Notes under the pieces: model-generated | The model's input: the letters and a program-made list of their open reading frames with translations, nothing else | What the model was told of the DNA's origin: nothing | Database searches by the model: none | Made by a program: the position numbers and the translations under genes | NCBI GenBank assembly: GCA_018004935.1 | Contig: JAGNBF010000014.1 | Location: 1 to 32,466 of the forward strand | Length of the DNA: 32,466 nt | Reading direction: 5' to 3' | Source of the DNA: Chloroflexota bacterium | GTDB taxonomy: Bacteria > Chloroflexota > Anaerolineae > Promineifilales > Promineifilaceae | Shown here: one piece after another, positions 1 to 32,466 of the stretch | Layout of the letters: every line of letters starts with the position of its first letter | Numbering within the stretch: the stretch's first letter is position 1

Positions 1-314
1 AAATGAACCCATCCCCCTAGTGATTCCCCCCAGCGGGAAGGGGGAACCCTATCTACGGGCAAAATGGGGTGTAACACACCCCATTTTGCCCGCCTGGGAA
101 AACTCCCCGCCCCTGGGGGCGGGGGTGGGGGTGGGGGAAAAGCGGCTTGCTCACCAAAATGAACCCATTCCCCTAGTGATTCCCCCCAGCGGGAAGGGGG
201 AACCTAATCTATGGGCAAAATGGGGTGTAACACACCCCATTTTGCCCGCCTGGGATAACTCCCCGCTCCTGGGGGCGGGGGCGGGGGTGGGGGAAACTCC
301 GCGTAGGCAATCAC
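1..314. repeat. Tandem duplication of a ~156-bp unit (two copies, ~95% identical). Each unit contains a perfect 16-bp-stem hairpin (57-91 and 213-247) next to a G/C palindrome CCCCGCCCC-n-GGGGCGGGG. I call this 'family A'.
   Basis: Direct reading. 1-156 and 157-300 align base-for-base with a few substitutions. The hairpin is gggcaaaatggggtgt-aac-acaccccattttgccc. Confidence 0.85.
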
Positions 315-457
315 CCTATTGATACCAGGTTTGGTTTGCCGTTGACTCTGCTTCTCAGATAGAATGTCTTTATTAATGGTTGTTTTTACTCTCTGTGCCT
401 GACTGCCCACAGTATCCTTACATCTCGTATATGGCAGATCCTTGTTGAGCCAAACTT

Positions 458-1594
458 ATGTTGACACCTGAAGAAAAAACTTTGTTAGAGAAATATGTCG
501 AGAATCACACCCCAGATGCACCTTACTGGGCGCGGGTACAGATTGTTTTATTGGCAGATGCGGGATGGGCACAGGCGGATATTGCGGCAACGTTGCGGCT
601 AAGAATTACACCTGTACGTACCTGGCAACGAGCCTTTAACCGGCACCGGCTCACGGTGTTCCCGGAAACATTGTTTTTGGACACGCCCCTGTTTGCCCCT
701 ACGGAGGGAGTGGGCGAAGCAGGGCGCTGTTTGCTGGGAGAGATGCAACAGAAGGTGCAGGCCTATTGGCCCGCGGCCGCAACCTACACCGATCCTCTGG
801 CTGTACACGAATTCCGTAAAGCCATCCGTCAGTCATTTACCATTTACCGGGTCTTTGCCCCTTACTTTCTCCAGGGAACTCTGGCCCATTTCCGGCGGCG
901 CTGGCGTAAGGTGATGCGCCGTTTAGGGCGTTCGCGGGACATCACCATTTTTCTACAAGGACTAGAAACACACCTGGCCGGGGACACTTGGTCGCCGGTA
1001 GAGCGTGCCGGGTTAGAATGTTTGCGTGACGTATGGCAGGAACGGCTCGCGGCCGCAAACGCCACACTACAAACTTATCTAAACCAGGAGAAGGTGCGCC
1101 CTTTGTTAGAAAATTACGGGCAATTTCTGGCCCACGGCCAAACCAGCCTCATTTCCCCTCTGGATACGTCACCTGCTTACCAGATCCGTTTTGTGGCTCC
1201 CCGGCTCATTAACGACAAGGTTACAATGGTACGCCAACACCATCATCTCGTCACCGGGGGCACATTAGCTGAATTACATCAATTACGCATTGATTTTAAA
1301 GAACTCCGCTACACCCTGCGCTTTTTTGCGCCGCTCCTGGGGTTGCCCGTGTTATCTTGTCTGTATGTGCTAGAACAGATTCAAGATCATCTAGGCTGGC
1401 TGAATGATGCGCGTGTAGGGCTGGAACTACTGGATGAAATGCAGGGAGAAGAAACGAGTGCGGCCGCGAACCTCTATCGCGCCCTGCTTCAGGCCAGAGC
1501 CGATACATTACGCACCGAGTTCTTGCCCCTGTGGGAAAAATTTGACAGCCTGGCCTGGCGGCAAAACCTGGGCCTGGCCCTGGCACGTTTATAA
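458..1594 (+). CDS. CHAD-domain protein with an N-terminal helix-turn-helix-like segment
   Basis: 378-aa ORF. The N-terminus 'ARVQIVLLADAGWAQADIAATLRLRITPVRTWQRAFN' looks HTH-like. Two CHAD-like motifs are present: 'AVHEFRKAIRQSF' and 'LHQLRIDFKELRYTLRFFAPLLG', matching the conserved His/Arg pattern of CHAD domains. Confidence 0.55.
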   Translation: MLTPEEKTLLEKYVENHTPDAPYWARVQIVLLADAGWAQADIAATLRLRITPVRTWQRAFNRHRLTVFPETLFLDTPLFAPTEGVGEAGRCLLGEMQQKVQAYWPAAATYTDPLAVHEFRKAIRQSFTIYRVFAPYFLQGTLAHFRRRWRKVMRRLGRSRDITIFLQGLETHLAGDTWSPVERAGLECLRDVWQERLAAANATLQTYLNQEKVRPLLENYGQFLAHGQTSLISPLDTSPAYQIRFVAPRLINDKVTMVRQHHHLVTGGTLAELHQLRIDFKELRYTLRFFAPLLGLPVLSCLYVLEQIQDHLGWLNDARVGLELLDEMQGEETSAAANLYRALLQARADTLRTEFLPLWEKFDSLAWRQNLGLALARL

Positions 1595-1609
1595 TGGATG
1601 AGGTCAAAA

Positions 1610-1936
1610 ATGGGTTTTTTGCGCAAACTCTTCGGTCAAAGCAGTGAGAAAAAAGCCCCGGCAAATCCTGGCGACCCGGATGGGGTCTATTTTTATGTGC
1701 AATGTAACCGTTGCCACACCATCGTGCGGGTACGTGCTGACCGTAAGCATGATTTTAACCAGGAAGATGGGCAGTTAGTCTGGCATAAAGTCATCGTAGA
1801 TAACAAATGTTTTCAGCGGATTACCACTGTCGTTTATCTGGATAGTAATTTCAATGTCCTAAATGCAGAAATTCAGGGGGGGCAATACGTGACACCTGAA
1901 CTGTATGCGGCAACGCTGGCGAATGATCCAAAATAA
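1610..1936 (+). CDS. Small hypothetical protein containing CxxC. An alternative start lies at 1598.
   Basis: The ORF reaches the stop at 1936. The ATG at 1610 is preceded by GAGG 8 nt upstream. The protein carries 'CNRCHT...C' cysteines. I do not recognise a family. Confidence 0.4.
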   Translation: MGFLRKLFGQSSEKKAPANPGDPDGVYFYVQCNRCHTIVRVRADRKHDFNQEDGQLVWHKVIVDNKCFQRITTVVYLDSNFNVLNAEIQGGQYVTPELYAATLANDPK

Positions 1937-2017
1937 ACGGTGCGTTCATTGAAAAAAGGTAACGGTTCTTGGGGATTTCGCGGGGTACGGGCAACCCTTG
2001 GAATGGGAAAGTAAACC

Positions 2018-2491
2018 ATGACAGTTGAAGTTCGCGCCAATGCCCTGGCCTACCTGGCCGACCACCACGTGATGACGCTGGCGACGACCGGCCCGGATGG
2101 GGTATGGGCGGCCGCCGTTTTTTATGCCCATGACGGGTTTGACCTGTTTTTTCTCTCGGCAGGGCATACGCGGCATGGGCAAAATGTGGCAAAAAATGGG
2201 CACGCGGCCGCGACCATCCAGGAAGATTATCACGACTGGCCCACCATCCGGGGTATCCAGCTTGAGGGGGATGTGGAGTTGCTGGATGGGGCGGCACGGG
2301 ACGAGGCCGTTCGGCTGTATCAGGCCAAATATCCGTTTGTCTCGCCGGACAACCCGGCCATCGGCCCGGCGTTGGCGAAGGTGAACTGGTATCGGTTGCG
2401 GCCGCGGCGTCTCTACTTCATTGATAACCGCCAGGGACTGGGACATCGTGATGAAATAGAGATGAGAGGGTTAGAAACGACCCAGACCTAA
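2018..2491 (+). CDS. Pyridoxamine 5'-phosphate oxidase-like (PNPOx, split-barrel, FMN-binding) family protein
   Basis: 157-aa ORF. 'HHVMTLATTGPDGVWAAAVFYAHDGFDLFFLS' and 'YQAKYPF' are typical of the PNPOx/general-stress-protein-26 family. Confidence 0.7.
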   Translation: MTVEVRANALAYLADHHVMTLATTGPDGVWAAAVFYAHDGFDLFFLSAGHTRHGQNVAKNGHAAATIQEDYHDWPTIRGIQLEGDVELLDGAARDEAVRLYQAKYPFVSPDNPAIGPALAKVNWYRLRPRRLYFIDNRQGLGHRDEIEMRGLETTQT

Positions 2492-2526
2492 AGGTTTTCG
2501 GAAACCTTTAGGGTCTGCTTTTCATA
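2484..2526 (+). terminator. Rho-independent terminator-like hairpin overlapping the stop codon of the PNPOx-like gene
   Basis: agacctaaaggttt-tcgg-aaacctttagggtct forms a 15-bp perfect stem, followed by gcttttcat. It belongs to a hairpin family also seen at 27904-27937 and 17693-17724. Confidence 0.55.
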
Positions 2527-2640
2527 ACGACCGGGCTATGGTTACAAAAGCCGCTGGCCTGGGGTTTTAGCCCGCAGGGCTTTGTAAATTTAGCCCGGTG
2601 GTCAAACCACCGGGCGGGATAACTGAACGCTTACAAAGCA

Positions 2641-4473
2641 ATGAAACGAATACAACACCTTTCCCTTTTGTTGGTGCTTTTTTTGACAGCTTGTTTTGGG
2701 AAACAGGTCACGGTTGGGCCAATTCCTTTAGCAGTTACTCCGACCGCGGCCGCGACCCCTTTAGCAACAAGTTCGGCTGTCCCTGTGGAACCCGTGCCAA
2801 CTATTCCCCTCAACATCCCCTTTCCCACCTTTGCCCCGGATGTACCTCTTCTCCCCTCTCCCTCCAGTTCATTGGGCATTGTCGCTCAGGCAGGTGGGGC
2901 ATGGCGCCATGCCCTGATGCAGGAACCCTACGCCTATGTCTTGGGCGCACAAGAAATCATGAAGTTGAATGTGTCTATCTCTGCCCAGCCACATTGGGTG
3001 AGTCGCTATCGCTTGCCCCCGAATGATGAGTTGCATGAGATGTATCTGGTCGAGAATTGGTTGGCTGTATCGTTGGCTACCCCATCTTCTGTAAACGATT
3101 GTGATCAGGCCACCGTGGCTAAGGTATTCGACATCAGTCAGGCAAGAGAAATAAAAGAAGTCATCGGAAAGGAGAGTTGTTTCATATTGGATACGGCCTT
3201 AACGGCTAACCATTTTTACATTCTGTCGGCAGGTGAGGGCGATGCCCTACCCAGTCTGACAGTTTTTGATCTGGCGCAGGAAAATGGTTCGATTCCTGTG
3301 AATGAGATGACCTTGCCGGAATGGGAAACGGAATCGGGCCAGTTAGCCGGGGCTGTGCTCGCGGCCGCGGACAATCATCTCCTCATTGGGCAAACCACTC
3401 AAGATGGGAACATCCAACGTCTGGCCGAATATGCTCTGGATGATCCGGCCACCCCTCGGCTTGTCAACACCTACGAAGAGGGGACTGTTCCTGAAGATTG
3501 GCAACGCATGATTGAGCCAGCAGAGCTACCCTATTGTTGTTCTAACGTGACATGGGCGCGTAGTGAGGCCTATGATGTGGACATCTACCAGGGAATTCTT
3601 TACGTGATGGCGGCTGAAGGTTTACAGCTATGGCAACAACGAAACACATCTGCACTGCAAATGCTCGCCAGTTATCCTGAACTGGCCGGTATGACCACGA
3701 TGTTGGCATTGGGTGAGTACGTGATGTTGGTAGGGCCAAACGCGGCCGCGACCCAGCTCAGTTTCCACCTTTATCAACGGTCTGATCCCACCCAACCCTA
3801 CCCGATTGTCACCAGCGAACTGCCCTACCGGGGTGAATGGGTGGATTGGGTACAGGATGGACAATGGCTTTATGTGGCCGTGGCCCATGGCATTCAAATC
3901 ATCAGTCTGGAAAACCTGGTGGCACCGGTCGAAATTGCTTTTCTTTCCACCTATCCCGGTGTGCAGGCCTTCGCTGTCCACGGCGAAACCCTTGTTCTCC
4001 TCTGGCCGGATCGCCTGGAATTAGTCCAGCAAACGACTACCGATACCTGGACGACCATTTCCACCATTCCTGCTGGTGATTTGGCTTTCCAGACAAACCT
4101 GGAAGACATGAATTACGATGGGTTGTCAGCGGTGGCGGTTGTTGGAGAACATCTCATTGCGTTGAGCGATTTTATGGTAGCGGCCTTTGATATAAGCAAC
4201 CCCACAGAACCTGTTTTCATCAACCATACATATTTTGGTGCGACCGGCGGCCATTTCTTTCCGGCAGGTGAAGGGGGCGTTCTTTTGGTGGGTGAAGCCA
4301 GCGGGCCTGTTAACGAGGTGCTGGTTGGTTTGGATGTTGATGCGAACTTACTTTGGTATGAAAACTGGGCCAATAGACCTGTGCTAGAAGATTTGGTGTT
4401 AGGCGAGGATGGGTTGTTGTACGCGGCCGCGGGTGAAGATGGTCTGGTAATTCTTCAGCCTGTCGTCCCATGA
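2641..4473 (+). CDS. Lipoprotein, probably a beta-propeller with LVIVD-like repeats. Function unknown.
   Basis: The N-terminus 'MKRIQHLSLLLVLFLTAC' is a lipoprotein signal with a lipobox Cys. Recurrent motifs 'GILYVMAAEGLQLW', 'QWLYVAVAHGIQIISLENLVAP', 'HLIALSDFMVAAFDISNPTEP' and 'GLLYAAAGEDGLVILQ' resemble LVIVD-type propeller blades. Confidence 0.6.
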   Translation: MKRIQHLSLLLVLFLTACFGKQVTVGPIPLAVTPTAAATPLATSSAVPVEPVPTIPLNIPFPTFAPDVPLLPSPSSSLGIVAQAGGAWRHALMQEPYAYVLGAQEIMKLNVSISAQPHWVSRYRLPPNDELHEMYLVENWLAVSLATPSSVNDCDQATVAKVFDISQAREIKEVIGKESCFILDTALTANHFYILSAGEGDALPSLTVFDLAQENGSIPVNEMTLPEWETESGQLAGAVLAAADNHLLIGQTTQDGNIQRLAEYALDDPATPRLVNTYEEGTVPEDWQRMIEPAELPYCCSNVTWARSEAYDVDIYQGILYVMAAEGLQLWQQRNTSALQMLASYPELAGMTTMLALGEYVMLVGPNAAATQLSFHLYQRSDPTQPYPIVTSELPYRGEWVDWVQDGQWLYVAVAHGIQIISLENLVAPVEIAFLSTYPGVQAFAVHGETLVLLWPDRLELVQQTTTDTWTTISTIPAGDLAFQTNLEDMNYDGLSAVAVVGEHLIALSDFMVAAFDISNPTEPVFINHTYFGATGGHFFPAGEGGVLLVGEASGPVNEVLVGLDVDANLLWYENWANRPVLEDLVLGEDGLLYAAAGEDGLVILQPVVP

Positions 4474-4475
4474 TG

Positions 4476-5168
4476 TTAATCTTGAGGTGGTTCCAGGTTT
4501 TGTTTGAGTAGGGCCAGGAACGTTTCGTTGCCCAACATTTCACCTAGAGCCAGGTAGGGGTTAAGGCTTTCGGTTTGCCATAACCAGTGCGGCCGCAAAC
4601 GAAATCCCTTTAGCACTTCAGATTCCACCCACTCATCCTCATCCATACCAAACAACTGGTATCGCCCCGTCTCATCCAACCGGTAAAAATCTGCCCGTTG
4701 TTTCCCTGCACGTGGATCAATGATCCAATATTCCGTGATACCTGCCTGCTCAAACTCCCGGAATTTATCCCGCCGATCTCGTTGTACGCTCTCAGTGGAA
4801 ATAATTTCAATGACCAAATCTGCGGGGCCATCAAGCCAATCTTCTTTCAGACGATGTAAGTTCGCTTGAAGCACAAAGAAAATATCTGGCTGGCGGATAG
4901 ATTGACCGGAGCGGAGCCGCATTTCCGTTGGGGCCGACCACACTTCGCCCAATTTGAAGAGTTTTATGAATTGTTCAATCAAATGAAAGAGGCGATTGGA
5001 AATGCGTTGATGTTTAATTTTGACGGGCATAAACGGAATAACCTCCCCATCCACCCATTCGGCAAGCGTATCTTCATCCGCCCAGGCTAAAAACTCTTCA
5101 TAGCTCATGCGGTTATTTTTAGGCTGATTGACTTTGGCTTTAGGAAGCAAAACCTTTGAAACTGTCAT
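4476..5168 (-). CDS. Uma2-family (DUF820) putative PD-(D/E)XK endonuclease
   Basis: The 230-aa ORF has the characteristic Uma2 layout: '...EWVDGEV...', 'QPDIFFV', 'PDLVIEIIS', 'KFREFEQAGITEYWIIDP'. GAGG lies 9 nt upstream of the ATG at 5168. Confidence 0.8.
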   Translation of the reverse strand: MTVSKVLLPKAKVNQPKNNRMSYEEFLAWADEDTLAEWVDGEVIPFMPVKIKHQRISNRLFHLIEQFIKLFKLGEVWSAPTEMRLRSGQSIRQPDIFFVLQANLHRLKEDWLDGPADLVIEIISTESVQRDRRDKFREFEQAGITEYWIIDPRAGKQRADFYRLDETGRYQLFGMDEDEWVESEVLKGFRLRPHWLWQTESLNPYLALGEMLGNETFLALLKQNLEPPQD

Positions 5169-5187
5169 AACATTGCCTCAATAAAAT

Positions 5188-5318
5188 ATTTCGGGGTCTT
5201 TGGGATTTCAGGGGGTTGACACCATCTGTAGGGGCAACCCTTGTGGTTTGCCCTCGGCGGGGCAGGCACAAGGCCAGCCCCTACATGTAGCCGCACCCCA
5301 CGAATTCCGAAAGAACCA
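5188..5318. repeat. Family-B palindromic MITE-like element (~120 bp). Other copies are at 13690-13812, 17995-18095 and 28190-28300. Partial copies are at 1966-2010 and 21617-21660.
   Basis: The shared ends are ggttcttggg(g/a)atttc(a/g)(g/t)ggggt ... accccgcgaattc(t/c)gaaagaacc. The interior has paired hairpins (gggcaacc/ggttgccc and ggcaggcacaagg/ccttgtg). The interior of the 13690 copy is inverted relative to the 5188 copy. Confidence 0.8.
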
Positions 5319-5361
5319 TATTTCGACCTTGTTTCTTGAGTCATTTTAGCATATTTAGAGG

Positions 5362-7500
5362 TTATAAGGCGTGACGATTGCCCATGACACTGACATCGTA
5401 CCCAGGTAACTGAGCCACCGCCTGACGAAATGTGCCATCGTGCAGGAGATCAAGTAGCGGCCGCAACAAATCCCCTTCCCCATGTTCCGCTGGTATCACC
5501 AGGTCGTACCGCTCCTGCGCCAGGGGGACAAAATCCAGTTGCAGGGCACGCGCGGCCGCAACCACCCCCAACCCCATGTCCGCCGTACCGCTGGAAATCG
5601 CGGCCGCGACCGCCAGATGGGTGTACTCTTCCCGCTCATACCCGGTCACCATCTCCGGCACGATGCCCCGTTGGCCTAACTCATAATCCAACAACACCCG
5701 CGTCCCCGCCCCCCTCTGCCGATTTACTAACCGGATGTCCGGGCGGGCAGAGTCTTCCCACCCCTTGATCCCTTTCGGGTTGCCCGGTGGGATGATCCAG
5801 CCTTGCTCCCGCCCCACCAGGGTGATCAGCATCACCTTTTGCCCCGGCAGGTAACGGTGGATGTACGAAACGTTGTATTCACCCGTCGCCGGGTCGAGCA
5901 GGTGGGAGCCAGCCAGATGGGCTTCGCCGCGCCGTAAGGCCACCAGCCCCCCCAGACTACCCACATTAGCGGAGCTGAGTCTGCGGCCGCGTTCGGCCAA
6001 AAATTGGGCCATTAAATCCAGCGTCAAATCGTGACTGCCAATGCACAAAATCGTCCGCTCAATCTCCGGCACGGTGCGATACAGGTGAACCGTCACCTGC
6101 GCCCCCGCCTCTTCTCCTTCGCTAAACCGGGGAATCCGCACGATGCCATCCGCCCGCACCAACGAGGTAATCACCCCCGCCCCCCGGCTGATGGGCGTCG
6201 CCAACACCTTCTCCCCCACCTTACCCACCGCCACCCGCACAAAATCATCATCCCCGGTGTGAGAAACCACCTTTCGTGTCAGGGTCGCCGGGAGTGTGGG
6301 CGGCTCATAGGCCGGTTGCCCCTGCCAACGGGCCAGCAACGGCTCGACGAATATCTCCCCGGTCAGTGCGGCACTGACGGGATAGCCGGGCACGCCAATG
6401 ATGGGGAGCGAGTGGGCGAGTGGGCGAGTGGGCGAGTAGGCGACTGATTCACCGTGTCTCCGCGTCGCCGCGTCCCCCTCTCGCCGCGTCCCCGCGTCCC
6501 CGCGTCTCTCGATCATCCCTAAAATAACTGGATGCCCCGGCCTGACCGCCACCCCATGCACCAGGAGTTGGCCTAGCTCTTGCACGACGTGGGCGGTGTA
6601 ATCTTTGCTCCCGGCGGATGAACCAGCATTGACGAGGATGAGGTCGTGGGATGCGGCCGCGTCTTTCACCGCCGCCACAATCTTCTCCCACTCATCCGGC
6701 ACAATCGGCCAACGGGTGGGAATGCCCCCCCACTGCTCCACCTGCCCGGCCAGGACAAGGGAGTTGAATTCGATGATTTGGCCGGGGGAAAGGGCCGAGT
6801 GGTGAGTGCTGAGTGCTGAGTCAGGAGAGTGAGAGACTGAGAGACTGGAGACTGGAGACTGTTCGCTGTTCACTGTCAACTGTTCACGGCTAACTGCTTC
6901 CACACTGACCAACTCTGACCCGGTGGGGATGATGGCGACCCGCGGCCGCGTATAAACCGTGACCATCGCATGACCAGAACCGGCCAAGGCTCCCAGGTCA
7001 ACCGGGCGCAGTTTGTGGTTGGCGGGCAGAACCAGTTCCGTGGCGACCATATCCTCGCCCAGCGGCCGCACATGGGTCCAGGGGGCCAGGCTGGCCCGAA
7101 TCTCGATGGCCGATGCGCCGATTTTTTGGGTGTGTTCAATCATTACCACCGTATCAGCCCAGATGGGCAGGGGCGCACCGGTATTGACCGCCTGCGCCGG
7201 GCGCACCCCTGGGGCAATATCTTCCCACGCTTCGGCCAGGGTCAACTGGAGGGGATTTGTCTCGGTGGCCTCGTGGGTGTCACGGGCACGCAGGGCGTAG
7301 CCATCCATGGCACTGGCGTGGTAATGGGGGGCGGAAATTCTGGCCCACACCGGCTCGGCGGTTACGCGGCCCAACGCCTGGGTGAGCGGGATGGTTTCTG
7401 TGCCGAGGGGTTGCCAGAGAGAGGCAGATTGCAACGCGGCCGCGAACCGGCGCCACGCTTCGTCAAGGGGTAAATCTTCGAGGTAAATGTTTCGTTTCAT
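5362..7500 (-). CDS. moeA: Molybdopterin molybdenumtransferase (MoeA) fused to a C-terminal PBP-like (molybdate/tungstate-binding-type) domain. It carries two low-complexity insertions.
   Basis: MoeA motifs are 'ISAPHYHASAMDGYA', 'NTGAPLP...ADTVVMIEHT', 'PRVAIIPTGSELV' and 'LILVNAGSSAGSKDYT...VAVRPGHP'. The C-terminal ~300 aa look PBP-like. I chose the start at the 7500 ATG (MKRNIYLEDLPL). The ORF track extends the frame to 7569. Confidence 0.8.
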   Translation of the reverse strand: MKRNIYLEDLPLDEAWRRFAAALQSASLWQPLGTETIPLTQALGRVTAEPVWARISAPHYHASAMDGYALRARDTHEATETNPLQLTLAEAWEDIAPGVRPAQAVNTGAPLPIWADTVVMIEHTQKIGASAIEIRASLAPWTHVRPLGEDMVATELVLPANHKLRPVDLGALAGSGHAMVTVYTRPRVAIIPTGSELVSVEAVSREQLTVNSEQSPVSSLSVSHSPDSALSTHHSALSPGQIIEFNSLVLAGQVEQWGGIPTRWPIVPDEWEKIVAAVKDAAASHDLILVNAGSSAGSKDYTAHVVQELGQLLVHGVAVRPGHPVILGMIERRGDAGTRREGDAATRRHGESVAYSPTRPLAHSLPIIGVPGYPVSAALTGEIFVEPLLARWQGQPAYEPPTLPATLTRKVVSHTGDDDFVRVAVGKVGEKVLATPISRGAGVITSLVRADGIVRIPRFSEGEEAGAQVTVHLYRTVPEIERTILCIGSHDLTLDLMAQFLAERGRRLSSANVGSLGGLVALRRGEAHLAGSHLLDPATGEYNVSYIHRYLPGQKVMLITLVGREQGWIIPPGNPKGIKGWEDSARPDIRLVNRQRGAGTRVLLDYELGQRGIVPEMVTGYEREEYTHLAVAAAISSGTADMGLGVVAAARALQLDFVPLAQERYDLVIPAEHGEGDLLRPLLDLLHDGTFRQAVAQLPGYDVSVMGNRHAL
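6405..6510. repeat. Microsatellite-like repeats inside moeA: (gagtgggc)x3-4 followed by cgcgtcccc-type repeats
   Basis: Direct reading of 'gagtgggcgagtgggcgagtgggcgagtaggc' and 'cgcgtcgccgcgtccccctctcgccgcgtccccgcgtccccgcgtc'. On the minus strand they encode '...ERRGDAGTRREGDAATRRHGESVAYSPTRPLAHSLP...'. Confidence 0.8.
6797..6862. repeat. Microsatellite-like 7-nt repeats inside moeA: (gagtgct)x2, (gagactg)x3-4
   Basis: Direct reading. On the minus strand they encode the low-complexity segment 'SEQSPVSSLSVSHSPDSALSTHHSALSP', inserted between MoeA motifs 'IIPTGSELVSV' and 'GQIIEFNS'. Confidence 0.8.
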
Positions 7501-7758
7501 GGTGTATTGTATGATGTGTATGGCGTGGTACGTATTGGGTGGTGCGTAGGTGAGCCTAATACGCACCACGCAACATTGTACCTCATTCCCCTTGTTTCGG
7601 GGTTCTGGACGGGGCTGATCCCCGCAATTCTCAATTTAACCAACGGCTAAAACCGTTGCCCACCAAAAGCACACCCGAAAAATGGCCCAACCCGTAGAAC
7701 AGCCTTTCAGGCTGTTCGCCCTTTCGAGAAAACAAAAGCGGCAATCGCCCTGTCCATC

Positions 7759-7786
7759 TTGACACGCGGCCGCAACCCCTTATAAT
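7759..7786 (+). promoter_or_regulatory. Near-consensus sigma70 promoter: TTGACA, 16-nt spacer, TATAAT
   Basis: cTTGACAcgcggccgcaaccccTTATAATtcc. It is oriented toward the thrS leader. Confidence 0.55.
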
Positions 7787-8066
7787 TCCTCCTACATAGA
7801 CAAAACGTTGACTGGGACATGTTGGGTCTGCCCCCCGTGTTAGAGAGTGATGGGCCATAGGCTGAAAGCCCTCACCACCAAGACAGAACCAATACCCCCC
7901 AGGAGTGATTCTCAGAACGTGAACAGTCAACAATAAATAGTTGATATTCCACCAATAAGAGAATCCGGGTTACTCCGTTATCAGTTGCAATGAGAGTAAA
8001 CAACACAGCTACACAAACCCCAGTGTTTCAACTCACTGTTCACTGCCAACGGCTCACTGTTTACTA

Positions 8067-8123
8067 AATTTGGGTGGAACCGCGAGACGCCATCGCCCCA
8101 ATACCGGGGTGGTGGCGTTTTTT
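8067..8123 (+). promoter_or_regulatory. T-box riboswitch-like element (T-box motif plus terminator hairpin and U-tract) in the thrS leader
   Basis: aatttGGGTGGAACCGCGag matches the T-box consensus AGGGUGGNACCGCG. The variable N is A, as in Thr-specific T-boxes that pair with a UCCA acceptor end. It is followed by gacgccatcgcccc...ggggtggtggcg and then TTTTTT. The Stem I / specifier region was not resolved. Confidence 0.45.
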
Positions 8124-8427
8124 ATTTCCTATTCGACTCTGGCGAATTTGTACACAACCTCTGGACGTAGCACAGCCTTTCCAGGCGGTGTGTTCTCTGG
8201 TAAAACAAAAAACGCCAATGACGAGTTTCCTAGAAAAAAAGGGAACTCCAGGAACTGAGAAAAACTCATAGGATTGGAGATTAAATAACTTGAACATTTG
8301 CTGTGGCCGGTCTCCTGACCGTGCCACTTCCAGCGAACAAGTTATTTAGTTCTCCTTCCATAGGAACTCACCCCAGTTCCCATGAGTTTCCAGAGTTCCT
8401 ATGAGTTCCCACGTTCAGGAGTTTTCC

Positions 8428-10254
8428 ATGTCCGAAACAAACATCCCCTACGAACAGTCCGACCTGTACCGCATCCGCCACTCGGCCGCTCATGTCATGG
8501 CCGAGGCGGTCAAAGAATTTTTCCCGGAAGTAAAACTGGCAATCGGGCCACCCATCGAAGATGGTTTTTACTACGACTTCGACCTGGGCAAAGACGAAAA
8601 CGGCAAACCACGCACCTTCTCGCCCGAAGATTTGGAGAAGATCGAAGCCAAATTCAAAGATTTACTCAAACAAAACGCCAAATTCGAGCAGTCCACCATG
8701 ACGGTGGAGCAGGCGTTAGCCCATTTTGTTGATCAGCCATACAAACTAGAACTCATCCGCGACCTGGCGGCGGGCAAAGTGGATGAGATGGGCAACACTA
8801 CGGCCGTGCCTGCCCAGGAAGTCGGTATCTACCAACACCGGCAATTCACAGACTTGTGCCGGGGGCCACATGTCGGCTACACATCCCAGGTCAAGGCCAA
8901 CGCCGTGAAAATTTTGCGGGCCAGCGGGGCCTACTGGCGCGGCGATGAGAAAAACCCACAACTCCAGCGCATCTACGGTACGGCCTGGCCGAACAAAGTC
9001 GAATTAGACGAATATTTGCAACGGCTAGAAGAAGCCCGCAACCGAGATCACCGTAAATTGGGCAAACAACTGGGACTATTCCACATCTCCTCCCTGGTCG
9101 GTTCCGGGTTGCCCTTGTGGTTGCCCAAAGGAGCCGTTCTGCGCGAAGAGTTGGAGAGGTTTTTGCGTCAGGCACAACTAGAAAGAGGGTATCTGCCCGT
9201 CATCACGCCCCACATCGGCAAATTGGATTTGTACATTACGAGTGGGCATTATCCCTACTACAAAGATAGCCAGTACACGCCCATTGATGTGGACGGGGAA
9301 CAGTTCATGCTCAAGCCCATGAACTGCCCCCATCACATCGAAATCTACAAAAGCGAACCCCGTAGTTACCGGGATTTGCCCCTGCGTCTGGCCGAATTTG
9401 GCACGGTCTACCGCTATGAGCAGAGTGGTGAGCTAAATGGCCTGACGCGGGTGCGTGGTTTCACGGTAGATGACTCTCACCTGTTTGTCACGCTAGAACA
9501 GCTTCAGGAAGAGTTCATCGGCGTCGTCAGCCTCATCCAGCACGTGTTTAACACGATGGGCTTCCATGATTTCCGCGCCCGCCTGGGGACGAATGATCCT
9601 AACAGCGACAAATACGCTGGAACGCCGGAGATGTGGGCACAGGGCATTCACGCCATTCAGCAAGCCGCCGACAAAGTGGGCATGAATTACAAAGTAGAAG
9701 CCGGTGAAGCCGCGTTCTATGGGCCAAAACTGGACTTCATCTTCCGTGATGTGTTGAAGCGGGAATGGCAACTGGGTACGGTGCAGGTGGACTTCTTGTT
9801 GCCGCAACGGTTTGACCTGGAGTATACGGGTGAAGATGGGCAAAAACATCGCCCAGTGATGATCCATCGTGCCCCGTTTGGCAGTATGGAACGGTTTATC
9901 GGTATCCTTATTGAACATTTCAATGGGGCGTTCCCGCTATGGCTCTCACCAGTGCAGGCGATGATTGTCCCGATTACGGATCGGCATAATGAGTATGCCC
10001 GGCAAGTGGCAAATGAGTTGCGGGTCGCCGGTCTGCGGGTGCAGGTGGATGAGAGTGATGATCGGATGAACAAGAAAATCCGCAATGCCCAGTTGTTGAA
10101 GATTCCGTACATGCTGGTTATTGGGGATAAGGAAGCGGAAGCCAATGCGGTAGCTGTTCGGACGCGTACGGGTGAAGATCGGGGCGCGGTGTCTGTGGCC
10201 GAGTTCAAGGCTCAGGCGGTGAACCTGATTACCACGAAGGGTATGGAGTTGTGA
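8428..10254 (+). CDS. thrS: Threonine--tRNA ligase (ThrRS) lacking the N-terminal TGS domain
   Basis: 'RHSAAHVMAEAV' is the editing-domain HxxxH motif. It also has a class II catalytic core and a C-terminal anticodon-binding domain. AGGAG lies 6 nt upstream of the ATG at 8428. The ORF track begins at 8401 in the same frame. Confidence 0.9.
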   Translation: MSETNIPYEQSDLYRIRHSAAHVMAEAVKEFFPEVKLAIGPPIEDGFYYDFDLGKDENGKPRTFSPEDLEKIEAKFKDLLKQNAKFEQSTMTVEQALAHFVDQPYKLELIRDLAAGKVDEMGNTTAVPAQEVGIYQHRQFTDLCRGPHVGYTSQVKANAVKILRASGAYWRGDEKNPQLQRIYGTAWPNKVELDEYLQRLEEARNRDHRKLGKQLGLFHISSLVGSGLPLWLPKGAVLREELERFLRQAQLERGYLPVITPHIGKLDLYITSGHYPYYKDSQYTPIDVDGEQFMLKPMNCPHHIEIYKSEPRSYRDLPLRLAEFGTVYRYEQSGELNGLTRVRGFTVDDSHLFVTLEQLQEEFIGVVSLIQHVFNTMGFHDFRARLGTNDPNSDKYAGTPEMWAQGIHAIQQAADKVGMNYKVEAGEAAFYGPKLDFIFRDVLKREWQLGTVQVDFLLPQRFDLEYTGEDGQKHRPVMIHRAPFGSMERFIGILIEHFNGAFPLWLSPVQAMIVPITDRHNEYARQVANELRVAGLRVQVDESDDRMNKKIRNAQLLKIPYMLVIGDKEAEANAVAVRTRTGEDRGAVSVAEFKAQAVNLITTKGMEL

Positions 10255-10563
10255 GCGCCTGTTGGGTTAGGTTGTGCGCCGTTTTTGTGGTTATGAAGTG
10301 GGATGGGCGGGAGATGGGTCACAGTGCATAAGGCCTGAGGGCTTGCTCGCAAAATAATGTTTGAGTTTGCTGTGGCCGATCTCTCGACCGAGCCACCCCA
10401 GGGGCAGGAAACTTTTTTGGGTGCCGTTTTCCGGGGCGAAAGTCCCGAAAAACGGCACTGTTGAACGCCCCTTCTCGTGGGGAATTGTAGGGGGATAAGT
10501 GTCTTTTGTGGTGTGGGCCAGCACCCTGATAGCCTGAACTTAGCGAAGGTTAGCCCTGTATAG

Positions 10564-10612
10564 AAAAAACAGGGGTAACGGCGGACTGTTGTTCGCCGTT
10601 ACCCCTGTTTTT
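10564..10612. terminator. Bidirectional rho-independent terminator between convergent thrS and csp
   Basis: aaaaaa-caggggtaacggcg-gactgttgtt-cgccgttacccctg-ttttt forms a 14-bp perfect stem flanked by an A-run and a T-run. Confidence 0.75.
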
Positions 10613-10641
10613 AAATGGGCCGGAAGGCAGGTTTTCCTGTC

Positions 10642-10881
10642 TTAACCGAATAAACCACGTTTAGGCTTCACTTCTTGGGCCTGGGGGCCTTTGCCTTTGT
10701 CTATTTCCAGATACTCAACCTGGTCTCCCTCGTAAAGGTTCCGATAGCCGTCCCCTTCGATGGCAGAGTAATGGACAAAAACCTCACCACCGCCTTCTTC
10801 TGATTCAATAAAGCCATAACCCTTCATCCGACTGAACCATTTGACTATACCACGTTTCCGAGACACAGATGTTACCTCCAC
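10642..10881 (-). CDS. Cold-shock protein (CspA family, S1-like cold-shock domain)
   Basis: 'GIVKWFSRMKGYGFI' and 'FVHYSAI' are the RNP-1/RNP-2-like motifs of Csp proteins. The product is 79 aa. Confidence 0.85.
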   Translation of the reverse strand: MEVTSVSRKRGIVKWFSRMKGYGFIESEEGGGEVFVHYSAIEGDGYRNLYEGDQVEYLEIDKGKGPQAQEVKPKRGLFG

Positions 10882-11187
10882 TACGATTGAGTTACCGATA
10901 CAAGAAAGAAAGAAGCTCGTCTGCGGCCGCAGGGTGTTGAGCTAGTTACCAATACTGTTGTTTACCATTACATCGTCAGAACTGCTAACAATCTAACATG
11001 AGGCCAGGGGGTAAGTCAATCGTTGCGAATGAGAATAAACGTATCCTTCACACATAGCGTGAGTAGAGCGTGAAGGGTTTACTCATAGCAATGGGGGGGT
11101 GTTTAGCCCTATTATCAGCGGTTAAATGATGGTTATCTGAGCAGAAAATATATTTCCAATATTGCTTTGTGAAAAAAATCACCTAGT

Positions 11188-11216
11188 TTGACAGGGGCTA
11201 AAAAAAAGAATATGAT
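11188..11216 (+). promoter_or_regulatory. Near-consensus sigma70 promoter: TTGACA, 17-nt spacer, TATGAT
   Basis: tTTGACAggggctaaaaaaaagaaTATGATgc. It lies ~390 nt upstream of the flotillin start. Confidence 0.4.
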
Positions 11217-11602
11217 GCTTTACGTTCTCTGCTTAAGGTGTGAACGAATAAATAATGCGTGGCATAAACACACCTGTGGAGGCGAAACATGATCCACAAC
11301 AGTTCCCCCCCCTGACGCTTAATCCCCTTATTCACAGCAACTGCATGGACGTAATACGTCAGACAGGTTTCTTTGAAACTGTCACGATTGCGCTTTGCCT
11401 GTCTGCTTCTTAATTGGACGTAACGATACACGTCAAAAACCGGGTTTTTCTTTTGTAGGGCATGAACTGGCCCAAGCAAAAACCTGGTTTCTCCAGCGAG
11501 GCTGTATAGTTACATCGAAACATTGTTTTTGTTAGCCAACCTGATTTCAGAGCGCAACTGGTAGGCTCCTTTTTAGTGTCATGCGCCCTAAGGTGTAAGA
11601 AA

Positions 11603-13426
11603 ATGGAAACGTTTATTTTAATTGCGGTGTTTGGCTTTTTTGGGCTGATGCTGGCCCTGATTTTTGCTAAACAGTTACTAGGCCTGGTGATTATCAACGA
11701 ACGGGAAGTGGGTATTGTTGTTAAGAAATTTGGTACGCGTCTGGCGGCCGGGCAATTGATTGCCCTGAAAGGCGAAGCCGGGTATCAGGCGGATACGTTG
11801 CCCCCAGGCTGGCACTTTTTCTATTTTCCCTGGCAGTTTTCGGTGCGAAAAGTGCCTATGACGATTATTCCGCAGGGGCAAATTGGTGTGGTTGTCGCGG
11901 CCGCGGGCAGTGCCATCCCCTCAGAACGTATCCTGGGCAAAATCGTCCTCTGTGATAATTACCAGGACACCCGTAAATTCTTAATGAATGGGGGTGAAAA
12001 AGGACGGCAATTAGGAATTCTGACCGCTGGTACTTACCGTATCAACACCGCTTTGTTTACCGTCATTACGGCGAATAATGCGCAACAACAGGGCATGGCC
12101 CCAGAATTGCTCCAGGTCTATGCCGTACAACCAGATCGGGTCGGTATTGTAACGACCCTGGATGGGAAATCCATTGACGAAGGTGAGATTGCCGGGCCGA
12201 TTCTTTATGGGCATGATAACTTCCAAAATGCTCAAGTTTTTCTGAACCAGGGGGGGCGGCGCGGTCTGCAAGAACAAGTCCTGCTCTCTGGTTCGTGGAA
12301 CCTTAATCCCTGGTTTGTTAGTGTCGAACAGGTTCCTATGACCCAAATTCCCATCGGCCATGTGGGGATTGTGATTGCCTTTGTGGGTAAAGCTCATGAA
12401 GATGTGAGTGGTAAAGGGTTTAAACATGGCAACCTGGTGGAACCCGGCCACAAAGGGGTGTGGGTGACTCCCCTTTACCCCGGTAAACATCCCCTCAACT
12501 CCCGAGTGATGAAGGTAGAACTGGTACCCACAACCAATATTGTTTTGAACTGGGCCACTCGTACCGAATCTCATAACCTGGATGCCAAACTGGCCCCGGT
12601 AACGGTACGCTCTAAAGACGGATTTGCCTTCAATCTGGATGTGGCCCAAATCATTCACATTGGGGCCGAAGATGCCCCAAAGGTCATTTCTCGCGTGGGG
12701 GCGGTGCAAAATCTGGTGGATCATGTCTTACAACCGATTGTCGGGAACTATTTCCGTAACTCGGCGCAAGAGTATACGGTGTTAGACTTCCTCAGTGCTC
12801 GTAGCGAACGGCAAAGAGAAGCCACTGAACACATTCGCCGGGCCATTAGTGCTTATGACGTTCAGGCGTTGGATACACTCATTGGTGATATAACGCCACC
12901 GGCGGAACTGATGAAGACCCAGACGGATCGGAAGATTGCTGAGGAAGAGCGCAAAACGTATGATGTGCAGAAACTGGCGCAAGATCAACGGCAGGAGTTG
13001 GTCCGGGCAAATGCGCTGGCCAATATTCAGCAGGAGATGGTTACATCGGAGCAAGGTGTACAAATTGCTGAACTGAAGGCGCAGGCGGTGATGAAAGAAG
13101 CGAAGGGTGATGCCGAAGCAACACGCTTGAAGGCGTTGGGTGAGGCAGAGGCTATTCGTACCACCGGTAAGGCGCGGGCCGAAGCGTATCTGGTGGGTGT
13201 GGAAGCGCTGGGGGTTCAAGGCTTTACGACGCTACAGATGATGCAAATTATTGGGGAGCGGCAGGTGCGCATTGTGCCAGATGTTTCAGTAACAGGGAGC
13301 GATGGTGCTGGCCTGGTTGAAAGTTTGTTGGGCATGACGTTGCGTAATCAGGTACAAGGAGGACAGTTGCTGAAGGAAAATGGTGGTAGTAGTCCGCGGC
13401 CGCAACTCAGCAAAACAACTGAGTAA
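11603..13426 (+). CDS. SPFH/band-7 flotillin-like protein (FloT/YqiK type)
   Basis: It has an N-terminal transmembrane segment and an SPFH core. The C-terminal half is Ala/Glu-rich coiled coil ('KAQAVMKEAKGDAEATRLKALGEAEAIRTTGKARAEAYL'). AAGGTG lies upstream of the ATG at 11603. The track ORF starts at 11576. Confidence 0.8.
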   Translation: METFILIAVFGFFGLMLALIFAKQLLGLVIINEREVGIVVKKFGTRLAAGQLIALKGEAGYQADTLPPGWHFFYFPWQFSVRKVPMTIIPQGQIGVVVAAAGSAIPSERILGKIVLCDNYQDTRKFLMNGGEKGRQLGILTAGTYRINTALFTVITANNAQQQGMAPELLQVYAVQPDRVGIVTTLDGKSIDEGEIAGPILYGHDNFQNAQVFLNQGGRRGLQEQVLLSGSWNLNPWFVSVEQVPMTQIPIGHVGIVIAFVGKAHEDVSGKGFKHGNLVEPGHKGVWVTPLYPGKHPLNSRVMKVELVPTTNIVLNWATRTESHNLDAKLAPVTVRSKDGFAFNLDVAQIIHIGAEDAPKVISRVGAVQNLVDHVLQPIVGNYFRNSAQEYTVLDFLSARSERQREATEHIRRAISAYDVQALDTLIGDITPPAELMKTQTDRKIAEEERKTYDVQKLAQDQRQELVRANALANIQQEMVTSEQGVQIAELKAQAVMKEAKGDAEATRLKALGEAEAIRTTGKARAEAYLVGVEALGVQGFTTLQMMQIIGERQVRIVPDVSVTGSDGAGLVESLLGMTLRNQVQGGQLLKENGGSSPRPQLSKTTE

Positions 13427-13464
13427 TCCCTCATGATAACGTGTAAAAATTTGCCCAGGTTGAA

Positions 13465-13508
13465 AAAATAAAAAAAGGCCGGTTTCTGCAAAGAACCGGC
13501 CTTTTTTA
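13465..13508. terminator. Bidirectional rho-independent terminator downstream of the flotillin gene
   Basis: aaaaaaa-ggccggtt-tctgcaaag-aaccggcc-tttttt. Confidence 0.7.
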
Positions 13509-13519
13509 TTCGCTTCTAT

Positions 13520-13680
13520 GTAACTGTTCAGTTGTGTCAATTCAGCTACCATCCCGCCCGGTCGTTTTACGACTGGCTATGGCGACAAAGGCCGTTGACC
13601 TGGTGTTTTAGCTTGTAGGGCTTCGTCCATTGAGTCTGGCAGTTTGATCGCCGGGCGGGGTAACTGAACACGTATACCTG
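13520..13680. repeat. Family-C MITE-like element (~140-160 bp) with terminal inverted repeats (TIRs) GTAACTGTTCAGTT...AACTGAACRCKTAC. Other copies are at 2525-2640, 16895-17040 and 24780-24920. Fragments are at 18215-18260, 30275-30320 and 31500-31560.
   Basis: The shared core is cccgcccggtcgttttacgaccgggcta(c/t)ggttacaaaggccg(c/t)tggcctgg(g/t)gttttagcccgca.ggc...agcccggcggtttgaccgccgggc.ggataactgaacgcttaca. Internal perfect stems are ccggtcg/cgaccgg and gcccggcgg/ccgccgggc. Confidence 0.8.
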
Positions 13681-13823
13681 TATACACAAAAGTCGGGGTT
13701 TTTGGGAATTCAGGGGGTTGACACCAGATGTACGGGCTGGCCTTGTGCCTGCCCCGTGTAGGACAACCGCAAAGGTTGCCCGTATCCCACGAAATCCGGA
13801 AGACCCAAAAGTCGTAAATCCCT

Positions 13824-14531
13824 TTACCCACCCGAAATCTGAATCAGGTTTACCAACGCATCCCGATCGCGAATGGTGAAATGGCGACCACTGACATCTA
13901 CCCATTTAGAGCGCCGGAAGCGCCCTAATGCTTTGTTGATACTCACCCGTGTTCCCCCGGTCATTTCTGCCAGGTCAGTTTGGGTCAGGGAAATATCAAT
14001 CTCAATGCCATTTCCGGCCGGTTTGCCATATTGATCGGCCAACCGCAGGAGGGTGCGGGCCAACCGTGCTGGCAGATCCAAAAAGAAGATATCACTAAGC
14101 TGATTGTTCAAAACACGTATGCGGGTCGCCATTACCGAAAGGACGTGATGGGCAATCCCAGGGGTGTTATCCAGAAACAAGTTGAAGGTATGGCCATCCA
14201 GGGTATACGTTTCGGTAGGTTCGATGGCTTCAGCGGTTGCGGAGCGGGGGGAAGAATCAAGCAAGGAAAGTTCACCGAAGAAATCTCCTGGCCCTAAGAT
14301 TGCCAGGAGTGCTTCTTGCCCATCTGGGTTGCTGTAGGAGATTTTTACCTTACCACTGGTAATAATGTAGAGTAGACCACCCGGATCACCCAGGTGAAAA
14401 ATGATCTGGTCGGTGTGGAAACGACGCAGAAGCAGTTTTTCGGCAAGTGAAGCGGTTTCTTCAGCATTCAGGCGGGCAAAAAATGGCACCTGTTGTAAAA
14501 CATGGGCCGCAGTTTTCTTGGGCTGGCGCAT
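13824..14531 (-). CDS. Crp/Fnr-family transcriptional regulator (cNMP-binding domain plus C-terminal HTH)
   Basis: 'GDPGGLLYIITSGKVKI...GELSLLD' is a cNMP-binding fold. 'TQTDLAEMTGGTRVSINKALGRFRR' is an HTH. GGAGGA lies 10 nt upstream of the ATG. Confidence 0.85.
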   Translation of the reverse strand: MRQPKKTAAHVLQQVPFFARLNAEETASLAEKLLLRRFHTDQIIFHLGDPGGLLYIITSGKVKISYSNPDGQEALLAILGPGDFFGELSLLDSSPRSATAEAIEPTETYTLDGHTFNLFLDNTPGIAHHVLSVMATRIRVLNNQLSDIFFLDLPARLARTLLRLADQYGKPAGNGIEIDISLTQTDLAEMTGGTRVSINKALGRFRRSKWVDVSGRHFTIRDRDALVNLIQISGG

Positions 14532-14639
14532 TGTTCCTCATTCCTCCATTTTCCTGTGTGATCAGGAAATGCACCACCTACTTTAACACAAATTCTATGA
14601 CCTATGCCAATTTTCTTGCAGAAATTGTAAGGGTGATGG

Positions 14640-15115
14640 TCTACGCGGATTTCCCCCACCCCTAACCCCGCCCCCAGGGGCGGGGAACTTTTAGTGGGCG
14701 TTTTTCGCGGGCATTCGCCCGCGAAAAACGCCCACATTGTTTTTTCCCCTTCCTGCGGGGAATGGTTAGGGGGATGGATTATGGGGCGTGCGGATTTTCT
14801 CTGCCTCTAATCCCGATCCCAGGGGCGGGGAACTTTTAGTGGCCGTTTTTCGCGGGCATTCGCCCGCGAAAAACGCCCACATTGTGTTTTTCCCTTCCTG
14901 CGGGGAATGGTTAGGGGGATGGGTTATGGGGCGTGCAGATTTTCTCTGCCTCTAATCCCGATCCCAGGGGCGGGGAACTTTTAGTGGGCGTTTTTTCCCC
15001 TTCCTGCGGGGAATGGTTAGGGGGATGGGTTATGGGGCGTGCGGATTTTCTCTGCCTCTAATCCCGATCCCAGGGGCGGGGAACTTTTAGTGGGCGTTTT
15101 TCCCTTCCTGCCGGG
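14640..15115. repeat. Array of 4 tandem family-A units (~146, 144, 114 bp, then a truncated unit). Units 1-2 carry a 17-bp-stem hairpin. Units 3-4 have it precisely deleted.
   Basis: Each unit begins ccaggggcggggaactttt. The hairpin is gggcgtttttcgcgggc-att-gcccgcgaaaaacgccc at 14696-14733 and 14841-14878. Units 3-4 read ...gggcgttttttcccc..., lacking the hairpin. Confidence 0.85.
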
Positions 15116-15146
15116 TGTTTGTTGAACGGGTAAGGAATGTTCGTGT

Positions 15147-16880
15147 TTATTCTTCCAGTTGGGCACGCAGGCTCAGGATGTGGCTTTCTAATTCGGTTAG
15201 TTGTTTTTCTTGCTCTGTGAGGCGGTCTTTTTCAGCGCGGACGAAACGGGAGAAGGGGGCAATACTGTTATCAATACGTTGAAAGGCCCGGCGCATTTCT
15301 CGGTTGAACTGTTCAGTAAGGCTGTTTATTAATTGGCGGCGCAGGTCGGCCAATTTTTGTTCCAGTTCTTGTTTGGCTTTGCGACGGCGCATAGGGAGGA
15401 TGAGAAGGCCCAGGGTCGCGGCCGCGAGGCCAGCCACAATACCCGTTACATCTACCCATACCACCTGTACCGCCAGAGCAATGGCTACCCCTACACCAAC
15501 CCCTACCCCGGCCAGGCCAGCTTCCACAACGGCCATACGGGCACTCTCCGCCAACCGCACAGCTTCCCCTTCATTGTCGTAATTTTCAATGGCGGTTTGT
15601 ACTGTCTTGCCGATGGAATCTACCAGTCGTTGCCGATCATAAGCCAACGTGCCTTCACGGGGGCCACCCTGGCCGATAATACGATCCTCATGATGTTGCC
15701 GCCGCTGGGCCAGATGCTCTGCCACCGCCGACCACTGGCGTAAATCTTGCTCCACCATCCAATCCACCAACTCCCCAACGCGGGTTTCGATCTGTTGTGG
15801 GGTATCCCCGATAACCTGGGCTTCGTAGTGCTCTTTGATTTTGCCTGTCTGAATGAGATCGGTAATGCGCCCCAGACGAATGGTTTCATCAAAGAAACTG
15901 TTGCCTCGTTTTTCGATGCCGTAAATCAGATTCTCTATTTCACTCAGGCGGGCGGTAAATTGCCGTTGCATATCATCCTGATAATAGCGTTGTTGGGTTT
16001 CGATGTCGCCCAGTAAGGTGGTATCTTCGCTTAATCCTTCCAGATCTTTGCGGACGACGTCTAGCTGTTTTTTAACCAATTTTTGTCCCACACCCAGGGG
16101 GTTAAGGAGCTTTAGCCGGAAGCGGCCGCGATCATCCAATGTTTCTTCAATAAAACGTTCTAACGGTTCAAAGCCACTCCCTCCCCACAGACGCGGTTCT
16201 CCCCCTTTCGCTTTTTGGGCCAGTTTCGCCGAAATGGGAAAAATGGCGGCAATCTCACCGATCAACCGTTTGCCAGCCTCACGCACAAACTCCATAACCT
16301 TTTCCACTTCAGTCTGATTATCCAGAATGTCTATTTTGTTGATCAGCAAAACAATCTTTTTCCCCCAATCTCGGATGCGGGCCAGAAATGCCCGTTCGCT
16401 CTCTGTAAACGGCCTATCCGCAGAGGTGAGAAACAGCACCAGATCACTGCGCGGAATAAAATCAGCCGTGAGCATTTCATGCTCCCGCAAAATGGCGTTG
16501 GTTCCCGGCGTGTCTACGATGTTGATGTTTCTCAGCCAGGACACCGGGGCTGTATGGACCCAAATCCCTTTTTCCCGTGGTGTCTGGGTAACGGTTTCTC
16601 CATATTTCAACAGGTGAATATGACTCGTCGTGGGGGTAACGCCCTCGGCCAGCAACCCGGAATGACCTAACAAAGCATTGATGAAGGATGATTTTCCAGA
16701 GTTAAACTCCCCGGCAATGACCAGCAGGAATAACTCATCTAATTGACGTAATGAGTCAGCGAGCGCTGTTCGGTCATCGGTGGCGGCGGAACTGCTGGCC
16801 AGCACATCTCGTAACTGCCCCAGAATATGCCGGGTTTGCTTCAATAACGCTTCTTGAGGTTCGTCTAAAATTGTGTCCAT
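15147..16880 (-). CDS. Bacterial dynamin-like GTPase with a C-terminal transmembrane segment and coiled coil
   Basis: G1 is 'GEFNSGKSSFINALLG', G3 is 'VDTPG', G4 is 'NKID'. 'VGVGVGVAIALAVQVVWVDVTGIVAGLAAATLGLLILP' is hydrophobic. The C-terminus 'EQEKQLTELESHILSLRAQLEE' is coiled coil. Confidence 0.8.
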   Translation of the reverse strand: MDTILDEPQEALLKQTRHILGQLRDVLASSSAATDDRTALADSLRQLDELFLLVIAGEFNSGKSSFINALLGHSGLLAEGVTPTTSHIHLLKYGETVTQTPREKGIWVHTAPVSWLRNINIVDTPGTNAILREHEMLTADFIPRSDLVLFLTSADRPFTESERAFLARIRDWGKKIVLLINKIDILDNQTEVEKVMEFVREAGKRLIGEIAAIFPISAKLAQKAKGGEPRLWGGSGFEPLERFIEETLDDRGRFRLKLLNPLGVGQKLVKKQLDVVRKDLEGLSEDTTLLGDIETQQRYYQDDMQRQFTARLSEIENLIYGIEKRGNSFFDETIRLGRITDLIQTGKIKEHYEAQVIGDTPQQIETRVGELVDWMVEQDLRQWSAVAEHLAQRRQHHEDRIIGQGGPREGTLAYDRQRLVDSIGKTVQTAIENYDNEGEAVRLAESARMAVVEAGLAGVGVGVGVAIALAVQVVWVDVTGIVAGLAAATLGLLILPMRRRKAKQELEQKLADLRRQLINSLTEQFNREMRRAFQRIDNSIAPFSRFVRAEKDRLTEQEKQLTELESHILSLRAQLEE

Positions 16881-17053
16881 AAACTTTTTAACCCATTACG
16901 TAACTACGTAACCGTTCCGTTGTGTCAATTCATCCGCCAGCCCACCGGTCGTTTTACGATCGGGTTATCGTTACAAAGGCCGTTGGCCTGGCTTTTTAGC
17001 CCGCAGGGCTTCGTCGGGGCTTCGACAAGTTCAGGCCTCAAGAGCGTTAGTCG

Positions 17054-17413
17054 TTACCTCATTACCAAATAAACAAGAACCCCAATGCCCATTACCAGAA
17101 CACCCGCTGTGCCCAACAGGTCAAACAGGGTTTTATCTTGGGTGCGATCTTGTCGCCTTTCATCGTAGCGGGCTTTGTCCGTTTCTTCAAGACCCCGGCG
17201 GGTACCGGCTCGCCCCGGCAAAGGTTCGGAAGCTAATACCGCACCTAAGACGGTTGTTAAACTGCCACTGATGAGTAATGCAAAGGCCAGACTAGTTTCA
17301 TCTTGCCAACCGGCCAACCAACAAATAAGCCAGGTTAGAGCGACGACGGCGATCACAATGAAGATAACTCTTTGCACGAACTGGGAAGGTTGCATTTTGG
17401 GGTTAGTGCGCAT
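17054..17413 (-). CDS. Small hypothetical membrane protein (3 predicted TM helices) upstream of the dynamin-like gene
   Basis: 119-aa ORF with hydrophobic segments and a charged middle region. There is no obvious SD. An alternative start M lies at 17395. Confidence 0.35.
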   Translation of the reverse strand: MRTNPKMQPSQFVQRVIFIVIAVVALTWLICWLAGWQDETSLAFALLISGSLTTVLGAVLASEPLPGRAGTRRGLEETDKARYDERRQDRTQDKTLFDLLGTAGVLVMGIGVLVYLVMR

Positions 17414-17817
17414 TTGTTTGTGCCATAGGGGTACACATTTATATAGTTTCCTTTTCCCCTTTAGCTACAAAATCATTGTTGATTAAATAGCCTTGTGTTA
17501 TGATGCACCATCCTTGAAAAAGGGTGTTTTATGGGGATCCATAGACAGCAATCACACTGGTGTGCGTGTTGGAGAAACTGTTTTTCTCGCTGATTGCTGT
17601 TTAACCAGGAAACTCATCCCTGTGCCAGGGTATTGTGCCCTTCTCATACTATTCTCTCCAGGTGAGTGCCTGAAAATAACTTCCCAGTTTTGATCTGACA
17701 GGTTTCCGAAAATCTGTACAGTCTGGGTGAAACTTATTTTGAACCTACTGAAAAAAGGAACGTTCCTTTTTCCGTAAGTTCATTTTTGGGCGATTACGTA
17801 TCTTCTCAATATTTCGG

Positions 17818-17860
17818 GGTAAACGAGGCCTGAGCTTGTCGAAGCCTCGGGTTGCCTTCG
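17818..17860. repeat. Family-D hairpin repeat (16-20-bp stem, 'gagcttgtcgaag...cttcgacaagctc'). Other copies are at 21526-21576 and 28008-28050. A half-copy is at 17008-17040.
   Basis: cctgagcttgtcgaag-cctcgggttgc-cttcgacaagctcagg is a perfect 16-bp stem. The 21526 copy has a 20-bp stem with 1 mismatch. Confidence 0.8.
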
Positions 17861-18483
17861 ACAAGCTCAGGCAACGGCTTACAAGCCCAGGCAACAGGCT
17901 TAGCAGTTACGAGGTATGGTTCAAAAGTCGAGATACGGTGCTTAACAATATGTAGGGCGATTTGGTAAAGGGGGTGTTTCATTTTGGTTGAAAGGAAGAA
18001 AATAAGTTCTTTGGGGTTTCGTGGGGTACGGGCAACCCTTGTGGTTGCCCCACACGGGGTAGGCACAAGGCCAGCCCGTACATCTGCTGTCAACCCCTTA
18101 ATTCTCAGAGACTTATTATTCAACTCATTTGAAACATACCCTGTGCCTAATCGTCCTACATATTTGTAAAGCAGACCTGAACCATGCCGTTACGAAAATA
18201 CGCGATTACTTATAAAGCCAAGTTTACGACCGGGTAACGGTTTGGACAAGCCGCAAGCACTATTTCTCTGGGTGATTTGTTTTTTGTGGACGGGCAAGGG
18301 AAAGCCATGAACGGTGATCTGGCTTAAATTGGTTGTTTCAGGGTCTTTTCAATCAGGAGATGGGTGACTTTGTATTTGCCCACCAGGGCGATTTGAGGGG
18401 CGCGTTTCTTCTGGTTGCGAAGATGCTTGTTTTAGTTTTGTTTGTTGTTGAAAAGAACAGTATTCACGATGGAGGAGGTTTTT

Positions 18484-21093
18484 ATGCAGTTTTTTGCTCG
18501 TTGGGGACGGTTCGCGGCCGCGATCCTTTTTGTTGCCTTTGGTGTCTGGGTTATTTCTATCCTGGCCACCCCTACCCGCACGACAACATCTGTTCAAGAC
18601 AGTGTCGCCGCTTTGGCTCCAGGCCGTTCTGGCGATGGTACTGGTGCTACCGATGAATTAGCCGCTCAAGACATTCAATTAGTTTATGGTGATCCGGTTC
18701 TACCGGCCAAGGTCAACCTGGCCGACGTGCCCAGCCGCGTTGCTGAGGTAGACACCCTATATCAACGTTATCTGAATGGCGACATCCGCGAAGTCAACGA
18801 AGGGCCAGTAGACGAAGCACTCTTCTTTGATCTGTTAGCCGAATCCGCCAAACAGGGGGTTGATCCTACTGTACAGAATTATGATGATAGCCTGGCCCCG
18901 TTGGGCATTTTAGGTGGGGGAGCCAGTTTTAAATCTATTGATTACACCCAATCCCAACAAGGTGTTCCGCCGGATCCAGATATTATGGTTGGGCGGGATC
19001 ATGTTGTGGTGGGAGTCAATACCAGCTTTCAGGTTTTTGATAAAAGCGGCAACAGCCTGTATGGCCCGGTACTGTATGCTGATTTTTGGGGCGCGAATTG
19101 TGGTACAGGCAGTAATGTGGTCATGTTTGACCCCTATTCTGTGTATGATGAAGAAAACAGCCGCTACGTCTTGGGTATTACCGCTTATGATCCTAATGTG
19201 AATGGGGGTGACAACGGTTGGGCCTGTATGGCCGTTTCACAAACGGATAGTGCCACTGGTAGCTGGTATCTCTACTCTTTTGATGGTAATCCTGGCACAG
19301 GAACCGATTATTTCTTTGACTACCCCCATATCGGGGTGGGGCAGGATGCGTTGTATATGGGGGCCAATATGTTCGGGGCGGCCTTTACCCGTAACCATGT
19401 CCTGGCCTTTCAAAAAGATGCTATGTATGCTGGCACTTCTGCCAGTTATGTGAAATTAAATGTTGCCTCCACTTACTTCACCTTACAACCGGCCAAACTG
19501 AAAGGGTTTGCCAGTGGTGGCTGGCCGACGAGTACCACGGAAGCGCATTATTTTGTGGATGCTAATTATGGCAATAACCAGACCGCGCTTCATGTATGGC
19601 GGTTCAGTAACCCTTGGGGCGCGGCCGCGATGACGTTGGCTGGTACCTTAACTGTGAACAGTTACAGCCTGCCGGTGAGCCAGCCGCAACTGGGTGGCAG
19701 TAATATTCAAGGCAATGACAACCGTCTGCTGGATGTGGAATATTGGGGCGGGTATCTGTGGGCCACGCATGCCGTAGGTTGTAATCCTGGCAGTGGTACC
19801 GTGAACTGTATTCGCTGGTATCAGATTGATGTTCGCGGGGCGACACCGACGCTGGTCCAACAAGGAACATTTAGCAGTGCCAGTAATTATCGTAGTTTCC
19901 CCGACCTGGCGGTGAACCGTTGTGGCGATATGTTGGTAGGTTATACCCGCACCAGCACCACAATGTATCCTGGTGTGTATGTGGCTGGGCGTGAAGCCGC
20001 CGATGCCGCCGGTACGCTGAAGAGTGAGACATTGGTAAAAGCCGGTGAGGATTTCTATACGGCGTATGATAGTGTGCCCCGCCGTTGGGGTGATTATACG
20101 GGAATGGCCCTGGACCCGGATGGTGTGACGTTCTGGTATGTGGGCGAGTATTCGCGGCCGCAGACTACCGCCCGTTGGTCTACCTGGGTTGGTTCCTTCA
20201 CCTGGTCTGGTTGTACTGTCGGTGGCCCCACCCCCACCCCCGTCGGGCCTACACCTACCAATACACCCATTGTCCCCACAGCTACTCCCACCAATACCCC
20301 CGTTCCCCCAACCGCTACACCCACCCCGACCGGTGGTAGCCAGATTTACGCTGGTTCCACTACCAGTGGTGCGGCTGGCGGCGTCGCCTTTGATAATGAC
20401 GACATCCTCATTTACAACACCAGTTCAGCCACCTGGAGCCTCTACTTTGATGGTTCAGATGTGGGCCTGGGCAGTGCCGATGTGGATGCATTTGAATTAA
20501 TGAGCGATGGCACTGTACTGATCAGCCTGGCGGCTTCCTTCTCCGTAACCGGTTTGGGTACAGTGGCCGATGCCGACATCGTGCGCTTTACGCCCACTTC
20601 CACGGGCAGTACCACCGCCGGAACTTTCTCCTGGTACTTTGATGGCTCAGATGTGGGGTTGACAACGACCAACGAAGACATTGACGCGGTGGAAATTCTG
20701 AGTGATGGCCGTATACTCGTTAGCACATTAGGCAACGTCAGTGTGACCGGCGCCTCTGGGGATGACAAAGACTTACTCGCCTTCACCCCCACGGCATTGG
20801 GAGCAACCACCAGCGGTACCTGGGCCTTATACTTTGATGCCTCAGATGTGGGTCTCACAGCGGCAAATGAGGATGTCAATGGTGTCTGGGTTGATAGTAA
20901 CGGAAACATTTACCTGACGACCATTGGTGCTTTTACCGTAACTGGGGCCAGTGGAGATGGCGCGGATATTTTCCGTTGTGTGCCAGGTTCTCTAGGTAGC
21001 ACCACCACTTGTACCTTTAGCCTCTACTGGGATGGTTCGGTGAATGGGTTTGCAGGTGAAGTCCTGGATTCGTTCGCCCTCGTACAACCGTAG
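18484..21093 (+). CDS. Large secreted or membrane-anchored protein. It has an N-terminal signal anchor, a ~480-aa beta-rich domain, a Pro/Thr linker and 3.5 C-terminal ~66-aa tandem repeats.
   Basis: The strong RBS GGAGGAGG lies 7 nt upstream of the ATG at 18484. The signal anchor is 'FAAAILFVAFGVWVISILA'. The linker is 'GGPTPTPVGPTPTNTPIVPTATPTNTPVPPTATPTPTGG'. The repeats carry 'GT(F/W)SLYFDGSDVGL...EDVDAVE..SDG.IL'. The track ORF begins at 18442. Confidence 0.7.
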   Translation: MQFFARWGRFAAAILFVAFGVWVISILATPTRTTTSVQDSVAALAPGRSGDGTGATDELAAQDIQLVYGDPVLPAKVNLADVPSRVAEVDTLYQRYLNGDIREVNEGPVDEALFFDLLAESAKQGVDPTVQNYDDSLAPLGILGGGASFKSIDYTQSQQGVPPDPDIMVGRDHVVVGVNTSFQVFDKSGNSLYGPVLYADFWGANCGTGSNVVMFDPYSVYDEENSRYVLGITAYDPNVNGGDNGWACMAVSQTDSATGSWYLYSFDGNPGTGTDYFFDYPHIGVGQDALYMGANMFGAAFTRNHVLAFQKDAMYAGTSASYVKLNVASTYFTLQPAKLKGFASGGWPTSTTEAHYFVDANYGNNQTALHVWRFSNPWGAAAMTLAGTLTVNSYSLPVSQPQLGGSNIQGNDNRLLDVEYWGGYLWATHAVGCNPGSGTVNCIRWYQIDVRGATPTLVQQGTFSSASNYRSFPDLAVNRCGDMLVGYTRTSTTMYPGVYVAGREAADAAGTLKSETLVKAGEDFYTAYDSVPRRWGDYTGMALDPDGVTFWYVGEYSRPQTTARWSTWVGSFTWSGCTVGGPTPTPVGPTPTNTPIVPTATPTNTPVPPTATPTPTGGSQIYAGSTTSGAAGGVAFDNDDILIYNTSSATWSLYFDGSDVGLGSADVDAFELMSDGTVLISLAASFSVTGLGTVADADIVRFTPTSTGSTTAGTFSWYFDGSDVGLTTTNEDIDAVEILSDGRILVSTLGNVSVTGASGDDKDLLAFTPTALGATTSGTWALYFDASDVGLTAANEDVNGVWVDSNGNIYLTTIGAFTVTGASGDGADIFRCVPGSLGSTTTCTFSLYWDGSVNGFAGEVLDSFALVQP

Positions 21094-21130
21094 TTTTGAG
21101 TTGGTTGGTTTGATAGGGAAAGGGGCAAGG

Positions 21131-21163
21131 ACAAAATCCTTGCCCCTTTTTTGTTGGCAAGAG
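21131..21163 (+). terminator. Rho-independent terminator after the large secreted-protein gene
   Basis: aggggcaagga-caaaa-tccttgcccct-tttttt forms an 11-bp perfect stem. Confidence 0.75.
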
Positions 21164-21826
21164 GTATTCATCGCAAAATATAGCGCCTAAGAAAAAGATG
21201 TTGGGTTCTTTTGGAATTGGCGGTGGGTGGCACGGTCAGGAGATCCGCCACAGCAAAGGAAGACCAGCGACAGCAGGGGGGAAATTCAATCACGCTCAGA
21301 TAAGTTCCCGGCCCGCAGGGGCGGGGTTAGGGCGGGGGTTACTGGGGCCAATTGCCCCTGAGACTTGTCATAAAACGCTAATGACTACTTTCGTAATAGT
21401 GTCCTAGATTTCTGGATTCAGCACACTTTTCTTATGCTATAATGCCCAGCGAGGGGAATTCACGGCCTTTACATTGGTTTACCTCTGGTAAATTGTTATT
21501 ATTTTTCGTAACTATACACGTCCTCGAGGGCTGAGCTTGTCGAAGGTGGAGCCGGGCTTCGACAAACTCAGCCCTCGCTATACCCCACCTGTATAGATAC
21601 TATTTTTCAATCATAACGGTAAAGCCAGCGGTTCTTGGGAATTCAGGGGGTTGTCCGTACCCCTCGAAACCCCCAAGCGACTTACGCGATTGCTGGAGCG
21701 AGTCTTCTGACTGTGTTTTTGTGGCTGGGTGGGGACACAGCCACAGCCCGTTAAGTTCTATTCTCAATAAATATTCCTGAGCCAGCCGAAGCCTTCTTCC
21801 TGGCCCTCTCTGAAGCGAACCATACG

Positions 21827-23119
21827 ATGCAGGATTGGCGCATTTATCTGGTAAAAAGTACACGAACGGCCTTGCTTATCGCGGCCGCGATGATTGCCTT
21901 ATTGGCGATGGCCGGTTTCATTGCTGATGCCCTTGAATTGTTTCCCGTACCCCTCACCAGACCTGCGCTCCTCAGTGCTGGAGTAGGCTTTTTTACCCTG
22001 GGAACATCCTGGGTATTAATGCAACGCGCCGAAGCCAGTGGTTCAACGCGCCGCCTCACCTTTATCACCTTTGGCTTGTTAGCCCTTACGGTTATGTTGG
22101 CAACCATTCTTTTTGGCGGCATTGCCTCCGTATTACCCTATGCCTATACACCGATTATCCTGGCCGTAGCCATTCTGTTGGGGATGCGCCCCGCCTTGCA
22201 AATGGCCACAATATGCCTGATGCTCCATGGTATCACCACTGTAATGGAGATTTATCAGCTTTTTGAGCCAGTGCACATTTGGGGGGTCAGCATCCCTTTG
22301 TCTACCTATCCGGGGGTCGGTTACACAGTTCTGGCGATTGCCGCCATTATTTTTTACATGGTTGCCTGGGTAGCCGGAGCACTCTCTGACCTGCTCGCCG
22401 AGCAGAATCGGTCATTGGGGGCAGGGCAAGAATTGATGCGGCAGGAAATAATGAAAACACAATTCCTGAGCACTGTGGCTCATGAGTTGCGCACCCCCCT
22501 GACCTCGGCGCGGGGTTATTTGCACCTGGTTAATGCTGGCATGATCCCCCCAGAGAGAATGAAGGAGATTCTGTCCCGGATTCAGGAAAATGTGGAAACG
22601 ATTACCGGGCACGTCAATGACCTGATGTTTTTGCAGGAAGTAGAACTCGTTATTGAACGAAGCGAGCAAATTGATCTGGTGGAGTTAGCTCAGGATGTGT
22701 TAAATAGCTATAAACCCCGTAGTTTGAATACCGGTATCACCCTACAACTGGAAGCGAATAACCATGTGCCGGTCATCAAAGGGGATCAGAATGCGTTGGT
22801 ACGAGCAGTTACGGCCCTGGTAGATAATGCCGTGAAATACAGCCCCAACGGTGGGGATGTATTTATCCGGGTGGGGTCGGAAAACGGTCATGTGCATATG
22901 AGTATTGAAGATCATGGGATTGGAATTGAGACGAAAGATTTGCCCCATATTTTTGAACGGTTTTACCATGTTGATAAATCAACAGAACATATTTTTGGAG
23001 GCATGGGGGTGGGGTTGCCCATTGCCCAGCGGTTGATACGTGCACATGGGGGAGATATTGGCGTGTCGTCCCGCTCCGGGGAGGGGAGCACGTTTACGAT
23101 TTGGTTGCCGGTGAAGTGA
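21827..23119 (+). CDS. Sensor histidine kinase (6-TM N-terminal domain, HisKA, HATPase_c) with no adjacent response regulator
   Basis: The H-box is 'FLSTVAHELRTPLTSARGYL'. The N-box is 'LVDNAVKYS'. The G-boxes are 'DHGIGIE' and 'GGMGVGL'. Confidence 0.85.
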   Translation: MQDWRIYLVKSTRTALLIAAAMIALLAMAGFIADALELFPVPLTRPALLSAGVGFFTLGTSWVLMQRAEASGSTRRLTFITFGLLALTVMLATILFGGIASVLPYAYTPIILAVAILLGMRPALQMATICLMLHGITTVMEIYQLFEPVHIWGVSIPLSTYPGVGYTVLAIAAIIFYMVAWVAGALSDLLAEQNRSLGAGQELMRQEIMKTQFLSTVAHELRTPLTSARGYLHLVNAGMIPPERMKEILSRIQENVETITGHVNDLMFLQEVELVIERSEQIDLVELAQDVLNSYKPRSLNTGITLQLEANNHVPVIKGDQNALVRAVTALVDNAVKYSPNGGDVFIRVGSENGHVHMSIEDHGIGIETKDLPHIFERFYHVDKSTEHIFGGMGVGLPIAQRLIRAHGGDIGVSSRSGEGSTFTIWLPVK

Positions 23120-23152
23120 GAAATGGTTGTGAGTTCTGTTTTAGAGGAGACA

Positions 23153-24133
23153 ATGAATAACGAAATGAATCCCCTGATGCCTTTTATTGTGCGTCAGGGG
23201 TTTTTGCTTTTGGATGGGGGACTGGCGACGGAGTTGGAGCGGCGCGGACATGATCTGAACGATCCGCTCTGGTCGGCGCGGCTGTTGGCCGATATGCCCC
23301 ACGCGATTGCCCAGTTGCATGAGGATTATCTGCAAGCCGGAGCAGATTGTCTGATTACGGCCAGTTATCAGGGCACGATTGCCGGATTCAGGCGGCGGGG
23401 GTTTAGTCAGAAGGAGGCGCTGGCCCTTTTGCGTCGGGCTGTAGAACTGGCTGTAACAACGCGAGACCGATTTTGGTCCCGTGCCGAGAACCAAAGGGGG
23501 CGGTTGCGGCCGCTTGTGGCCGCCAGTATTGGCCCATATGGGGCCTACCTGGCCAATGGTGCCGAATATACCGGGGATTATGATGTAGACGAAGCTGGAT
23601 TGGTGGCCTTTCACCAGGAGCGATGGTCTGTTCTGGCCCAGAGTGGGGCGGATCTGATGGCCTGTGAGACGATCCCCTCGGCGGTAGAAGCGCGAGCGTT
23701 GGCGCAGGTTATACCAACCACACCCACTATGCCGGTGTGGGTTAGTTTTAGTTGCCGGGATGGGGAGCATATTTGTGATGGAACATTATTGACGGAAGCG
23801 GTGCGGCCGCTACTTCTTTTGCCCCAGGTTGTTGCCCTCGGTGTGAACTGTACGGCCCCTTCAGCCATTCCCAGCCTGATTGCTCACCTGAAGGCGGTAA
23901 CGACTAAACCTATTGTGGTCTACCCTAATTCTGGAGAAACGTATGATGCGGCAAATCGGTGCTGGTTGGGGGTGACAAAGGCAGATGCGTTCGCGGCCGC
24001 GAGCCTGACCTGGTATCAAACAGGGGCACAGCTTATTGGCGGTTGTTGCCGTACTGGGCCAGAACATATTCAGGAGATGCGGGCAAAACTGAGTAAGGGA
24101 AAAGTAGCCTTTCCATCTGCTGAGAATAGGTGA
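23153..24133 (+). CDS. mmuM: Homocysteine S-methyltransferase (MmuM/BHMT family)
   Basis: 'LLLDGGLATELERRGHDLNDPLWSA', 'GADCLITASYQ' and a C-terminal 'GGCCRTGPEHI' zinc-binding motif. GAGGAG lies upstream of the ATG at 23153. Confidence 0.8.
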   Translation: MNNEMNPLMPFIVRQGFLLLDGGLATELERRGHDLNDPLWSARLLADMPHAIAQLHEDYLQAGADCLITASYQGTIAGFRRRGFSQKEALALLRRAVELAVTTRDRFWSRAENQRGRLRPLVAASIGPYGAYLANGAEYTGDYDVDEAGLVAFHQERWSVLAQSGADLMACETIPSAVEARALAQVIPTTPTMPVWVSFSCRDGEHICDGTLLTEAVRPLLLLPQVVALGVNCTAPSAIPSLIAHLKAVTTKPIVVYPNSGETYDAANRCWLGVTKADAFAAASLTWYQTGAQLIGGCCRTGPEHIQEMRAKLSKGKVAFPSAENR

Positions 24134-24190
24134 TTGACAGGCGGGAATATCAATGTTAATATATAAATAGTTATATATAAATGGTGCTCT

Positions 24191-24739
24191 ATGCTCAAAT
24201 ATGTTCTTCTCGGTTTTCTCAACTACGGCCCCCAAACAGGTTATGAACTGAAGCAAGTGATGGATCAATCCACCGCTTTTTTCTGGCATGCCAAACAGAG
24301 TCAGGTATACACCACGCTCAAGGCTTTAGCTGAAGAAGGGCTGGTGGTTTCACACATTGAGCCGCAAGATGACAGGCCGGATCGTCGGGTTTATGTCATC
24401 ACGGAGACCGGGCGTGCGGATTTACAGAAGTGGCTGGCGCGGCCGCAGACCGAAATTGATCCTCGAAAAGAAACGCTCCTGCTCAAACTGTTCTTTTCCG
24501 CCCAACTGGGCAAAGAGACCATCCTTACTCATTTGCGCTTGCAACGTCAGCTTCATATCAGCCAACTGCATCTCTACCAAAATGAACTCGCTCCAGACAT
24601 CCAGGCCCAATTTAACGACCCGCTAATTGGCCGTGATGCCCGCCTCTGGGACGCCACACGGCGAATGGGAGAAATTTTTGAGGAGATGACCATCTCCTGG
24701 CTGAATGAAACCATTGCTATGATAGAACGAGAGTTTTAG
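24191..24739 (+). CDS. PadR-family transcriptional regulator
   Basis: 'MLKYVLLGFLNYGPQTGYELKQVM...SQVYTTLKALAEEGLV' is a PadR winged HTH. Confidence 0.8.
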   Translation: MLKYVLLGFLNYGPQTGYELKQVMDQSTAFFWHAKQSQVYTTLKALAEEGLVVSHIEPQDDRPDRRVYVITETGRADLQKWLARPQTEIDPRKETLLLKLFFSAQLGKETILTHLRLQRQLHISQLHLYQNELAPDIQAQFNDPLIGRDARLWDATRRMGEIFEEMTISWLNETIAMIEREF

Positions 24740-24936
24740 ATCAGAGCAAGAAAAAGGTAAGCGTTCAGTCATATAAATTTATCCGCCAGACCCGCCCGGA
24801 CGTAAAACGACCGGGCTACGGTTACAAAGGCCGCTGGCCTGGGGTTTTAGCCCGCATGGCTTTATATGTTTAGCCCGGCGGTTTGACCGCCGGGTAGGAT
24901 AACTGAACGCTTACAGAAAAAGAAAAGGAATACACC

Positions 24937-25674
24937 ATGCCCCTTACACCAATGCAAACACAACGCAAATCCCTGCCCTGGGTCTGGCTTGCCCTGGCTT
25001 TACCCCCTATCCTTTTTCTACTGAGCATTATCTTAGCCTCAATTTATATCGGGTTTATCAACCAGGGAGATACCACGGTTATTGCCGAGCAAGTGTCCCA
25101 GGCAACGCCACAAATTCTGGTGGTGGTGCAAATTTTAATGCTCGGCCTGCTTTTGTGGGTGCGTCGGGCCAATGGGTTACGCTGGGCCGATTTAGGCTGG
25201 AAGGTGCACACGGGTCAAACAGTCGTCCGAGAACTGGTGTTAGGGGCAGTGATTGGCGCACCATTAGCCATGCTTTATGTCTTTGTCCTGTCCCCGCTGA
25301 TGGTTACACTACAACAGACGGTAGGCGATTATGTACCCCCCGATGAACTGCTCTCCTCATTGGGGGCCTCTGTTTGGCCCTTTTTCCTGGCCAATGTAGT
25401 CCTGGCTCCTTTTGTCGAAGAGAACATTTATCGGGGGTTTGCCCTGCCGCAATTGCAGAAGCGGTATCGGTTTCTGCCAGCGCTGGTGCTTTCTTGTTTG
25501 TTTTTTGGATTGCTCCATTGGGCCGGGGGATTTTGGTACATCATTCTGACGGGTGTGGTGGCAGGAGGGGTTTTGGCTGGTTTGTATGTATGGCGCGGCA
25601 ATATTTTGGCCCCTTTTGCCGCTCATCTCACACTCAACATTATCGAATTTCTGCTGATCAGGCTTCTGGTGTAA
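24937..25674 (+). CDS. CPBP-family (CAAX protease/Abi) intramembrane metalloprotease
   Basis: 'FVEENIYRGF' is the EExxxR motif. 'FFGLLHW' is the FxxxH motif. 'FAAHLTLN' follows. The protein is polytopic. Confidence 0.8.
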   Translation: MPLTPMQTQRKSLPWVWLALALPPILFLLSIILASIYIGFINQGDTTVIAEQVSQATPQILVVVQILMLGLLLWVRRANGLRWADLGWKVHTGQTVVRELVLGAVIGAPLAMLYVFVLSPLMVTLQQTVGDYVPPDELLSSLGASVWPFFLANVVLAPFVEENIYRGFALPQLQKRYRFLPALVLSCLFFGLLHWAGGFWYIILTGVVAGGVLAGLYVWRGNILAPFAAHLTLNIIEFLLIRLLV

Positions 25675-25729
25675 CCGTTCAGCCTTCCGAAGGTTTGCAC
25701 CACGGGTCAACAACTTTTGCTGGTAATTC

Positions 25730-27811
25730 TTAAACTTTGTAGCTCACTTTCTCTTCTGTCCGGCGTAACCGCTCTCGGGCGGGAACTTTCTGGGTGCTTT
25801 GCTCCACGCGGGTGATTTCGATGCCCCGTAACTCCATAATTTGATCGCGGAGCGCGGCCGCTTTCTCAAACTCTAACGCCTGCGCGGCCGCTTTCATTTG
25901 CTTCTCCAACTCTTTAATCAACTTCACCAATTCATCCTTGGGCATTTCTGCGGGGGTGATGTAGGCCGAGCCAGATTCAGCAACAGATAAACCGGAAGAT
26001 GCGGCGTGGGTCGCGGCCGCGAGCTGATCGGTCAAATCCCGTATTGCCTTCACAATACTGCGTGGCTCGATATTGTGGGCCGTGTTATAGGCAATCTGCT
26101 TCTCCCGCCGATGTTTTGTTGTATCCATCGCTTTCCGCATCGAATCGGTGATTCGGTTGGCGTACATGATCACCTTGCCTTCGATATGCCGTGCCGCCCG
26201 GCCAATTGTCTGCGTCAGCGATGTTTCGGAGCGGAGAAAGCCTTCTTTATCCGCATCCAGAATGGCCACCAGTGATACTTCGGGCAGGTCTAACCCTTCA
26301 CGGAGCAGGTTAATCCCCACCACCACATCAAACACGCCTAGCCGCAAGTCGCGCAAGATTTCTGTCCGTTCCAGCGTATTAATCTCGGAATGGAGATAAT
26401 GCACCTTGATCCCCATTTCCAGTAGATAATCGGCTAAATCTTCGGCCATTCGTTTGGTCAGGGTTGTGACCAGCACCCGTTGCTTTTTGCTGATCCGTTG
26501 TTTGATTTCTCCCAGGAGATCATCTACCTGCCCTTTTACCGGACGCACTTCCAATTCCGGGTCTACCACACCAGTGGGCCGGATAACCTGCTCGGCAATG
26601 ACGGTGGATTGTTTGAGTTCATAAGGGCCAGGTGTTGCTGTTGTGAAGACAACCTGACGCACTCTTTGCCAGAACTCATCAATATTGAGGGGGCGGTTGT
26701 CCATCGCACTGGGCAGGCGGAACCCATAATCTACCAGGGTTTGTTTACGGCTCCGATCTCCCGCAAACATGCCCCCGATTTGGGGTACGGTCATGTGGCT
26801 TTCATCAATGACCAACAGGTAATCTGAAGGGAAATAATCCAGGAGTGTCCAGGGCGGTTCGCCAGGCCCACGCTGATCCAGATGGCGGCTGTAATTTTCG
26901 ATGCCGGTGGTGAACCCCATCTCGCGCAACATTTCCAGGTCATATTGCACGCGCTGTTCGATGCGTTGGGCTTCCAGGTATTGTTTTTTCTCTTTGAAAA
27001 AGGTAATTCGTCCCGTCAACTCCTCTTCGATGTCATTAATAGCCTGAGCCAGTTTGGCGTCATCCGTGATGAACTCGCGGGCGGGATAGATTTCCAGCCG
27101 GGCATGTTCAACCAGAACTTCGCCAGTGAGGGGATCGATTTCGGTGATGCGTTCGATGTCGTCGCCCCAGAACTCTACTCGGAAGGCAGTTTCGGTGTAG
27201 GCGGGCATCACTTCGAGGGTGTCACCGCGCACGCGGAAGCGGCCGCGTCGCAAATCCAGATCATTACGTTCATACTGGATGTCTACCAGGTGGCGAAGAA
27301 GGAGATCCCGACGGTAAACGCGGCCGCGTTCCATCTTTACGACCACCTTGCCCCACGCTTCTGGGTTGCCAATCCCATAAATACAGGACACCGAGGCCAC
27401 AATCACCACATCTTCCCGGCTAAGCAAGTTCGTCATCGCTTCTAGCCGCAGACGGTTGATCTCCTCATTGATGTTCGTTTCCTTCTCAATGTACAAATCA
27501 TGTTGCGGCACATAGGCTTCCGGCTGATAGTAATCATAGTAACTGACAAAGTAAGAAACAGCGTTTTTAGGGAAAAACTCCTTGAATTCCGCATACAACT
27601 GGGCCGCTAACGTTTTATTGTGAGCAATGATGAGGGTCGGCCGCCCTGTTGCGGCGATAAGATTGGCGACAGTGTAGGTTTTACCCGTGCCGGTAGCTCC
27701 GCGCAGGGTCTGATAGCGGTGGCCTTGACTCAAACTATCCAGTAAGGTTTTAATCGCTTCGGGCTGATCGCCCATAGGTTTGTAATCAGAAGCCAGGTGG
27801 AACTGAGCCAT
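25730..27811 (-). CDS. uvrB: Excinuclease ABC subunit B
   Basis: '[14 protein letters not shown]', Walker A '[14 protein letters not shown]', helicase motifs and the C-terminal UvrB/UvrC-interaction helix '[25 protein letters not shown]'. The start is MAQF at 27811, with GAGGTG upstream. Confidence 0.95.
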
Positions 27812-27903
27812 AAACACCTCGTGGAAGAAATGGAACCGGTAAATGCGGGGCCATTACCAGGAACCCGTGAGGGGGAATAGATAAGGGTTCGTAAAAATAT
27901 AAC

Positions 27904-27937
27904 CTCCCGGTTTAGACCTGACAGGTTTTCGGAAACC
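27904..27937. repeat. Perfect 15-bp-stem hairpin of the 'gacc..ggttttcggaaacc..ggtc' family
   Basis: agacctgacaggttt-tcgg-aaacctgtcaggtct. Related copies at 2484-2517 and 17693-17724 keep the pairing with different stem bases. Confidence 0.8.
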
Positions 27938-28653
27938 TGTCAGGTCTTGACGGAATTTAATCTTTTACAGGCCCTAAGTGGAAAACAAGGTAACGACTAA
28001 ACCCGTTGCCTGAGCTTGTCGAAGGCAAACGGGCTTCGACAAGCTCGGCCCTGGAGAGGGTTAGTTGTTACAAAACAAGAACGAAAGTTCGCTATTTTAC
28101 CACAAATCAGGAGTACAGGCAGGGCGATCACCTACTCGTCTAGCAATTCTCAATTCAACCAACGGTTATGGAGATTAAACAAATTGGGTTCTTGGGGATT
28201 TCATGGGGTACGGGCAACCCTTGTGGTTGCCCCACACGAGGCAGGCACAAGGCCAACCCCTACATTTAGCCCCACCCCGCGAATTCTGAAAGAACCCAAA
28301 TTATACTTACTTGAGTTTAGAGTTCAGAGCCAAAGCTAGAGGGTTTTCCAGAGTAATTTCCTCTTGCTCTCTCCTCTCGCTCTAAACTCCGGTACTTACC
28401 ACGGTCATAAAATGACATTTTGTTGGCGGCAACTGCTGAGTAAGCCTGGGCAGAAGACCCATCCCCCTACCCCTTTCCAAAGGGAAGGGGGGAAACCGCA
28501 CCAGAAATAGTTCCCCGCCCCTGGGGGCGGGGAACTTTTGAAGAGCCGTTTTTTGCAGGCATTCGCCCGCGAAAAACGGCCCCAATTGCCCTACATGCGG
28601 TGAGCACCCTGGTCGCTGAGTTTGGCAAAGGCGATACCTGTGGTTTGGTTGTT

Positions 28654-29544
28654 TTACCGTTTGGTCTGGGGCGAACCATGCCAGACATTGTCTACAATTT
28701 CTACAAAAGCCTGCTCCAGGACGGTCAGAGTGCGCCCTGGTCGGGTCATGAGGGCCGAATCCCAGCCATAGACGAGTTCTGGGGTGTGGACTTCCGCCAG
28801 GCCAAAGACGGCGGCCAGACGTTGGGGCATGAAGGTGATGGTATCAGGCTGGCGGGCCATGGGGAGCGCGGCCGCGAGAGGAACCCGTAACATAGGGCCA
28901 GGGTCAGTTACCATCTGGCGCAAACTCTCTATATGAGTATCAAATGCTTTCCCCCAGTTAATAAGCACCAACCGGTATTGCCATAGTTCGCCCAGAGCAA
29001 CGTTTTGCTGGTTAGCCAGAGGATGTTCCGGGGACACGGCCACGATCATCTTATCGTGCAGGCGTAAAAGCACCCGGGTTTGGGCGAGCAAATTGGGAAA
29101 CGCGGCCGCTAAACCCAAATTAAATACCCCATCTTTTAGCTGGTTCATCACAAAATCAGTATGTCCGGCTTCTATGTATAAATCGGCCAATGGGTAGCGC
29201 CAGTTAAAATCCATAACGACCTGGGGTAACAGGTAGGTAGAAAGGGAAAATGTGGCCCCAACGATGACCCGTCCGACGGCCCCTTGCCGTACCAGTTGTA
29301 GGGCTTCCTGCCCCGCTTCCAGAATATTTAGAGCACGTTCCACATAAGGCAGAAAGGTCTCGCCCAAGAGAGTGAGGCGTACGGGGCGCCTTTCCCGTTG
29401 AAACAGCATTCCCCCTACAATCTGTTCCAGGTTGTGGATGCGGGCACTAAGGGATGGTTGGGTGAGACTAAGCGACTCCGCGGCCGCGGTAAAACTCCCT
29501 TCATGAACCACCGCCAAAAATGCTTGTAGCTGATCTAATTCCAT
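28654..29544 (-). CDS. LysR-family transcriptional regulator
   Basis: The N-terminal HTH is 'LDQLQAFLAVVHEGSFTAAAESLSLTQPSLSARIHNLEQ'. A LysR substrate-binding domain follows. Confidence 0.85.
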   Translation of the reverse strand: MELDQLQAFLAVVHEGSFTAAAESLSLTQPSLSARIHNLEQIVGGMLFQRERRPVRLTLLGETFLPYVERALNILEAGQEALQLVRQGAVGRVIVGATFSLSTYLLPQVVMDFNWRYPLADLYIEAGHTDFVMNQLKDGVFNLGLAAAFPNLLAQTRVLLRLHDKMIVAVSPEHPLANQQNVALGELWQYRLVLINWGKAFDTHIESLRQMVTDPGPMLRVPLAAALPMARQPDTITFMPQRLAAVFGLAEVHTPELVYGWDSALMTRPGRTLTVLEQAFVEIVDNVWHGSPQTKR

Positions 29545-29569
29545 CGCTAACCTCTACAATTATGACTTT

Positions 29570-29589
29570 ATGCCTATGACTAACGGCAT
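29570..29589. promoter_or_regulatory. Candidate LysR box (T-N11-A type dyad ATGCC-N10-GGCAT) in the divergent LysR/receiver intergenic region
   Basis: tttATGCCtatgactaacGGCATatta is a perfect 5-bp dyad. It lies 26 bp upstream of the LysR start codon. Confidence 0.4.
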
Positions 29590-29706
29590 ATTATAGACAA
29601 CTTCAATGAAAAGCATAGCCATTATCATCTTGAGCGATGAGAAGACGTGTGTTATTTTTGCTTTGTCCCTGAGCGAAACAATTTACCCCGTAAGAGGCCA
29701 TAAACC

Positions 29707-30141
29707 ATGAGTAAACAAATTCTCTACTTCGATGCACAGATCTTTAATCAGATCCTCGTCAAGCGGATTCTGCAAAAAGAGGGACATGTTGCCAGTTGTG
29801 CGAATGATAGGGAATGTGCCTGGCAAATGGCTCTAACCAGCCAACCAGACCTGATCTTGATAGATATGCACCTGGAAACGGCTAAGGGGGGGATTCATTT
29901 TACCCGTGCCCTGCGTCGGATTGCCGCCTTACAAACCTGTCCCATCATTTTACTGACTCCCCCAGATGATTCTGCCGCAGAAATTGAAGCACTGTCTGCC
30001 GGAGCGAATGGGTTTATTTACAAACCAGCCAGCATTCGTGAGCTACAAACGGCCTTTCGCACCCTTCTCAATCGTGCAGAACCCGCGCCAGTGCGCCGTC
30101 CCGTGGGTGCCCCTGCCTATGCTTATGCTACATTAGCGTGA
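29707..30141 (+). CDS. Single-domain response-regulator receiver (CheY-like) protein with an atypical acidic pocket
   Basis: 'LILIDMHL' holds the phospho-Asp. 'ILLT' and 'IYKP' supply the conserved T and K. The usual N-terminal DD pair is replaced by 'FDAQ'. Confidence 0.65.
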   Translation: MSKQILYFDAQIFNQILVKRILQKEGHVASCANDRECAWQMALTSQPDLILIDMHLETAKGGIHFTRALRRIAALQTCPIILLTPPDDSAAEIEALSAGANGFIYKPASIRELQTAFRTLLNRAEPAPVRRPVGAPAYAYATLA

Positions 30142-30168
30142 GGGCTAAACCCCAGATGATCCCATTTG

Positions 30169-30208
30169 AGACCTGGTAAGCGCCTGACGCTTACCAGGTC
30201 TTTTTATT
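30169..30208 (+). terminator. Rho-independent terminator after the receiver gene
   Basis: agacctggtaagcg-cctga-cgcttaccaggtct-ttttattt forms a 14-bp perfect stem. Confidence 0.75.
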
Positions 30209-30337
30209 TCGCGCTATAGAATTGCAGAAATGATGGAGGCGGAGCCAACTGCCCCGTCAAGGGGTAAACGTAATTGTTCAGTTGCATCAATTCATTTGTA
30301 TAAACGAACCCTTAACACCTATACCAGAGGAACGACA

Positions 30338-31504
30338 ATGAGTTACCTTACCCACCTGGAATGTTCTTTTTGCCATAAGATGTATGATGCCGATCAACTA
30401 ATTCGGCTGTGCCCAGCCTGTGAACACCCCTTGCTGGCACGGTACGATTTGGTGCACGCGGCCGCGACGCTTGACCGTGACGAAATGGCCCATCGCCCTA
30501 ACACCCTCTGGCGCTACCATGAGATGCTCCCCATACGGGACCCCCATTACCACATCAGTCTAGGGGAAGGGGGAACACCCGTCCTTAAACTAGACAATCT
30601 GGGCCAGCTACTGGGGTTAAATCAGCTTTATCTTAAGGATGAAGGCCAGAACCCAACCGGCAGTTTTAAAGCGTTGGGGCTGTCGGTGGCCGTCAGTCGG
30701 GCCGTTGAACTGGGTGCCAGGGAGTTTGTCATTCCGACGGCGGGCAATGCGGGTGGGGCGCTGGCGGCTTATTGCGCCCGTGCCGGGGTAACTTCCCACG
30801 TGTTTATGCCGCAGGATGCCCCCCTGATCAACATTCTTGAGGTGCAGTTGATTGGGGCAGATTTGCGCCTGGTCAATGGGCTGATTAATGATGCCGGGCG
30901 GGAAGCGGCCGCGGAAGGGAGCGCGAAAGGGTGGTTTGATGTGTCCACGCTCAAGGAGCCGTACCGGGTAGAAGGGAAGAAAATAATGGGGTATGAGCTT
31001 GCGGCCGCGTTCAATTGGGAGCTACCGGATGTCATCATCTACCCCACTGGTGGGGGAACTGGTTTGATTGGCATGTGGAAGGCATTTGCCGAAATGGAAG
31101 CATTGGGGTGGATTGGCGCAAAGCGGCCGCGTATGGTCTCGGCGCAGGCCAGTGGCTGTGCCCCCGTGGTCAAGGCGTTCCACGATGGGGCCGAGGCTAC
31201 ATCCCCCTGGCCCAATGCCGCGACCATCGCTGGAGGGTTACGTGTGCCCGTCACCGTTGGGGGGCGGCTCATGCTCCAGGCATTACGGGATAGTCAGGGT
31301 ACAGGCGTGGCCGTACCGGATCATCGGCTCCAGGCGGGGCTGAGCCTGTTAGCGCAGAGAGAAGGGATCTTTGTGTCCTTGGAAGCGGCCGCGACCGTCG
31401 CCGCCCTGGAAGATTTGGTCAGCCAGGGTTGGGTTTACCCCGATGAGCGTATCCTCATTTTTAACACCGGCACAGGACTGAAACATCGGTTGATGCTTAT
31501 GTAA
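30338..31504 (+). CDS. thrC: Threonine synthase with an N-terminal zinc-ribbon
   Basis: 'CSFCHK...CPAC' is the zinc ribbon. The PLP lysine is in 'NPTGSFKALG'. 'GNAG' and 'TGGGTG' loops follow. AGAGG lies upstream of the ATG at 30338. The track ORF starts at 30230. Confidence 0.85.
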   Translation: MSYLTHLECSFCHKMYDADQLIRLCPACEHPLLARYDLVHAAATLDRDEMAHRPNTLWRYHEMLPIRDPHYHISLGEGGTPVLKLDNLGQLLGLNQLYLKDEGQNPTGSFKALGLSVAVSRAVELGAREFVIPTAGNAGGALAAYCARAGVTSHVFMPQDAPLINILEVQLIGADLRLVNGLINDAGREAAAEGSAKGWFDVSTLKEPYRVEGKKIMGYELAAAFNWELPDVIIYPTGGGTGLIGMWKAFAEMEALGWIGAKRPRMVSAQASGCAPVVKAFHDGAEATSPWPNAATIAGGLRVPVTVGGRLMLQALRDSQGTGVAVPDHRLQAGLSLLAQREGIFVSLEAAATVAALEDLVSQGWVYPDERILIFNTGTGLKHRLMLM

Positions 31505-32039
31505 ACATTATCGGGTGAGCAAACCCGCCCGGCGGTCAAACCGCCAGGCTTTCAGTAGTCGTGCAAAAATAACGTGGGTGGCACGGTCAGGCGACCGGCC
31601 ACAGCAAAGCGTTCAGTTAAATTCGGGTACCGTGTTGATTCGCCCATCCCCCTACGATTCCTGCCGAGAAGGGAGAAATACCAGGAGTGCCGGTTTTCGA
31701 GCGCACCGCCGCGCTCGAAAACCGGCACATTAAAAAGTTCCCCGCCTCTGGGGCAGGGTTAGGGGTGGGAGAAAATCCACGTATGCAATTGCCCCACAAA
31801 CCAGAGAAAATTACCGGGCAGGGGCTGTATTTTGTGTTAGAGTTGAGCAGAAAAAGCTGGTCAGCCAGGAAGCTATAGCTTTCAAGAAAAAGATTTTGGG
31901 TTTGTAGTAACCGCTTTAGCGGTCCCACGCTGGACGGCTAAAGCCGTTACTACCAACCAAAACCCCAAATGATTTTCTGAACATCTATAAGAAGCTGGTC
32001 AGCATTTCAGCCAGTCAGCACTTCGGCTGACAAGCCGAC

Positions 32040-32466
32040 CAGCTAAAATGCTGACAAACTATTCTTACAGGAGTTCCCCATGGATGGTATGCACACCAAG
32101 ATGGATGAAAATAACGCCACCATTTTTCATTCCTATCCGTGTTTTTTCCTATCCGTGTTTCCACCATCAGTGGCAATTTTCTCAGGAGTTCCCCATGTGC
32201 CTTTGGCACACCAAGAGGGATGAAAATCTGTAGGACGATTTGGTAAATCGTCCGGGCGATTTGCCAAATCGCCCTACATTTCGTAGGAGTTCCCCATGGG
32301 CCTATGGCACACCAAGATGGATGAAAATAACGCCACCATTTTTCATTCCTATCCGTGTTTTTTCCTATCCGTGTTTCCACCATCAGTGGCAATTTTCTCA
32401 GGAGTTCCCCATGTGCCTTTGGCACACCAAGAGGGATGAAAATCTGTAGGACGATTTGGTAAATCG
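32040..32466. repeat. Higher-order tandem array. It consists of 43-bp units (ggagttccccatgNgcctNtggcacaccaagaNggatgaaaat) alternating with two different inserts of 72 and 58 bp. Each insert occurs twice, so the array is a ~216-bp super-unit duplicated. It runs off the window end.
   Basis: Direct reading. Units lie at 32069, 32184, 32285 and 32400. Insert 1 is identical at 32112-32183 and 32328-32399. Insert 2 (32227-32284 and 32443-end) is a near-perfect ~50-bp palindrome made of two 9-bp-stem hairpins, ggacgattt-ggt-aaatcgtcc and gggcgattt-gcc-aaatcgccc. Confidence 0.85.

Follow-up and report, generated by a model that had tools for sequence, protein, structure and literature searches.

The DNA analysed here, a 32.5-kb stretch (32,466 nt; hereafter the window), belongs to an uncultured species of the Promineifilaceae that is closely related to Ca. 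Trichofilum; its genes include a CHAD gene, moeA, thrS, csp, a dynamin-like GTPase gene, uvrB and a PALP gene. Exactly 46 copies of the octamer GCGGCCGC are dispersed over it (Table 1), the number that the first-pass annotation had estimated by eye; the coordinates given there correspond to existing sites, but each lies 0-8 nt from the true start (the copies placed at 25877 and 30466 begin at 25884 and 30458). Positions in the table rest on exact matches, the context on gene and reading frame.

Table 1. Copies of GCGGCCGC in the window, with coding context and state in related genomes
Position	Gene or region	Reading	Related genomes and records
773..780	CHAD gene	AAA	
1049..1056	CHAD gene	AAA	
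1460..1467	CHAD gene	AAA	
2108..2115	PNPOx gene	AAA	
2204..2211	PNPOx gene	AAA	
2398..2405	PNPOx gene	RP	
2746..2753	610-aa ORF	AAA	strain L081 = ACGGCCGC
3361..3368	610-aa ORF	AAA	L087 keeps
3742..3749	610-aa ORF	AAA	L087 keeps
4423..4430	610-aa ORF	AAA	L087 keeps
4589..4596	Uma2 gene	RP	
5457..5464	moeA	RP	L087 keeps
5552..5559	moeA	AAA	L087 keeps
5600..5607	moeA	AAA	L087 keeps
5983..5990	moeA	GR	L087 keeps
6653..6660	moeA	AAA	L087 = GCGGCCAC
6942..6949	moeA	RP	L087 keeps
7062..7069	moeA	RP	L087 keeps
7436..7443	moeA	AAA	L087 keeps
7766..7773	moeA-thrS spacer		public records call no gene there
10923..10930	intergenic, upstream of csp		
11897..11904	Band_7 gene	AAA	
13396..13403	Band_7 gene	RP	
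15418..15425	dynamin-like GTPase gene	AAA	
16122..16129	dynamin-like GTPase gene	GR	
18514..18521	883-aa ORF	AAA	
19621..19628	883-aa ORF	AAA	
20154..20161	883-aa ORF	RP	
21881..21888	His kinase gene	AAA	
23506..23513	homocysteine S-methyltransferase gene	RP	
23803..23810	homocysteine S-methyltransferase gene	RP	
23993..24000	homocysteine S-methyltransferase gene	AAA	
24439..24446	padR gene	RP	
25854..25861	uvrB	AAA	L001 + L002 keep
25884..25891	uvrB	AAA	L001 keeps, L002 = GCCGCCGC
26013..26020	uvrB	AAA	L001 + L002 keep
27239..27246	uvrB	GR	L001 + L002 keep
27320..27327	uvrB	GR	L001 + L002 keep
28868..28875	lysR gene	AAA	
29102..29109	lysR gene	AAA	
29480..29487	lysR gene	AAA	
30458..30465	PALP gene	AAA	
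30905..30912	PALP gene	AAA	
31001..31008	PALP gene	AAA	
31123..31130	PALP gene	RP	
31385..31392	PALP gene	AAA	

The excess of the octamer is real and was confirmed against several backgrounds. Dinucleotide-preserving shuffles of the window contain a mean of 0.84 copies and at most 3, corresponding to a ~55-fold enrichment, in agreement with the ~50-100-fold excess over about one chance copy proposed earlier. Markov models predict 0.72 (order 0), 0.80 (order 1), 2.6 (order 3) and 13.7 (order 5) copies, the last figure being already contaminated by the motif itself. The runner-up among palindromic 8-mers occurs only 3 times. Among the GC-rich 6-bp palindromes of this DNA, CGGCCG is the single exception to a strong avoidance (observed/expected (O/E) 0-0.3 for the others); 46 of its 51 occurrences lie within GCGGCCGC. 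As anticipated, the density of 1.3-1.4 per kb falls in the range of the cyanobacterial HIP1 repeat (0.5-2.5 per kb; Elhai 2015, PMC4390886). The copies are spaced in a Poisson-like manner (CV 1.00 at window scale), and a gap as long as the longest one, 3157 nt in the thrS-csp block, arises in 37% of random placements; the absence of copies from 7766 to 10921, although correctly noticed, is thus not significant. The extension to CGCGGCCGCG or GCGGCCGCAA, described before as applying to most copies, is partial: C precedes or G follows the octamer in 39/46 copies, but the full 10-mer is present in 19/46; the AA/TT form accounts for 10 copies.

Nearly all copies are intragenic (44/46, 96%), and they occupy all three reading frames. 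The reading as Ala-Ala-Ala or Arg-Pro given in the first-pass annotation is correct but incomplete: 29 copies are read AAA, 11 x-R-P-x and 4-5 G-R, and 1-2 are intergenic. Biased use of amino acids, codons and dinucleotides might by itself produce the excess if the proteins were Ala-rich and preferred GCG and GCC, as the frequent AAA reading and the rank of GCC and GCG as the two commonest Ala codons could indicate. However, shuffling of synonymous codons with protein sequences and codon usage held fixed (500 runs) yields 4.1 +/- 1.9 copies (maximum 12) versus 45 observed in ORFs, and shuffling of codon order yields 1.4; neither codon nor dinucleotide bias alone reproduces the count. Moreover, 15-16 copies lie in the other two frames, and sister lineages are enriched instead in ACGGCCGT (read T-A-V) or TCGGCCGA (S-A-E/D). 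The shuffles and the sister-lineage words refute this very improbable explanation: GCGGCCGC is no by-product of composition or codon use. Every AAA tripeptide (29/29) is spelled GCG-GCC-GCN, i.e. encoded by the octamer, versus ~12% predicted from codon usage, and AAA occurs 4 times as often as composition predicts; a DNA-level process therefore shapes the proteins. The octamer takes precedence over the choice of synonymous codons and even over that of amino acids: at sites in uvrB, relatives without it encode QAA, AAV or AEQ, and this genome encodes AAA.

The density of GCGGCCGC is the same in the 16.5 kb of flanks of the window and in unlinked loci of sister species, which carry 1.7/kb (L001), 1.1/kb (L002) and 2.3/kb (L087). 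In sister species, the octamer is kept at orthologous positions: where amino acids are unchanged, 19/20 octamers are base-identical, against a background of 35% (P ~3e-8), and 17 ACGGCCGT sites are shared between L012 and L013 and 8 unshared, at a background of 25.5%. Orthologues differ at the sites by point substitutions and not by indels, mostly at octamer positions 1, 2, 7 and 8; deviations from HIP1 are likewise point substitutions at mostly outer positions (PMC4390886, section 2.6). Strain-level polymorphism, with 1 of 176 variable columns falling within a site, is too sparse to reveal in which direction the sites change. It is highly unlikely that the copies derive from a small mobile element (REP- or MITE-like), as its footprints or ends, or from target-site duplications: a family of dispersed intergenic repeats is indeed present in the window, but it lacks GCGGCCGC, sequence conservation around the octamers ends ~4 nt to either side, the copies lie in frame within conserved genes, and the substitution-only differences leave the length of orthologues unchanged, which contradicts such an origin. 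An assembly or cloning artefact (NotI linkers, adaptor carry-over), conceivable in that GCGGCCGC is a common cloning site, has a practically negligible probability and is contradicted by the same sites in five assemblies of the species, three independent ones from NCBI and two from ENA (99.2-99.97% identity), as well as by sites at orthologous positions in other species.

Enrichment of the CGGCCG core extends over the whole of one Promineifilales-type Chloroflexota clade (O/E 3-12 within this UvrB clade, <= ~1.5 outside), and the outer pair depends on the lineage: it is G..C (GCGGCCGC) here and A..T or T..A (ACGGCCGT / TCGGCCGA) elsewhere, and some lineages have no preference. Outgroup Anaerolineae show no enrichment of CGGCCG, nor does the L003/L009 lineage. 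This corrects the first-pass annotation: the unit that evolves is the core, CGGCCG, and the outer base is a property of the lineage.

Every sequence-level hallmark of a highly iterated palindrome (HIP) is present: over-representation, density, dispersal over frames with no homology of the flanks, the partial 10-nt palindromic extension and orthologous retention all support the HIP-type reading. HIP1 (GCGATCGC) and GCGGCCGC are both 8-bp GC-rich palindromes of the form GC-NNNN-GC with a 6-bp CG....CG core (CGATCG and CGGCCG, respectively), the central 4-bp palindrome of which is a common methylation target (GATC and GGCC). HIP1, too, occurs at ~1-2 copies per kb in all reading frames, is tens-fold over-represented, spreads by substitution rather than transposition, has a lineage-specific palindromic 10-nt extension, is retained above neutral expectation and concentrates its deviations at the outer positions (PMC4390886, PMC5861425). 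The two differ in sequence, the window containing zero copies of GCGATCGC, and in phylum, here Chloroflexota (Promineifilales); furthermore, one-base variants are common around HIP1 but not enriched here. The alternate HIPs described so far, GGGATCCC, TCGATCGA, GGCGCC, rCCGGy and GCsGC (Elhai 2015, PMC4390886) and CAGGCCTG in Synechococcus PCC 6312 (2026 cyanobacterial survey), are all cyanobacterial and none has CGGCCG; GCGGCCGC is absent from both compilations. They resemble the present system in that CAGGCCTG is likewise centred on GGCC, enrichment is confined to a 6-mer in some lineages, and outer bases switch around a kept core, GCGATCGC versus TCGATCGA mirroring GCGGCCGC versus ACGGCCGT/TCGGCCGA; here, however, three outer-base states and a no-preference state coexist within one clade. 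No prior report of a CGGCCG or GCGGCCGC repeat system was found in the open-access literature searched. The earlier proposal of a distinct HIP type, behaving like HIP1, is thus supported.

How such a word could be made and kept by DNA-level substitution may be pictured as follows, in a model that has about an even chance of being correct and in which both the methyltransferase, suggested already in the first-pass annotation, and the repair activity are drawn by analogy with HIP1 (Elhai's model) and Dcm/Vsr: A short DNA word would arise genome-wide and persist by point substitution, at any place where Ala-Ala-Ala, Arg-Pro or Gly-Arg is acceptable in the protein. CGGCCG (or the nested GGCC) may be marked by an orphan cytosine methyltransferase common to the clade, and methylation-coupled short-patch or mismatch repair may resolve near-cognate mismatches into the methylatable word; such biased conversion would accumulate sites to ~1-2 per kb. 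Which outer base is favoured would depend on the sequence that the repair nuclease, or a second enzyme, prefers, and would switch when this specificity changes. CGGCCG-specific cytosine methylation is known in environmental bacteria (Nanomotif supplement), as are dcm-type enzymes with a predicted CGGCCG target (PMC6471742). HIP1 has M.Ssp6803I (m5CGATCG) and a Dam-like enzyme, whereas no counterpart, and no DNA methyltransferase or Vsr-like gene, was found in the window, the 16.5 kb flanks or 2.1 Mb of related loci from the enriched clade. The mechanistic precedent is Dcm/Vsr of E. coli (CCWGG), where T:G mismatch repair favours the target of the cytosine methyltransferase. Its effect in E. 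coli is modest, compared with ~55-fold for GCGGCCGC. In a sample of only 78 kb, the one-base neighbours of octamer and core, C-to-T deamination products among them, show no clear depletion or enrichment when compared with outgroup genomes, so that the classic VSP-repair footprint, with its expected depletion of T-containing derivatives, is not seen.

Orthologous retention is compatible equally well with selection for function. A protein reading the word, as an uptake or self-recognition tag or as a recombination-stimulating or nucleoid-organising site, might maintain it with methylation absent or secondary, a possibility to be held tentatively. Retention lies well above background with synonymous positions included, and the density near 1 per kb resembles that of uptake sequences (Neisseria DUS, Pasteurellaceae USS), which are likewise short words with lineage dialects that are tolerated within genes; the lineage-dependent switch of the outer base could reflect co-evolution with a receptor. 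In Synechococcus PCC 7002, transformation is more efficient with methylated HIP1 (bioRxiv 10.1101/2024.09.10.611283), and HIP1 has been proposed to act as an uptake sequence (2026 preprint). However, known uptake sequences (9-12 nt) and Chi are non-palindromic, whereas GCGGCCGC is a perfect palindrome; uptake sequences are frequent, and often paired, in terminators, in contrast to the intragenic copies here; the spacing shows no regularity; and no competence or reader gene was found. Some lineages are enriched in the 6-mer core only, without outer preference, and enzyme specificity therefore fits better than a fixed tag. Selection by a reading protein and substitution-driven maintenance are not mutually exclusive.

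Since both its sequence and its phylum differ from those of HIP1, GCGGCCGC provides an independent system for the study of how HIP-like repeats arise.

The octamer GCGGCCGC, an 8-bp palindrome and NotI site, occurs 46 times in the 32,466 bases of the window by exact search, corresponding to 1.42 copies per kb at a G+C content of 52%; the next most frequent palindromic 8-mer is present in three copies. Dinucleotide-preserving shuffles (100) contained 0.84 copies on average and never more than three, and Markov models of orders 0-3 predict 0.72, 0.80, 1.2 and 2.6 copies. The ratio of observed to expected copies (O/E) is accordingly 55-64 against composition or dinucleotide models and 18 against the order-3 Markov model; at still higher orders the expectation nears 46 only through the motif's own contribution to the model parameters. 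Of the window's 51 CGGCCG and 52 GCGGCC hexamers, 46 each are part of the octamer, which makes the full 8-mer the unit for this genome. Flanking DNA of the same genome (16.5 kb) holds 17-18 further copies, 10-11 of them in the 7 kb on the 3' side and seven in the 9.5 kb on the 5' side.

At 19 of the 46 sites (41%) the palindrome extends to the 10-mer CGCGGCCGCG. The positions -1/+1 are C/G in 63% of copies and almost never G/C, the positions -4/+4 are G/C in 55%, and no shared flank longer than +/-4 nt surrounds the copies, similarity being at background level beyond. Spacing is Poisson-like, with a coefficient of variation of 1.00 for inter-site distances and a variance-to-mean ratio of 1.15 for counts per 2 kb. 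The first-pass annotation had the number of copies right at about 46, placed each within 0-8 nt of its true start and put the enrichment at roughly 50-100-fold, in agreement with the ratios by composition or dinucleotides. Its description of the copies as mostly extended is partly right, the full 10-mer being present in 41% and a C before or a G after the octamer in 39/46, and the gap that it pointed out between 7766 and 10921, over thrS-csp, is real (3,157 nt) and needs no explanation, because 37% of random placements match or exceed it.

REP and MITE repeats are longer, imperfect palindromes, which are intergenic and share flanks. An origin of the octamers from such mobile elements is effectively excluded, given the lack of a shared flank, the intragenic copies and the absence of the octamer from the true intergenic repeats of the window. 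The latter comprise a dispersed family that looks REP- or MITE-like, rich in G- and C-runs with internal hairpins (e.g. GGGCAAAATGGGGTGTAACACACCCCATTTTGCCC) and occurring both in tandem arrays with periods of 156 and 145/106 nt and as isolated partial copies, and an unrelated tandem repeat forming a separate array; neither carries GCGGCCGC.

Genes for the frame analysis were called from open reading frames (ORFs), which were compared first with Pfam and afterwards with the public annotation of this DNA; for PALP the start codon in the public record differs from the ORF start used here. Forty-four copies are genic and two lie in spacers. The genic copies are read as GCG-GCC-GCN (Ala-Ala-Ala, 29), xxG-CGG-CCG-Cxx (Arg-Pro, 11) and xGC-GGC-CGC (Gly-Arg, 4); one spacer copy (7766) may be a fifth Gly-Arg copy in an ORF not backed by public gene calls, giving ranges of 4-5 Gly-Arg and 1-2 intergenic copies. 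The earlier reading as Ala-Ala-Ala or Arg-Pro thus covers most copies and omits the Gly-Arg frame and the spacers. When synonymous codons were shuffled with proteins and codon usage kept, 4.1 +/- 1.9 octamers remained (maximum 12 in 500 shuffles) versus 45 in the ORFs used, and shuffling of codon order left 1.4. Codon bias is therefore effectively excluded as the source of the excess, and the combination of codon and dinucleotide bias, the outcome that the first-pass annotation had named as speaking against its proposal, falls short in each of the three shuffles. All 29 Ala-Ala-Ala tripeptides of the window proteins are encoded by this exact word, compared with ~12% predicted from alanine codon usage, and their number exceeds the 7.1 expected from alanine content. 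At uvrB sites where relatives lack the octamer, QAA, AAV, AEQ and similar tripeptides are encoded. The shuffles, the tripeptide excess and the uvrB replacements together indicate that the DNA word drives codon choice, and amino-acid choice at tolerant positions, and not the reverse.

The same DNA is found in GCA_018004095.1 (99.97% identity), GCA_963853475.1 (the 4.58 Mb contig CAWKWR010000010.1) and GCA_037045095.1, and it recurs in ENA assemblies; this independent recurrence effectively excludes an assembly or cloning artefact. More than 20 assemblies contain the species, and several of the MAGs considered here seem to derive from long-read metagenomes. Among six assemblies at 99.2-99.97% identity a single octamer site is polymorphic (Table), which is too few to polarise gains against losses. 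One of these strains, L083 (GCA_037045095.1), carries a DDE transposase insertion that is absent from the others; it contains no GCGGCCGC, which is not significant since only ~1.7 copies are expected. Uma2 and moeA are called as split ORFs in this strain, which suggests frameshifts or assembly errors.

For a wider comparison, two sets of 80 loci each were used (L-numbers), one around uvrB from species-representative genomes and one around moeA from metagenomes. The window's UvrB protein has 90-91% identity to those of Ca. Trichofilum aggregatum (L001; MAG JADJUV01; NCBI lineage Chloroflexota, Ardenticatenia, Promineifilales, Promineifilaceae) and Anaerolineae bacterium CHL7 (L002). In these two sister species and a third, L087, the octamer reaches 1.7, 1.1 and 2.3 copies per kb, respectively, with mutually unlinked flanks. 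At 67-75% UvrB identity, CGGCCG is 3-12-fold over first-order Markov expectation and the flanking bases differ: (i) ACGGCCGT is dominant (A-type) in L007, L010, L012, L013, L015, L018, L025, L026, L089 and L093-L095; (ii) TCGGCCGA is dominant (T-type) in L028; (iii) CGGCCG is enriched without outer preference in L016, L019, L088 and L091. These dialects also use all three frames, ACGGCCGT being read as T-A-V, G-R and R-P, and TCGGCCGA as S-A-E/D and others. In a neighbour-joining tree of UvrB, every enriched locus falls into one clade, within which the G-type, defined by GCGGCCGC, is monophyletic and one sub-clade (L003, L009) is without CGGCCG enrichment. The octamer is one dialect of a clade-wide highly iterated palindrome (HIP) system with a CGGCCG core.

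CGGCCG is the only 6-bp palindrome recurrently enriched across the 160 loci; CAATTG/CCAATTGG and CGCGCGCG are not significantly enriched in the relatives. Other Anaerolineae show O/E of ~1.5 or below for CGGCCG, and several have zero copies: none occurs in the 4-23 kb of each of L038, L052, L058, L076, L128, L129, L138, L140, L142 and L143, with 1-24 copies expected in the first four, which were scored. This is an avoidance pattern, as expected of genomes with an EagI-type restriction system. A restriction-modification system with an active endonuclease leads to avoidance of its target word in the host genome. In 78 kb of pooled G-type DNA (window, L081 flank, L001 and L002) CGGCCG exceeds expectation 4-fold, in contrast to strong avoidance of the remaining GC-rich 6-bp palindromes at O/E 0-0.3 (CTGCAG 0; GGGCCC 0.09; GCGCGC 0.09; GGCGCC 0.15; CCCGGG 0.15), so the octamer was rejected as the target of an active NotI- or EagI-like enzyme. 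Judged from these word counts, the avoidance points to heavy restriction-modification pressure on this lineage.

Orthologous comparisons are limited by restricted synteny, the window sharing uvrB alone with L001 and L002, and moeA and a gene for a 610-aa protein alone with L087. In uvrB, 5/5 sites are kept versus L001 (83% nucleotide identity) and 4/5 versus L002 (81%), against backgrounds of identical 8-mers of 0.25 and 0.18. Versus L087, moeA (84% identity) keeps 7/8 sites and the 610-aa gene (67%) 3/3 alignable sites, against 0.37 and 0.10. When only windows of identical amino acids are considered, 19/20 octamers are base-identical as opposed to 34.9% of controls (binomial P ~3e-8, the two uvrB comparisons in this test not being mutually independent). 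The A-type pair L012 and L013 (13.7 kb aligned, 81% identity) shares 17 copies of ACGGCCGT, with six and two unshared, i.e. 17/25 against a background of 25.5%. In both dialects unshared sites differ by point substitutions with no change in length: 4/6 one-base differences of the A-type pair fall on positions 1/8, and 6/7 changed bases of the G-type on positions 1, 2, 7 or 8. The same bias of changes towards outer positions has been described for HIP1, the cyanobacterial element GCGATCGC (Elhai, PMC4390886).

The octamer shares several traits with the HIP class (sensu Robinson 1995 / Elhai 2015). It is a short, GC-rich, perfect palindrome partly extended to 10 nt (5-8 nt and sometimes 10 in the class), and it is extremely over-represented, the class level being ~500-2500 copies per Mb with O/E of tens. 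Copies are scattered through coding sequence in every frame, lack flanking homology and are not accounted for by codon use; nucleotide substitutions create and remove them, and more of them are kept than neutrality would predict. Its density, as had been pointed out, lies within the 0.5-2.5 copies per kb of HIP1 (PMC4390886). HIP1, too, has palindromic extensions to 10 nt, which are lineage-specific, and is conserved beyond neutral expectation (PMC5861425). The likeness extends to a nested architecture, a 4-mer lying inside a CG....CG 6-mer inside an 8-mer in both cases: here GGCC within CGGCCG within GCGGCCGC. In HIP1 the core CGATCG is modified to m5CGATCG by M.Ssp6803I and the GATC centre by a Dam-like enzyme (PMC6105098); GGCC is likewise a frequent methylation target, e.g. 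as GGm4CC in Synechocystis. HIP1 and its relatives have been described in cyanobacteria only, with GGGATCCC, TCGATCGA, GGCGCC, rCCGGy and GCsGC as alternates (PMC4390886) and CAGGCCTG as a variant in Synechococcus PCC 6312. HIP1 proper is excluded, as the window has zero copies of GCGATCGC and comes from a Promineifilaceae-like member of the Chloroflexota. With the word also absent from the published alternates, the first-pass proposal of a distinct HIP type is borne out, and its HIP-like reading holds in density, frame independence, partial 10-mer extension, retention and dialects.

DNA uptake sequences are non-palindromic 9-12-mers that often form inverted pairs in terminators; the present word differs in being a perfect 8-bp palindrome with 44/46 copies in genes, and the window encodes no competence machinery with a sequence-specific receptor.

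These data show that a DNA-level process, heritable across the clade, generates or maintains a particular palindrome through substitutions. It could operate in the following manner: an orphan cytosine methyltransferase would act on the CGGCCG core, and a repair bias coupled to it would favour the methylatable word. Such a methylation-coupled model, drawn by analogy with HIP1, is favoured because the conserved hexamer is typical of type II recognition sites, the bare hexamer is enriched in some lineages, the outer base acts like a switchable specificity, and CGGCCG is the one GC-rich palindrome not avoided; we regard it as about evenly poised between right and wrong. Cytosine methylation specific to CGGCCG has been recorded in metagenome bins (Nanomotif supplement), and dcm-type enzymes are predicted for this hexamer (PMC6471742). 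Scans of all ORFs against Pfam, NCBIfam and PADLOC revealed no DNA methyltransferase in the window, and neither a methyltransferase nor a Vsr gene turned up in the window, in its flanks or in the enriched-clade loci reached. A wider search of six-frame ORFs in 170 sequences (2.1 Mb), by motif regular expressions and by phmmer with M.HhaI, M.HaeIII and the Vsr of E. coli as queries, had as its sole match an HhaI-like methyltransferase with a Vsr in the outgroup locus L140. This locus is unusually high in CpG and GCGC (312 GCGC in 14.7 kb), with no word above dinucleotide expectation; its very high CpG content accounts for the abundance of CGCGCGCG, which was therefore rejected as a HIP. In very-short-patch repair of the Dcm/Vsr type, C-to-T derivative words are depleted and the target is enriched. 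In the 78 kb of G-type DNA alone, the one-base neighbours of octamer and core, including the deamination type, are near background, like the outgroup, with no clear depletion. A PD-(D/E)xK nuclease encoded beyond the window (L167) was rejected as a bona fide NucS mismatch endonuclease, its C-terminal domain match being weak (50 bits versus a cut-off of 216), and thus gives no evidence for a NucS repair pathway.

Alternatively, the word may be a selected signal read by a protein, for uptake, recombination or nucleoid organisation, with no coupling to methylation. Selection accounts for the retention as well as the methylation-coupled model does and is compatible with it; as the explanation in its own right it appears rather doubtful. 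Both gradings reflect that no enzyme was found in the clade DNA reached, that deamination-type neighbours show no clear depletion in the 78 kb and that selection fits the retention equally.

Some further features touch on neighbouring genes (Table). In L087, moeA and the 610-aa gene are syntenic but have no Uma2 gene between them, pointing to a lineage-specific insertion or loss. The genes for the Band_7 protein and the dynamin-like GTPase are 1.7 kb apart with a Crp-type regulator gene in between, and, to go by domain matches, may form a defence-type or membrane-remodelling module.

Positions of individual sites, genes and repeats in the window and in comparison loci
Feature	Sequence	Position	Strand	Remark
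Octamer in spacer	window	7766		moeA-thrS
Octamer in spacer	window	10923		upstream of csp
Polymorphic octamer	window	2746		ACGGCCGC in strain L081
610-aa ORF	window	2641-4473	+	no match in Pfam, NCBIfam, PADLOC
Uma2/DUF820 'putative restriction endonuclease' gene	window	4476-5168	-	Pfam PF05685, PADLOC PDC-S03
SPFH/Band_7 protein gene	window	11576-13426	+	
Dynamin-like GTPase gene	window	15147-16880	-	full-length match to PADLOC LeoA/LeoBC models, E 8e-25
883-aa ORF	window	18442-21093	+	no match in Pfam, NCBIfam, PADLOC
Dispersed intergenic repeat family	window	1-296		
Dispersed intergenic repeat family	window	10396-10496		
Dispersed intergenic repeat family	window	14645-15115		
Dispersed intergenic repeat family	window	28457-28584		
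Dispersed intergenic repeat family	window	31643-31778		
216-nt tandem repeat	window	32069-32466		3' end
DDE transposase insertion	L083	4740-6101		upstream of window region
M.HhaI-like C5 methyltransferase and Vsr-like endonuclease genes	L140	1704-3286		229 bits (methyltransferase); Vsr-like gene directly after
206-aa PD-(D/E)xK nuclease gene	L167	1346-1966		same genome, ~5.5-6.1 kb past window 3' end

HIP1 has reportedly been known since 1995 from work by Robinson; how it arose and what it does are still under debate, and the proposals range from methylation-directed repair to chromosome structure and DNA uptake. To our knowledge, the evidence on HIPs has hitherto been confined to a single phylum and, in essence, a single word. 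No account of GCGGCCGC or CGGCCG as a reiterated word, whether from Chloroflexota or from other organisms, turned up in the open-access papers and bioRxiv preprints searched, and the CGGCCG-core system is apparently unreported. It is probably an undescribed HIP system that evolved independently outside cyanobacteria, in which a Promineifilales / Ardenticatenia-type clade enriches CGGCCG and has switched the outer pair (GCGGCCGC, ACGGCCGT, TCGGCCGA or none), at least one sub-lineage having lost the enrichment. A second, unrelated HIP system is a natural experiment, with the same nesting, several outer-base dialects in one clade and lineages that lost the trait. If this holds, the HIP-making machinery would be identifiable by phylogenetic profiling as a methyltransferase or nuclease tracking the switches, a gene set co-varying with dialect states being the candidate. 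For these abundant filaments of wastewater and soil, GCGGCCGC offers a strong taxon-specific marker in binning and in checks for contamination, and digestion by NotI or EagI, or its blockage, is predicted to be highly diagnostic. With each Ala-Ala-Ala in the region a copy of the word, a drive at the level of DNA can rewrite protein sequence.

Follow-up and report, generated by a model that had tools for sequence, protein, structure and literature searches.

The 32.5-kb window (the whole stretch of DNA analysed), from a Chloroflexota (Ca. Promineifilaceae) MAG, contains four full copies (A–D) and two defective copies (E and F) of a short palindromic element. This count comes from reading and aligning the six sites, and it agrees with a sequence-only reading that had named four full and two partial copies there. 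All six copies are intergenic, situated between long open reading frames, and they take every orientation relative to the flanking genes. The full copies are 110–124 bp long, and the family members collected span 98–125 bp. A seventh copy (G) and a core without a shell (H) are located just outside the window, with H 5.3 kb to its left in the same genome. The window matches JAGNCW010000008.1, a contig of GCA_018004095.1 whose proteins NCBI lists under a 'Chloroflexi bacterium' MAG, and genomes nearly identical to it carry the label Ca. Promineifilaceae.

Copies of the element in the window

Each full copy has two arms, which together form a shell, and a core of two hairpins between them (hp1 and hp2; primes mark the reversed complement). 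The arms are asymmetric, with a 12–13-nt segment in one or both of them. The L1 arm reads GGGGG-TTGACACCAGATG-TA, the short arm S is without that 13-nt segment (ATTTCGYGGGG-TA), and arms L2 and L3 have other 12-nt segments.

Copy A (124 bp; 5194..5317, + strand) has an L1 left arm containing TTGACACCATCT, a core with hp1 followed by hp2, and an L2' right arm. It is flanked by an 8-bp target-site duplication, ATATTTCG, at 5186..5193 on the left and 5318–5325 on the right (8/8 match), and has a 100% identical counterpart in a sister genome locus (L040). A copy had been noted here with its start at 5188; the copy is real, but it begins at 5194, since positions 5186–5193 are the target duplication. 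Copy B (111 bp; 13696..13806, + strand) has an L1 left arm, the opposite core arrangement of hp2' followed by hp1' (13730–13785), a short S' right arm, and GTAC feet, and its 8-bp duplication, AAAAGTCG, is also perfect (left 13688..13695, right 13807–13814; 8/8 match). Copy C (110 bp; 18005..18114, + strand) has an S arm, a core of hp1 and hp2 (18026–18081) and an L1' arm, which is the B configuration turned over, with 89% complementarity to B; its ends are degenerate, and no target-site duplication is recognisable in its flanks. Copy D (110 bp; 28187..28296, + strand) has an S arm, a core of hp1 and hp2 (28208–28263) and an L2' arm, and only a shifted CAAATT repeat is seen in its flanks.

The two remaining copies are incomplete. 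Copy E (1964..2000, + strand) is truncated: beyond its S arm it retains hairpin 1 only in its 5' half, and it stops 18 nt short of the ATG that starts the 2018–2491 gene. Copy F (21630..21681, + strand) is internally deleted: its L1 arm runs as far as GGTTG, where it is fused to the GGTTG-CCCGTA end of hairpin 1' followed by an S' arm. It was considered as an empty shell, i.e. an unoccupied target, and this was rejected; F is better explained as a B-type copy with a putative deletion between two direct repeats of GGTTG, and when it is reconstructed by eye against B, it matches over 24 nt on the left and at 18/28 positions on the right.

The density of these sequences is far above expectation. 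The core 19-mer with up to three mismatches has five matches in the window where 0.02 are expected, one of which, at 9107 within the gene for threonyl-tRNA synthetase (ThrRS), is due to chance, and the 16-nt end has seven matches where 0.6 are expected. Short repeat families are abundant in the window, which has neither tRNA genes nor, at gathering score, any Rfam family.

The repeat also generates open reading frames. Three frames suspected of being spurious products of the repeat are confirmed at 13905–13570 (− strand), 17969–18166 (+ strand) and 28001–28336 (+ strand), and they have in common the peptide GFRG[VI]RAT[LF][VA]V..H..GTRP.

Terminal repeats and target-site duplications

The shell ends are imperfect terminal inverted repeats of ~22–40 nt (5'-GGYTCTTKGGGAWTTC...GGGG...), with GGYTCTTKGGGAWTTC present at both ends in inverted orientation; the inverted-repeat-like ends with a GAATTC, previously recognised from the letters, are thus present. 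Target-site duplications were sought among 46 non-redundant full elements with both flanks, which were derived from genomes and metagenomes by a species-representative core scan and a metagenome-contig scan for the TTGACACC arm (the latter pattern required the L1 arm and foot and gives a biased view of the configurations). The 8-nt flanks form a perfect direct repeat in 17 of the 46 and match at 7/8 positions in another 10, and shuffled (mismatched) left and right flank pairs reach at least 7/8 in 0.7%. The signal is present at offset 0 only and is lost when the right flank is moved by one base, the ninth flank base matches at approximately chance level (4/17), and the duplicated target sites are 76% A+T.

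With inverted ends and a fixed 8-bp target duplication across the family, the shell is a true MITE. It has other traits of this class, being short and without coding capacity (its open frames are only read-through of the repeat), as well as dispersed and multicopy, with six copies in the window and one just outside. The element had been called MITE-like, with terminal repeats and target duplications proposed as the check; both are found (the duplications are perfect at A and B and at least 7/8 in 27 of the 46 family members), and the designation is now stronger than the letters of the window could make it. The duplications suggest that the copies arrived by transposition and that the shell is, or has been, mobile.

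The ends resemble published ones of the ISL3 family, with inverted repeats such as GGCTCTTCGCGG... (ISArsp7) and GGGTATCCGGAATTTCTGGTTGAT (ISPst2), and 8-bp direct repeats such as TTTTTAAA (PMC6305408 Table 3). In being small, non-coding, multicopy and intergenic, with imperfect terminal inverted repeats starting GG(C/G)T.. and an exact, AT-rich 8-bp duplication, the element is like bacterial MITEs derived from DDE insertion sequences, and here most like the ISL3 family. The family ends, GGCTCTTTGGGAATTC..., fit the ISL3-type inverted repeat pattern (~15–39 bp, starting with GG and often GGCTCTT), and the left inverted repeat of ISPst2 aligns by eye with the L1 arm at ~17/24 positions. Eight-bp direct repeats are also made by families other than ISL3 and are not exclusive to it. 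From the GGCTCTT-type ends, the internal GGAATT-C..GGTTGA similarity and the 8-bp length of the duplication, ISL3 is the best candidate family for the mobilising transposase. A DDE-type, ISL3-like transposase acting in trans would recognise the shell ends and integrate the unit into AT-rich sites, and an 8-bp staggered cut would give rise to the 8-bp duplication around the shell.

No autonomous partner is evident in the ~400 kb of fetched loci, which contain no pair of ends 260–4000 bp apart with a target-site duplication, and their gene lists include no DDE_Tnp_ISL3 transposase gene. A blastn search of PLSDB plasmids with the whole element gives no match, and IMG/VR viral contigs have no match to the core or shell patterns. 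The element differs from DDE-derived MITEs in having asymmetric arms, with the 12–13-nt segment in one or both, and in its interior, which is a REP doublet of an HUH system and not the deletion remnant of a transposase gene.

The GTAG-REP doublet core

The core consensus is GTAG-GGGCAACC-CTTGT-GGTTGCCC, a spacer, and GGGCAGGC-ACAAG-GCC(T/A)GCCC-CTAC. The core of copy A (5228..5284, + strand), a module that is also present in RAYT genes, reads GTAG-GGGCAACC/CTTGT/GGTT(T)GCCC, spacer, GGGCAGGC/ACAAG/GCCAGCCC-CTAC. Each half has a GTAG tetranucleotide directly at an 8-bp GC-rich hairpin, and the two halves are arranged head-to-head as a heterodimer with a spacer of 4–15 nt between the two REPs. 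A GTAG foot directly before a GC-rich hairpin defines the GTAG-tagged REP superfamily (PMC3733652), and the core resembles the described GTAG-REPs and REPINs in having a 5' GT[AG]G foot immediately next to a GC-rich hairpin whose base consists of three G-C pairs (PMC3733652, PMC6006769, PMC5581495). As in GTAG-REP dimers, the arrangement is an inverted, head-to-head heterodimer, and such dimers are sometimes inside longer palindromes. The feet are GTAG on both sides in copy A and in most family members. Of the four feet in B and C, three are GTAC and the fourth is ATAC, and D has GTAC on the left, such that three of the four full window copies differ from GTAG-REPs in bearing GTAC feet. This doublet, common to many phyla and to RAYT genes, was missed by the sequence-only reading and is the main key to the element.

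Under energy minimisation each copy takes the form of a single long, imperfect hairpin (z-scores from −2.2 to −7.1). However, covariation across 34 aligned cores, taken from MITEs, from RAYT genes and from other phyla, rejects the long hairpin and favours two local ones. With the foot and two local hairpins 92.9% of cells are paired, 11 of 20 pairs are changed on both sides and 0 of 500 shuffles are equal (flipped rows among the 34 cores inflate the cell counts), whereas the single long hairpin gives 83.1% pairing, below all 500 shuffles, with its variable stem positions unpaired in 25–31 of the 34 sequences. Independent stem variants include AACC/GGTT, GACC/GGTC and GCAC/GTGC as well as AGGC/GCCT, GGGT/ACCC and AGAC/GTCT. 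The two interior hairpins noticed earlier are therefore each conserved as structure and kept mutually different, and DNA or RNA hairpins fit alike. Rfam 15 has no match at the gathering threshold, and a permissive search returns only chance-level hairpins (E ≥0.08). The earlier suggestion of alternative RNA folds finds no support, as there is no Rfam match and the covariation favours one architecture.

The core is widely distributed. In a scan of one genome per species with a pattern requiring only AACCYTTGYGG...AGGCACAAGG, the core occurs in at least seven phyla among the matches listed, with the feet GTAGGGGC and GCCCCTAC and the 3' stem halves intact even though these were not required. It is present in MAGs of Chloroflexota, Gammaproteobacteria, Holophagales, Nitrospirota/Magnetobacteriaceae, Desulfobacterota, Poribacteria and Sumerlaeota. 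A shell of the window type surrounds it at only three loci among the matches listed, two in Ca. Trichofilum aggregatum (Promineifilaceae; L004 and L011) and one in a Chloroflexota MAG (L017), and a Gammaproteobacteria MAG has the same core inside a different palindromic shell. The flanks of 33 core copies in other genomes are unrelated right up to GTAG/CTAC, and these copies have no flanking direct repeat, the 8-mers matching at chance level with a maximum of 5/8. A literature search found no paper with the literal core sequences.

RAYT genes themselves carry the core. At locus L018 a RAYT gene (3095–3733, − strand; 188 aa) contains it in frame between the HUH motif (IMPNYIHGILLI) and the Y helix (LGKIVGSFKS). 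The predicted protein matches NCBIfam REP_Tyr_transpos (E = 9e-17; 61 bits, below the 80-bit curated cut-off) and has a weak match to Pfam Y1_Tnp. Its motifs are PNYIH, WQRNYYEH and YIINNP; a second protein (L113) has PNHIH, WQRNYYEH and YIVNNP, and a third (L112) YIEGNP. Almost all of the 120 homologues listed, from at least 8000, have a VGA...APT insert between HUH and Y, which is the translation of GTAGGGGC...GCCCCTAC. Many of these inserts (VGATLVVA...RAGTRPAPT) correspond to the window core and others (VGAGLVPA...GATTRVAPT) to the core reversed, and in-frame cores of both orientations are confirmed in the DNA of L112 and L113. A RAYT query matches several of the repeat-made frames at E values of 1e-3 to 1e-6.

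These features agree with TnpA_REP subclass 2.4 (Bertels' RAYT group 4), which has the motifs NH[IFV]H, WQ and YIxNNP (Quentin et al. 2018, PMC6006769). For the same subclass 'double foot' REPs and frame-keeping REP insertions between HUH and Y of tnpA_REP are described, and REP insertion inside RAYT genes is thus an already published feature (PMC6006769). Group 4 is frequent among Cyanobacteria, Chlorobia and Caldilineae, with a scattered distribution over 17 classes (Bertels et al. 2017, PMC5581495), and the core is like the REPs associated with subclass 2.4 in being scattered over many phyla, including Chloroflexi/Caldilineae. The RAYT link is known from genes of other genomes (L018, L112, L113) and not from the genome of the window.

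The element is probably a composite, non-coding mobile element of two layers, with a MITE shell around a GTAG-REP doublet. The inner layer, bounded exactly by GTAG...CTAC, would be a REPIN-like or 'double-foot' REP module, and the core is a candidate substrate, present or past, for a subclass-2.4 RAYT (HUH/Y1). It may have entered the centre of the MITE, by capture or by insertion, and presumably spread as cargo thereafter, and in the Promineifilaceae genome the doublet would have spread mostly in this manner. This differs from the described GTAG-REPs and REPINs in that the doublet lies inside a shell with terminal inverted repeats and 8-bp duplications and would be spread as the cargo of another transposon.

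An identical core, delimited exactly by GTAG and CTAC, is found in unrelated settings across at least seven phyla as well as in RAYT genes, and this argues against the core always having been part of the MITE, with its differences and orientations arising in place by compensatory mutation or template switching and the likeness to RAYT-associated REPs reflecting seeding by the MITE or convergence. Some shells also hold clearly different REPs, with other loops or a single hairpin (L058, L064, L077). Such an origin is unlikely, although no core-less shell was found among the collected elements or fetched loci, several core variants are only a few compensatory changes apart, and two elements (L095 and L086) have in-place changes of the template-switch type.

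A second alternative is that the whole 110–125-bp unit is one REPIN, with the arms as its extension, moved only by a RAYT (HUH/Y1) through single-strand 'peel and paste'. Three observations would fit: an inverted REP doublet of typical form occupies the centre, the unit when folded as a whole forms a long hairpin, and REP dimers within longer conserved palindromes are reported from Anabaena variabilis and Halothiobacillus (Di Nocera et al. 2013, PMC3733652). Y1 transposition is without target duplication, yet exact 8-bp duplications of variable sequence are present here and core-only copies elsewhere are without them. Moreover, the arms are absent from most of the core-holding genomes among the core-scan matches listed, and the same arms enclose REPs of more than one type and, at L075 1981, an interior that is not a REP at all. 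Movement as a single REPIN is accordingly quite improbable.

Core orientation and spread of the element

Within the two-layer element the core is present in both orientations relative to the arms. The configurations are L1-hp1.hp2-L2' in copies A and G, L1-hp1.hp2-S' in L017, L1-hp2'.hp1'-S' in B, C and L004, and S-hp1.hp2-L2' in D. The interior of B was previously described as reversed relative to that of A with the flanks unchanged, and alignment agrees with this: the left arms match at 30/34 positions in the same orientation, and the cores at 47/57 as reverse complements versus 37/57 directly. The pair L017 and L074 is similar, with arm matches of 31/34 and 18/21 in the same orientation versus 15/34 and 17/34 after turning over one of the two, and core matches of 50/58 as reverse complements versus 40/58 directly. 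Opposite arm and core orientations are also seen between A and B, A and L051, and L062 and L066, the last of these in a different core lineage, and the two core orientations are about equally common among L1-oriented elements. B was also considered as simply the whole element turned over, which explains B versus C and D but fails for B versus A or L017 on account of the arm types. On these comparisons, reversal of the core relative to the arms arose several times independently in the family. Smaller rearrangements occur as well, with the loop of one hairpin alone reversed in L095 and a chimeric hairpin in L086.

The window copies have the same sequence and orientation in every sister-genome locus covering them (the genomes are 99.2–99.8% identical), with copy F differing by a 2-nt indel only. 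No presence/absence, empty-site or orientation polymorphism is seen in GCA_963853475.1, GCA_037045095.1, GCA_020054605.1 or ERZ22666005, and the neighbourhood gene lists include no recombinase gene. Large indels among the sister genomes involve only another repeat family and an unrelated IS66-family insertion. The flip-flop proposed for the interior thus stands as regards the two orientations and their several independent origins, but an active switch here is not supported, given the identical copies in sister loci and the lack of a recombinase gene nearby.

A programmed invertible DNA switch, or a structured ncRNA family with alternative folds for each interior orientation, is very improbable: both orientations exist, folding energies are strong (z −2.2 to −7.1) and the two hairpins covary, but all six copies are in one orientation and identical in every covering sister-genome locus, no recombinase is in the neighbourhood, the copies face either way relative to flanking genes, Rfam has no matching family, no promoter-like or terminator-like site is called on any copy between 13000 and 29000, and the target duplications indicate arrival by transposition. 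The TTGACA in the L1 arm was considered as a −35 box and rejected, as no promoter-like site is called on the copies between these coordinates. The element appears to be without a host function.

Minute inversions at hairpins and template switching at quasi-palindromes are known from chloroplast non-coding regions and E. coli quasipalindromes. The reversals here are similar in that a segment between short inverted repeats is found in both orientations and recurrently, and the loop flip of L095 and the arm-to-arm conversion of L086 are of the same kind. They differ in that the flipped unit is a 45–50-nt double hairpin that is a candidate HUH-enzyme substrate, so that an enzymatic route is equally possible. 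Hairpin template switching or recombination between the inverted feet could account for the reversals and has about an even chance of being the correct route; RAYT excision and re-insertion is a somewhat less probable one, and other causes take the remainder. Recurrent reversal of a doublet relative to its surroundings is absent from the accounts of described REPs in PMC3733652, PMC6006769 and PMC5581495.

A more far-reaching version of the two-layer element is possible but doubtful. The REP doublet would be an independently mobile, orientation-indifferent cassette that inserts precisely at the apex of palindromes, such as the centre of an ISL3-like MITE and the HUH–Y loop of its own transposase gene, and rides the MITE by means of a second, unrelated DDE transposase. 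If so, this would be hitch-hiking with two transposases, and it would explain both the near-identical REPs in distant phyla and the presence of both orientations.

Both layers are known kinds of selfish DNA, and what is new is that one is packaged in the other, which is well documented here, and that the doublet has been reversed recurrently. The combination of the two layers is an uncommon one. In practical terms, the repeat-made frames (VGATLVVA...GTRPAPT) mirror peptides of real RAYT proteins and lead to spurious gene calls and false homology. How REPs and REPINs spread is still little understood; the usual description has them inherited vertically and relying on a RAYT present in single copy. 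A REP doublet inside a cut-and-duplicate MITE would have a second route of amplification, and with the naturally occurring copies of this family one could ask whether the centres of palindromes are places where RAYTs insert REP doublets or flip them.

Interiors between family-B ends and RAYT genes in other genomes

The ends of the family-B MITE also enclose other interiors in loci from other genomes and metagenomes (L075 1981–2087, L077 1640–1738, L064 1708–1806 and L085 1570–1667). In one case the interior consists of a non-REP cargo that contains GTGAAACGTGA repeats, and the remaining interiors are single 'double-foot' hairpins (GTAGGGGCGGTGTGCGCACTGCCCCTGC; GTAGGGGCACAGCGCGCTGTGCCCCTTC). 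Within the window, the threonyl-tRNA synthetase gene contains GGGTTGCCCTTGTGGTTGCCC at 9097–9126 (peptide GLPLWLP), which is similar to hairpin 1 of the family-B core but has no feet, partner or arms, and was judged a chance match.

In a contig of GCA_049700935.1, the genes for the S and R subunits of a type I restriction-modification system belong to one operon and have a group-4 gene for a REP-associated tyrosine transposase (RAYT) between them (L113 6001–6633); NCBI assigns the RAYT protein to Roseiflexus castenholzii. The in-frame REP insert of this RAYT gene is internally expanded, with four copies of GGGGCAACCATATCC that give rise to GATIS repeats. At a second RAYT locus, a copy of hairpin 2 of the family-B core and the following ATTGGGGG are situated directly upstream of the start codon (L112 5960–6000), where ATTGGGGG matches the gene's own internal sequence past the insert, and a different GTAG...CTAC hairpin is found downstream (L112 6705–6800). 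These flanking sequences suggest either a partial duplication of the L112 RAYT gene or its flanking by REPs.

Small hairpins and tandem arrays

The window contains a third repeat family, an approximately 28-nt hairpin GTGGCACGGTCAGGAGACCGGCCACAGC (8286–8327, 10366–10398, 21223–21258 and 31574–31619). Its foot is GTGG, and it is therefore possibly another REP type. An intergenic region immediately to the right of the window (about 4.5–4.9 kb in L042–L044) contains one, one to two, and three copies of this hairpin in three sister genomes, and its copy number there is the sole repeat-linked polymorphism seen.

A tandem array of ~145-nt units (14594–15132) belongs to a repeat family distinct from family B, and contains the palindromes CCCCGCCCCCAGGGGCGGGG and GGGCGTTTTTCGCGGGCATTCGCCCGCGAAAAACGCCC within its units. 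Dispersed partial copies are located at 1–296 (where the unit is ~156 nt), 21302–21338, 28488–28584 and 31725–31794, and the length of the array varies among the sister genomes. Tandem repeats of 216 nt, composed of sub-units of 101 and 115 nt, occupy 32063–32466 and include TTTCTCAGGAGTTCCCCATG...GGCACACCAAGAGGGATGAAAAT, with an RBS-like AGGAG followed by ATG in every sub-unit; this array runs past the end of the window and is variable in copy number in the sister genomes.

An IS66-family insertion in a sister genome

Window positions 1–11594 are 99.965% rather than 100% identical to the deposited contig L041 (~4 differences in 11.6 kb). Only one sister genome (GCA_037045095.1) has a 1.5-kb IS66-family insertion (L048 3931–5433), at a site corresponding to about 17443–17447 of the window. 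It encodes DUF6444 and DDE_Tnp_IS66, has ends GTAACTATGCAGGTG with CTAT on its flanks, adjoins a 119-aa gene, and is unrelated to family B.

Clustering of repeats in intergenic spacers

Copies of the dispersed families D2, D10 and D16/I7/I17 are located at window positions 13516–13698, 2526–2657, 16904–17015 and 24806–24937, with more at 17017–17057, 17824–17870, 21504–21577 and 28031–28075. One of these copies ends exactly where copy B, a full family-B MITE, starts, and the repeats thus cluster or nest within the same intergenic spacers.

Follow-up and report, generated by a model that had tools for sequence, protein, structure and literature searches.

Short tandem repeats with non-triplet units are found inside open reading frames at phase-variable contingency loci, for example in Haemophilus and Neisseria. 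Cyanobacteria carry the so-called STRR heptamers, CCCCAGT, TTGGTCA and CAACAGT, which were reportedly described by Mazel and co-workers in 1990. Further heptamer repeats comprise GGGGA(T/C)T in Nostoc and GGGAATC in Xanthomonas (PMC4692102) and TAACTGA in Beggiatoaceae and cyanobacteria (PMC4679880). Long-unit SSRs, with units of 5–11 nt, were surveyed in prokaryotes by Mrazek et al. (2007, as related in PMC4679880), and in the table excerpt of a survey of prokaryotic 'satellites' Chloroflexus aurantiacus tops the bacteria (PMC6749651). Finally, the Rickettsia palindromic elements (RPEs; Ogata et al. 2000, as cited in PMC3184786) are described there as selfish DNA lying in frame within protein-coding genes.

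The 32,466-nt stretch of DNA analysed here (the window) holds a moeA-PBP fusion gene with two in-frame repeat inserts, designated A and B, that share traits with each of these systems. Like RPEs, as far as the cited account portrays them, the repeats appear dispersed, in spacers as well as within conserved housekeeping genes, and they are always in frame, sit at sites that are absent from orthologues, are compatible with the fold and appear partly palindromic. RPEs, however, are given in that account as discrete elements of 105–146 bp with a family consensus, whereas the present inserts are mosaics of variable unit, copy number and order, insert B alone has two roughly inverted arms, and the host belongs to another phylum. 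With the heptamer repeats, the arrays have in common tandem heptamers, abundance throughout the genome, occasional inverted pairs (PMC4692102) and filamentous hosts. The units CTCCAGT, CCCCAGT, GAACAGT, GGAGATT, GGGGATT and TTACTGA found in this work are 0–1 base away from the units named above; CTCCAGT and GAACAGT of the window would lie one base off STRR units, which belong to cyanobacteria, unlike the present host, and CCCCAGT itself occurs in the orthologous locus L083. We know of no sequence relation between the arrays and RPEs. The heptamer repeats of the literature are described as lying mostly between genes and as being under-represented in coding sequence (PMC4692102), whereas those found here lie in frame in many genes of a Chloroflexota host and are joined by an octamer class forming periodic hairpins of 5 bp and 3 nt. 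Long-unit SSRs, in the account just cited for them, likewise consist of head-to-tail short units with heptamers dominant and are credited to polymerase slippage; intragenic units are mostly multiples of three in that account, whereas here they are non-triplet, with overall length and variant units restoring the frame. The likeness to contingency loci lies in repeats within an ORF with a unit length that is not a multiple of three, but there is neither copy-number variation among strains nor frame switching here, and the host is a housekeeping enzyme instead of a surface determinant.

Two inserts in a MoeA–PBP fusion gene

Judged from its sequence, the host gene is probably a functional MoeA–PBP fusion, encoding an enzyme of the molybdopterin molybdotransferase type whose C-terminal domain is periplasmic-binding-protein-like. 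The ORF, 712 codons plus stop, is intact and encodes all four expected Pfam domains in the order MoeA_N, MoCF_biosynth, MoeA_C and PBP_like. Residues 1–708 match NCBIfam NF011068/PRK14498 over profile positions 1–642 of 647 at 751.7 bits (curated equivalog cut-off, 534 bits), homology to MoeA/gephyrin structures was found, and the core of the protein, which excludes the inserts, is under strong purifying selection, with dN/dS values of 0.05–0.09 against three relatives. Because of the inserts, the MoCF_biosynth match is stretched to residues 221–390, that is, 170 residues for a 144-position model. A GTG farther upstream would lengthen the product to 735 aa.

Table 1. Host gene, repeat inserts and intergenic relative in the window
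Feature	Position	Strand	Composition	Basis or placement
Host gene, moeA-PBP fusion ('molybdopterin biosynthesis protein', PRK14498 type)	5362..7500	-		ORF, Pfam, NF011068
Insert A	6796..6906	-	mosaic of direct heptamer arrays, no hairpin	~residues 199-235, between 'PTGSEL' and 'PGQIIEFN'
Insert A, array 1	6858..6887	-	+ strand unit ACTGTTC, sense GAACAGT-like; period 7, 4.3 copies	TRF
Insert A, array 2	6824..6861	-	+ strand GGAGACT, sense CAGTCTC / CAGTCTCT; period 7, 5.1 copies	TRF
Insert A, array 3	6797..6821	-	+ strand GAGTGCT, sense CAGCACT; period 7, 3.6 copies	TRF
Insert B	6409..6507	-	two arms: G-rich octamer array, short spacer, C-rich octamer array	~residues 332-364, between 'PVILGMI' and 'PIIGVPGYP'
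Insert B, 5' arm (sense)	6452..6506	-	(GACGCGGG)n, + strand CCGCGTCC; period 8 or 16, 6.9 copies; encodes ERRGDAGTRREGDAATRRHGE	TRF
Insert B, 3' arm (sense)	6408..6443	-	(CGCCCACT)n, + strand GCGAGTGG; period 8, 4.5 copies; encodes AYSPTRPLAHSL	TRF
Intergenic relative	8290..8420	.	GGGAACTC/GGAACTG units, then (GAGTTCC)-type units of period ~10	TRF 8372-8416; spacer upstream of thrS

Insert A adds ~37 aa and insert B ~33 aa to the protein, the arrays being of period 7 in A (6797–6887) and of period 8 in B (6408–6506), as called with Tandem Repeats Finder (TRF; Table 1). With long-unit SSRs taken as at least three head-to-tail copies of a 5–11-nt unit, above chance, the host gene contains five such arrays of period 7 or 8, of 3.6–6.9 copies each; four period-7/8 arrays reach a score of at least 40, and none does so in 200 dinucleotide-preserving shuffles of the gene. 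In each insert the annotated frame alone is free of stops, the other five carrying 1–3 stops. Variant units break up an otherwise in-frame TGA in array 1 of insert A, and the (GGTGACAA)n arms of orthologues have TGG or GGA at the unit where an in-frame TGA would be expected. These constraints on frame and stops suggest that the inserts are translated. Among the peptides encoded are GDAGTRREGDAATR and SPTRPLAHSLP.

Both inserts occupy what are short loops in related proteins. The archaeal MoeA structure 1uz5 has four residues at site A and one at site B, and its alignment to the host protein splits exactly there. The site A loop measures 126 nt in the window versus 27–42 nt in those more distant orthologues in which both anchor motifs were found. 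At site B, ~70 orthologues have loops of 33–159 nt, always in frame; the site is hypervariable throughout the Promineifilaceae/Ardenticatenaceae clade and often holds two repeat arms, inverted to each other, as a hairpin. As with RPEs, then, a conserved protein carries insertions where orthologues are without the extra residues, and the frame is kept. In an AF2 model of modest quality (built on 25 sequences, mean pLDDT 63.8), pLDDT falls below 50 at residues 196–241, the insert A region, and at residues 334–362 in insert B, between strands E323–331 and E364–370; both inserts are predicted to be low-confidence coil between defined strands. The first-pass annotation had proposed, from the letters of the sequence, that two low-complexity segments interrupt conserved MoeA loops, and had suggested a structure model as a check on surface placement. 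The two peptides that it quoted are present in the ORF translation, and the alignments with orthologues and with 1uz5 identify both segments as true insertions into short loops of the conserved core. Its short tandem arrays are likewise found in the DNA, except that the nonamer '(cgcgtcccc)n' proves to be a period-8 array by TRF, and the heptamers in the first insert extend to ~6890 instead of ending at 6862.

Stability within and turnover between species

The insert sequences are identical across four to five independent assemblies, both short-read and chromosome-scale. Three contigs from different samples carry the host gene with 0–1 mismatches and with identical repeats, yet two of them are only 99.3–99.4% identical to the window overall; P0124, from a 4.58-Mb contig, has identical inserts and four substitutions elsewhere. 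As no copy-number variation among strains was found in the repeats of contigs differing by ~0.6% elsewhere, any slippage must be slow. Phase variation was rejected on the grounds that the orthologous loops examined are all in frame and the repeats of strains identical. The agreement of independent assemblies, together with the dN/dS of the core, bears out the earlier contention that the inserts are real and tolerated and do not stem from frameshift errors, whereas the strain-specific polymorphism that had been considered is contradicted by these same contigs, the variation lying between species.

That variation is extensive. In the orthologous loci L081, L082 and L084 (dS 0.39) the arrays (GGAACTCNNN)n, (CGCCCACT)n, (CAGCACT)n and (CAGTCTC)n make up the inserts as different mosaics, and the peptide sequence is unconserved even between proteins that are 82–89% identical overall. 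In arm 1 of insert B, L081 and L084 have copy numbers other than that of the window, and the (CGCCCACT)n array, found at site B in the window, is found at both sites in L084. The unit of array 2 of insert A recurs in L081, L082 and L083 at sites A and B, and CAGCACT recurs at site A of L081, L082 and L084.

Dispersal of the repeats and origin of the inserts

The same repeats are found well beyond moeA. In L081, L082 and L084, MoeA site A opens with an array of the GGAACTC unit family seen in the spacer upstream of thrS, and inverted pairs of this family lie immediately upstream of the MoeA genes in these three loci. Across 1.28 Mb of orthologous loci, periods 7 (201 rows) and 8 (104 rows) are the commonest non-triplet periods. 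In-frame arrays lie in genes for SMC, MutL, PMT_2 glycosyltransferases, a YfhO-like protein, an Fe–S subunit and a SARP/AAA/TPR regulator. CAGCACT is shared with the YfhO-like and SMC genes of the clade and the (CGCCCACT)n array with its SMC, YfhO-like and regulator genes, the latter array occurring in at least 120 metagenome contigs, and the peptides SPTRPLAHS, STQHSALS and TVNSEQ recur in unrelated proteins. Since the same repeats occur in spacers and many genes of the lineage, the inserts are no special feature of MoeA, nor are they unusual for this lineage, although such linkers in the core of a housekeeping enzyme had first been called unusual. Units and one composite module are common to genes of the clade: the SMC hinge of L153 and MoeA site A of L084 share a block of ~120 nt in which the order of four array types is the same and which aligns with few mismatches and two gaps. 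L153 and L084 come from one metagenome, and both contigs bear the GCGGCCGC signature of the clade. A second copy of the exact modules of the window is lacking in ~37 kb of its own genome. In unrelated high-GC metagenome contigs, two-arm elements of (GACGGGGC)n/(CGCCCACT)n have unrelated spacers, which speaks for a process that generates such elements repeatedly and not for one mobile family; a single mobile family with a conserved spacer was rejected on this basis.

We consider it probable that the inserts are dispersed short-repeat arrays, generated by slippage and copy-paste, filtered for frame and stops and lodged in permissive loops. Two surface loops of the cofactor-binding domain III would have been colonised by short-unit arrays, with 7-nt units at site A and 8-nt units at site B, drawn from a repertoire that appears dispersed in the genomes of a filamentous Chloroflexota lineage (Ca. 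Promineifilaceae/Ardenticatenaceae), in spacers as well as in tolerant protein loops. Arrays would lengthen and shorten through replication slippage. Adjacent arrays would often arise as inverted copies with the G-rich arm first, and since neighbouring arrays are inverted, long periodic hairpins may form. Composite blocks would occasionally be copied from locus to locus, with templated repair, gene conversion and transposition as candidate routes. Within genes, the survivors would be those arrays with a total length that is a multiple of three, a stop-free sense frame and a loop tolerant of a hydrophilic, disordered peptide; through this selection on frame, stops and loop, the inserts would be translated passengers and not designed linkers. 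They may well be selfish or neutral DNA, with neutrality, slippage and copy-paste all part of this interpretation, and the fact that the site-B loop is occupied across the whole clade leaves room for some function.

A purely local origin, in which a chance seed in the DNA of each loop expanded in place through strand slippage and nothing was exchanged between loci, is rather unlikely to be the whole explanation. It is consistent with the head-to-tail and internally homogeneous make-up of the arrays, with arm 1 of insert B varying in copy number alone among the window, L081 and L084, with the unrelated spacers of two-arm elements in unrelated genomes, and with the over-representation of heptamers and other 5–11-nt repeats in some bacterial genomes (PMC4679880, PMC4692102). 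However, one unit is found in two different loops of MoeA and in several other genes of the clade, and SMC and MoeA have four arrays in the same order that are closely similar over the ~120-nt block. The geometry of the arrays also argues against it: 30 of 40 adjacent array pairs across loci are inverted and none is direct, and (CGCCCACT)n arrays have their G-rich partner upstream in 20/114 cases and downstream in 0/114. The first-pass reading of the inserts as expansion-derived is therefore incomplete when taken alone, for it leaves unexplained the unit at both sites, the module shared by SMC and MoeA, and the inverted arms of insert B.

A role for the nucleic acid itself, in which the protein is merely tolerant while a hairpin in mRNA or DNA, or else a G-quadruplex, influences translation, transcription, recombination or replication, we regard as improbable. 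Many orthologous site-B elements are strong hairpins (z −5 to −9.5), four GGG tracts with 5-nt loops between them lie at 6403–6443 on the + strand of the window, and similar heptamer repeats of Xanthomonas and Nostoc form quadruplexes in vitro (PMC4692102). Against this, neither unit sequence nor structure is conserved at a given site, and the inserts of the window fold poorly. RNA folding of insert A gives z +2.5 to +2.8, less structured than shuffles, by which a hairpin or MITE reading of this insert was rejected; such a reading of insert B is weak, as its arms, which fold into periodic 5-bp helices with 3-nt internal loops, are 70–77% complementary and reach z values of only −0.2 to −1.5, no significant gain over shuffles. 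An Rfam scan of the whole window returned no family match, which speaks against a known RNA family in or near the host gene.

That the inserts are adaptive as protein, with lineage-specific linkers or interaction loops whose flexibility adjusts the dimerisation of MoeA, the transfer of cofactor or the coupling to the PBP-like domain, seems improbable as well. Most clade members do have extra residues at site B, and the inserts are stable inside the species and flank cofactor-binding domain III. Conservation of the peptides is nevertheless absent even among the close homologues described above, presence and length range from 0 to ~50 aa, peptide composition is a mere translation of the repeat units, the three recurrent peptides turn up in unrelated proteins, and disorder is predicted at the inserts by the model. 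An artefact of misassembled repeats or a decaying gene can be dismissed: fragments do occur in the 90% cluster (P0121, 368 aa, and P0122, 182 aa) and the first ~70 codons of the L084 copy are out of frame, but the frame breaks of both fragments lie outside the repeats, several independent short-read and chromosome-scale assemblies agree exactly, and the intact 712-aa ORF scores above the equivalog cut-off and has a core dN/dS of 0.05–0.09.

Meaning for the lineage

The arrays appear to be of a known kind in that they resemble RPEs and cyanobacterial heptamer repeats, and what would be new is their occurrence as in-frame mosaics in Chloroflexota genes; among the papers that our literature search covered, there is no account of such in-frame arrays in Chloroflexota, nor of a GCGGCCGC iterated palindrome. 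For annotation, low-complexity stretches in the conserved enzymes of this lineage may be read as translated repeat DNA, and such inserts inflate protein lengths, split domain hits and depress model confidence. For genome evolution, the locus indicates that non-triplet arrays can last within essential genes if the frame is restored by overall length and variant units, and the inserts therefore map the permissive loops of a protein.

The sharing of composite modules between genes, together with the strict polarity in which the G-rich arm comes first, suggests that more than slippage alone is at work. Tentatively, the filamentous Promineifilaceae/Ardenticatenaceae could harbour self-propagating mini-elements of an undescribed class, in the form of composite blocks built from arrays of 7- and 8-nt units, as a rule with a G-rich arm and then its C-rich inverse, that are copied by a dedicated activity into permissive loops in, for example, MoeA, SMC and MutL. 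If that were true, the overlap in units with cyanobacterial and Beggiatoaceae heptamers would indicate a common machinery in filamentous bacteria, perhaps spread by horizontal transfer. With complete genomes of this clade, such a process and the origin of bacterial heptamer repeats would become testable.

MoeA and its two insertion loops

The MoeA-PBP fusion gene of the window encodes 712 residues (735 if started at an upstream GTG) and scores 751.7 bits against the NCBIfam model NF011068/PRK14498 'molybdopterin biosynthesis protein' (cut-off 534). With the inserts left out, dN/dS against three relatives is 0.05–0.09 (dS 0.39–1.07); the gene is under strong purifying selection. Both peptides quoted in the first-pass annotation are present in this ORF. 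Tandem Repeats Finder gives period 8 for the repeat that had been read there as a 9-mer, which is thus an 8-mer. The heptamers run on for about 25 nt past the limit assigned to them. Four period-7/8 arrays with a score of at least 40 occur in the real gene, against zero in 200 dinucleotide-preserving shuffles.

An alignment of 25 MoeA orthologues places insert A (the heptamer arrays) between PTGSEL and PGQIIE, and insert B (the octamer arrays) between PVILGMI and PIIGVPGYP. In that alignment insert A is found only in the four closest relatives (82–89% identity), with varying length and sequence; P0077 has a shorter, unrelated insert at this site, and all remaining orthologues have a 9–14-residue loop, corresponding sites in more distant loci with both anchors found measuring 27–42 nt. 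The site B loop is hypervariable clade-wide, spanning 33–159 nt and in frame every time across about 70 loci. Alignment to 1uz5, the solved structure of Pyrococcus horikoshii MoeA, breaks into three pieces exactly at both sites, with 4 residues of 1uz5 opposite site A and 1 opposite site B, so that the proposed insertion into conserved MoeA loops is upheld. In an AlphaFold2 model of modest quality (mean pLDDT 63.8), residues 196–241 and 334–362 are low-confidence coil (pLDDT <50), the latter segment, at site B, flanked by two strands. A third insertion hot spot, in the N-terminal domains (residues ~91–125), is unoccupied in the window and in several orthologues holds inverted octamer arrays.

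Directly downstream of MoeA lies a nuclease-like gene of the Uma2 family (PF05685), a neighbourhood kept in L081 and L085–L087; to link Uma2 nucleases with the arrays or with the GCGGCCGC palindrome would be pure speculation. On the other side, the spacer of about 830 nt before thrS is without a convincing gene and contains, in order, heptamer-like CACTGTT units, a terminator-like hairpin with a T-run and GGAACTC/GAGTTCC arrays. Rfam found no family in this spacer and no T-box upstream of thrS. The listed thrS start falls within a repeat array, and the true start is therefore probably a later Met (MSETNIPYEQ).

Features of the window and of compared loci
Feature	Position	Details
MoeA-PBP ORF	5362–7500 (−)	
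MoeA_N	residues 11–176	Pfam
MoCF_biosynth	residues 221–390	Pfam
MoeA_C	residues 405–473	Pfam
PBP_like	residues 502–686	Pfam
Array, period 8	6408–6443	4.5 copies, + strand unit GCGAGTGG; Tandem Repeats Finder
Array, period 8	6452–6506	6.9 copies, + strand unit CCGCGTCC; Tandem Repeats Finder
Array, period 7	6797–6821	3.6 copies, + strand unit GAGTGCT; Tandem Repeats Finder
Array, period 7	6824–6861	5.1 copies, + strand unit GGAGACT; Tandem Repeats Finder
Array, period 7	6858–6887	4.3 copies, + strand unit ACTGTTC; Tandem Repeats Finder
GCGGCCGC inside MoeA (examples)	5457, 5552, 5600, 5983, 6653, 6942, 7062, 7436	
Uma2-family gene	4476–5168 (−)	
MoeA-thrS spacer	7570–8400	hairpin with T-run at ~8070–8170
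Listed thrS ORF start	8401	
Intergenic ~150-nt units	1–296; 14662–15115	tandem; periods 156 and 145/106; copies 95% identical
CCCCAC hexamer run, then 33-nt tandem repeat	20226–20325	CTACACCCACCAATACACCCATTCCCCCAACAG, 2.3 copies
216-nt tandem repeat	32069–32466	1.8 copies, 97% identical, reaching window end
Third hot spot filled	L046 10415–10486	
Third hot spot filled	L059 10273–10369	
Third hot spot filled	L060 2104–2260	
Third hot spot filled	L068 10274–10385	
Out-of-frame MoeA start	L084 7202–7435	first ~70 codons, called as separate 77-aa ORF

Origin and maintenance of the inserts

The sequence patterns make it probable that the inserts are translated passengers, that is, arrays from a lineage repertoire, produced by slippage with occasional copying and kept, in frame and stop-free, in tolerant loops. 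Slippage would expand and contract the arrays, these would now and then be copied between loci, and MoeA would keep them only in a tolerant surface loop and in frame-preserving, stop-free versions. At the DNA level the window and the orthologous loci L081–L084 have inserts that are differing mosaics from one repertoire, with (GGAACTCNNN)n, (CGCCCACT)n, (CAGCACT)n, (CAGTCTC)n and (NAGCAGT)n as units at sites A and B. The copy number of the first arm of insert B varies between the window, L081 and L084, L082 and L083 have very different arrays at site B, and (CGCCCACT)n, which in the window makes up insert B's 3′ arm, occurs in L084 also within site A. The MoeA frame break on L084 (the metagenome contig with P0005) lies away from the repeat sites and may reflect either misassembly or a true frameshift.

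Purely local expansion would account for arrays that differ in copy number, and we consider it unlikely as the whole origin of the inserts. Within the window's clade, the SMC hinge (L153) has in common with MoeA site A (L084) a block some 120 nt long, in the order GTAGTGAGCAGTGA.CAGT, (GGGAACTCNN)3-4, (CGCCCACT)4, CGC.CCCTCAGCACTC; the two copies, both from one sample, differ by few mismatches and two gaps. Since four arrays in one order are unlikely to have been built twice by independent slippage, copy-paste of the block, by gene conversion, templated repair or transposition, would be the most economical reading. For the window's own inserts a copy-paste component is a tentative proposal, at best evenly balanced. 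Further afield, a metagenome scan for (CGCCCACT)3 returned at least 120 contigs of very different composition; among the matches listed, a G-rich period-8 partner lies within 100 nt upstream of 20 of 114 (CGCCCACT)n arrays and downstream of none (0/114). The two-arm version in unrelated high-GC contigs has unrelated spacers, which argues for a recurrent generating process over a single family by descent.

A role at the nucleic-acid level, as hairpin or G-quadruplex, would fit the clear hairpins at MoeA site B in many orthologues (z −5 to −9.5), in which (GGAGATT)n/(AATCTCC)n arms are fully complementary and (GGTGACAA)n/(TCACCCYT)n octamers give 5-bp helices with 3-nt internal loops between them. 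Insert B of the window, (GACGCGGG)n, spacer and (CGCCCACT)n, has the same 5+3 folding pattern; its energy is no better than that of shuffles, its arms are only 70–77% complementary, and in insert A a hairpin is absent (z +2.5 to +2.8). We regard such a role as quite improbable.

The annotated sense frame alone runs free of stops through both inserts, in keeping with the earlier remark that frame is preserved despite non-triplet periods. Variant units break the GAACAGT array of the window where a pure array gives CAG TGA, TGG or GGA replaces a would-be in-frame TGA in (GGTGACAA)n arms (L001, L004, L007, L010), and GGAGATT, the commonest in-gene hairpin unit, has zero stop codons in any frame on either strand. 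These patterns may be taken as evidence for selection on the inserts at the level of translation; that the inserts are an adaptive protein linker seems very improbable. Translated passengers remain our preferred reading.

Three contigs from different samples encode the window's exact MoeA protein; in two, overall identity to the window is only 99.3–99.4% over 7.7–14.6 kb, and MoeA has 0 and 1 mismatches, with identical repeats. P0124, from a 4.58-Mb contig, has identical inserts and four substitutions elsewhere. The arrays are therefore stable at species level, and the suggestion of a strain-specific polymorphism is not borne out. Two fragmentary cluster members have frame breaks, these outside the repeats, and an artefact or pseudogene is scarcely credible given identical inserts in separate contigs and the constraint on the core.

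A lineage-wide repeat class and its analogues

In orthologous loci of Promineifilaceae, Ardenticatenaceae and further Anaerolineae genomes, 1.28 Mb in total, the commonest non-triplet periods are 7 (201 rows) and 8 (104 rows). Adjacent array pairs are inverted in 30 of 40 cases and direct in 0 of 40, with the G- or purine-rich arm strictly 5′ of the C-rich one in the inverted pairs inspected (L001–L080 and L088–L207). In-frame arrays occur in MutL (L022), two PMT_2-type glycosyltransferases (one with six inserts, L068), a YfhO-like membrane protein (six arrays, L137), the SMC hinge (L153), an Fe-S subunit (L166) and a SARP/AAA/TPR regulator (L171), and the window MoeA peptides SPTRPLAHS, STQHSALS and TVNSEQ recur in several of these. 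Inserts of this kind in a housekeeping enzyme, first described as unusual, are thus not so in this lineage.

The 32.5 kb of the window hold 46 copies of the palindrome GCGGCCGC against 0.84 expected (at most three in any shuffle). Densities of 0.9–2.5 per kb are confined to the close clade (L081–L087, L137, L153, L166, L171, L202), the median in the remaining orthologous loci being 0.05 per kb. It appears to be a highly iterated palindrome specific to this lineage, comparable to HIP1 (GCGATCGC) of cyanobacteria; our literature search found no paper linking GCGGCCGC to this concept. The intergenic ~150-nt units have a long hairpin at their centre and motifs rich in G/C at their ends (e.g., GGGCAAAATGGGGTG...CACCCCATTTTGCCC and GGGCGTTTTTCGCGGGC...GCCCGCGAAAAACGCCC), form two families with a 21-nt motif, TCCCCGCCCCTGGGGGCGGGG, as sole common part, and may be MITE- or terminator-like. 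The 216-nt repeat contains a 16-nt duplication, TTCCTATCCGTGTTTT, and the repeat at 20226–20325 probably encodes a Pro/Thr-rich linker.

The closest functional analogue of the MoeA inserts is the Rickettsia palindromic element, described as an in-frame insertion in conserved genes (Ogata 2000, as cited in PMC3184786). In architecture the inserts come nearest to bacterial long-unit simple sequence repeats, in particular the heptamers of cyanobacteria, Xanthomonas and Beggiatoaceae (PMC4692102, PMC4679880), whose units resemble those of this lineage and which are described as mostly intergenic and under-represented in coding DNA. Chloroflexus aurantiacus stands first among bacteria in an excerpt of a satellite table (PMC6749651). 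Our literature search found no account of in-frame non-triplet arrays colonizing Chloroflexota housekeeping genes, and with the analogues known we therefore view the MoeA inserts as a variation on already known repeat phenomena: on their own they are ordinary for the lineage, and it is the lineage-wide phenomenon that is moderately interesting.

Follow-up and report, generated by a model that had tools for sequence, protein, structure and literature searches.

The thrS locus and its leader

The window, by which we mean the whole stretch of 32,466 nucleotides that was analysed, carries thrS, a threonine-tRNA ligase gene, together with a promoter and a long leader on the same strand. The features of the gene and of the first part of its leader are as follows.

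7759..7786, + strand: sigma-70-type promoter, TTGACA-16-TATAAT, 12/12 match
7799..8103, + strand: T-box leader RNA (Stem I, Stem II, IIA/B, Stem III and antiterminator), match to RF00230
7803..7911, + strand: Stem I, with K-turn base, AG bulge (AGAGAG), distal loop (GGCUGAAAGCC) and specifier loop
7894..7896, + strand: specifier codon ACC (Thr), aligned to the specifier position of the model
8067..8084, + strand: conserved T-box sequence AAUUUGGGUGGAACCGCG
8084..8123, + strand: intrinsic terminator and T-run; stem 8084-8121 of 16 pairs, 9 of them G-C, -29.0 kcal/mol
8417..8421, + strand: thrS Shine-Dalgarno (SD) sequence AGGAG, 6 nt 5' of the ATG at 8428
8428..10254, + strand: thrS, threonine-tRNA ligase, 608 aa; TIGR00418 equivalog, 719 bits; Pfam tRNA_SAD, tRNA-synt_2b and HGTP_anticodon

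The promoter, which the sequence-only reading had called near-perfect, in fact matches the consensus at every position, and a sigma-70 scan found it to be the sole such site within 7400-8600. Its spacer carries one copy of the palindrome GCGGCCGC, which is over-represented in the genome. In the orthologous leaders described below, CTTGACAcgcggccgcaNccNcTTATAAT of the promoter region is kept in L163 and L168 and GTTGACAtgcggccgcgaccccTTATAAT in L165, and the same promoter is visible by eye in L169. All of the features that the earlier reading had placed were present in the sequence, offset by no more than 2 nt. A MoeA/PBP-like ORF (5362-7569) lies on the opposite strand upstream of the thrS leader. 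The window belongs to a genome of the Promineifilaceae (Chloroflexota, Anaerolineae); among reference genomes a Candidatus Promineifilaceae MAG is the nearest, and the ThrRS sequence of the window has exact matches in GCA_037045095.1 and GCA_020049675.1.

A threonine T-box precedes thrS

A permissive Rfam scan aligned the leader to the RF00230 covariance model over model positions 1-219 at 73.6 bits (E 6.9e-16), a significant, full-length match that nevertheless lies below the Rfam gathering cut-off of 93 for this family; at the gathering threshold, no Rfam family was reported anywhere in the window. Two large insertions in loops, together with a degenerate S-turn, account for the shortfall. 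The insertions, of ~30 nt and 51 nt, are both placed by the model in the loops of the helices called Stem II and Stem III, and the S-turn in the clade of the window reads UGUU...CAA instead of AGUA...GAA. The clade also differs from the family in the base 3' of the specifier codon, which is C (ACC-C) and not a purine. We treated the AGUA/GAA S-turn and the 3' purine as common but non-universal features, and their loss as variation that does not exclude a leader from the family.

The remaining landmarks are in place. The ACC specifier, a threonine codon as had been anticipated for the specifier loop, is immediately followed by the basal helix of Stem I. The T-box core, aatttGGGTGGAACCGCGag, spans 8067-8086, which agrees with the motif originally noticed at 8067-8084, and its UGGA (8075-8078) falls within a 7-nt antiterminator bulge, UGGAACC (8075-8081). 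Read from the sequence, the antiterminator would consist of the helices UUGGG 8070-8074/CCCAA 8097-8101 and GCGA 8082-8085/UCGC 8093-8096. The hairpin and U-tract first placed at 8086-8123 were found to begin slightly earlier, at 8084, and since the 5' arm of the terminator shares bases with the 3' half of the antiterminator (8093-8101), the two folds are mutually exclusive. The observation that this terminator is not adjacent to the gene also held: a 304-nt spacer separates its T-run from the start codon, a further difference from the usual family arrangement. The UGGA bulge predicts a U73 discriminator on tRNA-Thr; no tRNA gene occurs in the window, and the 35 tRNAs of the loci retrieved for comparison include no tRNA-Thr.

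Overall, the leader resembles the B. subtilis thrS and thrZ T-box leaders in having a Stem I with K-turn, AG bulge, distal and specifier loops, a threonine codon as specifier, a T-box sequence with a UGGN bulge, and competing antiterminator and terminator folds 5' of an aminoacyl-tRNA synthetase gene. Riboswitches of this class have been recorded in Chloroflexi before, and thrS is one of the classic genes under their control (PMC2494555, PMC3766115). The thrS leader is a member of the known T-box family with minor variant features; these features support its reading as a threonine T-box, and it is from them that we infer its function.

Orthologous leaders

Eight orthologous leaders were gathered from genomes and metagenomes, giving nine with that of the window. 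Rfam was run on six of the eight (all except L168 and L169), and full-length T-box matches of 76.8-107.2 bits were obtained in every case; only L001 (107.2 bits) and L083 (105.4 bits) exceeded the cut-off of 93. Loop expansions and a degenerate S-turn keep several leaders of the group below it. The ACC codon, GGGUGGAAC(C/U)GCGA and a terminator are unchanged in all nine leaders, and compensatory double changes were found at 12 of the 21 pairs of Stem I in the consensus fold of the eight orthologues. The AGUA...GAA S-turn is retained in L167, L083, and L001, and ACC-A in L083 and L001. The leader of the window adds a well-supported threonine T-box from an uncultured lineage of wastewater Chloroflexota; annotation at the curated threshold overlooks it and would also pass over the several orthologues that score under the cut-off.

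The spacer between terminator and thrS

Taking the spacer as the distance between the T-run of the terminator and the ATG, that of the window is by far the longest of those compared.

Window: 304 nt
L163 (ThrRS 92% identical): 113 nt
L165 (ThrRS 91% identical): 80 nt
L166 (ThrRS 84% identical): 93 nt
L167 (ThrRS 83% identical): 23 nt
L083 (ThrRS 80% identical): 70 nt
L001 (ThrRS 78% identical): 15 nt

For the most part, the spacer sequences are unrelated. The predicted fold of the window spacer (8124-8440) has an energy of -118.1 kcal/mol, compared with -75.1 +/- 5.4 kcal/mol for dinucleotide shuffles (z = -8.0), and its modelled stability is therefore far above chance. A long hairpin had been claimed at 8282-8348, nested inside a long-range pairing of 8232-8275 with 8350-8400, and both were recovered: the hairpin is present as an inverted repeat and in the predicted fold, with helices 8281-8292/8338-8349, 8297-8307/8323-8337, and 8308-8312/8317-8321, and the minimum-free-energy fold pairs ~8241-8273 with ~8357-8410. 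Besides the T-box itself, Rfam gave no match with E <0.5 that might indicate a second or tandem T-box, or any other riboswitch, in 8124-8427.

Two insertions in the spacer

Comparison with the sister species L163, L168, and L169 resolved the spacer into two inserted elements, ins1 and ins2, and an array of short repeats. Their positions, with those of related copies elsewhere in the window, are given here.

7693..7745, + strand: partial ins1-type repeat copy, just 5' of the promoter
8125..8131, + strand: target-site duplication TTTCCTA, copy 1, identical to 8226-8232
8132..8225, + strand: ins1, 94-nt MITE-like insertion with imperfect terminal inverted repeats, missing from L163, L168, and L169
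8226..8232, + strand: target-site duplication TTTCCTA, copy 2, flanking ins1
8241..8273, + strand: array 5' arm (GGGAACTC, AGGAACT, AAACTCATAGGA), pairing with 8382-8410
8267-8273 and 8359-8365, + strand: target-site duplication CATAGGA (7 bp) flanking ins2
8274..8358, + strand: ins2, 85-nt MITE-like insertion with imperfect terminal inverted repeats of ~19 nt, containing the long hairpin and a CTCCT
8297..8327, + strand: REP-like 31-nt core hairpin TTTGCTGTGGCCGGTCTCCTGACCGTGCCAC, a dispersed repeat inside ins2
8359..8411, + strand: apical hairpin GGAACU-CACCCC-AGUUCC (8363-8380) and array 3' arm
10366-10396 (+ strand), 21227-21257 (- strand), and 31578-31608 (- strand): further copies of the TTTGCTGTGGCCGGTCTCCTGACCGTGCCAC core

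Excising ins1 and ins2, each with one copy of its duplication, leaves 111 nt that align end to end with the spacers of L163, L168, and L169; the junction produced by excision of ins2, CTCATAGGAACTCACCCC, aligns with CTCATAGAAATTCACCCT of L169. The whole of ins2, including the long hairpin and the CTCCT, is missing from all sister species, and ins1 is predicted to fold as a separate hairpin domain (8131-8226). Three more copies of the TTTGCTGTGGCCGGTCTCCTGACCGTGCCAC core occur in the 9 kb that follow in this species (L171), making seven in ~41 kb, and a search of the sister species returned no copies. Three of the four copies in the window sit 75-135 nt 3' of ORFs, a preference that resembles the behaviour of REP-like elements. 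For ins1, one partial further copy only was found (7693-7745), its local alignment with 8165-8219 scoring 34 where the highest of 1000 shuffles scored 25.

REP/BIME elements and MITEs (such as Correia, ERIC, BOX, and RUP) insert in bacterial untranslated regions. The window elements are like them in being non-coding, 85-94 nt long, bounded by terminal inverted repeats and short flanking direct duplications, and able to fold as hairpins; like them, too, the repeat has many copies, which are found chiefly between genes and often a short way 3' of one. They differ in that only the 31-nt core is common to the copies and that a transposase partner was not found; the family of the window had, as far as we checked, no prior description. 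Both ins1 and ins2 show presence/absence polymorphism, target-site duplications, and terminal inverted repeats, and the ins2 core is in addition dispersed. On this comparison of sequences we conclude that both are probably recent, species-specific insertions of MITE/REP-like elements.

The GGAACTC/GAGTTCC array

What is left once the insertions are removed is an inverted GGAACTC/GAGTTCC array that is common to three lineages of one genus-level clade (L163/L168, L169; ThrRS 92-93% identical to that of the window). Its 3' arm is a series of direct repeats of ~10 nt, AGTTCCCAT, GAGTTTCCA, GAGTTCCTAT, and GAGTTCCCA. The array is absent from L165, L166, L167, L001, and L083, and L165, an equally close relative, has an unrelated GCGAGTA repeat at the same position.

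In an initial scan of 1.08 Mb of sequence, dense clusters of the GAGTTCC unit were confined to the leaders of thrS1 and thrS2, the genes of two ThrRS paralogues. Direct repeats of the unit lie immediately 5' of the thrS2 SD in L163, L168, and L169, and an 18-mer of the window (8394-8411) recurs without change 5' of thrS2 in L163 (5004-5021). In the species of the window, an array, GAGTTCCCACGAGTTCCCAGAGTTCCT, also precedes a class II aldolase gene at a distance of 9 nt; the orthologous aldolase gene of L176 is preceded by AAGTTCCTATGAGTTCCCAT, a 20-mer identical to one upstream of L163 thrS2. Within the aroA coding sequence of L176, GGGGAACTYRG occurs four times in frame, beside other heptamer repeats. 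Because arrays thus occur before aldolase genes and inside aroA, a thrS-specific operator role for the GAGTTCC array was dropped. Each of the arrays found beside a gene start carries GAGTTCC in the sense orientation, at 9-35 nt from the start codon.

Between array-bearing lineages, identity at the four-fold degenerate sites of thrS is as low as 44-49%; that perfect 7-mers persist despite this suggests either selection or concerted evolution. ThrRS1 and ThrRS2 are 57% identical overall and nearly identical over their C-terminal ~130 residues, which reveals gene conversion between the paralogues, a process that could also spread or homogenise the leader repeats. The hairpin formed by the array has a covariation term of -0.12 with three double changes across four sequences, and is conserved mainly through the identity of its inverted units; one compensatory change is found in L169. 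These genomes are rich in tandem repeats of 7-10 nt. We have therefore filed the array, on its sequence, as a probable member of a dispersed short-tandem-repeat family, possibly without function; the retention of the GAGTTCC units and of the hairpin architecture in three lineages so far apart at these sites, with orientation and position constant near gene starts, hints at some selected function.

Two other places in the window had been considered as a second thrS gene or its leader and were rejected. The 616-aa ORF at 11576-13426 has no NCBIfam match, is annotated Band_7, and has a leader without a T-box; the block near the end of the window (32069 onwards), a candidate thrS2 leader, precedes an enoyl-CoA hydratase gene.

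Origin and role of the leader

The explanation that we consider likely is that thrS is controlled by its T-box, and that the spacer consists of an ancestral repeat array with two MITE-like insertions and constitutes no dedicated second switch. Transcription would start a few bases past the promoter, and the first ~330 nt of the transcript would form a canonical transcription-attenuating T-box. By the established T-box mechanism, ACC in Stem I would read the anticodon of tRNA-Thr, and the UGGA bulge would pair with the free NCCA end of the uncharged tRNA, stabilising the antiterminator; when no uncharged tRNA is bound, the terminator at 8084-8123 would form and transcription would stop. The read-through mRNA would then carry the 304-nt spacer 5' of the SD. 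The ancestral spacer would have been 111 nt of inverted ~10-nt GGAACTC/GAGTTCC units, as in the sister species, into which the two elements entered only in the species of the window, ins2 bringing with it a high-copy REP-like hairpin. Each insertion appears to fold on itself, so that the ancestral arms should still be able to pair and the context of the SD is kept. If the array affects thrS at all, it would most likely do so in a general way, through the stability of the mRNA or the efficiency of its translation, and not in a manner specific to threonine. The extra structured region is real, and it is explained by nested repeat insertions atop a lineage-specific array. If so, nested mobile hairpins can be accommodated between the terminator of a T-box and the SD, here with a tripling of spacer length, without disturbance of the riboswitch; it follows that a very stable 5' UTR structure need not be a regulator.

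The sequence-only reading had proposed tRNA-sensing antitermination plus a second, translational layer. The former is borne out by the full-length RF00230 match, the ACC and UGGA, and the mutually exclusive terminator and antiterminator, and nothing that the earlier reading had named as refuting it was encountered; the latter, as described, is not supported: the structure was traced to inserted repeats, and the pairing partner of the SD is not conserved. That a pyrimidine tract, the CTCCT, sequesters the SD as a translational switch, possibly with binding of ThrRS as in E. coli, is very improbable. The SD of the window is indeed mostly paired in the prediction (probability unpaired 0.22, against 0.43-0.60 in relatives), a 7-bp helix, UCCU-GAA/UUC-AGGA, closes the giant hairpin, and the SD of L163 is likewise paired, to a UUCCU 3' of its hairpin. 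However, the CTCCT (8352-8356), which was supposed to be the sequestering strand, lies in the terminal repeat of ins2 and is predicted to pair with GGAGA 8276-8280 inside the same element, and both insertions are confined to one species. The likeliest predicted partner of the SD is instead UCCU 8228-8231, in the second copy of TTTCCTA, with a probability of only about 0.5, and in L168 and L169 the predicted partner is a UCC within codons 2-3; in the modelled folds the SD partner differs between species, and there is no conserved sequestration. In the autoregulation of E. coli ThrRS, the thrS translational operator mimics the anticodon arm of tRNA-Thr. The window shares with that operator a structured RNA immediately 5' of the thrS SD, but the suggested likeness goes no further. 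A search for hairpin loops like the tRNA-Thr anticodon loop in the window, L163, L168, and L169 found none: the hairpin loops of the window spacer are UUCC, UCCU, and CACCCC, and U-NGU-R strings in these four lie nearly all within predicted helices, outside hairpin loops. Mimicry of the anticodon arm was accordingly rejected, and the only conserved part of the structure, being made of dispersed repeats that also precede genes other than thrS, lacks the thrS-specificity of the E. coli operator.

A previously undescribed cis-regulatory element of the Promineifilaceae clade, acting as RNA or as DNA and placing thrS1 under the dual control of T-box and array, seems unlikely. Candidate binders would be an RNA-binding protein, the ribosome or S1, or a response-regulator-type protein that binds 10-bp direct repeats in DNA, to which the 9-10-nt period of the array would be suited. 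The array has been kept before thrS1 in three lineages, before thrS2 at three loci, and before the aldolase gene in two species while neutral sites approached saturation; the 20-mer AAGTTCCTATGAGTTCCCAT shared by L163 thrS2 and the L176 aldolase gene, the constant orientation and start-codon proximity, and the compensatory change in L169 all point the same way. Against an element of this kind, the unit is also a plain tandem repeat within the aroA coding sequence, L165 has the GCGAGTA repeat in its place, the arrays vary freely in copy number and in arrangement, covariation gives a term of just -0.12, tandem repeats of 7-10 nt abound in these genomes, and gene conversion at the C-termini of ThrRS1 and ThrRS2 could have homogenised the leaders. 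Were the array regulatory, thrS1 would join tRNA-sensing attenuation to an array-mediated control that survived two mobile hairpin insertions. It is scarcely credible that the insertions or the array supply an internal promoter from which thrS is expressed independently of the T-box. A partial copy of an ins1-like repeat does lie directly 5' of the real promoter, and thrS2 and the aldolase gene need promoters near their arrays; but no sigma-70-like site with at least 9 of 12 matches occurs in 8124-8427, and arrays that end 9-35 nt from start codons leave scant room for a promoter and a leader. We thus retain a T-box-controlled thrS with an array and two insertions in its spacer.

Comparison with cyanobacterial repeats

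The short repeats of these genomes recall the STRR and HIP1 sequences of cyanobacteria, in that units of 7-10 nt recur as tandem arrays at many loci in several species, and that the genome of the window has, as with HIP1, an extremely over-represented octamer palindrome. The phylum is however Chloroflexota, the unit is GAGTTCC, and the palindrome is GCGGCCGC, not the GCGATCGC that is the HIP1 palindrome of cyanobacteria (PMC6105098). Clade-wide GAGTTCC arrays beside start codons offer a lead for the study of repeat dynamics in filamentous bacteria.

Rearrangement around thrS1 and a second ThrRS gene

The thrS1 locus was rearranged on both sides, because in the window a convergent csp gene lies downstream of thrS1 at the place occupied in sister species by a second ThrRS paralogue, thrS2, and because the upstream neighbor is MoeA-like in the window whereas it is LytR_cpsA_psr in the sister species. 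In the latter, thrS2 is directly 3' of thrS1 and has no T-box of its own; it was located in four loci from related genomes as follows.

thrS2, second ThrRS paralogue, positions by locus
L163, 5038-6852
L168, 3501-5318
L169, 3501-5318
L166, 4906-6756

ThrRS1 and ThrRS2 are 57% identical overall, with near-identity across the last ~130 residues, which shows gene conversion. In the window, thrS and csp converge on a strong symmetric hairpin (10556-10612) flanked by an A-run and a T-run (aaaaaacaggggtaacggcgg...ccgccgttacccctgttttt), which is probably a bidirectional terminator; its match to the IhtA sRNA is a weak, chance one (E 0.44).

The thrS1 leader

The S-turn of the T-box specifier loop, canonically AGUA/GAA, was changed on both sides to UGUU/CAA in the window, L163, L165, L168, and L169, and the base 3' of the specifier codon is C throughout this clade; more distant orthologues retained the canonical motif.

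Altered S-turn and specifier loop
Window 7818-7822 and 7890-7897

The T-box terminator 3' arm and U-tract, TGGCGTTTTTTATTT (8113-8127), is 93% complementary to AAACAAAAAACGCCA (8203-8217), the 3' terminal repeat of ins1, one of the two MITE-like insertions between terminator and gene, and the 5' end of ins1 is similar to the 3' half of the terminator.

An over-represented octamer palindrome

The octamer palindrome GCGGCCGC occurs at 46 sites in the 32.5 kb window (e.g., 773, 7766, and 31385), in both coding and non-coding DNA, as against a mean of 0.84 and a maximum of three in 100 dinucleotide shuffles; the runner-up 8-mer palindrome has only three occurrences. The excess, 0.7-2.5 sites per kb, is common to the genus-level clade (L163, L165, L168, L169, and L171-L176) and was not seen in more distant Promineifilaceae. 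Cyanobacterial HIP1, whose palindrome is GCGATCGC, is a similar case, and a literature search found no paper connecting GCGGCCGC with "highly iterated palindrome". The thrS1 coding sequence contains none in five of five lineages (the window, interval 7774-10922, and L163, L165, L168, and L169), where local density predicts ~2.5 per gene; thrS2 has two (L163, L168, and L169).

Tandem repeats

A 216-nt tandem repeat at window 32069-32466, located 5' of an enoyl-CoA hydratase gene, extends to about 12700 in L171, which is further sequence of the same species. Its sub-units begin with AGGAGTTCCCCATG, a look-alike of a Shine-Dalgarno sequence plus ATG, and hold TTCCTATCCGTGTTT twice, and gene callers predict 47-aa ORFs within it; its ACACGGATAGG motif is also present upstream of thrS2 in L163 and L168. 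Large tandem repeats with periods of 156, 145, and 106 nt (95% matches) also occupy window 1-296 and 14662-15115 and include hairpins and the motif TAGGGGGATGGGT, which also lies beside some copies of the dispersed REP-like hairpin, e.g., near 10490 and 31640.

Coding regions harbor shorter repeats. Runs of 7-8-nt units (GCGAGTGG, CCGCGTCC, GAGTGCT, GGAGACT, and ACTGTTC) lie at window 6408-6896 inside the 735-aa MoeA/PBP-like ORF, which gene callers split into two genes in L081, and aroA of L176, from another species, contains GGGGAACTYRG, CACTCAG, and TCCTCAG as a block that stays in frame (331-415).

Follow-up and report, generated by a model that had tools for sequence, protein, structure and literature searches.

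Natural alleles of a palindromic tandem repeat array between a dynamin-family gene and a crp-type gene in a Chloroflexota bacterium

The window analyzed here, a stretch of 32,466 nt from an uncultured wastewater Chloroflexota bacterium, contains a head-to-tail tandem array on the + strand at 14647-15115, made up of three full units and a truncated one. The array lies between two genes on the - strand, and domain matches confirm the identity that the original prediction had given to both. A gene at 13824-14531 encodes a Crp/Fnr-type regulator of 235 aa (cNMP_binding, 1.6e-25; HTH_Crp_2, 1e-18), and a gene at 15147-16880 encodes a dynamin-family GTPase of 577 aa (Dynamin_N, 6e-21). The array is separated from the crp start codon by 115 nt and from the stop codon of the dynamin gene by 31 nt. 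Four head-to-tail units had been predicted; the array is real, but the fourth unit is truncated and does not amount to a full one.

TRF applied to the window reports a period of 145 with 2.3 copies, 95% matches and a score of 612, as well as a period of 106 with a score of 428, and a repeat-family search recovers the same array family at spacings of 145, 145 and 106. With unit borders set at the recurrent [A/G]GATTT, unit 1 (u1, 14647-14791, 145 nt, + strand) is a complete element of what we term family A, consisting of a C-rich 5' end (variant A1), a hairpin H1, a long central hairpin H2, a third hairpin H3 and a G-rich 3' end. Unit 2 (u2, 14792-14936, 145 nt, + strand) has H2 present and a 5' end of variant A2, with six C>T, one A>G and one C>A change relative to A1. 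Unit 3 (u3, 14937-15042, 106 nt, + strand) is missing 39 nt including most of H2. Unit 4 (u4, + strand) has no H2 and runs from 15043 to ~15115, being truncated after ~70 nt, with homology stopping about 15111-15115. The last two units had been described as otherwise identical to the first two, which is incorrect given that the 5' segment of u1 differs from that of u2-u4 at eight positions. A coding repeat was rejected because the period, 145, is not divisible by 3 and the ORFs there are short and spurious. A CRISPR array was rejected because the units abut without unique spacers, and CRISPR-DR10 reaches 16.8 bits against a gathering threshold of 39. Rfam 15 gave zero matches in the whole window at gathering thresholds, and nothing credible for the array at E up to 10. 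The best hit there was ncS035, with 34.9 bits against a gathering threshold of 79; ncS035, Scr6925 and miRNA hairpins were set aside as sub-threshold hairpin look-alikes.

Family A is a non-coding, intergenic mosaic repeat that is palindromic end to end. The C-rich 5' end, CCCCCACCCCTAACC, is complementary to the G-rich 3' end, GGTTAGGGGGATGG, and the two pair as terminal inverted repeats in the fold of u1; in the A2 variant of u2-u4 these repeats are degenerate. H1 is a small G+C hairpin, CCCCGCCCC-CA-GGGGCGGGG, followed by AACTTTT (14666-14685 in u1), and is terminator-like on the + strand only. H3 corresponds to CCCCTTCC...GGGGAA. H2 comprises 14-19 pairs across family A, with a sequence that varies from copy to copy. 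The 5' end of u1 additionally encodes a G-quadruplex motif, GGGGGCGGGGTTAGGGGTGGGGG, at 14653-14675 on the - strand, which is the strand of both genes; the motif is lost in the A2 variant (units 2-4). Across the window, 13 G-quadruplex motifs occur compared with 1.3 in shuffles, and seven of the 13 fall within family-A copies. Folded as single-stranded DNA, u1 forms an end-to-end rod with a dG of -50.2 kcal/mol (z = -7.2 vs shuffles), and the fold of u3 shows no improvement over shuffles (z = 0.4).

The central hairpin of u1 and u2 reads GGGCGTTTTTCGCGGGC-ATTC-GCCCGCGAAAAACGCCC. The predicted 17-bp stem is therefore present and can be extended to 19 pairs, with a loop of ATTC rather than ATT. 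In u1 the 19 pairs and their loop occupy 14694-14735, and in u2 the hairpin at 14839-14880 contains one C/C mismatch (GGCC opposite GCCC). According to the original prediction, a hairpin of ~35 bp was missing from units 3 and 4 exactly at its base. Removing 39 nt from a filled unit and comparing the result with u3 gives a different picture: the gap is 39 nt long and has seven equivalent placements, from 14700-14738 through 14706-14744 in u1 coordinates, which corresponds to a 6-nt microhomology GTTTTT and puts one breakpoint inside the stem. The first copy of this direct repeat lies within the H2 5' arm (14700-14705, + strand) and the second in the spacer between H2 and H3 (14739-14744, + strand). 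A single GTTTTT is left at the u3 junction (14990-14995, + strand) and likewise at the u4 junction (15096-15101). Depending on placement, the 5' arm retains 6-12 nt, with GGGCGTTTTT remaining at the junction, and the loss overruns the 3' arm by 3-9 nt. The gap is thus what slipped-strand mispairing across a direct-repeat-bracketed hairpin leaves behind, and not what a module cut out at its foot would leave. Hairpins with flanking short direct repeats are known to give rise to deletions by replication slippage both in vitro and in vivo (PMC4134008).

Among 19 filled family-A copies, 10 of 13 H2 pairs show compensatory changes. The stem hence covaries between diverged copies, and H2 is therefore an old, integral and structurally maintained module. 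A 21-nt query covering the loop and 3' arm retrieved four matches from JGI metagenome contigs. Three of these lie at different loci, each within a full family-A element whose outer stem pairs covary, and the fourth, in coding sequence of a G+C-rich genome that is unrelated, is attributable to chance. Neither the window nor this one metagenome scan, a small sample with four matches, showed a solo H2 outside a family-A element. A template-switch origin of H2 was rejected, as the empty site offers nothing from which the inner palindrome CGCGGGC/GCCCGCG could have been copied. Family A has two conserved G(G)TT(T) motifs, one within the H2 5' arm and one directly preceding H3, and the element is therefore inherently prone to deletion.

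Near-identical strains provide a series of alleles at this locus. The window is 100% identical to GCA_018004095.1 (L002, contig JAGNCW010000008.1), and in the other assemblies the flanks match it at 99.4-99.96% identity; the contigs compared were chosen by an identical Crp protein or an identical dynamin-like protein. The spacer between the dynamin and crp genes occurs in six alleles with 1-4 units and 0-3 hairpins and is hypervariable relative to its flanks. The longest allele, of 654 nt, has three filled units and the terminal unit (L004). An allele of 642 nt (L001) has the same structure minus 12 nt between ATGG repeats in unit 3, and the position of u3 holds a hairpin-bearing unit in both L001 and L004. 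The window and L002 share an allele of 615 nt with two filled units, one empty unit and the terminal unit. Shorter alleles are one of 364 nt with one filled unit and the terminal unit (L008), one of 313 nt with one empty unit carrying the 12-nt loss and the terminal unit (L005), and one of 219 nt with a single chimeric unit, in which the A1 5' end without H2 is joined to the right flank (L003; L006 is consistent but cut). Three operations, ±145, -39 and -12, account for the whole series (654-39=615; 654-290=364; 364-145=219; 654-12=642; 642-290-39=313). The 12-nt loss sits between ATGG repeats in L005 as it does in L001. The variation in unit number that the original prediction had looked to among strains and metagenome variants is thus found, with the flanks 99.4-100% identical, and the presence of H2 varies between alleles as well as among other family-A copies.

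The terminal unit lacks H2 in 13 of the 13 contigs that reach it. Ancestrally it may or may not have carried H2, and some of the empty internal units could derive from exchange with it. The homopolymers at the junctions differ, however, with T6C4 in u3 of the window, T7C3 in u1 of L005 and T5C3 in the terminal unit. The T6C4 run of u3 is like that of u1, and the T7C3 run of L005, together with its 12-nt loss, is like u3 of L001. Junction runs that match different filled units suggest more than one independent loss of H2. The count of independent deletions should be regarded as soft, because the alleles come mostly from metagenome assemblies and PCR or library polymerases slip at such hairpins; in addition, homopolymer lengths such as T5, T6 and T7 are error-prone in nanopore assemblies. 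The Crp and dynamin-like proteins are identical in strains with one to four units, which fits neutrality of the array without being proof of it.

Family A is present at six loci within the 32 kb of the window, each in a gap between long ORFs. A second array on the - strand (1-296) has a period of 156 and a different H2 and runs past the left window edge. This array is upstream of a CHAD-domain gene. The source genome and GCA_963853475.1 each have four units of it, a JGI metagenome has two, and in a contig of ERR12160659 the spacer is short enough for about one unit. Every unit of it that was seen keeps H2. Further copies lie at about 10396-10500 (+ strand), about 21287-21340 (- strand) and about 31640-31800 (- strand). 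At locus e (28460-28590), a head-to-head pair of elements has a common H1 palindrome. The - strand element of the pair (about 28460-28525) has no H2 and keeps GGTGCGGTTT of the 5' arm, and the H2 of the + strand element is akin to the one in units 1-2. A 'filled' left element at this locus in L047 was set aside as a likely graph chimera, with a contig ending in the repeat and a retained arm that differs; the variants of locus e in both L047 and L050 are untrustworthy because their contigs end in the array or the H1 palindrome. Solo copy b is the same in six assemblies except for one SNP, and the 733-nt spacer with copy d shows ≤4 mismatches and ≤2 gap columns in ten contigs. Given that tandem copies vary and solo copies are stable, the variation goes with the tandem arrangement, as expected for unequal exchange, and does not follow the hairpin as such. 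A look-up of the 424-aa ORF adjoining copy f found no record. The sole transposase seen was an IS66 in L004, in an unrelated position.

A scan of genomes, one per species, for both family-A ends with 21-81 nt of free interior gave matches only in Ca. Trichofilum aggregatum (Chloroflexota, Ardenticatenia, Promineifilaceae). The representative genome for the species of the window gave no match to the pattern, and the window organism is presumably a relative. A survey of wastewater Chloroflexota reportedly carries the genus name Trichofilum. The pattern scan located 16 family-A loci in this genome, and 12 of the 16 copies are complete. One copy (L025) has no H2 in comparison with L020, with a junction at a GGT microhomology and GTGCCGG of the 5' arm kept. 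Two other copies (L022 and L017) have no H3, the loss in L022 being bounded by GGGTT, and a further copy (L021) is rearranged. The family-A core in T. aggregatum sits within a larger palindromic element, about 330 nt in length. Some family-A copies have GTAG at the G-rich end (GTAGGGGGATGG). Flanks of family A show imperfect direct repeats (L027) and no clear target-site duplication, and no presence-absence polymorphism of whole elements was found in about 20 kb compared across strains. The units, of 145-156 nt, are non-coding and occur as many copies dispersed in this genome and in T. aggregatum, and their size is below the limit of about 600 bp expected of MITEs. From its sequence, family A appears to be an undescribed, MITE/REP-like repeat, with MITE-like referring only to anatomy and dispersal.

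The array sits where a terminator of the dynamin gene and a promoter of the crp gene had been expected, and the position is as described, but the signals themselves do not follow. Terminator-like sites in the array are restricted to H1 and H2 of u1 on the + strand, antisense to both genes, and no intrinsic terminator, with a G+C stem ahead of a U tract, was found on the - strand, the strand of the genes, within 14300-15400. A search of the same interval on both strands for sigma-70 consensus promoters (-35 and -10 hexamers at 16-18 nt spacing) found none. The 115 nt adjoining crp are constant in all alleles and outside the array, and family-A copies have no consistent orientation relative to neighboring genes. 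The array is therefore taken as selfish or neutral DNA and is probably neutral for its neighboring genes, although it may have a modest effect on mRNA stability or readthrough.

We consider it likely that the locus is a family-A tandem array shaped by unequal recombination or replication slippage and, separately, by hairpin-stimulated loss of H2. The array could have started from two family-A copies placed head to tail, after which its units would have recombined unequally by homology, or slipped during replication, so that it grew and shrank in steps of 145 nt. H2 would be lost by slipped-strand mispairing between the GTTTTT repeats that bracket the G+C-rich inner stem: a polymerase might stall at H2, the nascent GTTTTT re-pair with the downstream copy and 39 nt be removed. 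We infer the enzymology (slippage as opposed to hairpin cleavage followed by microhomology repair) from the junctions, and the original mode of spread of family A is likewise a matter of inference.

Empty internal units might alternatively stem from gene conversion or unequal crossing-over with the always-empty terminal unit instead of from new deletions, which we regard as unlikely. The terminal unit lacks H2 in all alleles, its homology to internal units extends about 60 nt to the upstream side of the junction and about 10 nt to the downstream side, and the single-unit allele (L003) is exactly the product that such a crossover would generate. The homology downstream is very short, though, and each junction is the expected GTTTTT-to-GTTTTT deletion product of a known filled unit. 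The runs in u3 (T6C4) and in u1 of L005 (T7C3) also differ from the terminal T5C3, with homopolymer errors as a caveat to this argument.

A contingency locus, in which the number of units or hairpins is selected and tunes termination of the dynamin gene or transcription or translation of crp, is a more doubtful proposition. Such tuning could act through RNA hairpins, a G-quadruplex in the transcript or promoter spacing. The placement of a hypervariable array between two co-oriented genes, with a strong G-quadruplex motif of unit 1 on the gene strand, would suit this idea, and modular repeats such as pneumococcal BOX have been reported to affect neighboring genes (PMC3049150). Against this stand the interval 14300-15400, with neither a terminator-like site on the - strand nor a promoter-like site on either strand, the constant 115 nt beside crp and the lack of a consistent orientation of family-A copies to their neighbors. 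The second array varies likewise beside unrelated genes, as it would if variability were a trait of the DNA itself and not of this particular locus.

That the array or its empty units are artefacts, whether from collapsed repeats, chimeric assembly graphs or polymerases slipping in library preparation, is very improbable. Three assemblies independently contain a four-unit array, the contigs being 4.58 Mb, 747 kb and 148 kb long, the contig of the window is on record in two samples, and the hairpin-less terminal unit is present in every contig that reaches it. The contig of L003 is named k127; if this denotes a k-mer of 127, the junction of A1 to the right flank fits within one k-mer and would hence be in the reads. 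An artefact would fit the frequent ends of short-read contigs within the array or the H1 palindrome, as well as the known tendency of polymerases to slip in vitro at hairpins flanked by direct repeats (PMC4134008).

The original prediction went further and proposed precise excision or insertion of H2 as an independently mobile or recombinogenic sub-element. H2 is recombinogenic in the limited sense that its presence varies, but independent mobility, for instance through a hairpin-recognizing IS200/IS605 or RAYT single-strand transposase, is highly implausible. Filled and empty states do occur at the same position in conspecific genomes and in other family-A copies, and all empty sites are alike in retaining the beginning of the 5' arm and lacking the remainder together with the 3' spacer. 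The breakpoints, however, lie in the stem at GTTTTT, GGT or GGTT microhomologies and not at the foot of the hairpin. An inserted piece would have to arrive with a 3' arm that already pairs with the flank at its landing site, and this in three subfamilies with different stems. Stems moreover covary with the lineage of the element, the hairpin was not found outside an element in the window and one metagenome scan, and solo filled copies are stable across strains. One unit in L032 has a different central module, which would be suggestive of exchange, but this unit is at a contig end, has many other differences and looks diverged or chimeric. Equally remote is the notion of family A as a new class of three-hairpin, G-quadruplex-capped mosaics in Promineifilaceae, from which a dedicated structure-specific enzyme (this would be a hairpin-recognizing single-strand transposase or nuclease) removes and perhaps exchanges modules, and whose arrays act as fast-switching spacers altering expression of neighboring regulators such as crp. 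The footprints of the enzyme would be the 5' arm remnants recurring in three subfamilies and the replaced module of L032.

A family-A array shaped by unequal exchange and by slippage at H2 has several implications. The analysis documents an undescribed family of mosaic palindromic repeats that occurs at very high density in filamentous Chloroflexota abundant in activated sludge. The alleles of the locus form a clean natural series whose junctions give a direct reading of unequal exchange and of slippage stimulated by the hairpin. Family-A arrays break or collapse short-read assemblies of these Chloroflexota, and they could serve as strain markers.

The array resembles BOX, REP/BIME and MITE repeats without having the full set of defining traits of any of them. 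BOX elements of Streptococcus pneumoniae have a modular boxA-boxB(n)-boxC structure, with length differences between strains that are more pronounced for longer arrays (PMC3049150). Like family A, they are small, non-coding, intergenic and modular, fold into stem-loops, have an internal module that is variable in number or absent and form tandem arrays. The two have no sequence relationship and belong to different phyla. Family A reiterates the whole element and not one internal module, and its variable module H2 is only ever lost, at microhomologies. Target duplications linked to the terminal inverted repeats are reported for BOX, whereas none were seen for family A.

REP, BIME and REPIN sequences of proteobacteria are likewise extragenic palindromes in mosaic clusters that are abundant per genome, with stems kept by compensatory change. 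The GTAG end of some family-A copies recalls GTAG-tagged REPs, a resemblance to be taken as a lead only. GTAG-tagged REPs are reportedly named in a paper title. REPINs are inverted pairs of one palindrome of 20-40 nt, whereas family A has ~145-nt units with three different hairpins arranged head to tail, and only the pair at locus e stands head to head. Bacterial MITEs such as Correia, ERIC and Nezha share with family A the short, non-coding anatomy, the complementary ends and the many dispersed intergenic copies, and the rod-like fold of u1 (z = -7.2) adds to the likeness. For family A, no clear target-site duplication, parent IS with matching ends or whole-element polymorphism was found at the loci compared, and all variation seen is recombinational.

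The closest parallel to the loss of H2 comes from the hairpin slippage systems of Canceill & Ehrlich and of Trinh & Sinden, in which a palindrome is deleted together with one copy of the direct repeat (PMC4134008). This footprint is matched by u3, u4, L025, L022 and the - strand element of locus e. Family A departs from these systems in having one direct repeat in the outer stem, such that strict bracketing applies to the inner 7-bp G+C stem alone. Slippage is a mechanism and not a repeat family, and it appears here in natural alleles instead of an assay. The locus is an ordinary but tidy case of known processes and reveals no new mechanism.

G-quadruplex motifs are overrepresented in the window, with 13 found against 1.3 in shuffled sequence, and seven of the 13 sit at the ends of elements of family A, the non-coding palindromic intergenic repeat. 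One lies on the reverse strand (14653-14675) and six on the forward strand (115-137, 271-293, 14902-14931, 15008-15037, 21318-21338 and 31750-31769). An example of such an end motif is GGGGGCGGGGTTAGGGGTGGGGG, which is telomere-like (GGGTTAGGGG). Within the main array upstream of the crp gene, the motif is not retained at the 5' end of every unit. The 29-nt 5' segment of unit 1 (14647-14675) differs from that of units 2-4 (14792-14820 in unit 2) by six C>T, one A>G and one C>A changes, and the C>T changes abolish the G-quadruplex motif in the later units. Elsewhere, the units share 95% identity or more. The changes in the 5' segment show a strong one-strand bias towards transitions, which would preserve G-U pairs in a plus-strand RNA. 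Cytosine deamination may alternatively be the source of the bias. Between the array and crp, the palindrome CCTGTGTGATCAGG (14550-14563) is found some 20-30 nt before the start codon of crp and may represent a pair of Crp-type operator half-sites, which would suggest crp autoregulation.

A second family-A tandem array occupies positions 1-296, upstream of a gene encoding a CHAD domain, and continues past the left edge of the window. The period is 156 and the central hairpin differs. Across samples (contigs L038, L039 and L042 were compared), this array has four, two or approximately one units. In assembly GCA_020054605.1, within the 245 nt that follow the dynamin-like gene at the contig end, the penultimate unit of the main array carries a different central module, consisting of CGTGGGGATTTTCCCCACG followed by CCACAAATACTATGACCTTTG. 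The latter is similar to the unique crp-proximal flank at 14589-14608 of the window. The unit is either diverged or an assembly chimera.

In Ca. Trichofilum aggregatum (loci L011-L026), the family-A core sits within a palindromic element that is longer, at about 330 nt, and has TTAAGGAACGAGAATTAAATAAC...GTTATTTAATCCTTGATCCTTAG as its outer inverted ends or, in a second outer type, GGCTTTTCCAAAGTC/GACTTTGGAAAAGCC. A 216-nt tandem repeat (AGGAGTTCCCCATG...CACACCAAGATGGATGAAAATAACGCCACC...TTCCTATCCGTGTTT), located at 32069-32466 and extending past the right edge of the window, has a homologue upstream of the family-A copy at one T. aggregatum locus (L013) and is therefore a second repeat family common to both genomes.

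One strain (GCA_037045095.1, locus L004, 1550-3004) carries an IS66-family transposase gene (484 aa; DUF6444 and DDE_Tnp_IS66 domains) at the site corresponding to window position ~17440, where the window has no insertion. True transposition is thus active in the species, although the family-A copies stayed put. Small repeats are unusually plentiful in this genome. At least three more dispersed families (D2, D8/D9/D12 and D11/D16) occupy intergenic spaces of the window, in three groups of sites (2526-2657, 13567-13698 and 24806-24937; 5248-5317, 18005-18132 and 28178-28314; 13516-13627 and 16904-17015). The motif CGCGGCCGCG is repeated across the window (repeat families D15 and D19), with 7436-7448, 15416-15427, 19619-19630 and 23991-24005 as examples among many sites, and recurs in the T. 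aggregatum loci; it may be an overrepresented palindrome similar to HIP1.

Follow-up and report, generated by a model that had tools for sequence, protein, structure and literature searches.

A palindromic intergenic repeat of wastewater Chloroflexota conserves the pairing, not the sequence, of its central stem

In a 32,466-nucleotide stretch of Chloroflexota DNA (contig JAGNBF010000014.1 of assembly GCA_018004935.1; hereafter, the window), long hairpins recur whose stems differ in sequence from copy to copy. The long hairpin is the variable center of a ~135-bp palindromic intergenic repeat, which we call family A. Stem variants dispersed over different loci are separated mostly by changes that keep the two strands paired, whereas the changes seen at a single locus are all one-sided. 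The reading we prefer, and to which we give about an even chance, is that family A is a REPIN/MITE-like non-autonomous mobile repeat of the Promineifilaceae whose central stem must pair if the unit is to be copied.

How is a unit of family A built? Read in order, it comprises CCCATCCCCCTAA; a small hairpin, CCCCCTTCCC/GGGAAGGGGG; a spacer; the long variable hairpin, of 16 to 21 bp; AAAAGTT; the palindrome CCCCGCCCC tg GGGGCGGGG; and TTAGGGGTGGGGG. The left arm consists of CCCATCCCCCTAA and the small hairpin after it, the right arm of CCCCGCCCC/GGGGCGGGG followed by TTAGGGGTGGGGG. Both arms are GC-rich and conserved in sequence, carry one small hairpin each, and are imperfect inverted copies of one another. 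Their hairpins are near-invariant (the right one is CCCCGCCCC tg GGGGCGGGG in 37 of ~50 copies), in contrast to the central stem, in which pairing is conserved instead. Each arm hairpin has a tetranucleotide at its side. On the C-rich strand the left hairpin is preceded by CTAA or CTGA (occasionally CTAG or CTAC); on the G-rich strand the right hairpin is followed by TTAG. Imperfect terminal inverted repeats (CCCATCCCCCTAACCCC vs. GGGGTTAGGGGTGGGGG) close a four-way clover, into which whole units fold with z scores of -6.2 to -7.6. The outer flanks are further repeat modules, mutually inverted, producing nested palindromes of up to ~330 bp; these repeated, mutually inverted flanks obscure the true ends of the unit and any target-site duplication.

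A stem scan (at least 12 bp, at most one mismatch) returned 17 hairpins in the window, against 0 to 2 in each of 20 shuffles. The long ones lie at 56-92, 213-247, 10421-10458, 14694-14735, 14839-14880, and 31687-31728, and the last of these, folded as DNA, reaches -25.6 kcal/mol (z = -9.6). Every hairpin quoted in an earlier, sequence-only reading of this DNA was recovered by the scan, although two of its positions were off by ~13 and ~7 bases (10408-10447 is properly 10421-10458, and 31694-31731 is 31687-31728). Two copies were absent from that reading: the hairpin at 14839-14880 and a degenerate one at 28545-28580, the latter detected by the family and covariance-model searches rather than by the stem scan. 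The same reading placed all copies beside one shared palindrome. The CCCCGCCCC..GGGGCGGGG palindrome does adjoin the copies, but in some of them only in decayed form. With up to three mismatches allowed, it gives 12 strand-matches at eight sites in the window, vs. 0.01 expected; the remnants near 10.4k and 31.7k have decayed too far for this search.

The window holds ~10 copies or remnants in 32 kb, all of them intergenic, among ordinary chromosomal genes (CHAD, MoeA, ThrRS, SPFH, dynamin-like GTPase, crp, histidine kinase, UvrB, LysR regulator, and threonine synthase); a search there for tRNA and tmRNA genes returned none. They comprise two head-to-tail arrays (1-300, continuing upstream in contig L050, and 14646-15101), one solitary copy near 10.4k and another near 31.7k, a composite spanning 28.45-28.6k, and a right-arm remnant at 21.3k. 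The intact solitary copy, identified by nhmmer downstream of threonine synthase (31638..31778, plus strand; clover z = -6.8), has the hairpin GTGCCGGTTTTCGAGCGC accgcc GCGCTCGAAAACCGGCAC at 31687-31728. The first array has four units in tandem and starts upstream of the window: its third and fourth units occupy 1..145 and 157..300, both on the plus strand, with hairpins at 56-92 (GGGCAAAATGGGGTGT aac ACACCCCATTTTGCCC) and 213-247, and two further units lie in L050 at 1298-1426 and 1449-1586. The second array is on the minus strand throughout. Its unit nearest the crp-like gene, 14646..14782, is intact (hairpin GTGGGCGTTTTTCGCGGGC / GCCCGCGAAAAACGCCCAC at 14694-14735; clover z = -7.6); the next, 14791..14927, has a decayed right arm and one one-sided change, a G:G mismatch, in its hairpin at 14839-14880; the third, 14937..15033, has its central hairpin deleted, leaving GGAAAAAAC joined to GCCCAC; and the fourth, 15042..15101, is truncated to a right arm and a hairpin remnant. 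An old, decayed copy with a truncated right arm sits between the convergent ThrRS and cold-shock genes (10393..10504, minus strand), and its stem at 10421-10458, extended into the 8-nt loop, has one T:G and one A:C mismatch. Only a right-arm remnant, the CCCGGCCCGCAGGGGCGGGG palindrome followed by TTAGGGCGGGGG, is left at 21288..21341 (plus strand). The composite joins a left arm and right palindrome (28453..28532, plus strand), between which a 36-bp hairpin has been precisely deleted at AAACC direct repeats, to an inverted half copy (28513..28596, minus strand) fused to it at the shared palindrome; the degenerate hairpin of this half copy, at 28545-28580, has a G:T and a C:A mismatch. The deletion in the composite can be read against contig L081, which is 99.97% identical and retains the hairpin TGGTGCGGTTTGGCGGGCG ga CGCCCGCCAAACCGCACCA missing at 28494-28500. 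Similar losses are found at 14937-15033 and in L038. Hairpins are also lost through slippage between short direct repeats.

How widely is family A distributed? When one genome per species was scanned for the 20-mer palindrome, 24 of the 49 matches listed belonged to Candidatus Trichofilum aggregatum. The lineage of this organism is Chloroflexota; Ardenticatenia; Promineifilaceae. Family A was found by nhmmer in all 21 of the Trichofilum loci tabulated, and at least 21 loci of a single MAG carry it. Among the matches listed, those outside this species (Methanoculleus, a Ruminococcus MAG, and others) have just the GC palindrome in common with it and were rejected as family A. A metagenome scan contributed 31 more short contigs, many of them terminating within the repeat. 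In all, nhmmer gave 86 non-overlapping matches; 61 copies with their central region were extracted from the window, Ca. Trichofilum aggregatum, and the metagenome contigs, and 28 distinct stems were compared. The same stem recurs at several unrelated loci, which we take, along with the intergenic placement, the tandem clusters, and the gaps in related genomes described next, as a sign of spread.

Seven loci carrying relatives of the crp gene (4-12 kb each) hold one partial orthologous copy between them, against ~10 copies in the 32-kb window. In the crp relatives (~90% identity), synteny is different, the array is absent, and no family A lies upstream of crp; in the thrC relatives (94% and 88% identity), the downstream DNA is unrelated and lacks family A. 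These differences in synteny and downstream DNA make target-site duplications unreadable, and no clean pair of filled and empty sites was found among the crp and thrC relatives. The contrast in copy number indicates that family A has expanded in particular lineages, and it has multiplied in wastewater Chloroflexota. A search of the literature on intergenic repeats and MITEs in Chloroflexi yielded no account of such repeats, and family A apparently has not been described so far.

The claim that different stems keep the same pairing was borne out by two alignments. The first, of 30 distinct hairpins, was built by MAFFT on sequence only, with no fitting to structure: 92.4% of cells pair, vs. 79.5% after shuffling (none of 500 shuffles reaches the observed value) and 40-54% when the partners are slid, and 10 of the 18 pairs show double-sided changes, with 20 further pair types. 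The second came from a covariance model, as the sequence-only reading had proposed; its 118 aligned matches give the same picture (91.7% of cells paired vs. 76.8% shuffled and 37-56% slid; double-sided changes at 13 of 18 pairs; 40 further pair types). RNAalifold recovered little structure from an earlier MAFFT alignment, in which the two arms had been gapped asymmetrically; a center-anchored set and the covariance-model alignment took its place. The stems occupy homologous positions, each filling the slot enclosed by the conserved arms, and a common frame is seen in most copies: a G/C clamp, then T4-6, then C/G-G..GGC. Within it the sequences vary widely (e.g., GTGCCGGTTTTCGAGCGC, GTGTCATTTTTCGAGGGC, GGCGCGGTTTTTCGGGGC, GGGCCGTTTTTCGCGGGC, TGGTGCGGTTTGGCGGGC, GTGCGGGTTATCGAGCGC, and GGGCAAAATGGGGTGT), and almost every stem is a perfect helix. 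Neither outcome that the sequence-only reading named as refuting it, stems at non-homologous positions or a lack of covariation, was observed. Divergence is greatest in the copies at 1-300 (GGGCAAAATGGGG), which the covariance model missed and which are tied to the family by position and the outer clamp GGGCA/TGCCC only. Inversion of the whole hairpin was rejected as the origin of this variant, since inverting a perfect palindrome cannot shift the A-run to the 5' arm. Family A is, then, one family in which pairing is kept and sequence is not, and its members are more than decaying copies of a single sequence.

Does this pairing reflect upkeep of each copy where it resides? On a minimum spanning tree of the 28 distinct stems, with one- and two-sided changes of a pair given the same cost, we counted 35 swaps in which both sides change and pairing survives, 12 symmetric base-pair indels, and seven one-sided changes. 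At single loci the changes are of another kind: in three comparisons, all seven in-place changes are one-sided. In four of six same-species contigs, which come from different samples, the 3' arm of the 31.7k hairpin shows a one-sided C>A change, a population polymorphism; orthologous copies that follow a ketoacyl-synthase gene in L083 and L084 have five differing stem positions without any compensation, and the L084 copy, which has four mismatches, has also lost its right palindrome; and adjacent tandem units show one uncompensated difference. Compensated changes therefore number 0 of 7 in place, a thin sample, vs. 47 of 53 between dispersed variants (hypergeometric probability ~4e-6, with the tandem-unit change assigned to the in-place class only). 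Since the in-place changes are all one-sided, copies decay where they reside, and whatever selection there may be does not bear on every resident. The filter on pairing appears to operate when copies propagate and not during their residence in the chromosome.

Compensation need not require selection at all. The sequence-only reading took conserved pairing to imply selection on structure; the pairing is indeed conserved, but on its own that inference is too strong, as template switching can compensate a change in one step. The signatures described for template switching are substitutions compensated in one step, insertions in the stem, and inversions of 4-nt loops (Monttinen & Loytynoja 2022, PMC8794818). 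A functionless stem might, accordingly, be kept near-perfect by template switching or extruded-hairpin repair, with the repeat itself spread by a DDE transposase or by unequal recombination, and several observations fit such a mutational origin. In nine flip pairs the stems are identical and the flanks run the same way, but the loops are reverse complements of each other (CTTC three times vs. GAAG twice; GAAT once vs. ATTC three times), ~20 of the 35 swaps are of transversion type, and the 12 symmetric indels are base-pair additions or losses on both sides; the mechanism and both signatures are documented (PMC8794818), and imperfect terminal inverted repeats of the kind carried by the units would suit spread by a DDE enzyme. 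Family A resembles the published cases in having both compensated changes and loop inversions. It differs in being a multi-copy DNA repeat whose in-place changes are uncompensated, whereas the published process concerns rRNA and other RNA genes, with selection at the RNA level (PMC8794818). The one-sidedness of all seven in-place changes, the four mismatches that persist in L084, and the mismatch allele shared by four of six contigs speak against a purely mutational account: mismatches that persist mean that arm-to-arm correction fails to keep residents perfect. One would also expect a passenger palindrome to disappear, and such deletions do occur, but in every expanding subfamily the slot still contains a stem of similar length and layout. 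Template switching as the sole cause thus conflicts with the uncompensated changes in place, and we regard that account as possible but doubtful, while template switching probably supplies part of the variation. The loop flip-flop and the transversion-type swaps nonetheless mean that selection on the stem may be weaker than our preferred reading proposes.

Is the helix selected as RNA or as DNA? The covariation signal looks DNA-level rather than RNA-level. Two further observations, the precise loss of hairpins between short direct repeats and the flipped loops on identical stems, likewise point to DNA-level behavior. A host RNA element—transcribed within neighboring mRNAs as a terminator, a 3'-end stabilizer, or a small RNA, its stem under selection as an RNA helix—would accord with the intergenic placement and with a mild excess of copies co-oriented with both neighbors (+E+ 12 vs. 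-E- 3); the remaining arrangements (+E- 7 and -E+ 6) mean that every orientation occurs, copies are also found between divergent genes and in tandem arrays, and resident copies decay. The minus-strand sequence CCCCGCCCC..GGGGCGGGG AACTTTT was flagged as terminator-like in three copies. As Rho-independent terminators, which are GC-rich stem-loops with a U/T tract directly after them, the hairpins were nevertheless rejected: one of the seven long hairpins in the window has a T-tail, the number of terminator sites equals the shuffle expectation, and in most variants, whichever strand is read, the inner stem is preceded by a T-run and followed by an A-run, opposite to the order in a terminator. 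Stem mismatches (six G:T, four A:C, and six others) show no wobble bias, and the transversion-type swaps (CG>GC, TA>AT, GC>TA) proceed without a G:U intermediate. Rfam 15 gave no match at the gathering score anywhere in the window. An E-value search of the 14.6-15.1k array returned only sub-threshold sRNA, miRNA, and CRISPR-repeat noise, and the best sub-threshold sRNA match, ncS035, scored 34.9 bits against a gathering score of 79, with Scr6925 and BjrC80 also appearing; these sRNA matches count on the side of an RNA element. The small-RNA role raised by the sequence-only reading is unlikely on the other grounds, and we judge a host RNA element of any of these types to be quite improbable.

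A DNA-level signal could also belong to the host: a cruciform or G-quadruplex, serving as a nucleoid, replication, or recombination signal or as a protein-binding site, might have been spread secondarily by recombination. The arms are conserved in sequence, every variant retains an A/T run between G/C clamps, and the right end, GGGGCGGGGTTAGGGGTGGGG, contains four G-runs (four matches vs. 0.02 expected), with a C-rich mirror at the left end. Set against this are the sharp copy-number contrast (~10 copies in 32 kb vs. one partial copy across the seven crp-relative loci), the absence of family A from the orthologous sites examined, and the decay and hairpin loss of resident copies, which together are marks of a selfish repeat rather than of a fixed host signal. 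We therefore think a host DNA site highly unlikely. An operator for a dimeric protein was rejected separately, the two half-sites changing together in many variants within one genome.

Among known mobile repeats, which does family A most resemble? Bacterial MITEs (Correia elements, ERIC/IRU, RUP, Nezha, and Chunjie) are intergenic and 100-150 bp long, with terminal inverted repeats that are imperfect; they form stable stem-loops and occur in many copies and subfamilies, and their defining marks are target-site duplications and a parent IS that shares their ends. Family A is similar in size, in its imperfect terminal inverted repeats, and in being intergenic, folded, and multi-copy; in the window and about 90 fetched loci neither a target-site duplication nor a parent IS came to light, and, to our knowledge, strong covariation limited to a central stem is no described hallmark of Correia/ERIC/RUP/Nezha/Chunjie-type MITEs. 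The BIMEs of Escherichia coli are mosaics of REP and linker motifs in which sequence-conserved REPs alternate in orientation. Family A shares with them mosaic, modular intergenic arrays and a palindromic unit with differing flanking motifs; unlike BIMEs, its tandem units run head-to-tail, and its outer modules are nested inverted repeats around a core. Elements of the IS200/IS605 type have subterminal imperfect hairpins, recognized as ssDNA, and lack terminal inverted repeats; family A has hairpins near both ends but also terminal inverted repeats. Integron attC sites were rejected on anatomy: tandem units are not separated by cassette ORFs, and the window ORFs scanned include no integrase.

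The closest likeness is to REPINs, which are REP doublets that form hairpins and are mobilized by RAYT/TnpA-REP (Bertels & Rainey 2011, PMC3116915). In REPINs the spacer hairpin, whose "compensatory changes ... are common", lies between two conserved inverted REPs, and units can cluster in tandem (PMC3116915). Family A likewise has two arms flanking a central hairpin, many copies per genome, a spacer conserved in pairing ability and not in sequence, alternative long-hairpin and clover folds, extragenic sites, tandem clusters that include the flanks, and populations of sequences within a genome. It departs from REPINs in that its arms are consistently unlike (CTTCCC type vs. CGCCCC type) instead of one REP copied; in that GTAG, the REP hallmark, is not consistently present 5' of its arm hairpins, the ends being rich in G-runs or C-runs; in the length of its central stem (16-21 bp, near-perfectly paired, with an A/T run inside); and in its host, a member of the Chloroflexota rather than of the Proteobacteria or Cyanobacteria. 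A REP-RAYT system has its cognate RAYT gene, for a Y1/HUH transposase, in the same genome, usually with its REPs on either side. Group 4 RAYTs have been reported as common in the Caldilineae, another class of Chloroflexota (PMC5581495). A tblastn search with E. coli RayT over the window and fetched loci (~0.4-0.5 Mb) gave no RAYT candidate. Its best match (E-value 0.25, in L054) falls in an ORF that, judged from its sequence, resembles a sugar-isomerase/AP-endonuclease-type TIM-barrel unrelated to RayT. Nor was a TnpA (Y1) of the IS200/IS605 type found in those ~0.4-0.5 Mb; no transposase or Y1_Tnp domain was found in the window ORFs scanned; and a screen for HUH..Y motifs near the copies returned only the CHAD gene, not a candidate. 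No insertion or excision event of family A was observed. We suggest that family A works like a REPIN and do not claim its membership as proven.

Of the roles listed in the sequence-only reading, a REP/BIME-like or hairpin-mobilized repeat fits best. Beyond the observed anatomy, covariation, in-place decay, hairpin excision, and lineage-specific abundance, we infer mobility itself, a single-stranded intermediate, and an enzyme. The unit would fold into a four-way clover in single-stranded DNA, its arms serving as sequence-specific recognition sites for the mobilizing enzyme, and the only role of the central stem would be to provide a helix of set length that keeps the arms in register. If copying is limited to copies with an intact stem, spreading lineages would come to differ by compensated swaps and symmetric indels. 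Once inserted, a copy would be unmaintained, accumulating one-sided mutations or losing an arm or, through slippage, its hairpin. Replication template switching inside the palindrome is probably the source of some of the compensated variants and of the inverted loops. A long shot, in our estimation, is that family A and its nested outer palindromic layers represent an undescribed mobilization system, in which an enzyme other than a RAYT would recognize cloverleaf single-stranded DNA with G-run and C-run ends, and the central palindrome would flip-flop and copy arm to arm during replication, much as parvoviral hairpin ends do. Were this so, it would be a self-correcting DNA replicator that is neither REPIN nor MITE.

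REP/REPIN-type repeats, small and palindromic, have been studied extensively in Proteobacteria and some Cyanobacteria. As a REPIN/MITE-like element, family A is a small palindromic intergenic mobile repeat of a known type, in a phylum for which we found no such description in the literature on Chloroflexi repeats and MITEs. In wastewater Promineifilaceae it is abundant enough to break metagenome assemblies, and it gives rise to false ORF calls; its copies could also mark strains of these filamentous bacteria for typing. If the mobilizing enzyme were identified, the known host range of hairpin-guided DNA transposition would be widened and its known sequence rules extended. The repeat also amounts to an unusually clean natural experiment, in which dozens of stem variants occupy one fixed frame, compensated between lineages that have spread and uncompensated in residents. 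That contrast distinguishes a filter at the copying stage from maintenance in place, and it lets template-switch mutation be weighed against selection for compensatory change. Together with the loop flip-flop, the contrast between compensated and uncompensated changes is the most useful part of these findings.

How is a family-A unit, the palindromic intergenic repeat of about 135 bp with two conserved inverted arms around a variable central hairpin, bounded and altered in this genome? Its right end, GGGGCGGGG(TTA/GT)GGGGTGGGG, contains four G-runs and is, judging by its sequence, a G-quadruplex-type motif, matched four times in the window (116-136, 272-292, 21318-21338 and, on the minus strand, 14654-14674) against 0.02 matches expected. 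On the left, the unit ends in the C-rich mirror of this motif, so that a G-run block lies at the 3' end of each strand. Family A is often itself the core of longer nested palindromes, as seen within 100 bp on either side of the copies at loci outside the window (L004, L045, L024, L048, and others), and the different outer flank modules that surround it are copies of one another in inverted orientation. In one composite, about 330 bp long, the ends are ATTAAATAACYTRCRGGA inverted repeats. Further loci cited for these arrangements are L015, L039, and L012, and L036, L016, and L073. The repeat GTGGCACGGTCAGG.GACCGGCCACAGCAAAG, at 8286-8327, 21225-21262, and 31578-31619, adjoins family-A copies, is also found in related contigs (L063, L088, and L089), and may be a further module of the family-A mosaic.

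The central hairpin is subject to both inversion and loss. On identical stems, we found loops that are mutually reverse-complementary—CTTC/GAAG and GAAT/ATTC—with flanking spacers in the same orientation (L004, L060, and L001 versus L008 and L063; L053 versus L078, L073, and L005), which is a flip-flop inversion limited to the palindrome. Loss is seen at 28494-28500: L081 (25-90), a contig 99.97% identical to the window, has an intact central hairpin at this site, whereas 36 bp have been precisely deleted from the window between AAACC direct repeats. Past the shared palindrome, the window carries an inverted half copy in place of the TTAGGGG end. This difference between the window and L081 is due to strain variation or else to mis-joining at the repeat.

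Family A also forms head-to-tail arrays. One array of four units, with a period of about 150-156 bp, comprises window positions 1-300 and positions 1298-1586 of the outside contig L050; another, also of four units, occupies 14646-15101 with a period of about 145/106 bp. Because the latter includes truncated and hairpin-deleted units, tandem duplication followed decay. The array at the start of the window is crossed by ORFs and called genes of 100-182 aa without a Pfam match, on the plus strand at 20-322 and on the minus strand at L050 1462-2010 (about -138 to 410 in window coordinates), which probably represent spurious gene predictions arising from the G/C-run repeats. At 14611-14878, family A matched three bacterial sRNA families of Rfam below threshold: ncS035 (34.9 bits; gathering score 79), Scr6925 (29 bits; gathering score 50), and BjrC80 (23 bits; gathering score 80). 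These families may themselves be based on GC-rich palindromic repeats.

The array at 14646-15101 directly adjoins a crp upstream region (gaaaattggc...tttgtgYtaaagtagRc; 14560-14645, minus strand) that is conserved in relatives of about 90% protein identity, as compared with their crp loci (L083:9826-10000, L084, L086, and L088), and that looks from its sequence like a common promoter or leader. Downstream of thrC in an 88%-identity relative (L097:7167-7504), GCAGGTT and CCGCCACT units in long tandem runs fill the region, and family A is absent.

What other repeats does the window hold? The octamer palindrome GCGGCCGC occurs at 46 sites across it, compared with 0.84 expected from shuffles, mostly within genes (e.g., 773, 1049, 5457, 23803, and 31385) and frequently in the longer form CGCGGCCGCG (repeats D15 and D19). 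It resembles HIP1, the highly iterated palindrome of cyanobacteria, in its iteration but not in its sequence. Two other hairpin families, with stems CTGAGCTTGTCGAAG... and AGACCTGACAGGTTT..., lie at 17824-17872, 21531-21577, and 28010-28048, and at 17690-17736 and 27914-27947; in the reverse of family A, their stem sequence is conserved and their loops vary. Inside an 883-aa ORF without a Pfam match (18442-21093), four internal repeats (D14; 20431-21050) spaced 192-195 bp apart suggest that a domain of about 65 aa is repeated. Further intergenic families are D2 (2526-2657, 13567-13698, and 24806-24937) and D8, D9, and I1-I3 (5239-5317, 13696-13829, 17996-18132, and 28164-28314), and a 216-bp tandem repeat closes the window (32063-32466). 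The intergenic space in this genome is largely made up of repeats.

Follow-up and report, generated by a model that had tools for sequence, protein, structure and literature searches.

The tandem array at the end of the window

The stretch of DNA analyzed here (the window, 32,466 nt) ends within an array in which four 44-nt units alternate with two types of insert, A and B. Tandem Repeats Finder reported 32069–32466 as a tandem repeat with a period of 216, 1.8 copies, and 97% matches, and located an internal tandem of a 16-mer, TTCCTATCCGTGTTTT, at 32130–32160 and 32346–32376. A repeat search of the window identified a 160-nt stretch that is duplicated at 100% identity (32091–32250 and 32307–32466), together with four copies of a 50-nt unit at 32063, 32178, 32279, and 32394, which are separated by steps of 115, 101, and 115 nt and share 78 to 100% identity. 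Three units matched a 43-nt consensus without mismatch, where shuffles led us to expect zero such matches, and the first unit (32069–32112) was more diverged than the other three. [quoted passage not shown]

The array reads as four modules on the plus strand. Module 1 (115 nt, 32069–32183) joins the diverged head unit, with AGGAG at 32069–32073, ATG at 32080–32082, and ...GGATGAAAAT running to 32112, to an insert A (32113–32183) made of two 16-mers (TTCCTATCCGTGTTTT) followed by the CCACCATCAGTGG hairpin and the AATTTTCTC tail. Module 2 (101 nt, 32184–32284) consists of head unit 32184–32227, in which a perfect 6-bp hairpin, TGTGCC-TTT-GGCACA, overlaps the ATG at 32195, and insert B (32228–32284), which closes with the tail CATTTCGT; five identical copies of this 101-nt module were found across the window, L018, and L021. 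Module 3 (115 nt, 32285–32399) again carries an insert A (32329–32399) behind its head unit (32285–32328, ATG at 32296). Module 4 (32400–32466) has head unit 32400–32443, with ATG at 32411, and the first 23 nt of an insert B that is cut by the window end and whose continuation is visible in L018, L021, and L023.

Two palindromes precede the array. The segment 31904–31953, which had been noted earlier as the first of the long imperfect palindromes, is a head-to-head dimer from a second GTAG-tagged hairpin family (GTAGTAACCGCTTTAGCGGT...inverted GTAGTAACGGCTTTAGCCGT; pattern matches at +31904 and −31953) with one further copy in L001. Directly 5' of the array, an imperfect palindrome with 27-nt arms that are 78% complementary (31993–32060) has a related copy near 16803 on the minus strand. 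The full form of a 424-aa open reading frame (ORF) at 30230–31504 was without a database record; a 388-aa version starting at 30338 is on record.

The array does reach the window edge, and this edge is a contig break due to the repeat, beyond which the feature goes on. At the same locus in four other assemblies (L018/L022, L021, L023, and L024), the array continues to ...GGCTATTTTCGTAGGAGAACACCATGTCCATG and meets the SD and ATG of an enoyl-CoA hydratase (ECH) gene. We counted 7 modules in L021 (the 4.58-Mb contig CAWKWR010000010.1 of GCA_963853475.1, where the array shows one strain-specific internal duplication), 7 in L023, and 8 plus an N gap in L018, with a further N gap in L024, so that the copy number at the ECH locus is 7 versus at least 8, depending on the assembly. 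We considered whether a single module could have been inflated at a contig end, given that the window stops inside the array and that the N gaps in L018 and L024 make short-read copy numbers unreliable. Against this, two independent assemblies (contigs of 4.58 Mb and 747 kb) cross seven non-identical modules with unique flanks on both sides, and point changes distinguish the modules in a consistent order, which leaves an assembly artefact very improbable. The array is genuine and copy-number-variable, and it lies immediately 5' of the ECH gene. The first-pass annotation had proposed extending the sequence past 32466, which has now yielded the fuller array and its downstream gene, and it had anticipated the variation in copy number. 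It had also allowed that the array might be a contig-end artefact or that the units might occur only here; neither holds, given the four other assemblies and the many loci at which modules are dispersed.

Module anatomy and dispersal before gene starts

Comparison across loci bore out a nested modular anatomy, with module boundaries common to 33 distinct arrays. Each module of 100 to 115 nt begins with a head in which AGGAG-TTCCCC-ATG, overlapped at its ATG by a small variable hairpin, leads to a conserved CACCAAGAnGrATGAAAAT, proceeds to one structured insert, and finishes with the AU-rich tail ATTTTCGT. Insert A holds two or three copies of the 16-mer and thus varies in length by 16 nt, insert B is a REPIN-like head-to-head dimer of GTAG-tagged REP hairpins, and insert C is built from GCGAGTGG/CTCGCAAA repeats; every insert is bracketed by an 8-bp inverted repeat formed by ATGAAAAT and ATTTTCGT. 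Neighboring modules are joined head to tail through one AGGAG common to both, and the last AGGAG of an array is the SD of the real gene. At the ECH locus the modules form a 216-nt super-repeat, (U-A, U-B)n; other loci combine the motifs in other orders. No "empty" module with the head joined straight to the tail was found, the shortest inserts being collapsed single hairpins of 29 to 30 nt.

Head variants correlate with insert type. The SD and ATG are retained in about 90% of units, some units carrying a stop or lacking the ATG, and 8, 9, or 11 nt lie between the ATG and the conserved 3' block. The small head hairpin that encloses the AUG is itself conserved: 82% of cells were paired compared to 23 to 46% in slid controls, and CG to GC swaps occurred in 7 sequences. 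RNA folds of terminal modules showed no clear difference in SD exposure between terminal and internal SDs. The module ends (AGGAGTTCCCC... and ...ATTTTCGT) are not inverted repeats, and only the shared AGGAG is direct, on which grounds we rejected a MITE derived from a DDE transposon.

The REP dimer of insert B lies at 32230–32277 (GTAGGRCGATTT at +32230 and −32277). Its left REP reads GTAG-GACGATTT-GGT-AAATCGTC-C and its right REP is an inverted copy of GTAG-GGCGATTT-GGC-AAATCGCC-C, which agrees with the earlier description of a near-perfect palindrome made of two hairpins with 9-bp stems. As RNA, insert B with its flanks folded at −35.3 kcal/mol (z = −6.6). The GTAG tags point outward, the REP partners stand 0 to 3 nt apart, and the inverted dimer can form a single long hairpin, as in a REPIN, and the tag, the 9-bp stem, and the inverted dimer conform to the definition in PMC3733652; the last G of GTAG can add one stem pair, a small departure from the unpaired tag of a REP. 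Dispersed copies in 13 REP variants were found across the loci examined, and the three stem types (GACGATTT/AAATCGTC, GGCGATTT/AAATCGCC, and GACAATTT/AAATTGTC) are all perfect and linked by compensatory changes. Dimer polarity was the same in 22 of the 24 distinct modules in which the dimer is flanked by a unit or tail. As in a BIME, the REPs alternate with a small set of conserved linker motifs and are tandemly reiterated. A second dimer of this type, at 17950–18166, is interrupted after GGTAAA by a 177-bp element (17969–18145) with 23-nt terminal inverted repeats, and L013 shows the same REP/element junction. The palindrome fragment at 17949–17968 that had been noticed before is genuine and is the left half of this split dimer, whose right half lies at about 18150–18166.

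The array also contains open frames on the plus strand: a 47-codon frame (32296–32439) from the ATG of module 3 to a TGA inside the next unit's GGATGAAAAT, and two 12-codon frames (32195–32233 and 32411–32449) that stop at the TAG of the REP's GTAG. The mini-ORFs reported earlier therefore exist as open frames, including the peptide MCLWHTKRDENL*, and gene callers have annotated such repeat ORFs. Their status as real peptides is not supported, given that most substitutions in the units are non-synonymous and that neither the reading frame nor the peptide is conserved. A search with the pseudo-peptides returned only 13 homologous clusters, one of them named Candidatus Promineifilaceae bacterium, and none of the 13 contained a Pfam domain. 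We judged the mini-ORFs and the 47-codon frame to be by-products of the repeat and not genes. A likeness to the start of thrS, also pointed out before, is real but loose. Tandem GAGTTCC-like 10/19-mers and the native SD context CAGGAGTTTTCCATG at about 8416–8431 share the flavor of the SD spacer and a heptamer repeat family without being copies of the unit, and the native initiation region of L048 (GAGGTTCCCATG) resembles the SD-spacer-ATG head in the same manner.

In a 21-mer scan, Candidatus Trichofilum aggregatum was the single match in the reference genomes. Among the metagenomes, Ga0268298 had the unit on 13 contigs, and a second metagenome had a diverged version of it on a single contig (L014); plasmid and viral collections gave no match. 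Two further metagenome matches were set aside as probably due to chance, one in an AT-rich IS110-family transposon (L003) and one in an unrelated sequence (L011); a link to IS110 and its bridge RNA was dropped along with the former. The repeat family was found only in Promineifilaceae-like genomes and metagenomes.

The search for copies near gene starts suggested by the first-pass annotation was fruitful, as modules precede more than 15 unrelated genes at unlinked loci in related genomes and metagenomes, and the downstream gene is co-oriented with the array wherever it can be identified. A long ORF (at least 100 codons, or at least 30 codons if running off the contig) started 4 to 10 nt beyond 19 of 24 distinct terminal tails, compared to 13% for other AGGAG sites. 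Identical 115-nt and 102- to 105-nt modules stand before different, unlinked genes that have no flanking similarity. In L027, the array occupies the whole interval from the upstream gene's TAG stop to the SD of the next gene. Strain sets at the XDH and LacI loci were nearly identical, except for one rearranged allele (L044). A comparison of filled and empty sites produced no precise pair; ECH orthologues at 88% (L047) and 77% (L048) identity were module-free and differed in synteny.

Searches for known mobile or regulatory features were negative. Pfam scans found no transposase of any kind in the large ORFs of the window or in the ORFs of the metagenome contigs, and neither the window nor some 200 kb of related loci yielded a RAYT (Y1 HUH transposase). 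Rfam, applied to the whole window at the gathering threshold and to 31400–32466 permissively, returned only sub-threshold, miRNA-like hairpin noise, and ARAGORN found no tRNA or tmRNA. A consensus scan revealed no sigma-70-like promoter on either strand of the whole 1.5-kb spacer.

Origin and spread of the modules

We propose that the array is probably a BIME/REPIN-like mosaic that enlarges through tandem duplication and consists of non-autonomous repeats with an SD of their own, in the manner of MIRUs and Neisseria REP2. It fills the ECH leader in a genome of the Promineifilaceae (Chloroflexota, Ardenticatenia) and resembles a family of selfish intergenic repeats rather than a regulator of one specific gene. 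The modules appear to move as whole units, given the correlation of head with insert, the constant REP polarity, and the identical modules before different genes. As non-autonomous, essentially selfish DNA, they would arrive at new sites adjacent to an AGGAG; a single-strand HUH/Y1 enzyme (RAYT or IS200/IS605-like) that acts on the hairpins is the most plausible means, with illegitimate recombination or gene conversion as the alternative. Because neither the window nor the related loci examined yielded a transposase, this mobilization step is purely one that we infer. Insertions would be tolerated because each regenerates an SD at the right distance from the host start codon, and arrays could then expand or contract when the 216-nt (U-A + U-B) super-repeats recombine unequally or slip. 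In the transcript, the modules would equip the 5' leader with decoy SD-AUG mini-ORFs and very stable hairpins, and an effect on ECH expression, if any, would be a side effect and not a dedicated control circuit. Some features may speak against the selfish mosaic. The module, with two dissimilar subterminal hairpins and no terminal inverted repeats, seems a poor fit to a simple IS200/IS605 end pair, and the retention of SD and ATG in about 90% of units would not be required by a purely selfish model. The resemblance of the head to native initiation regions of the clade (thrS and L048) means that it could be kept for function.

A more specialized form of mobility, which we consider unlikely, is that the modules are DNA that seeks out SDs. 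A single-strand, HUH/RAYT-like enzyme that recognizes hairpins would insert directional 100- to 115-nt cassettes next to the AGGAG of SD sites, each supplying a replacement SD, and stacks of decoy initiation sites, variable in copy number, would modulate translation; such a cassette could settle in the gap of a few nucleotides that separates a gene's ribosome-binding site from its start codon and leave the gene functional. About equally doubtful is a domesticated translational leader, in which SD-AUG mini-ORFs and hairpins would load ribosomes or make them stall, shield the mRNA, or adjust how the downstream gene is translated, with copy number as a rheostat resembling a contingency locus. The consensus SD kept 6 nt from the ATG in every module, the position of the arrays against real start codons to which they donate an SD, and the differences in copy number between strains are in favor of such a leader. 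In L035, L041, and L046, moreover, the upstream ORF of the terminal U-A module runs into the beginning of the main gene, an arrangement known from translational coupling (PMC12548453), and GGAGUUCC of adjoining modules can pair in predicted folds. However, the downstream genes are unrelated in function, neither frame nor peptide is conserved, and in some units a stop is present or the ATG is missing. Initiation would be hindered by the conserved stem that contains the AUG, the U-A module RNA folded no better than shuffles (z = −0.3), and the high nucleotide identity of unlinked copies points to recent spread and not to long-term selection at each locus. The leader-peptide attenuator or RBS-titrating sponge that the first-pass annotation had suggested for this locus is unsupported for similar reasons: the same modules stand before more than 15 unrelated genes, the peptide shows no conservation, the AUG is in a hairpin, and the only terminator-like site (a hairpin and T run on the gene strand in the array) belongs to the strain-specific internal duplication of L021.

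Spread without any transposition enzyme, with similar 5' leaders exchanging modules by gene conversion or illegitimate recombination and arrays growing by slippage, is in our estimation a little less probable than either of these. It would account for the lack of a detected transposase, and the 5-nt AGGAG shared at junctions could act as microhomology. Collapsed or recombined variants exist, with a REP dimer reduced to one hairpin in L044, a deletion between CCC tracts in L012, and the duplication in L021, and the arrays of L027 and L028 share two modules before leading to different genes, as expected for array-array recombination. Yet identical modules before unrelated genes that lack flanking similarity need a route to naive sites, and RAYT transposases act on GTAG-tagged REP hairpins in the cases that have been studied (PMC3733652). 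The regular spacing of ~44-nt repeats with a small palindrome at a contig end also recalls an intact or degenerate CRISPR array, a reading whose probability we regard as negligible and which the first-pass annotation rightly rejected. Only two sequences make up the "spacers," and both recur here and at many other loci, the repeats are no more than 78 to 100% identical with a period alternating between 115 and 101, the array terminates at a gene's SD, and neither cas domains (in the window or neighboring genes) nor an Rfam match was found.

Implications and comparison with known repeat systems

If the selfish mosaic is correct, a Chloroflexota lineage of activated-sludge-type communities would unite REP/REPIN hairpins, BIME-like mosaics, and MIRU/REP2-like repeats carrying translation signals, three ideas that have so far been described separately. 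Selfish DNA would then persist between the SD and the start codon, the most constrained intergenic spot, by rebuilding the signal that it displaces. The arrays break short-read assemblies, leaving contig ends and N gaps, yield spurious "proteins" of 40 to 230 aa in databases, and mark sites of synteny change; they could also serve as VNTR-type strain markers for Promineifilaceae.

The surrounding genome is rich in 7- to 8-nt tandem repeats (GCGAGTGG, GGAACTC, and ATCCGTG) and in a hyper-abundant octamer palindrome, GCGGCCGC. These recall the cyanobacterial STRR heptamer repeats, reportedly described by Mazel et al. in 1990, and HIP1 (GCGATCGC), and they form a likeness of the background and not of the module. 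Compared to IS200/IS605-type elements (PATEs), the orientation, the AGGAG junction, and the near-end hairpins fit; the hairpins are dissimilar, and no TnpA was found.

REPs, REPINs, and BIMEs are known from E. coli and Pseudomonas and also from Chloroflexi (PMC3733652, PMC3184786). GTAG-tagged REPs occur in Chloroflexi, and REP clusters can be tandemly reiterated with flanking DNA (PMC3733652). A cognate RAYT gene usually has REPs on its flanks, and BIME-type clusters are also characterized by binding of IHF, gyrase, or Pol I. The GTAG tag, the 9-bp stem, the head-to-head dimers 0 to 3 nt apart that could form one long hairpin, the compensatory stem variants, and the reiteration with conserved linker DNA are all shared with these systems, as are the stop codon provided by the TAG of GTAG and the insertion of other small elements into the REP. 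Here, however, the dimer is one of several inserts in a larger directional SD/ATG module, and whereas REPs are reported mostly near gene 3' ends (PMC3733652), these arrays adjoin start codons, co-oriented with the gene, with no RAYT in the loci examined.

Neisseria REP2 and the Borrelia IR-A/IR-B repeats carry an RBS and ATG (PMC3184786), lie directly 5' of ORFs, and measure 100 to 150 nt, with internal stem-loops and no terminal inverted repeats, all of which the modules resemble. REP2 differs in having a promoter and in giving the gene its start codon; the modules donate only the SD, showed no sigma-70-like promoter in the consensus scan, and form long tandem arrays.

MIRUs bring a coupled ORF to the start codons at which they insert (PMC12548453). 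Coupling in MIRUs is by overlapping stop and start codons (−4 nt), whereas the modules regenerate an SD and their U-B mini-ORFs end 58 nt short of the following ATG; only some terminal U-A modules have an ORF that overlaps the gene start. The modules also differ in their phylum, in their mosaic inserts, and in internal ORFs without a conserved frame, and they share no sequence similarity with MIRUs. The likeness to MIRUs (PMC12548453, PMC3184786) lies in the 40- to 100-bp head-to-tail units with a small ORF, the co-oriented genes (L027 places such an array between two genes), and the strain-variable unit number, here 7 versus at least 8 modules. It extends to the manner of persistence, as preserved translation of the downstream gene is likewise believed to explain why MIRU insertions are tolerated.

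Array structure and extension to the ECH gene

The last 400 nt of the window form a nested repeat. Tandem Repeats Finder described 32069-32466 as 1.8 copies of a 216-nt period (97% matches), each copy containing a tandem of the 16-mer TTCCTATCCGTGTTTT, and a repeat search of the window showed that 32091-32250 is 100% identical to 32307-32466 and that four copies of a 50-nt unit are spaced at 115, 101, and 115 nt. [quoted passage not shown] The 43-nt consensus was matched exactly in three units versus zero expected, with the first unit more diverged; AGGAG-TTCCCC-ATG was read in each unit; the mini-ORFs are present as open frames; and the insert contains two inverted hairpins with 9-bp stems. 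Together with its flanks, this insert gave an RNA fold of -35.3 kcal/mol (z = -6.6). Rfam and ARAGORN scans matched the array to no known RNA.

As had been noted, the array reaches the window edge, and the window stops within it. The PALP protein (threonine-synthase-like, 30338-31504) and the LysR protein (28654-29544) have identical coding in several public assemblies, and the array extension was read from the spacer 3' of the PALP gene, laid out across the assemblies sharing PALP/LysR. The window sequence recurs in these assemblies, where the proposed extension past 32466 carries the array to ...GGCTATTTTCGTAGGAGAACACCATGTCCATGTCTGATC, the start of the ECH_1 gene (enoyl-CoA hydratase [ECH], 265 aa). 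At this locus, the array is spanned with seven modules in both L021 (4.58-Mb contig) and L023 (747-kb contig), L018 has eight modules and a 100-N gap in the array, and L024 has a gap. Given that other assemblies reproduce the array through to ECH with seven to eight modules or gaps, the suspicion of a contig-end artefact can be dismissed; the array is a genuine locus of variable copy number that breaks short-read assemblies. The called ECH start at L018 (12700-12715) lies two codons 5' of the start of 263-aa orthologues (ATGTCC, then ATGTCTGATC). Two orthologues of ECH, 88% and 77% identical, are without modules and start two codons later than the ECH call at the window locus. At ECH, a new ATG, in frame and 6 nt past the donated SD, may have arisen through the module end.

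Module anatomy, dispersal, and position at genes

The grammar of the module is constant over 33 distinct arrays. Its head consists of AGGAG-TTCCCC-ATG, about 9 variable nt, and CACCAAGAnGrATGAAAAT, and its tail, (C/T)(T)ATTTTCG(T/C), directly adjoins the next AGGAG. Between them lies insert A (71 nt; two or three 16-mers with ATCCGTG, CCAC-N5-GTGG being formed by the final one), insert B (the palindromic second insert, 57-60 nt; GTAG-GACGATTT-NNN-AAATCGTC-C, then GTAG-GGCGATTT-NNN-AAATCGCC-C in inverted orientation), insert C (built from GCGAGTGG/CTCGCAAA repeats), or one of several rarer types. An 8-bp inverted repeat, ATGAAAAT plus ATTTTCGT, brackets every insert, and a search for empty brackets, with the head joined directly to the tail, found none. 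The head has a small hairpin (e.g., TGTGCC-TTT-GGCACA) made up of the variable nucleotides together with TG from the ATG. Among 32 distinct units, its pairing holds in 82% of cells versus 23-46% with a slid partner, and one pair swaps CG to GC in seven sequences; in the length variants TGAGCG-GG-CGCTCA and GGCGC-GAT-GCGCC, the stem is kept and the letters are changed. The stems of the GTAG-tagged hairpins (REPs) occur in three versions, each perfectly compensated.

The first-pass proposal to look for other copies near gene starts revealed many, which form a dispersed family. The unit's conserved 21-mer had a single match in the reference-genome collection, Candidatus Trichofilum aggregatum (Chloroflexota, Ardenticatenia, Promineifilaceae), and was also present in 16 metagenome contigs, of which a single metagenome contributed 13. 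Two of the 16 look like chance matches, and in L014, from another metagenome, the unit is diverged but complete. Parts of such arrays have been annotated by gene callers as "proteins" of 40-70 aa; the 47-aa pseudo-peptide retrieved only 13 clusters (one named Candidatus Promineifilaceae bacterium), all lacking a Pfam domain, and the loci of these clusters added more arrays, both from the same genomes and from related ones. Nothing resembling the family was found in the plasmid and viral collections searched, and our literature searches turned up no account of these repeats from Promineifilaceae.

Arrays are co-oriented with the downstream gene wherever such a gene is identifiable. In 19 of 24 distinct array ends, a long ORF (≥100 codons, or ≥30 if running off the contig) has its start codon 4-10 nt past the terminal AGGAG, versus 13% for AGGAG sites elsewhere in this DNA; in two of the remaining five, a co-oriented gene follows after another 65-70 nt. 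The final AGGAG of the array is thus the SD of the downstream gene. These genes are unrelated to each other (enoyl-CoA hydratase, transketolase, E1-beta subunit, short-chain dehydrogenase-like starts, xanthine-dehydrogenase Mo subunit, LacI regulator, luciferase-like oxidoreductase, GH114, methyltransferases and, at L001, a membrane-protein gene itself 3' of a co-oriented gene). The sequence just 5' of the first AGGAG is unrelated, and at L027 this AGGAG overlaps the TAG stop codon of the gene before it. Since an unrelated flank directly precedes the first AGGAG and a gene start follows the last, the array can be written as n x (AGGAG + body) + AGGAG.

The unit of spread is the whole module. 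Head variant TGTGCCTTTGG/AGAGGG pairs with insert B and GGGCCTAYGG/AGATGG with insert A. Insert B contains two REPs that differ from each other; of the 24 distinct modules where a unit or tail adjoins the REP dimer, 22 have them in the same polarity with respect to head and tail. Modules with insert A (115 nt) are identical before a GH114 gene and a luciferase-like gene, those with insert B (102-105 nt) are identical before different genes on different contigs, and modules up to 3.6 Mb apart in the same genome share 82-95% identity. Decay and recombination products are common among arrays. L027 (4920-5585) and L028 (1075-1300) have in common a methyltransferase gene and the first two modules, after which one assembly continues with four more modules and a transketolase gene and the other directly with an E1-beta gene; the arrays coincide there with a synteny break. 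At L041-L045, 5' of a LacI-family gene, long GGCGAGTAG/GGCGAGTGG tandem tracts vary in length among assemblies, and the allele in L044 is rearranged: its REP dimer has collapsed and 23 nt interrupt a head unit.

Other repeats in the window

A palindromic octamer, GCGGCCGC, is present 46 times in 32.5 kb versus 0.84 expected (about 1 per 700 bp; e.g., 773, 1049, 5457, 23506, and 31385), in coding and non-coding DNA and never within the array. Its abundance resembles that of HIP1 in cyanobacteria (GCGATCGC), but the host genome here is Chloroflexota, and no paper on it as a "highly iterated palindrome" came up in a full-text literature search. On the minus strand, inside the MoeA-PBP fusion ORF (5362-7569), tandem 7-8-nt repeats (GCGAGTGG x4.5, CCGCGTCC x6.9, GAGTGCT, GGAGACT, and ACTGTTC) at 6408-6506 and 6797-6896 map to the interval separating MoeA_N from MoCF and to the MoCF domain itself, whose match is stretched; these may be in-frame repeat insertions. 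A further palindromic family (~125-156 nt; CCCATCCCCCTA, a central perfect hairpin, TAGGGGGATGGG; sometimes tandem) has copies at 1-296, 10396-10496, 14642-15115, 28458-28553, and 31640-31790, as well as in L005, L035, and L041. A MITE-like element of 177 bp, bounded by 23-nt terminal inverted repeats (GGGGGTGTTTCATTTTGGTTGAA/TTCAACTCATTTGAAACATACCC), lies at 17969-18145 within a REP hairpin, after GGTAAA, and has partial copies at 1965-2000, 5196-5286, 13703-13803, and 28188-28265. Its GGTAAA/REP junction recurs in L013 and L035, suggesting that the element may target these REPs. The thrS leader (8340-8431) contains tandem GAGTTCC-type repeats and the complement AGGAACTC, 5' of the likely true thrS start, CAGGAGTTTTCCATG (ATG at ~8429); the listed ORF start, 8401, is probably too far upstream. 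The Rfam scan of the window detected no T-box or other leader here.

Mode of spread and comparison with known systems

The first-pass argument against CRISPR, that the "spacers" are themselves repeats, is sound, and no cas genes were found in the window or neighbouring genes. Its suggestion of a leader-peptide attenuator or RBS sponge drew on the repeated SD-ATG, short peptide, and adjacent palindrome, but the module is neither an attenuator nor a sponge specific to this locus, as it also precedes unrelated genes. Also against the suggestion, the ATG lies 8, 9, or 11 nt from the conserved block, so that the frame varies; insert A varies by 16 nt in length; substitutions are mostly non-synonymous; some units carry a stop or have no ATG; and the AUG sits in a stem. 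The sole terminator-like site on the gene strand of the array is a strain-specific internal duplication in L021. We consider a functional leader role of the modules, through uORFs, hairpins, or SD-SD pairing, to be unlikely. The module is not a classical MITE, as it has no terminal inverted repeats, nor a promoter carrier, given that a consensus scan of the spacer yielded no sigma-70-like promoter.

The GTAG REPs, lack of inverted termini, subterminal hairpins, and strict polarity suggest that spread to new AGGAG sites most plausibly occurred via an enzyme recognising single-stranded hairpins, either a REP-associated transposase (RAYT) or an IS200/IS605-like enzyme; microhomology-mediated recombination is the alternative. 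RAYT, the defining partner of REPs, was not found among ORFs of the window or of related metagenome contigs. Insertions would be tolerated because each would restore an SD at the right distance, and arrays could grow locally by unequal recombination between 216-nt super-repeats.

Insert B conforms to the sequence definition of GTAG-tagged REPs and their head-to-head dimers, and the BIME concept is covered in PMC3184786. MIRU, which has a coupled ORF, inserts itself at the start codon (PMC12548453), and Neisseria REP2 and Borrelia IR repeats carry a promoter, RBS, and ATG (PMC3184786); the modules resemble MIRU, and equally REP2 and IR, in the SD-ATG of the head and the position at gene starts. 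However, tests of the modules found neither the overlapping-codon coupling of MIRU nor the promoter of REP2, and neither element is related to them in sequence; therefore, we do not claim membership in either family. The array is a real genomic feature, and we would place it among the known intergenic repeat systems, as a variant of these, rather than regard it as a new regulatory device.
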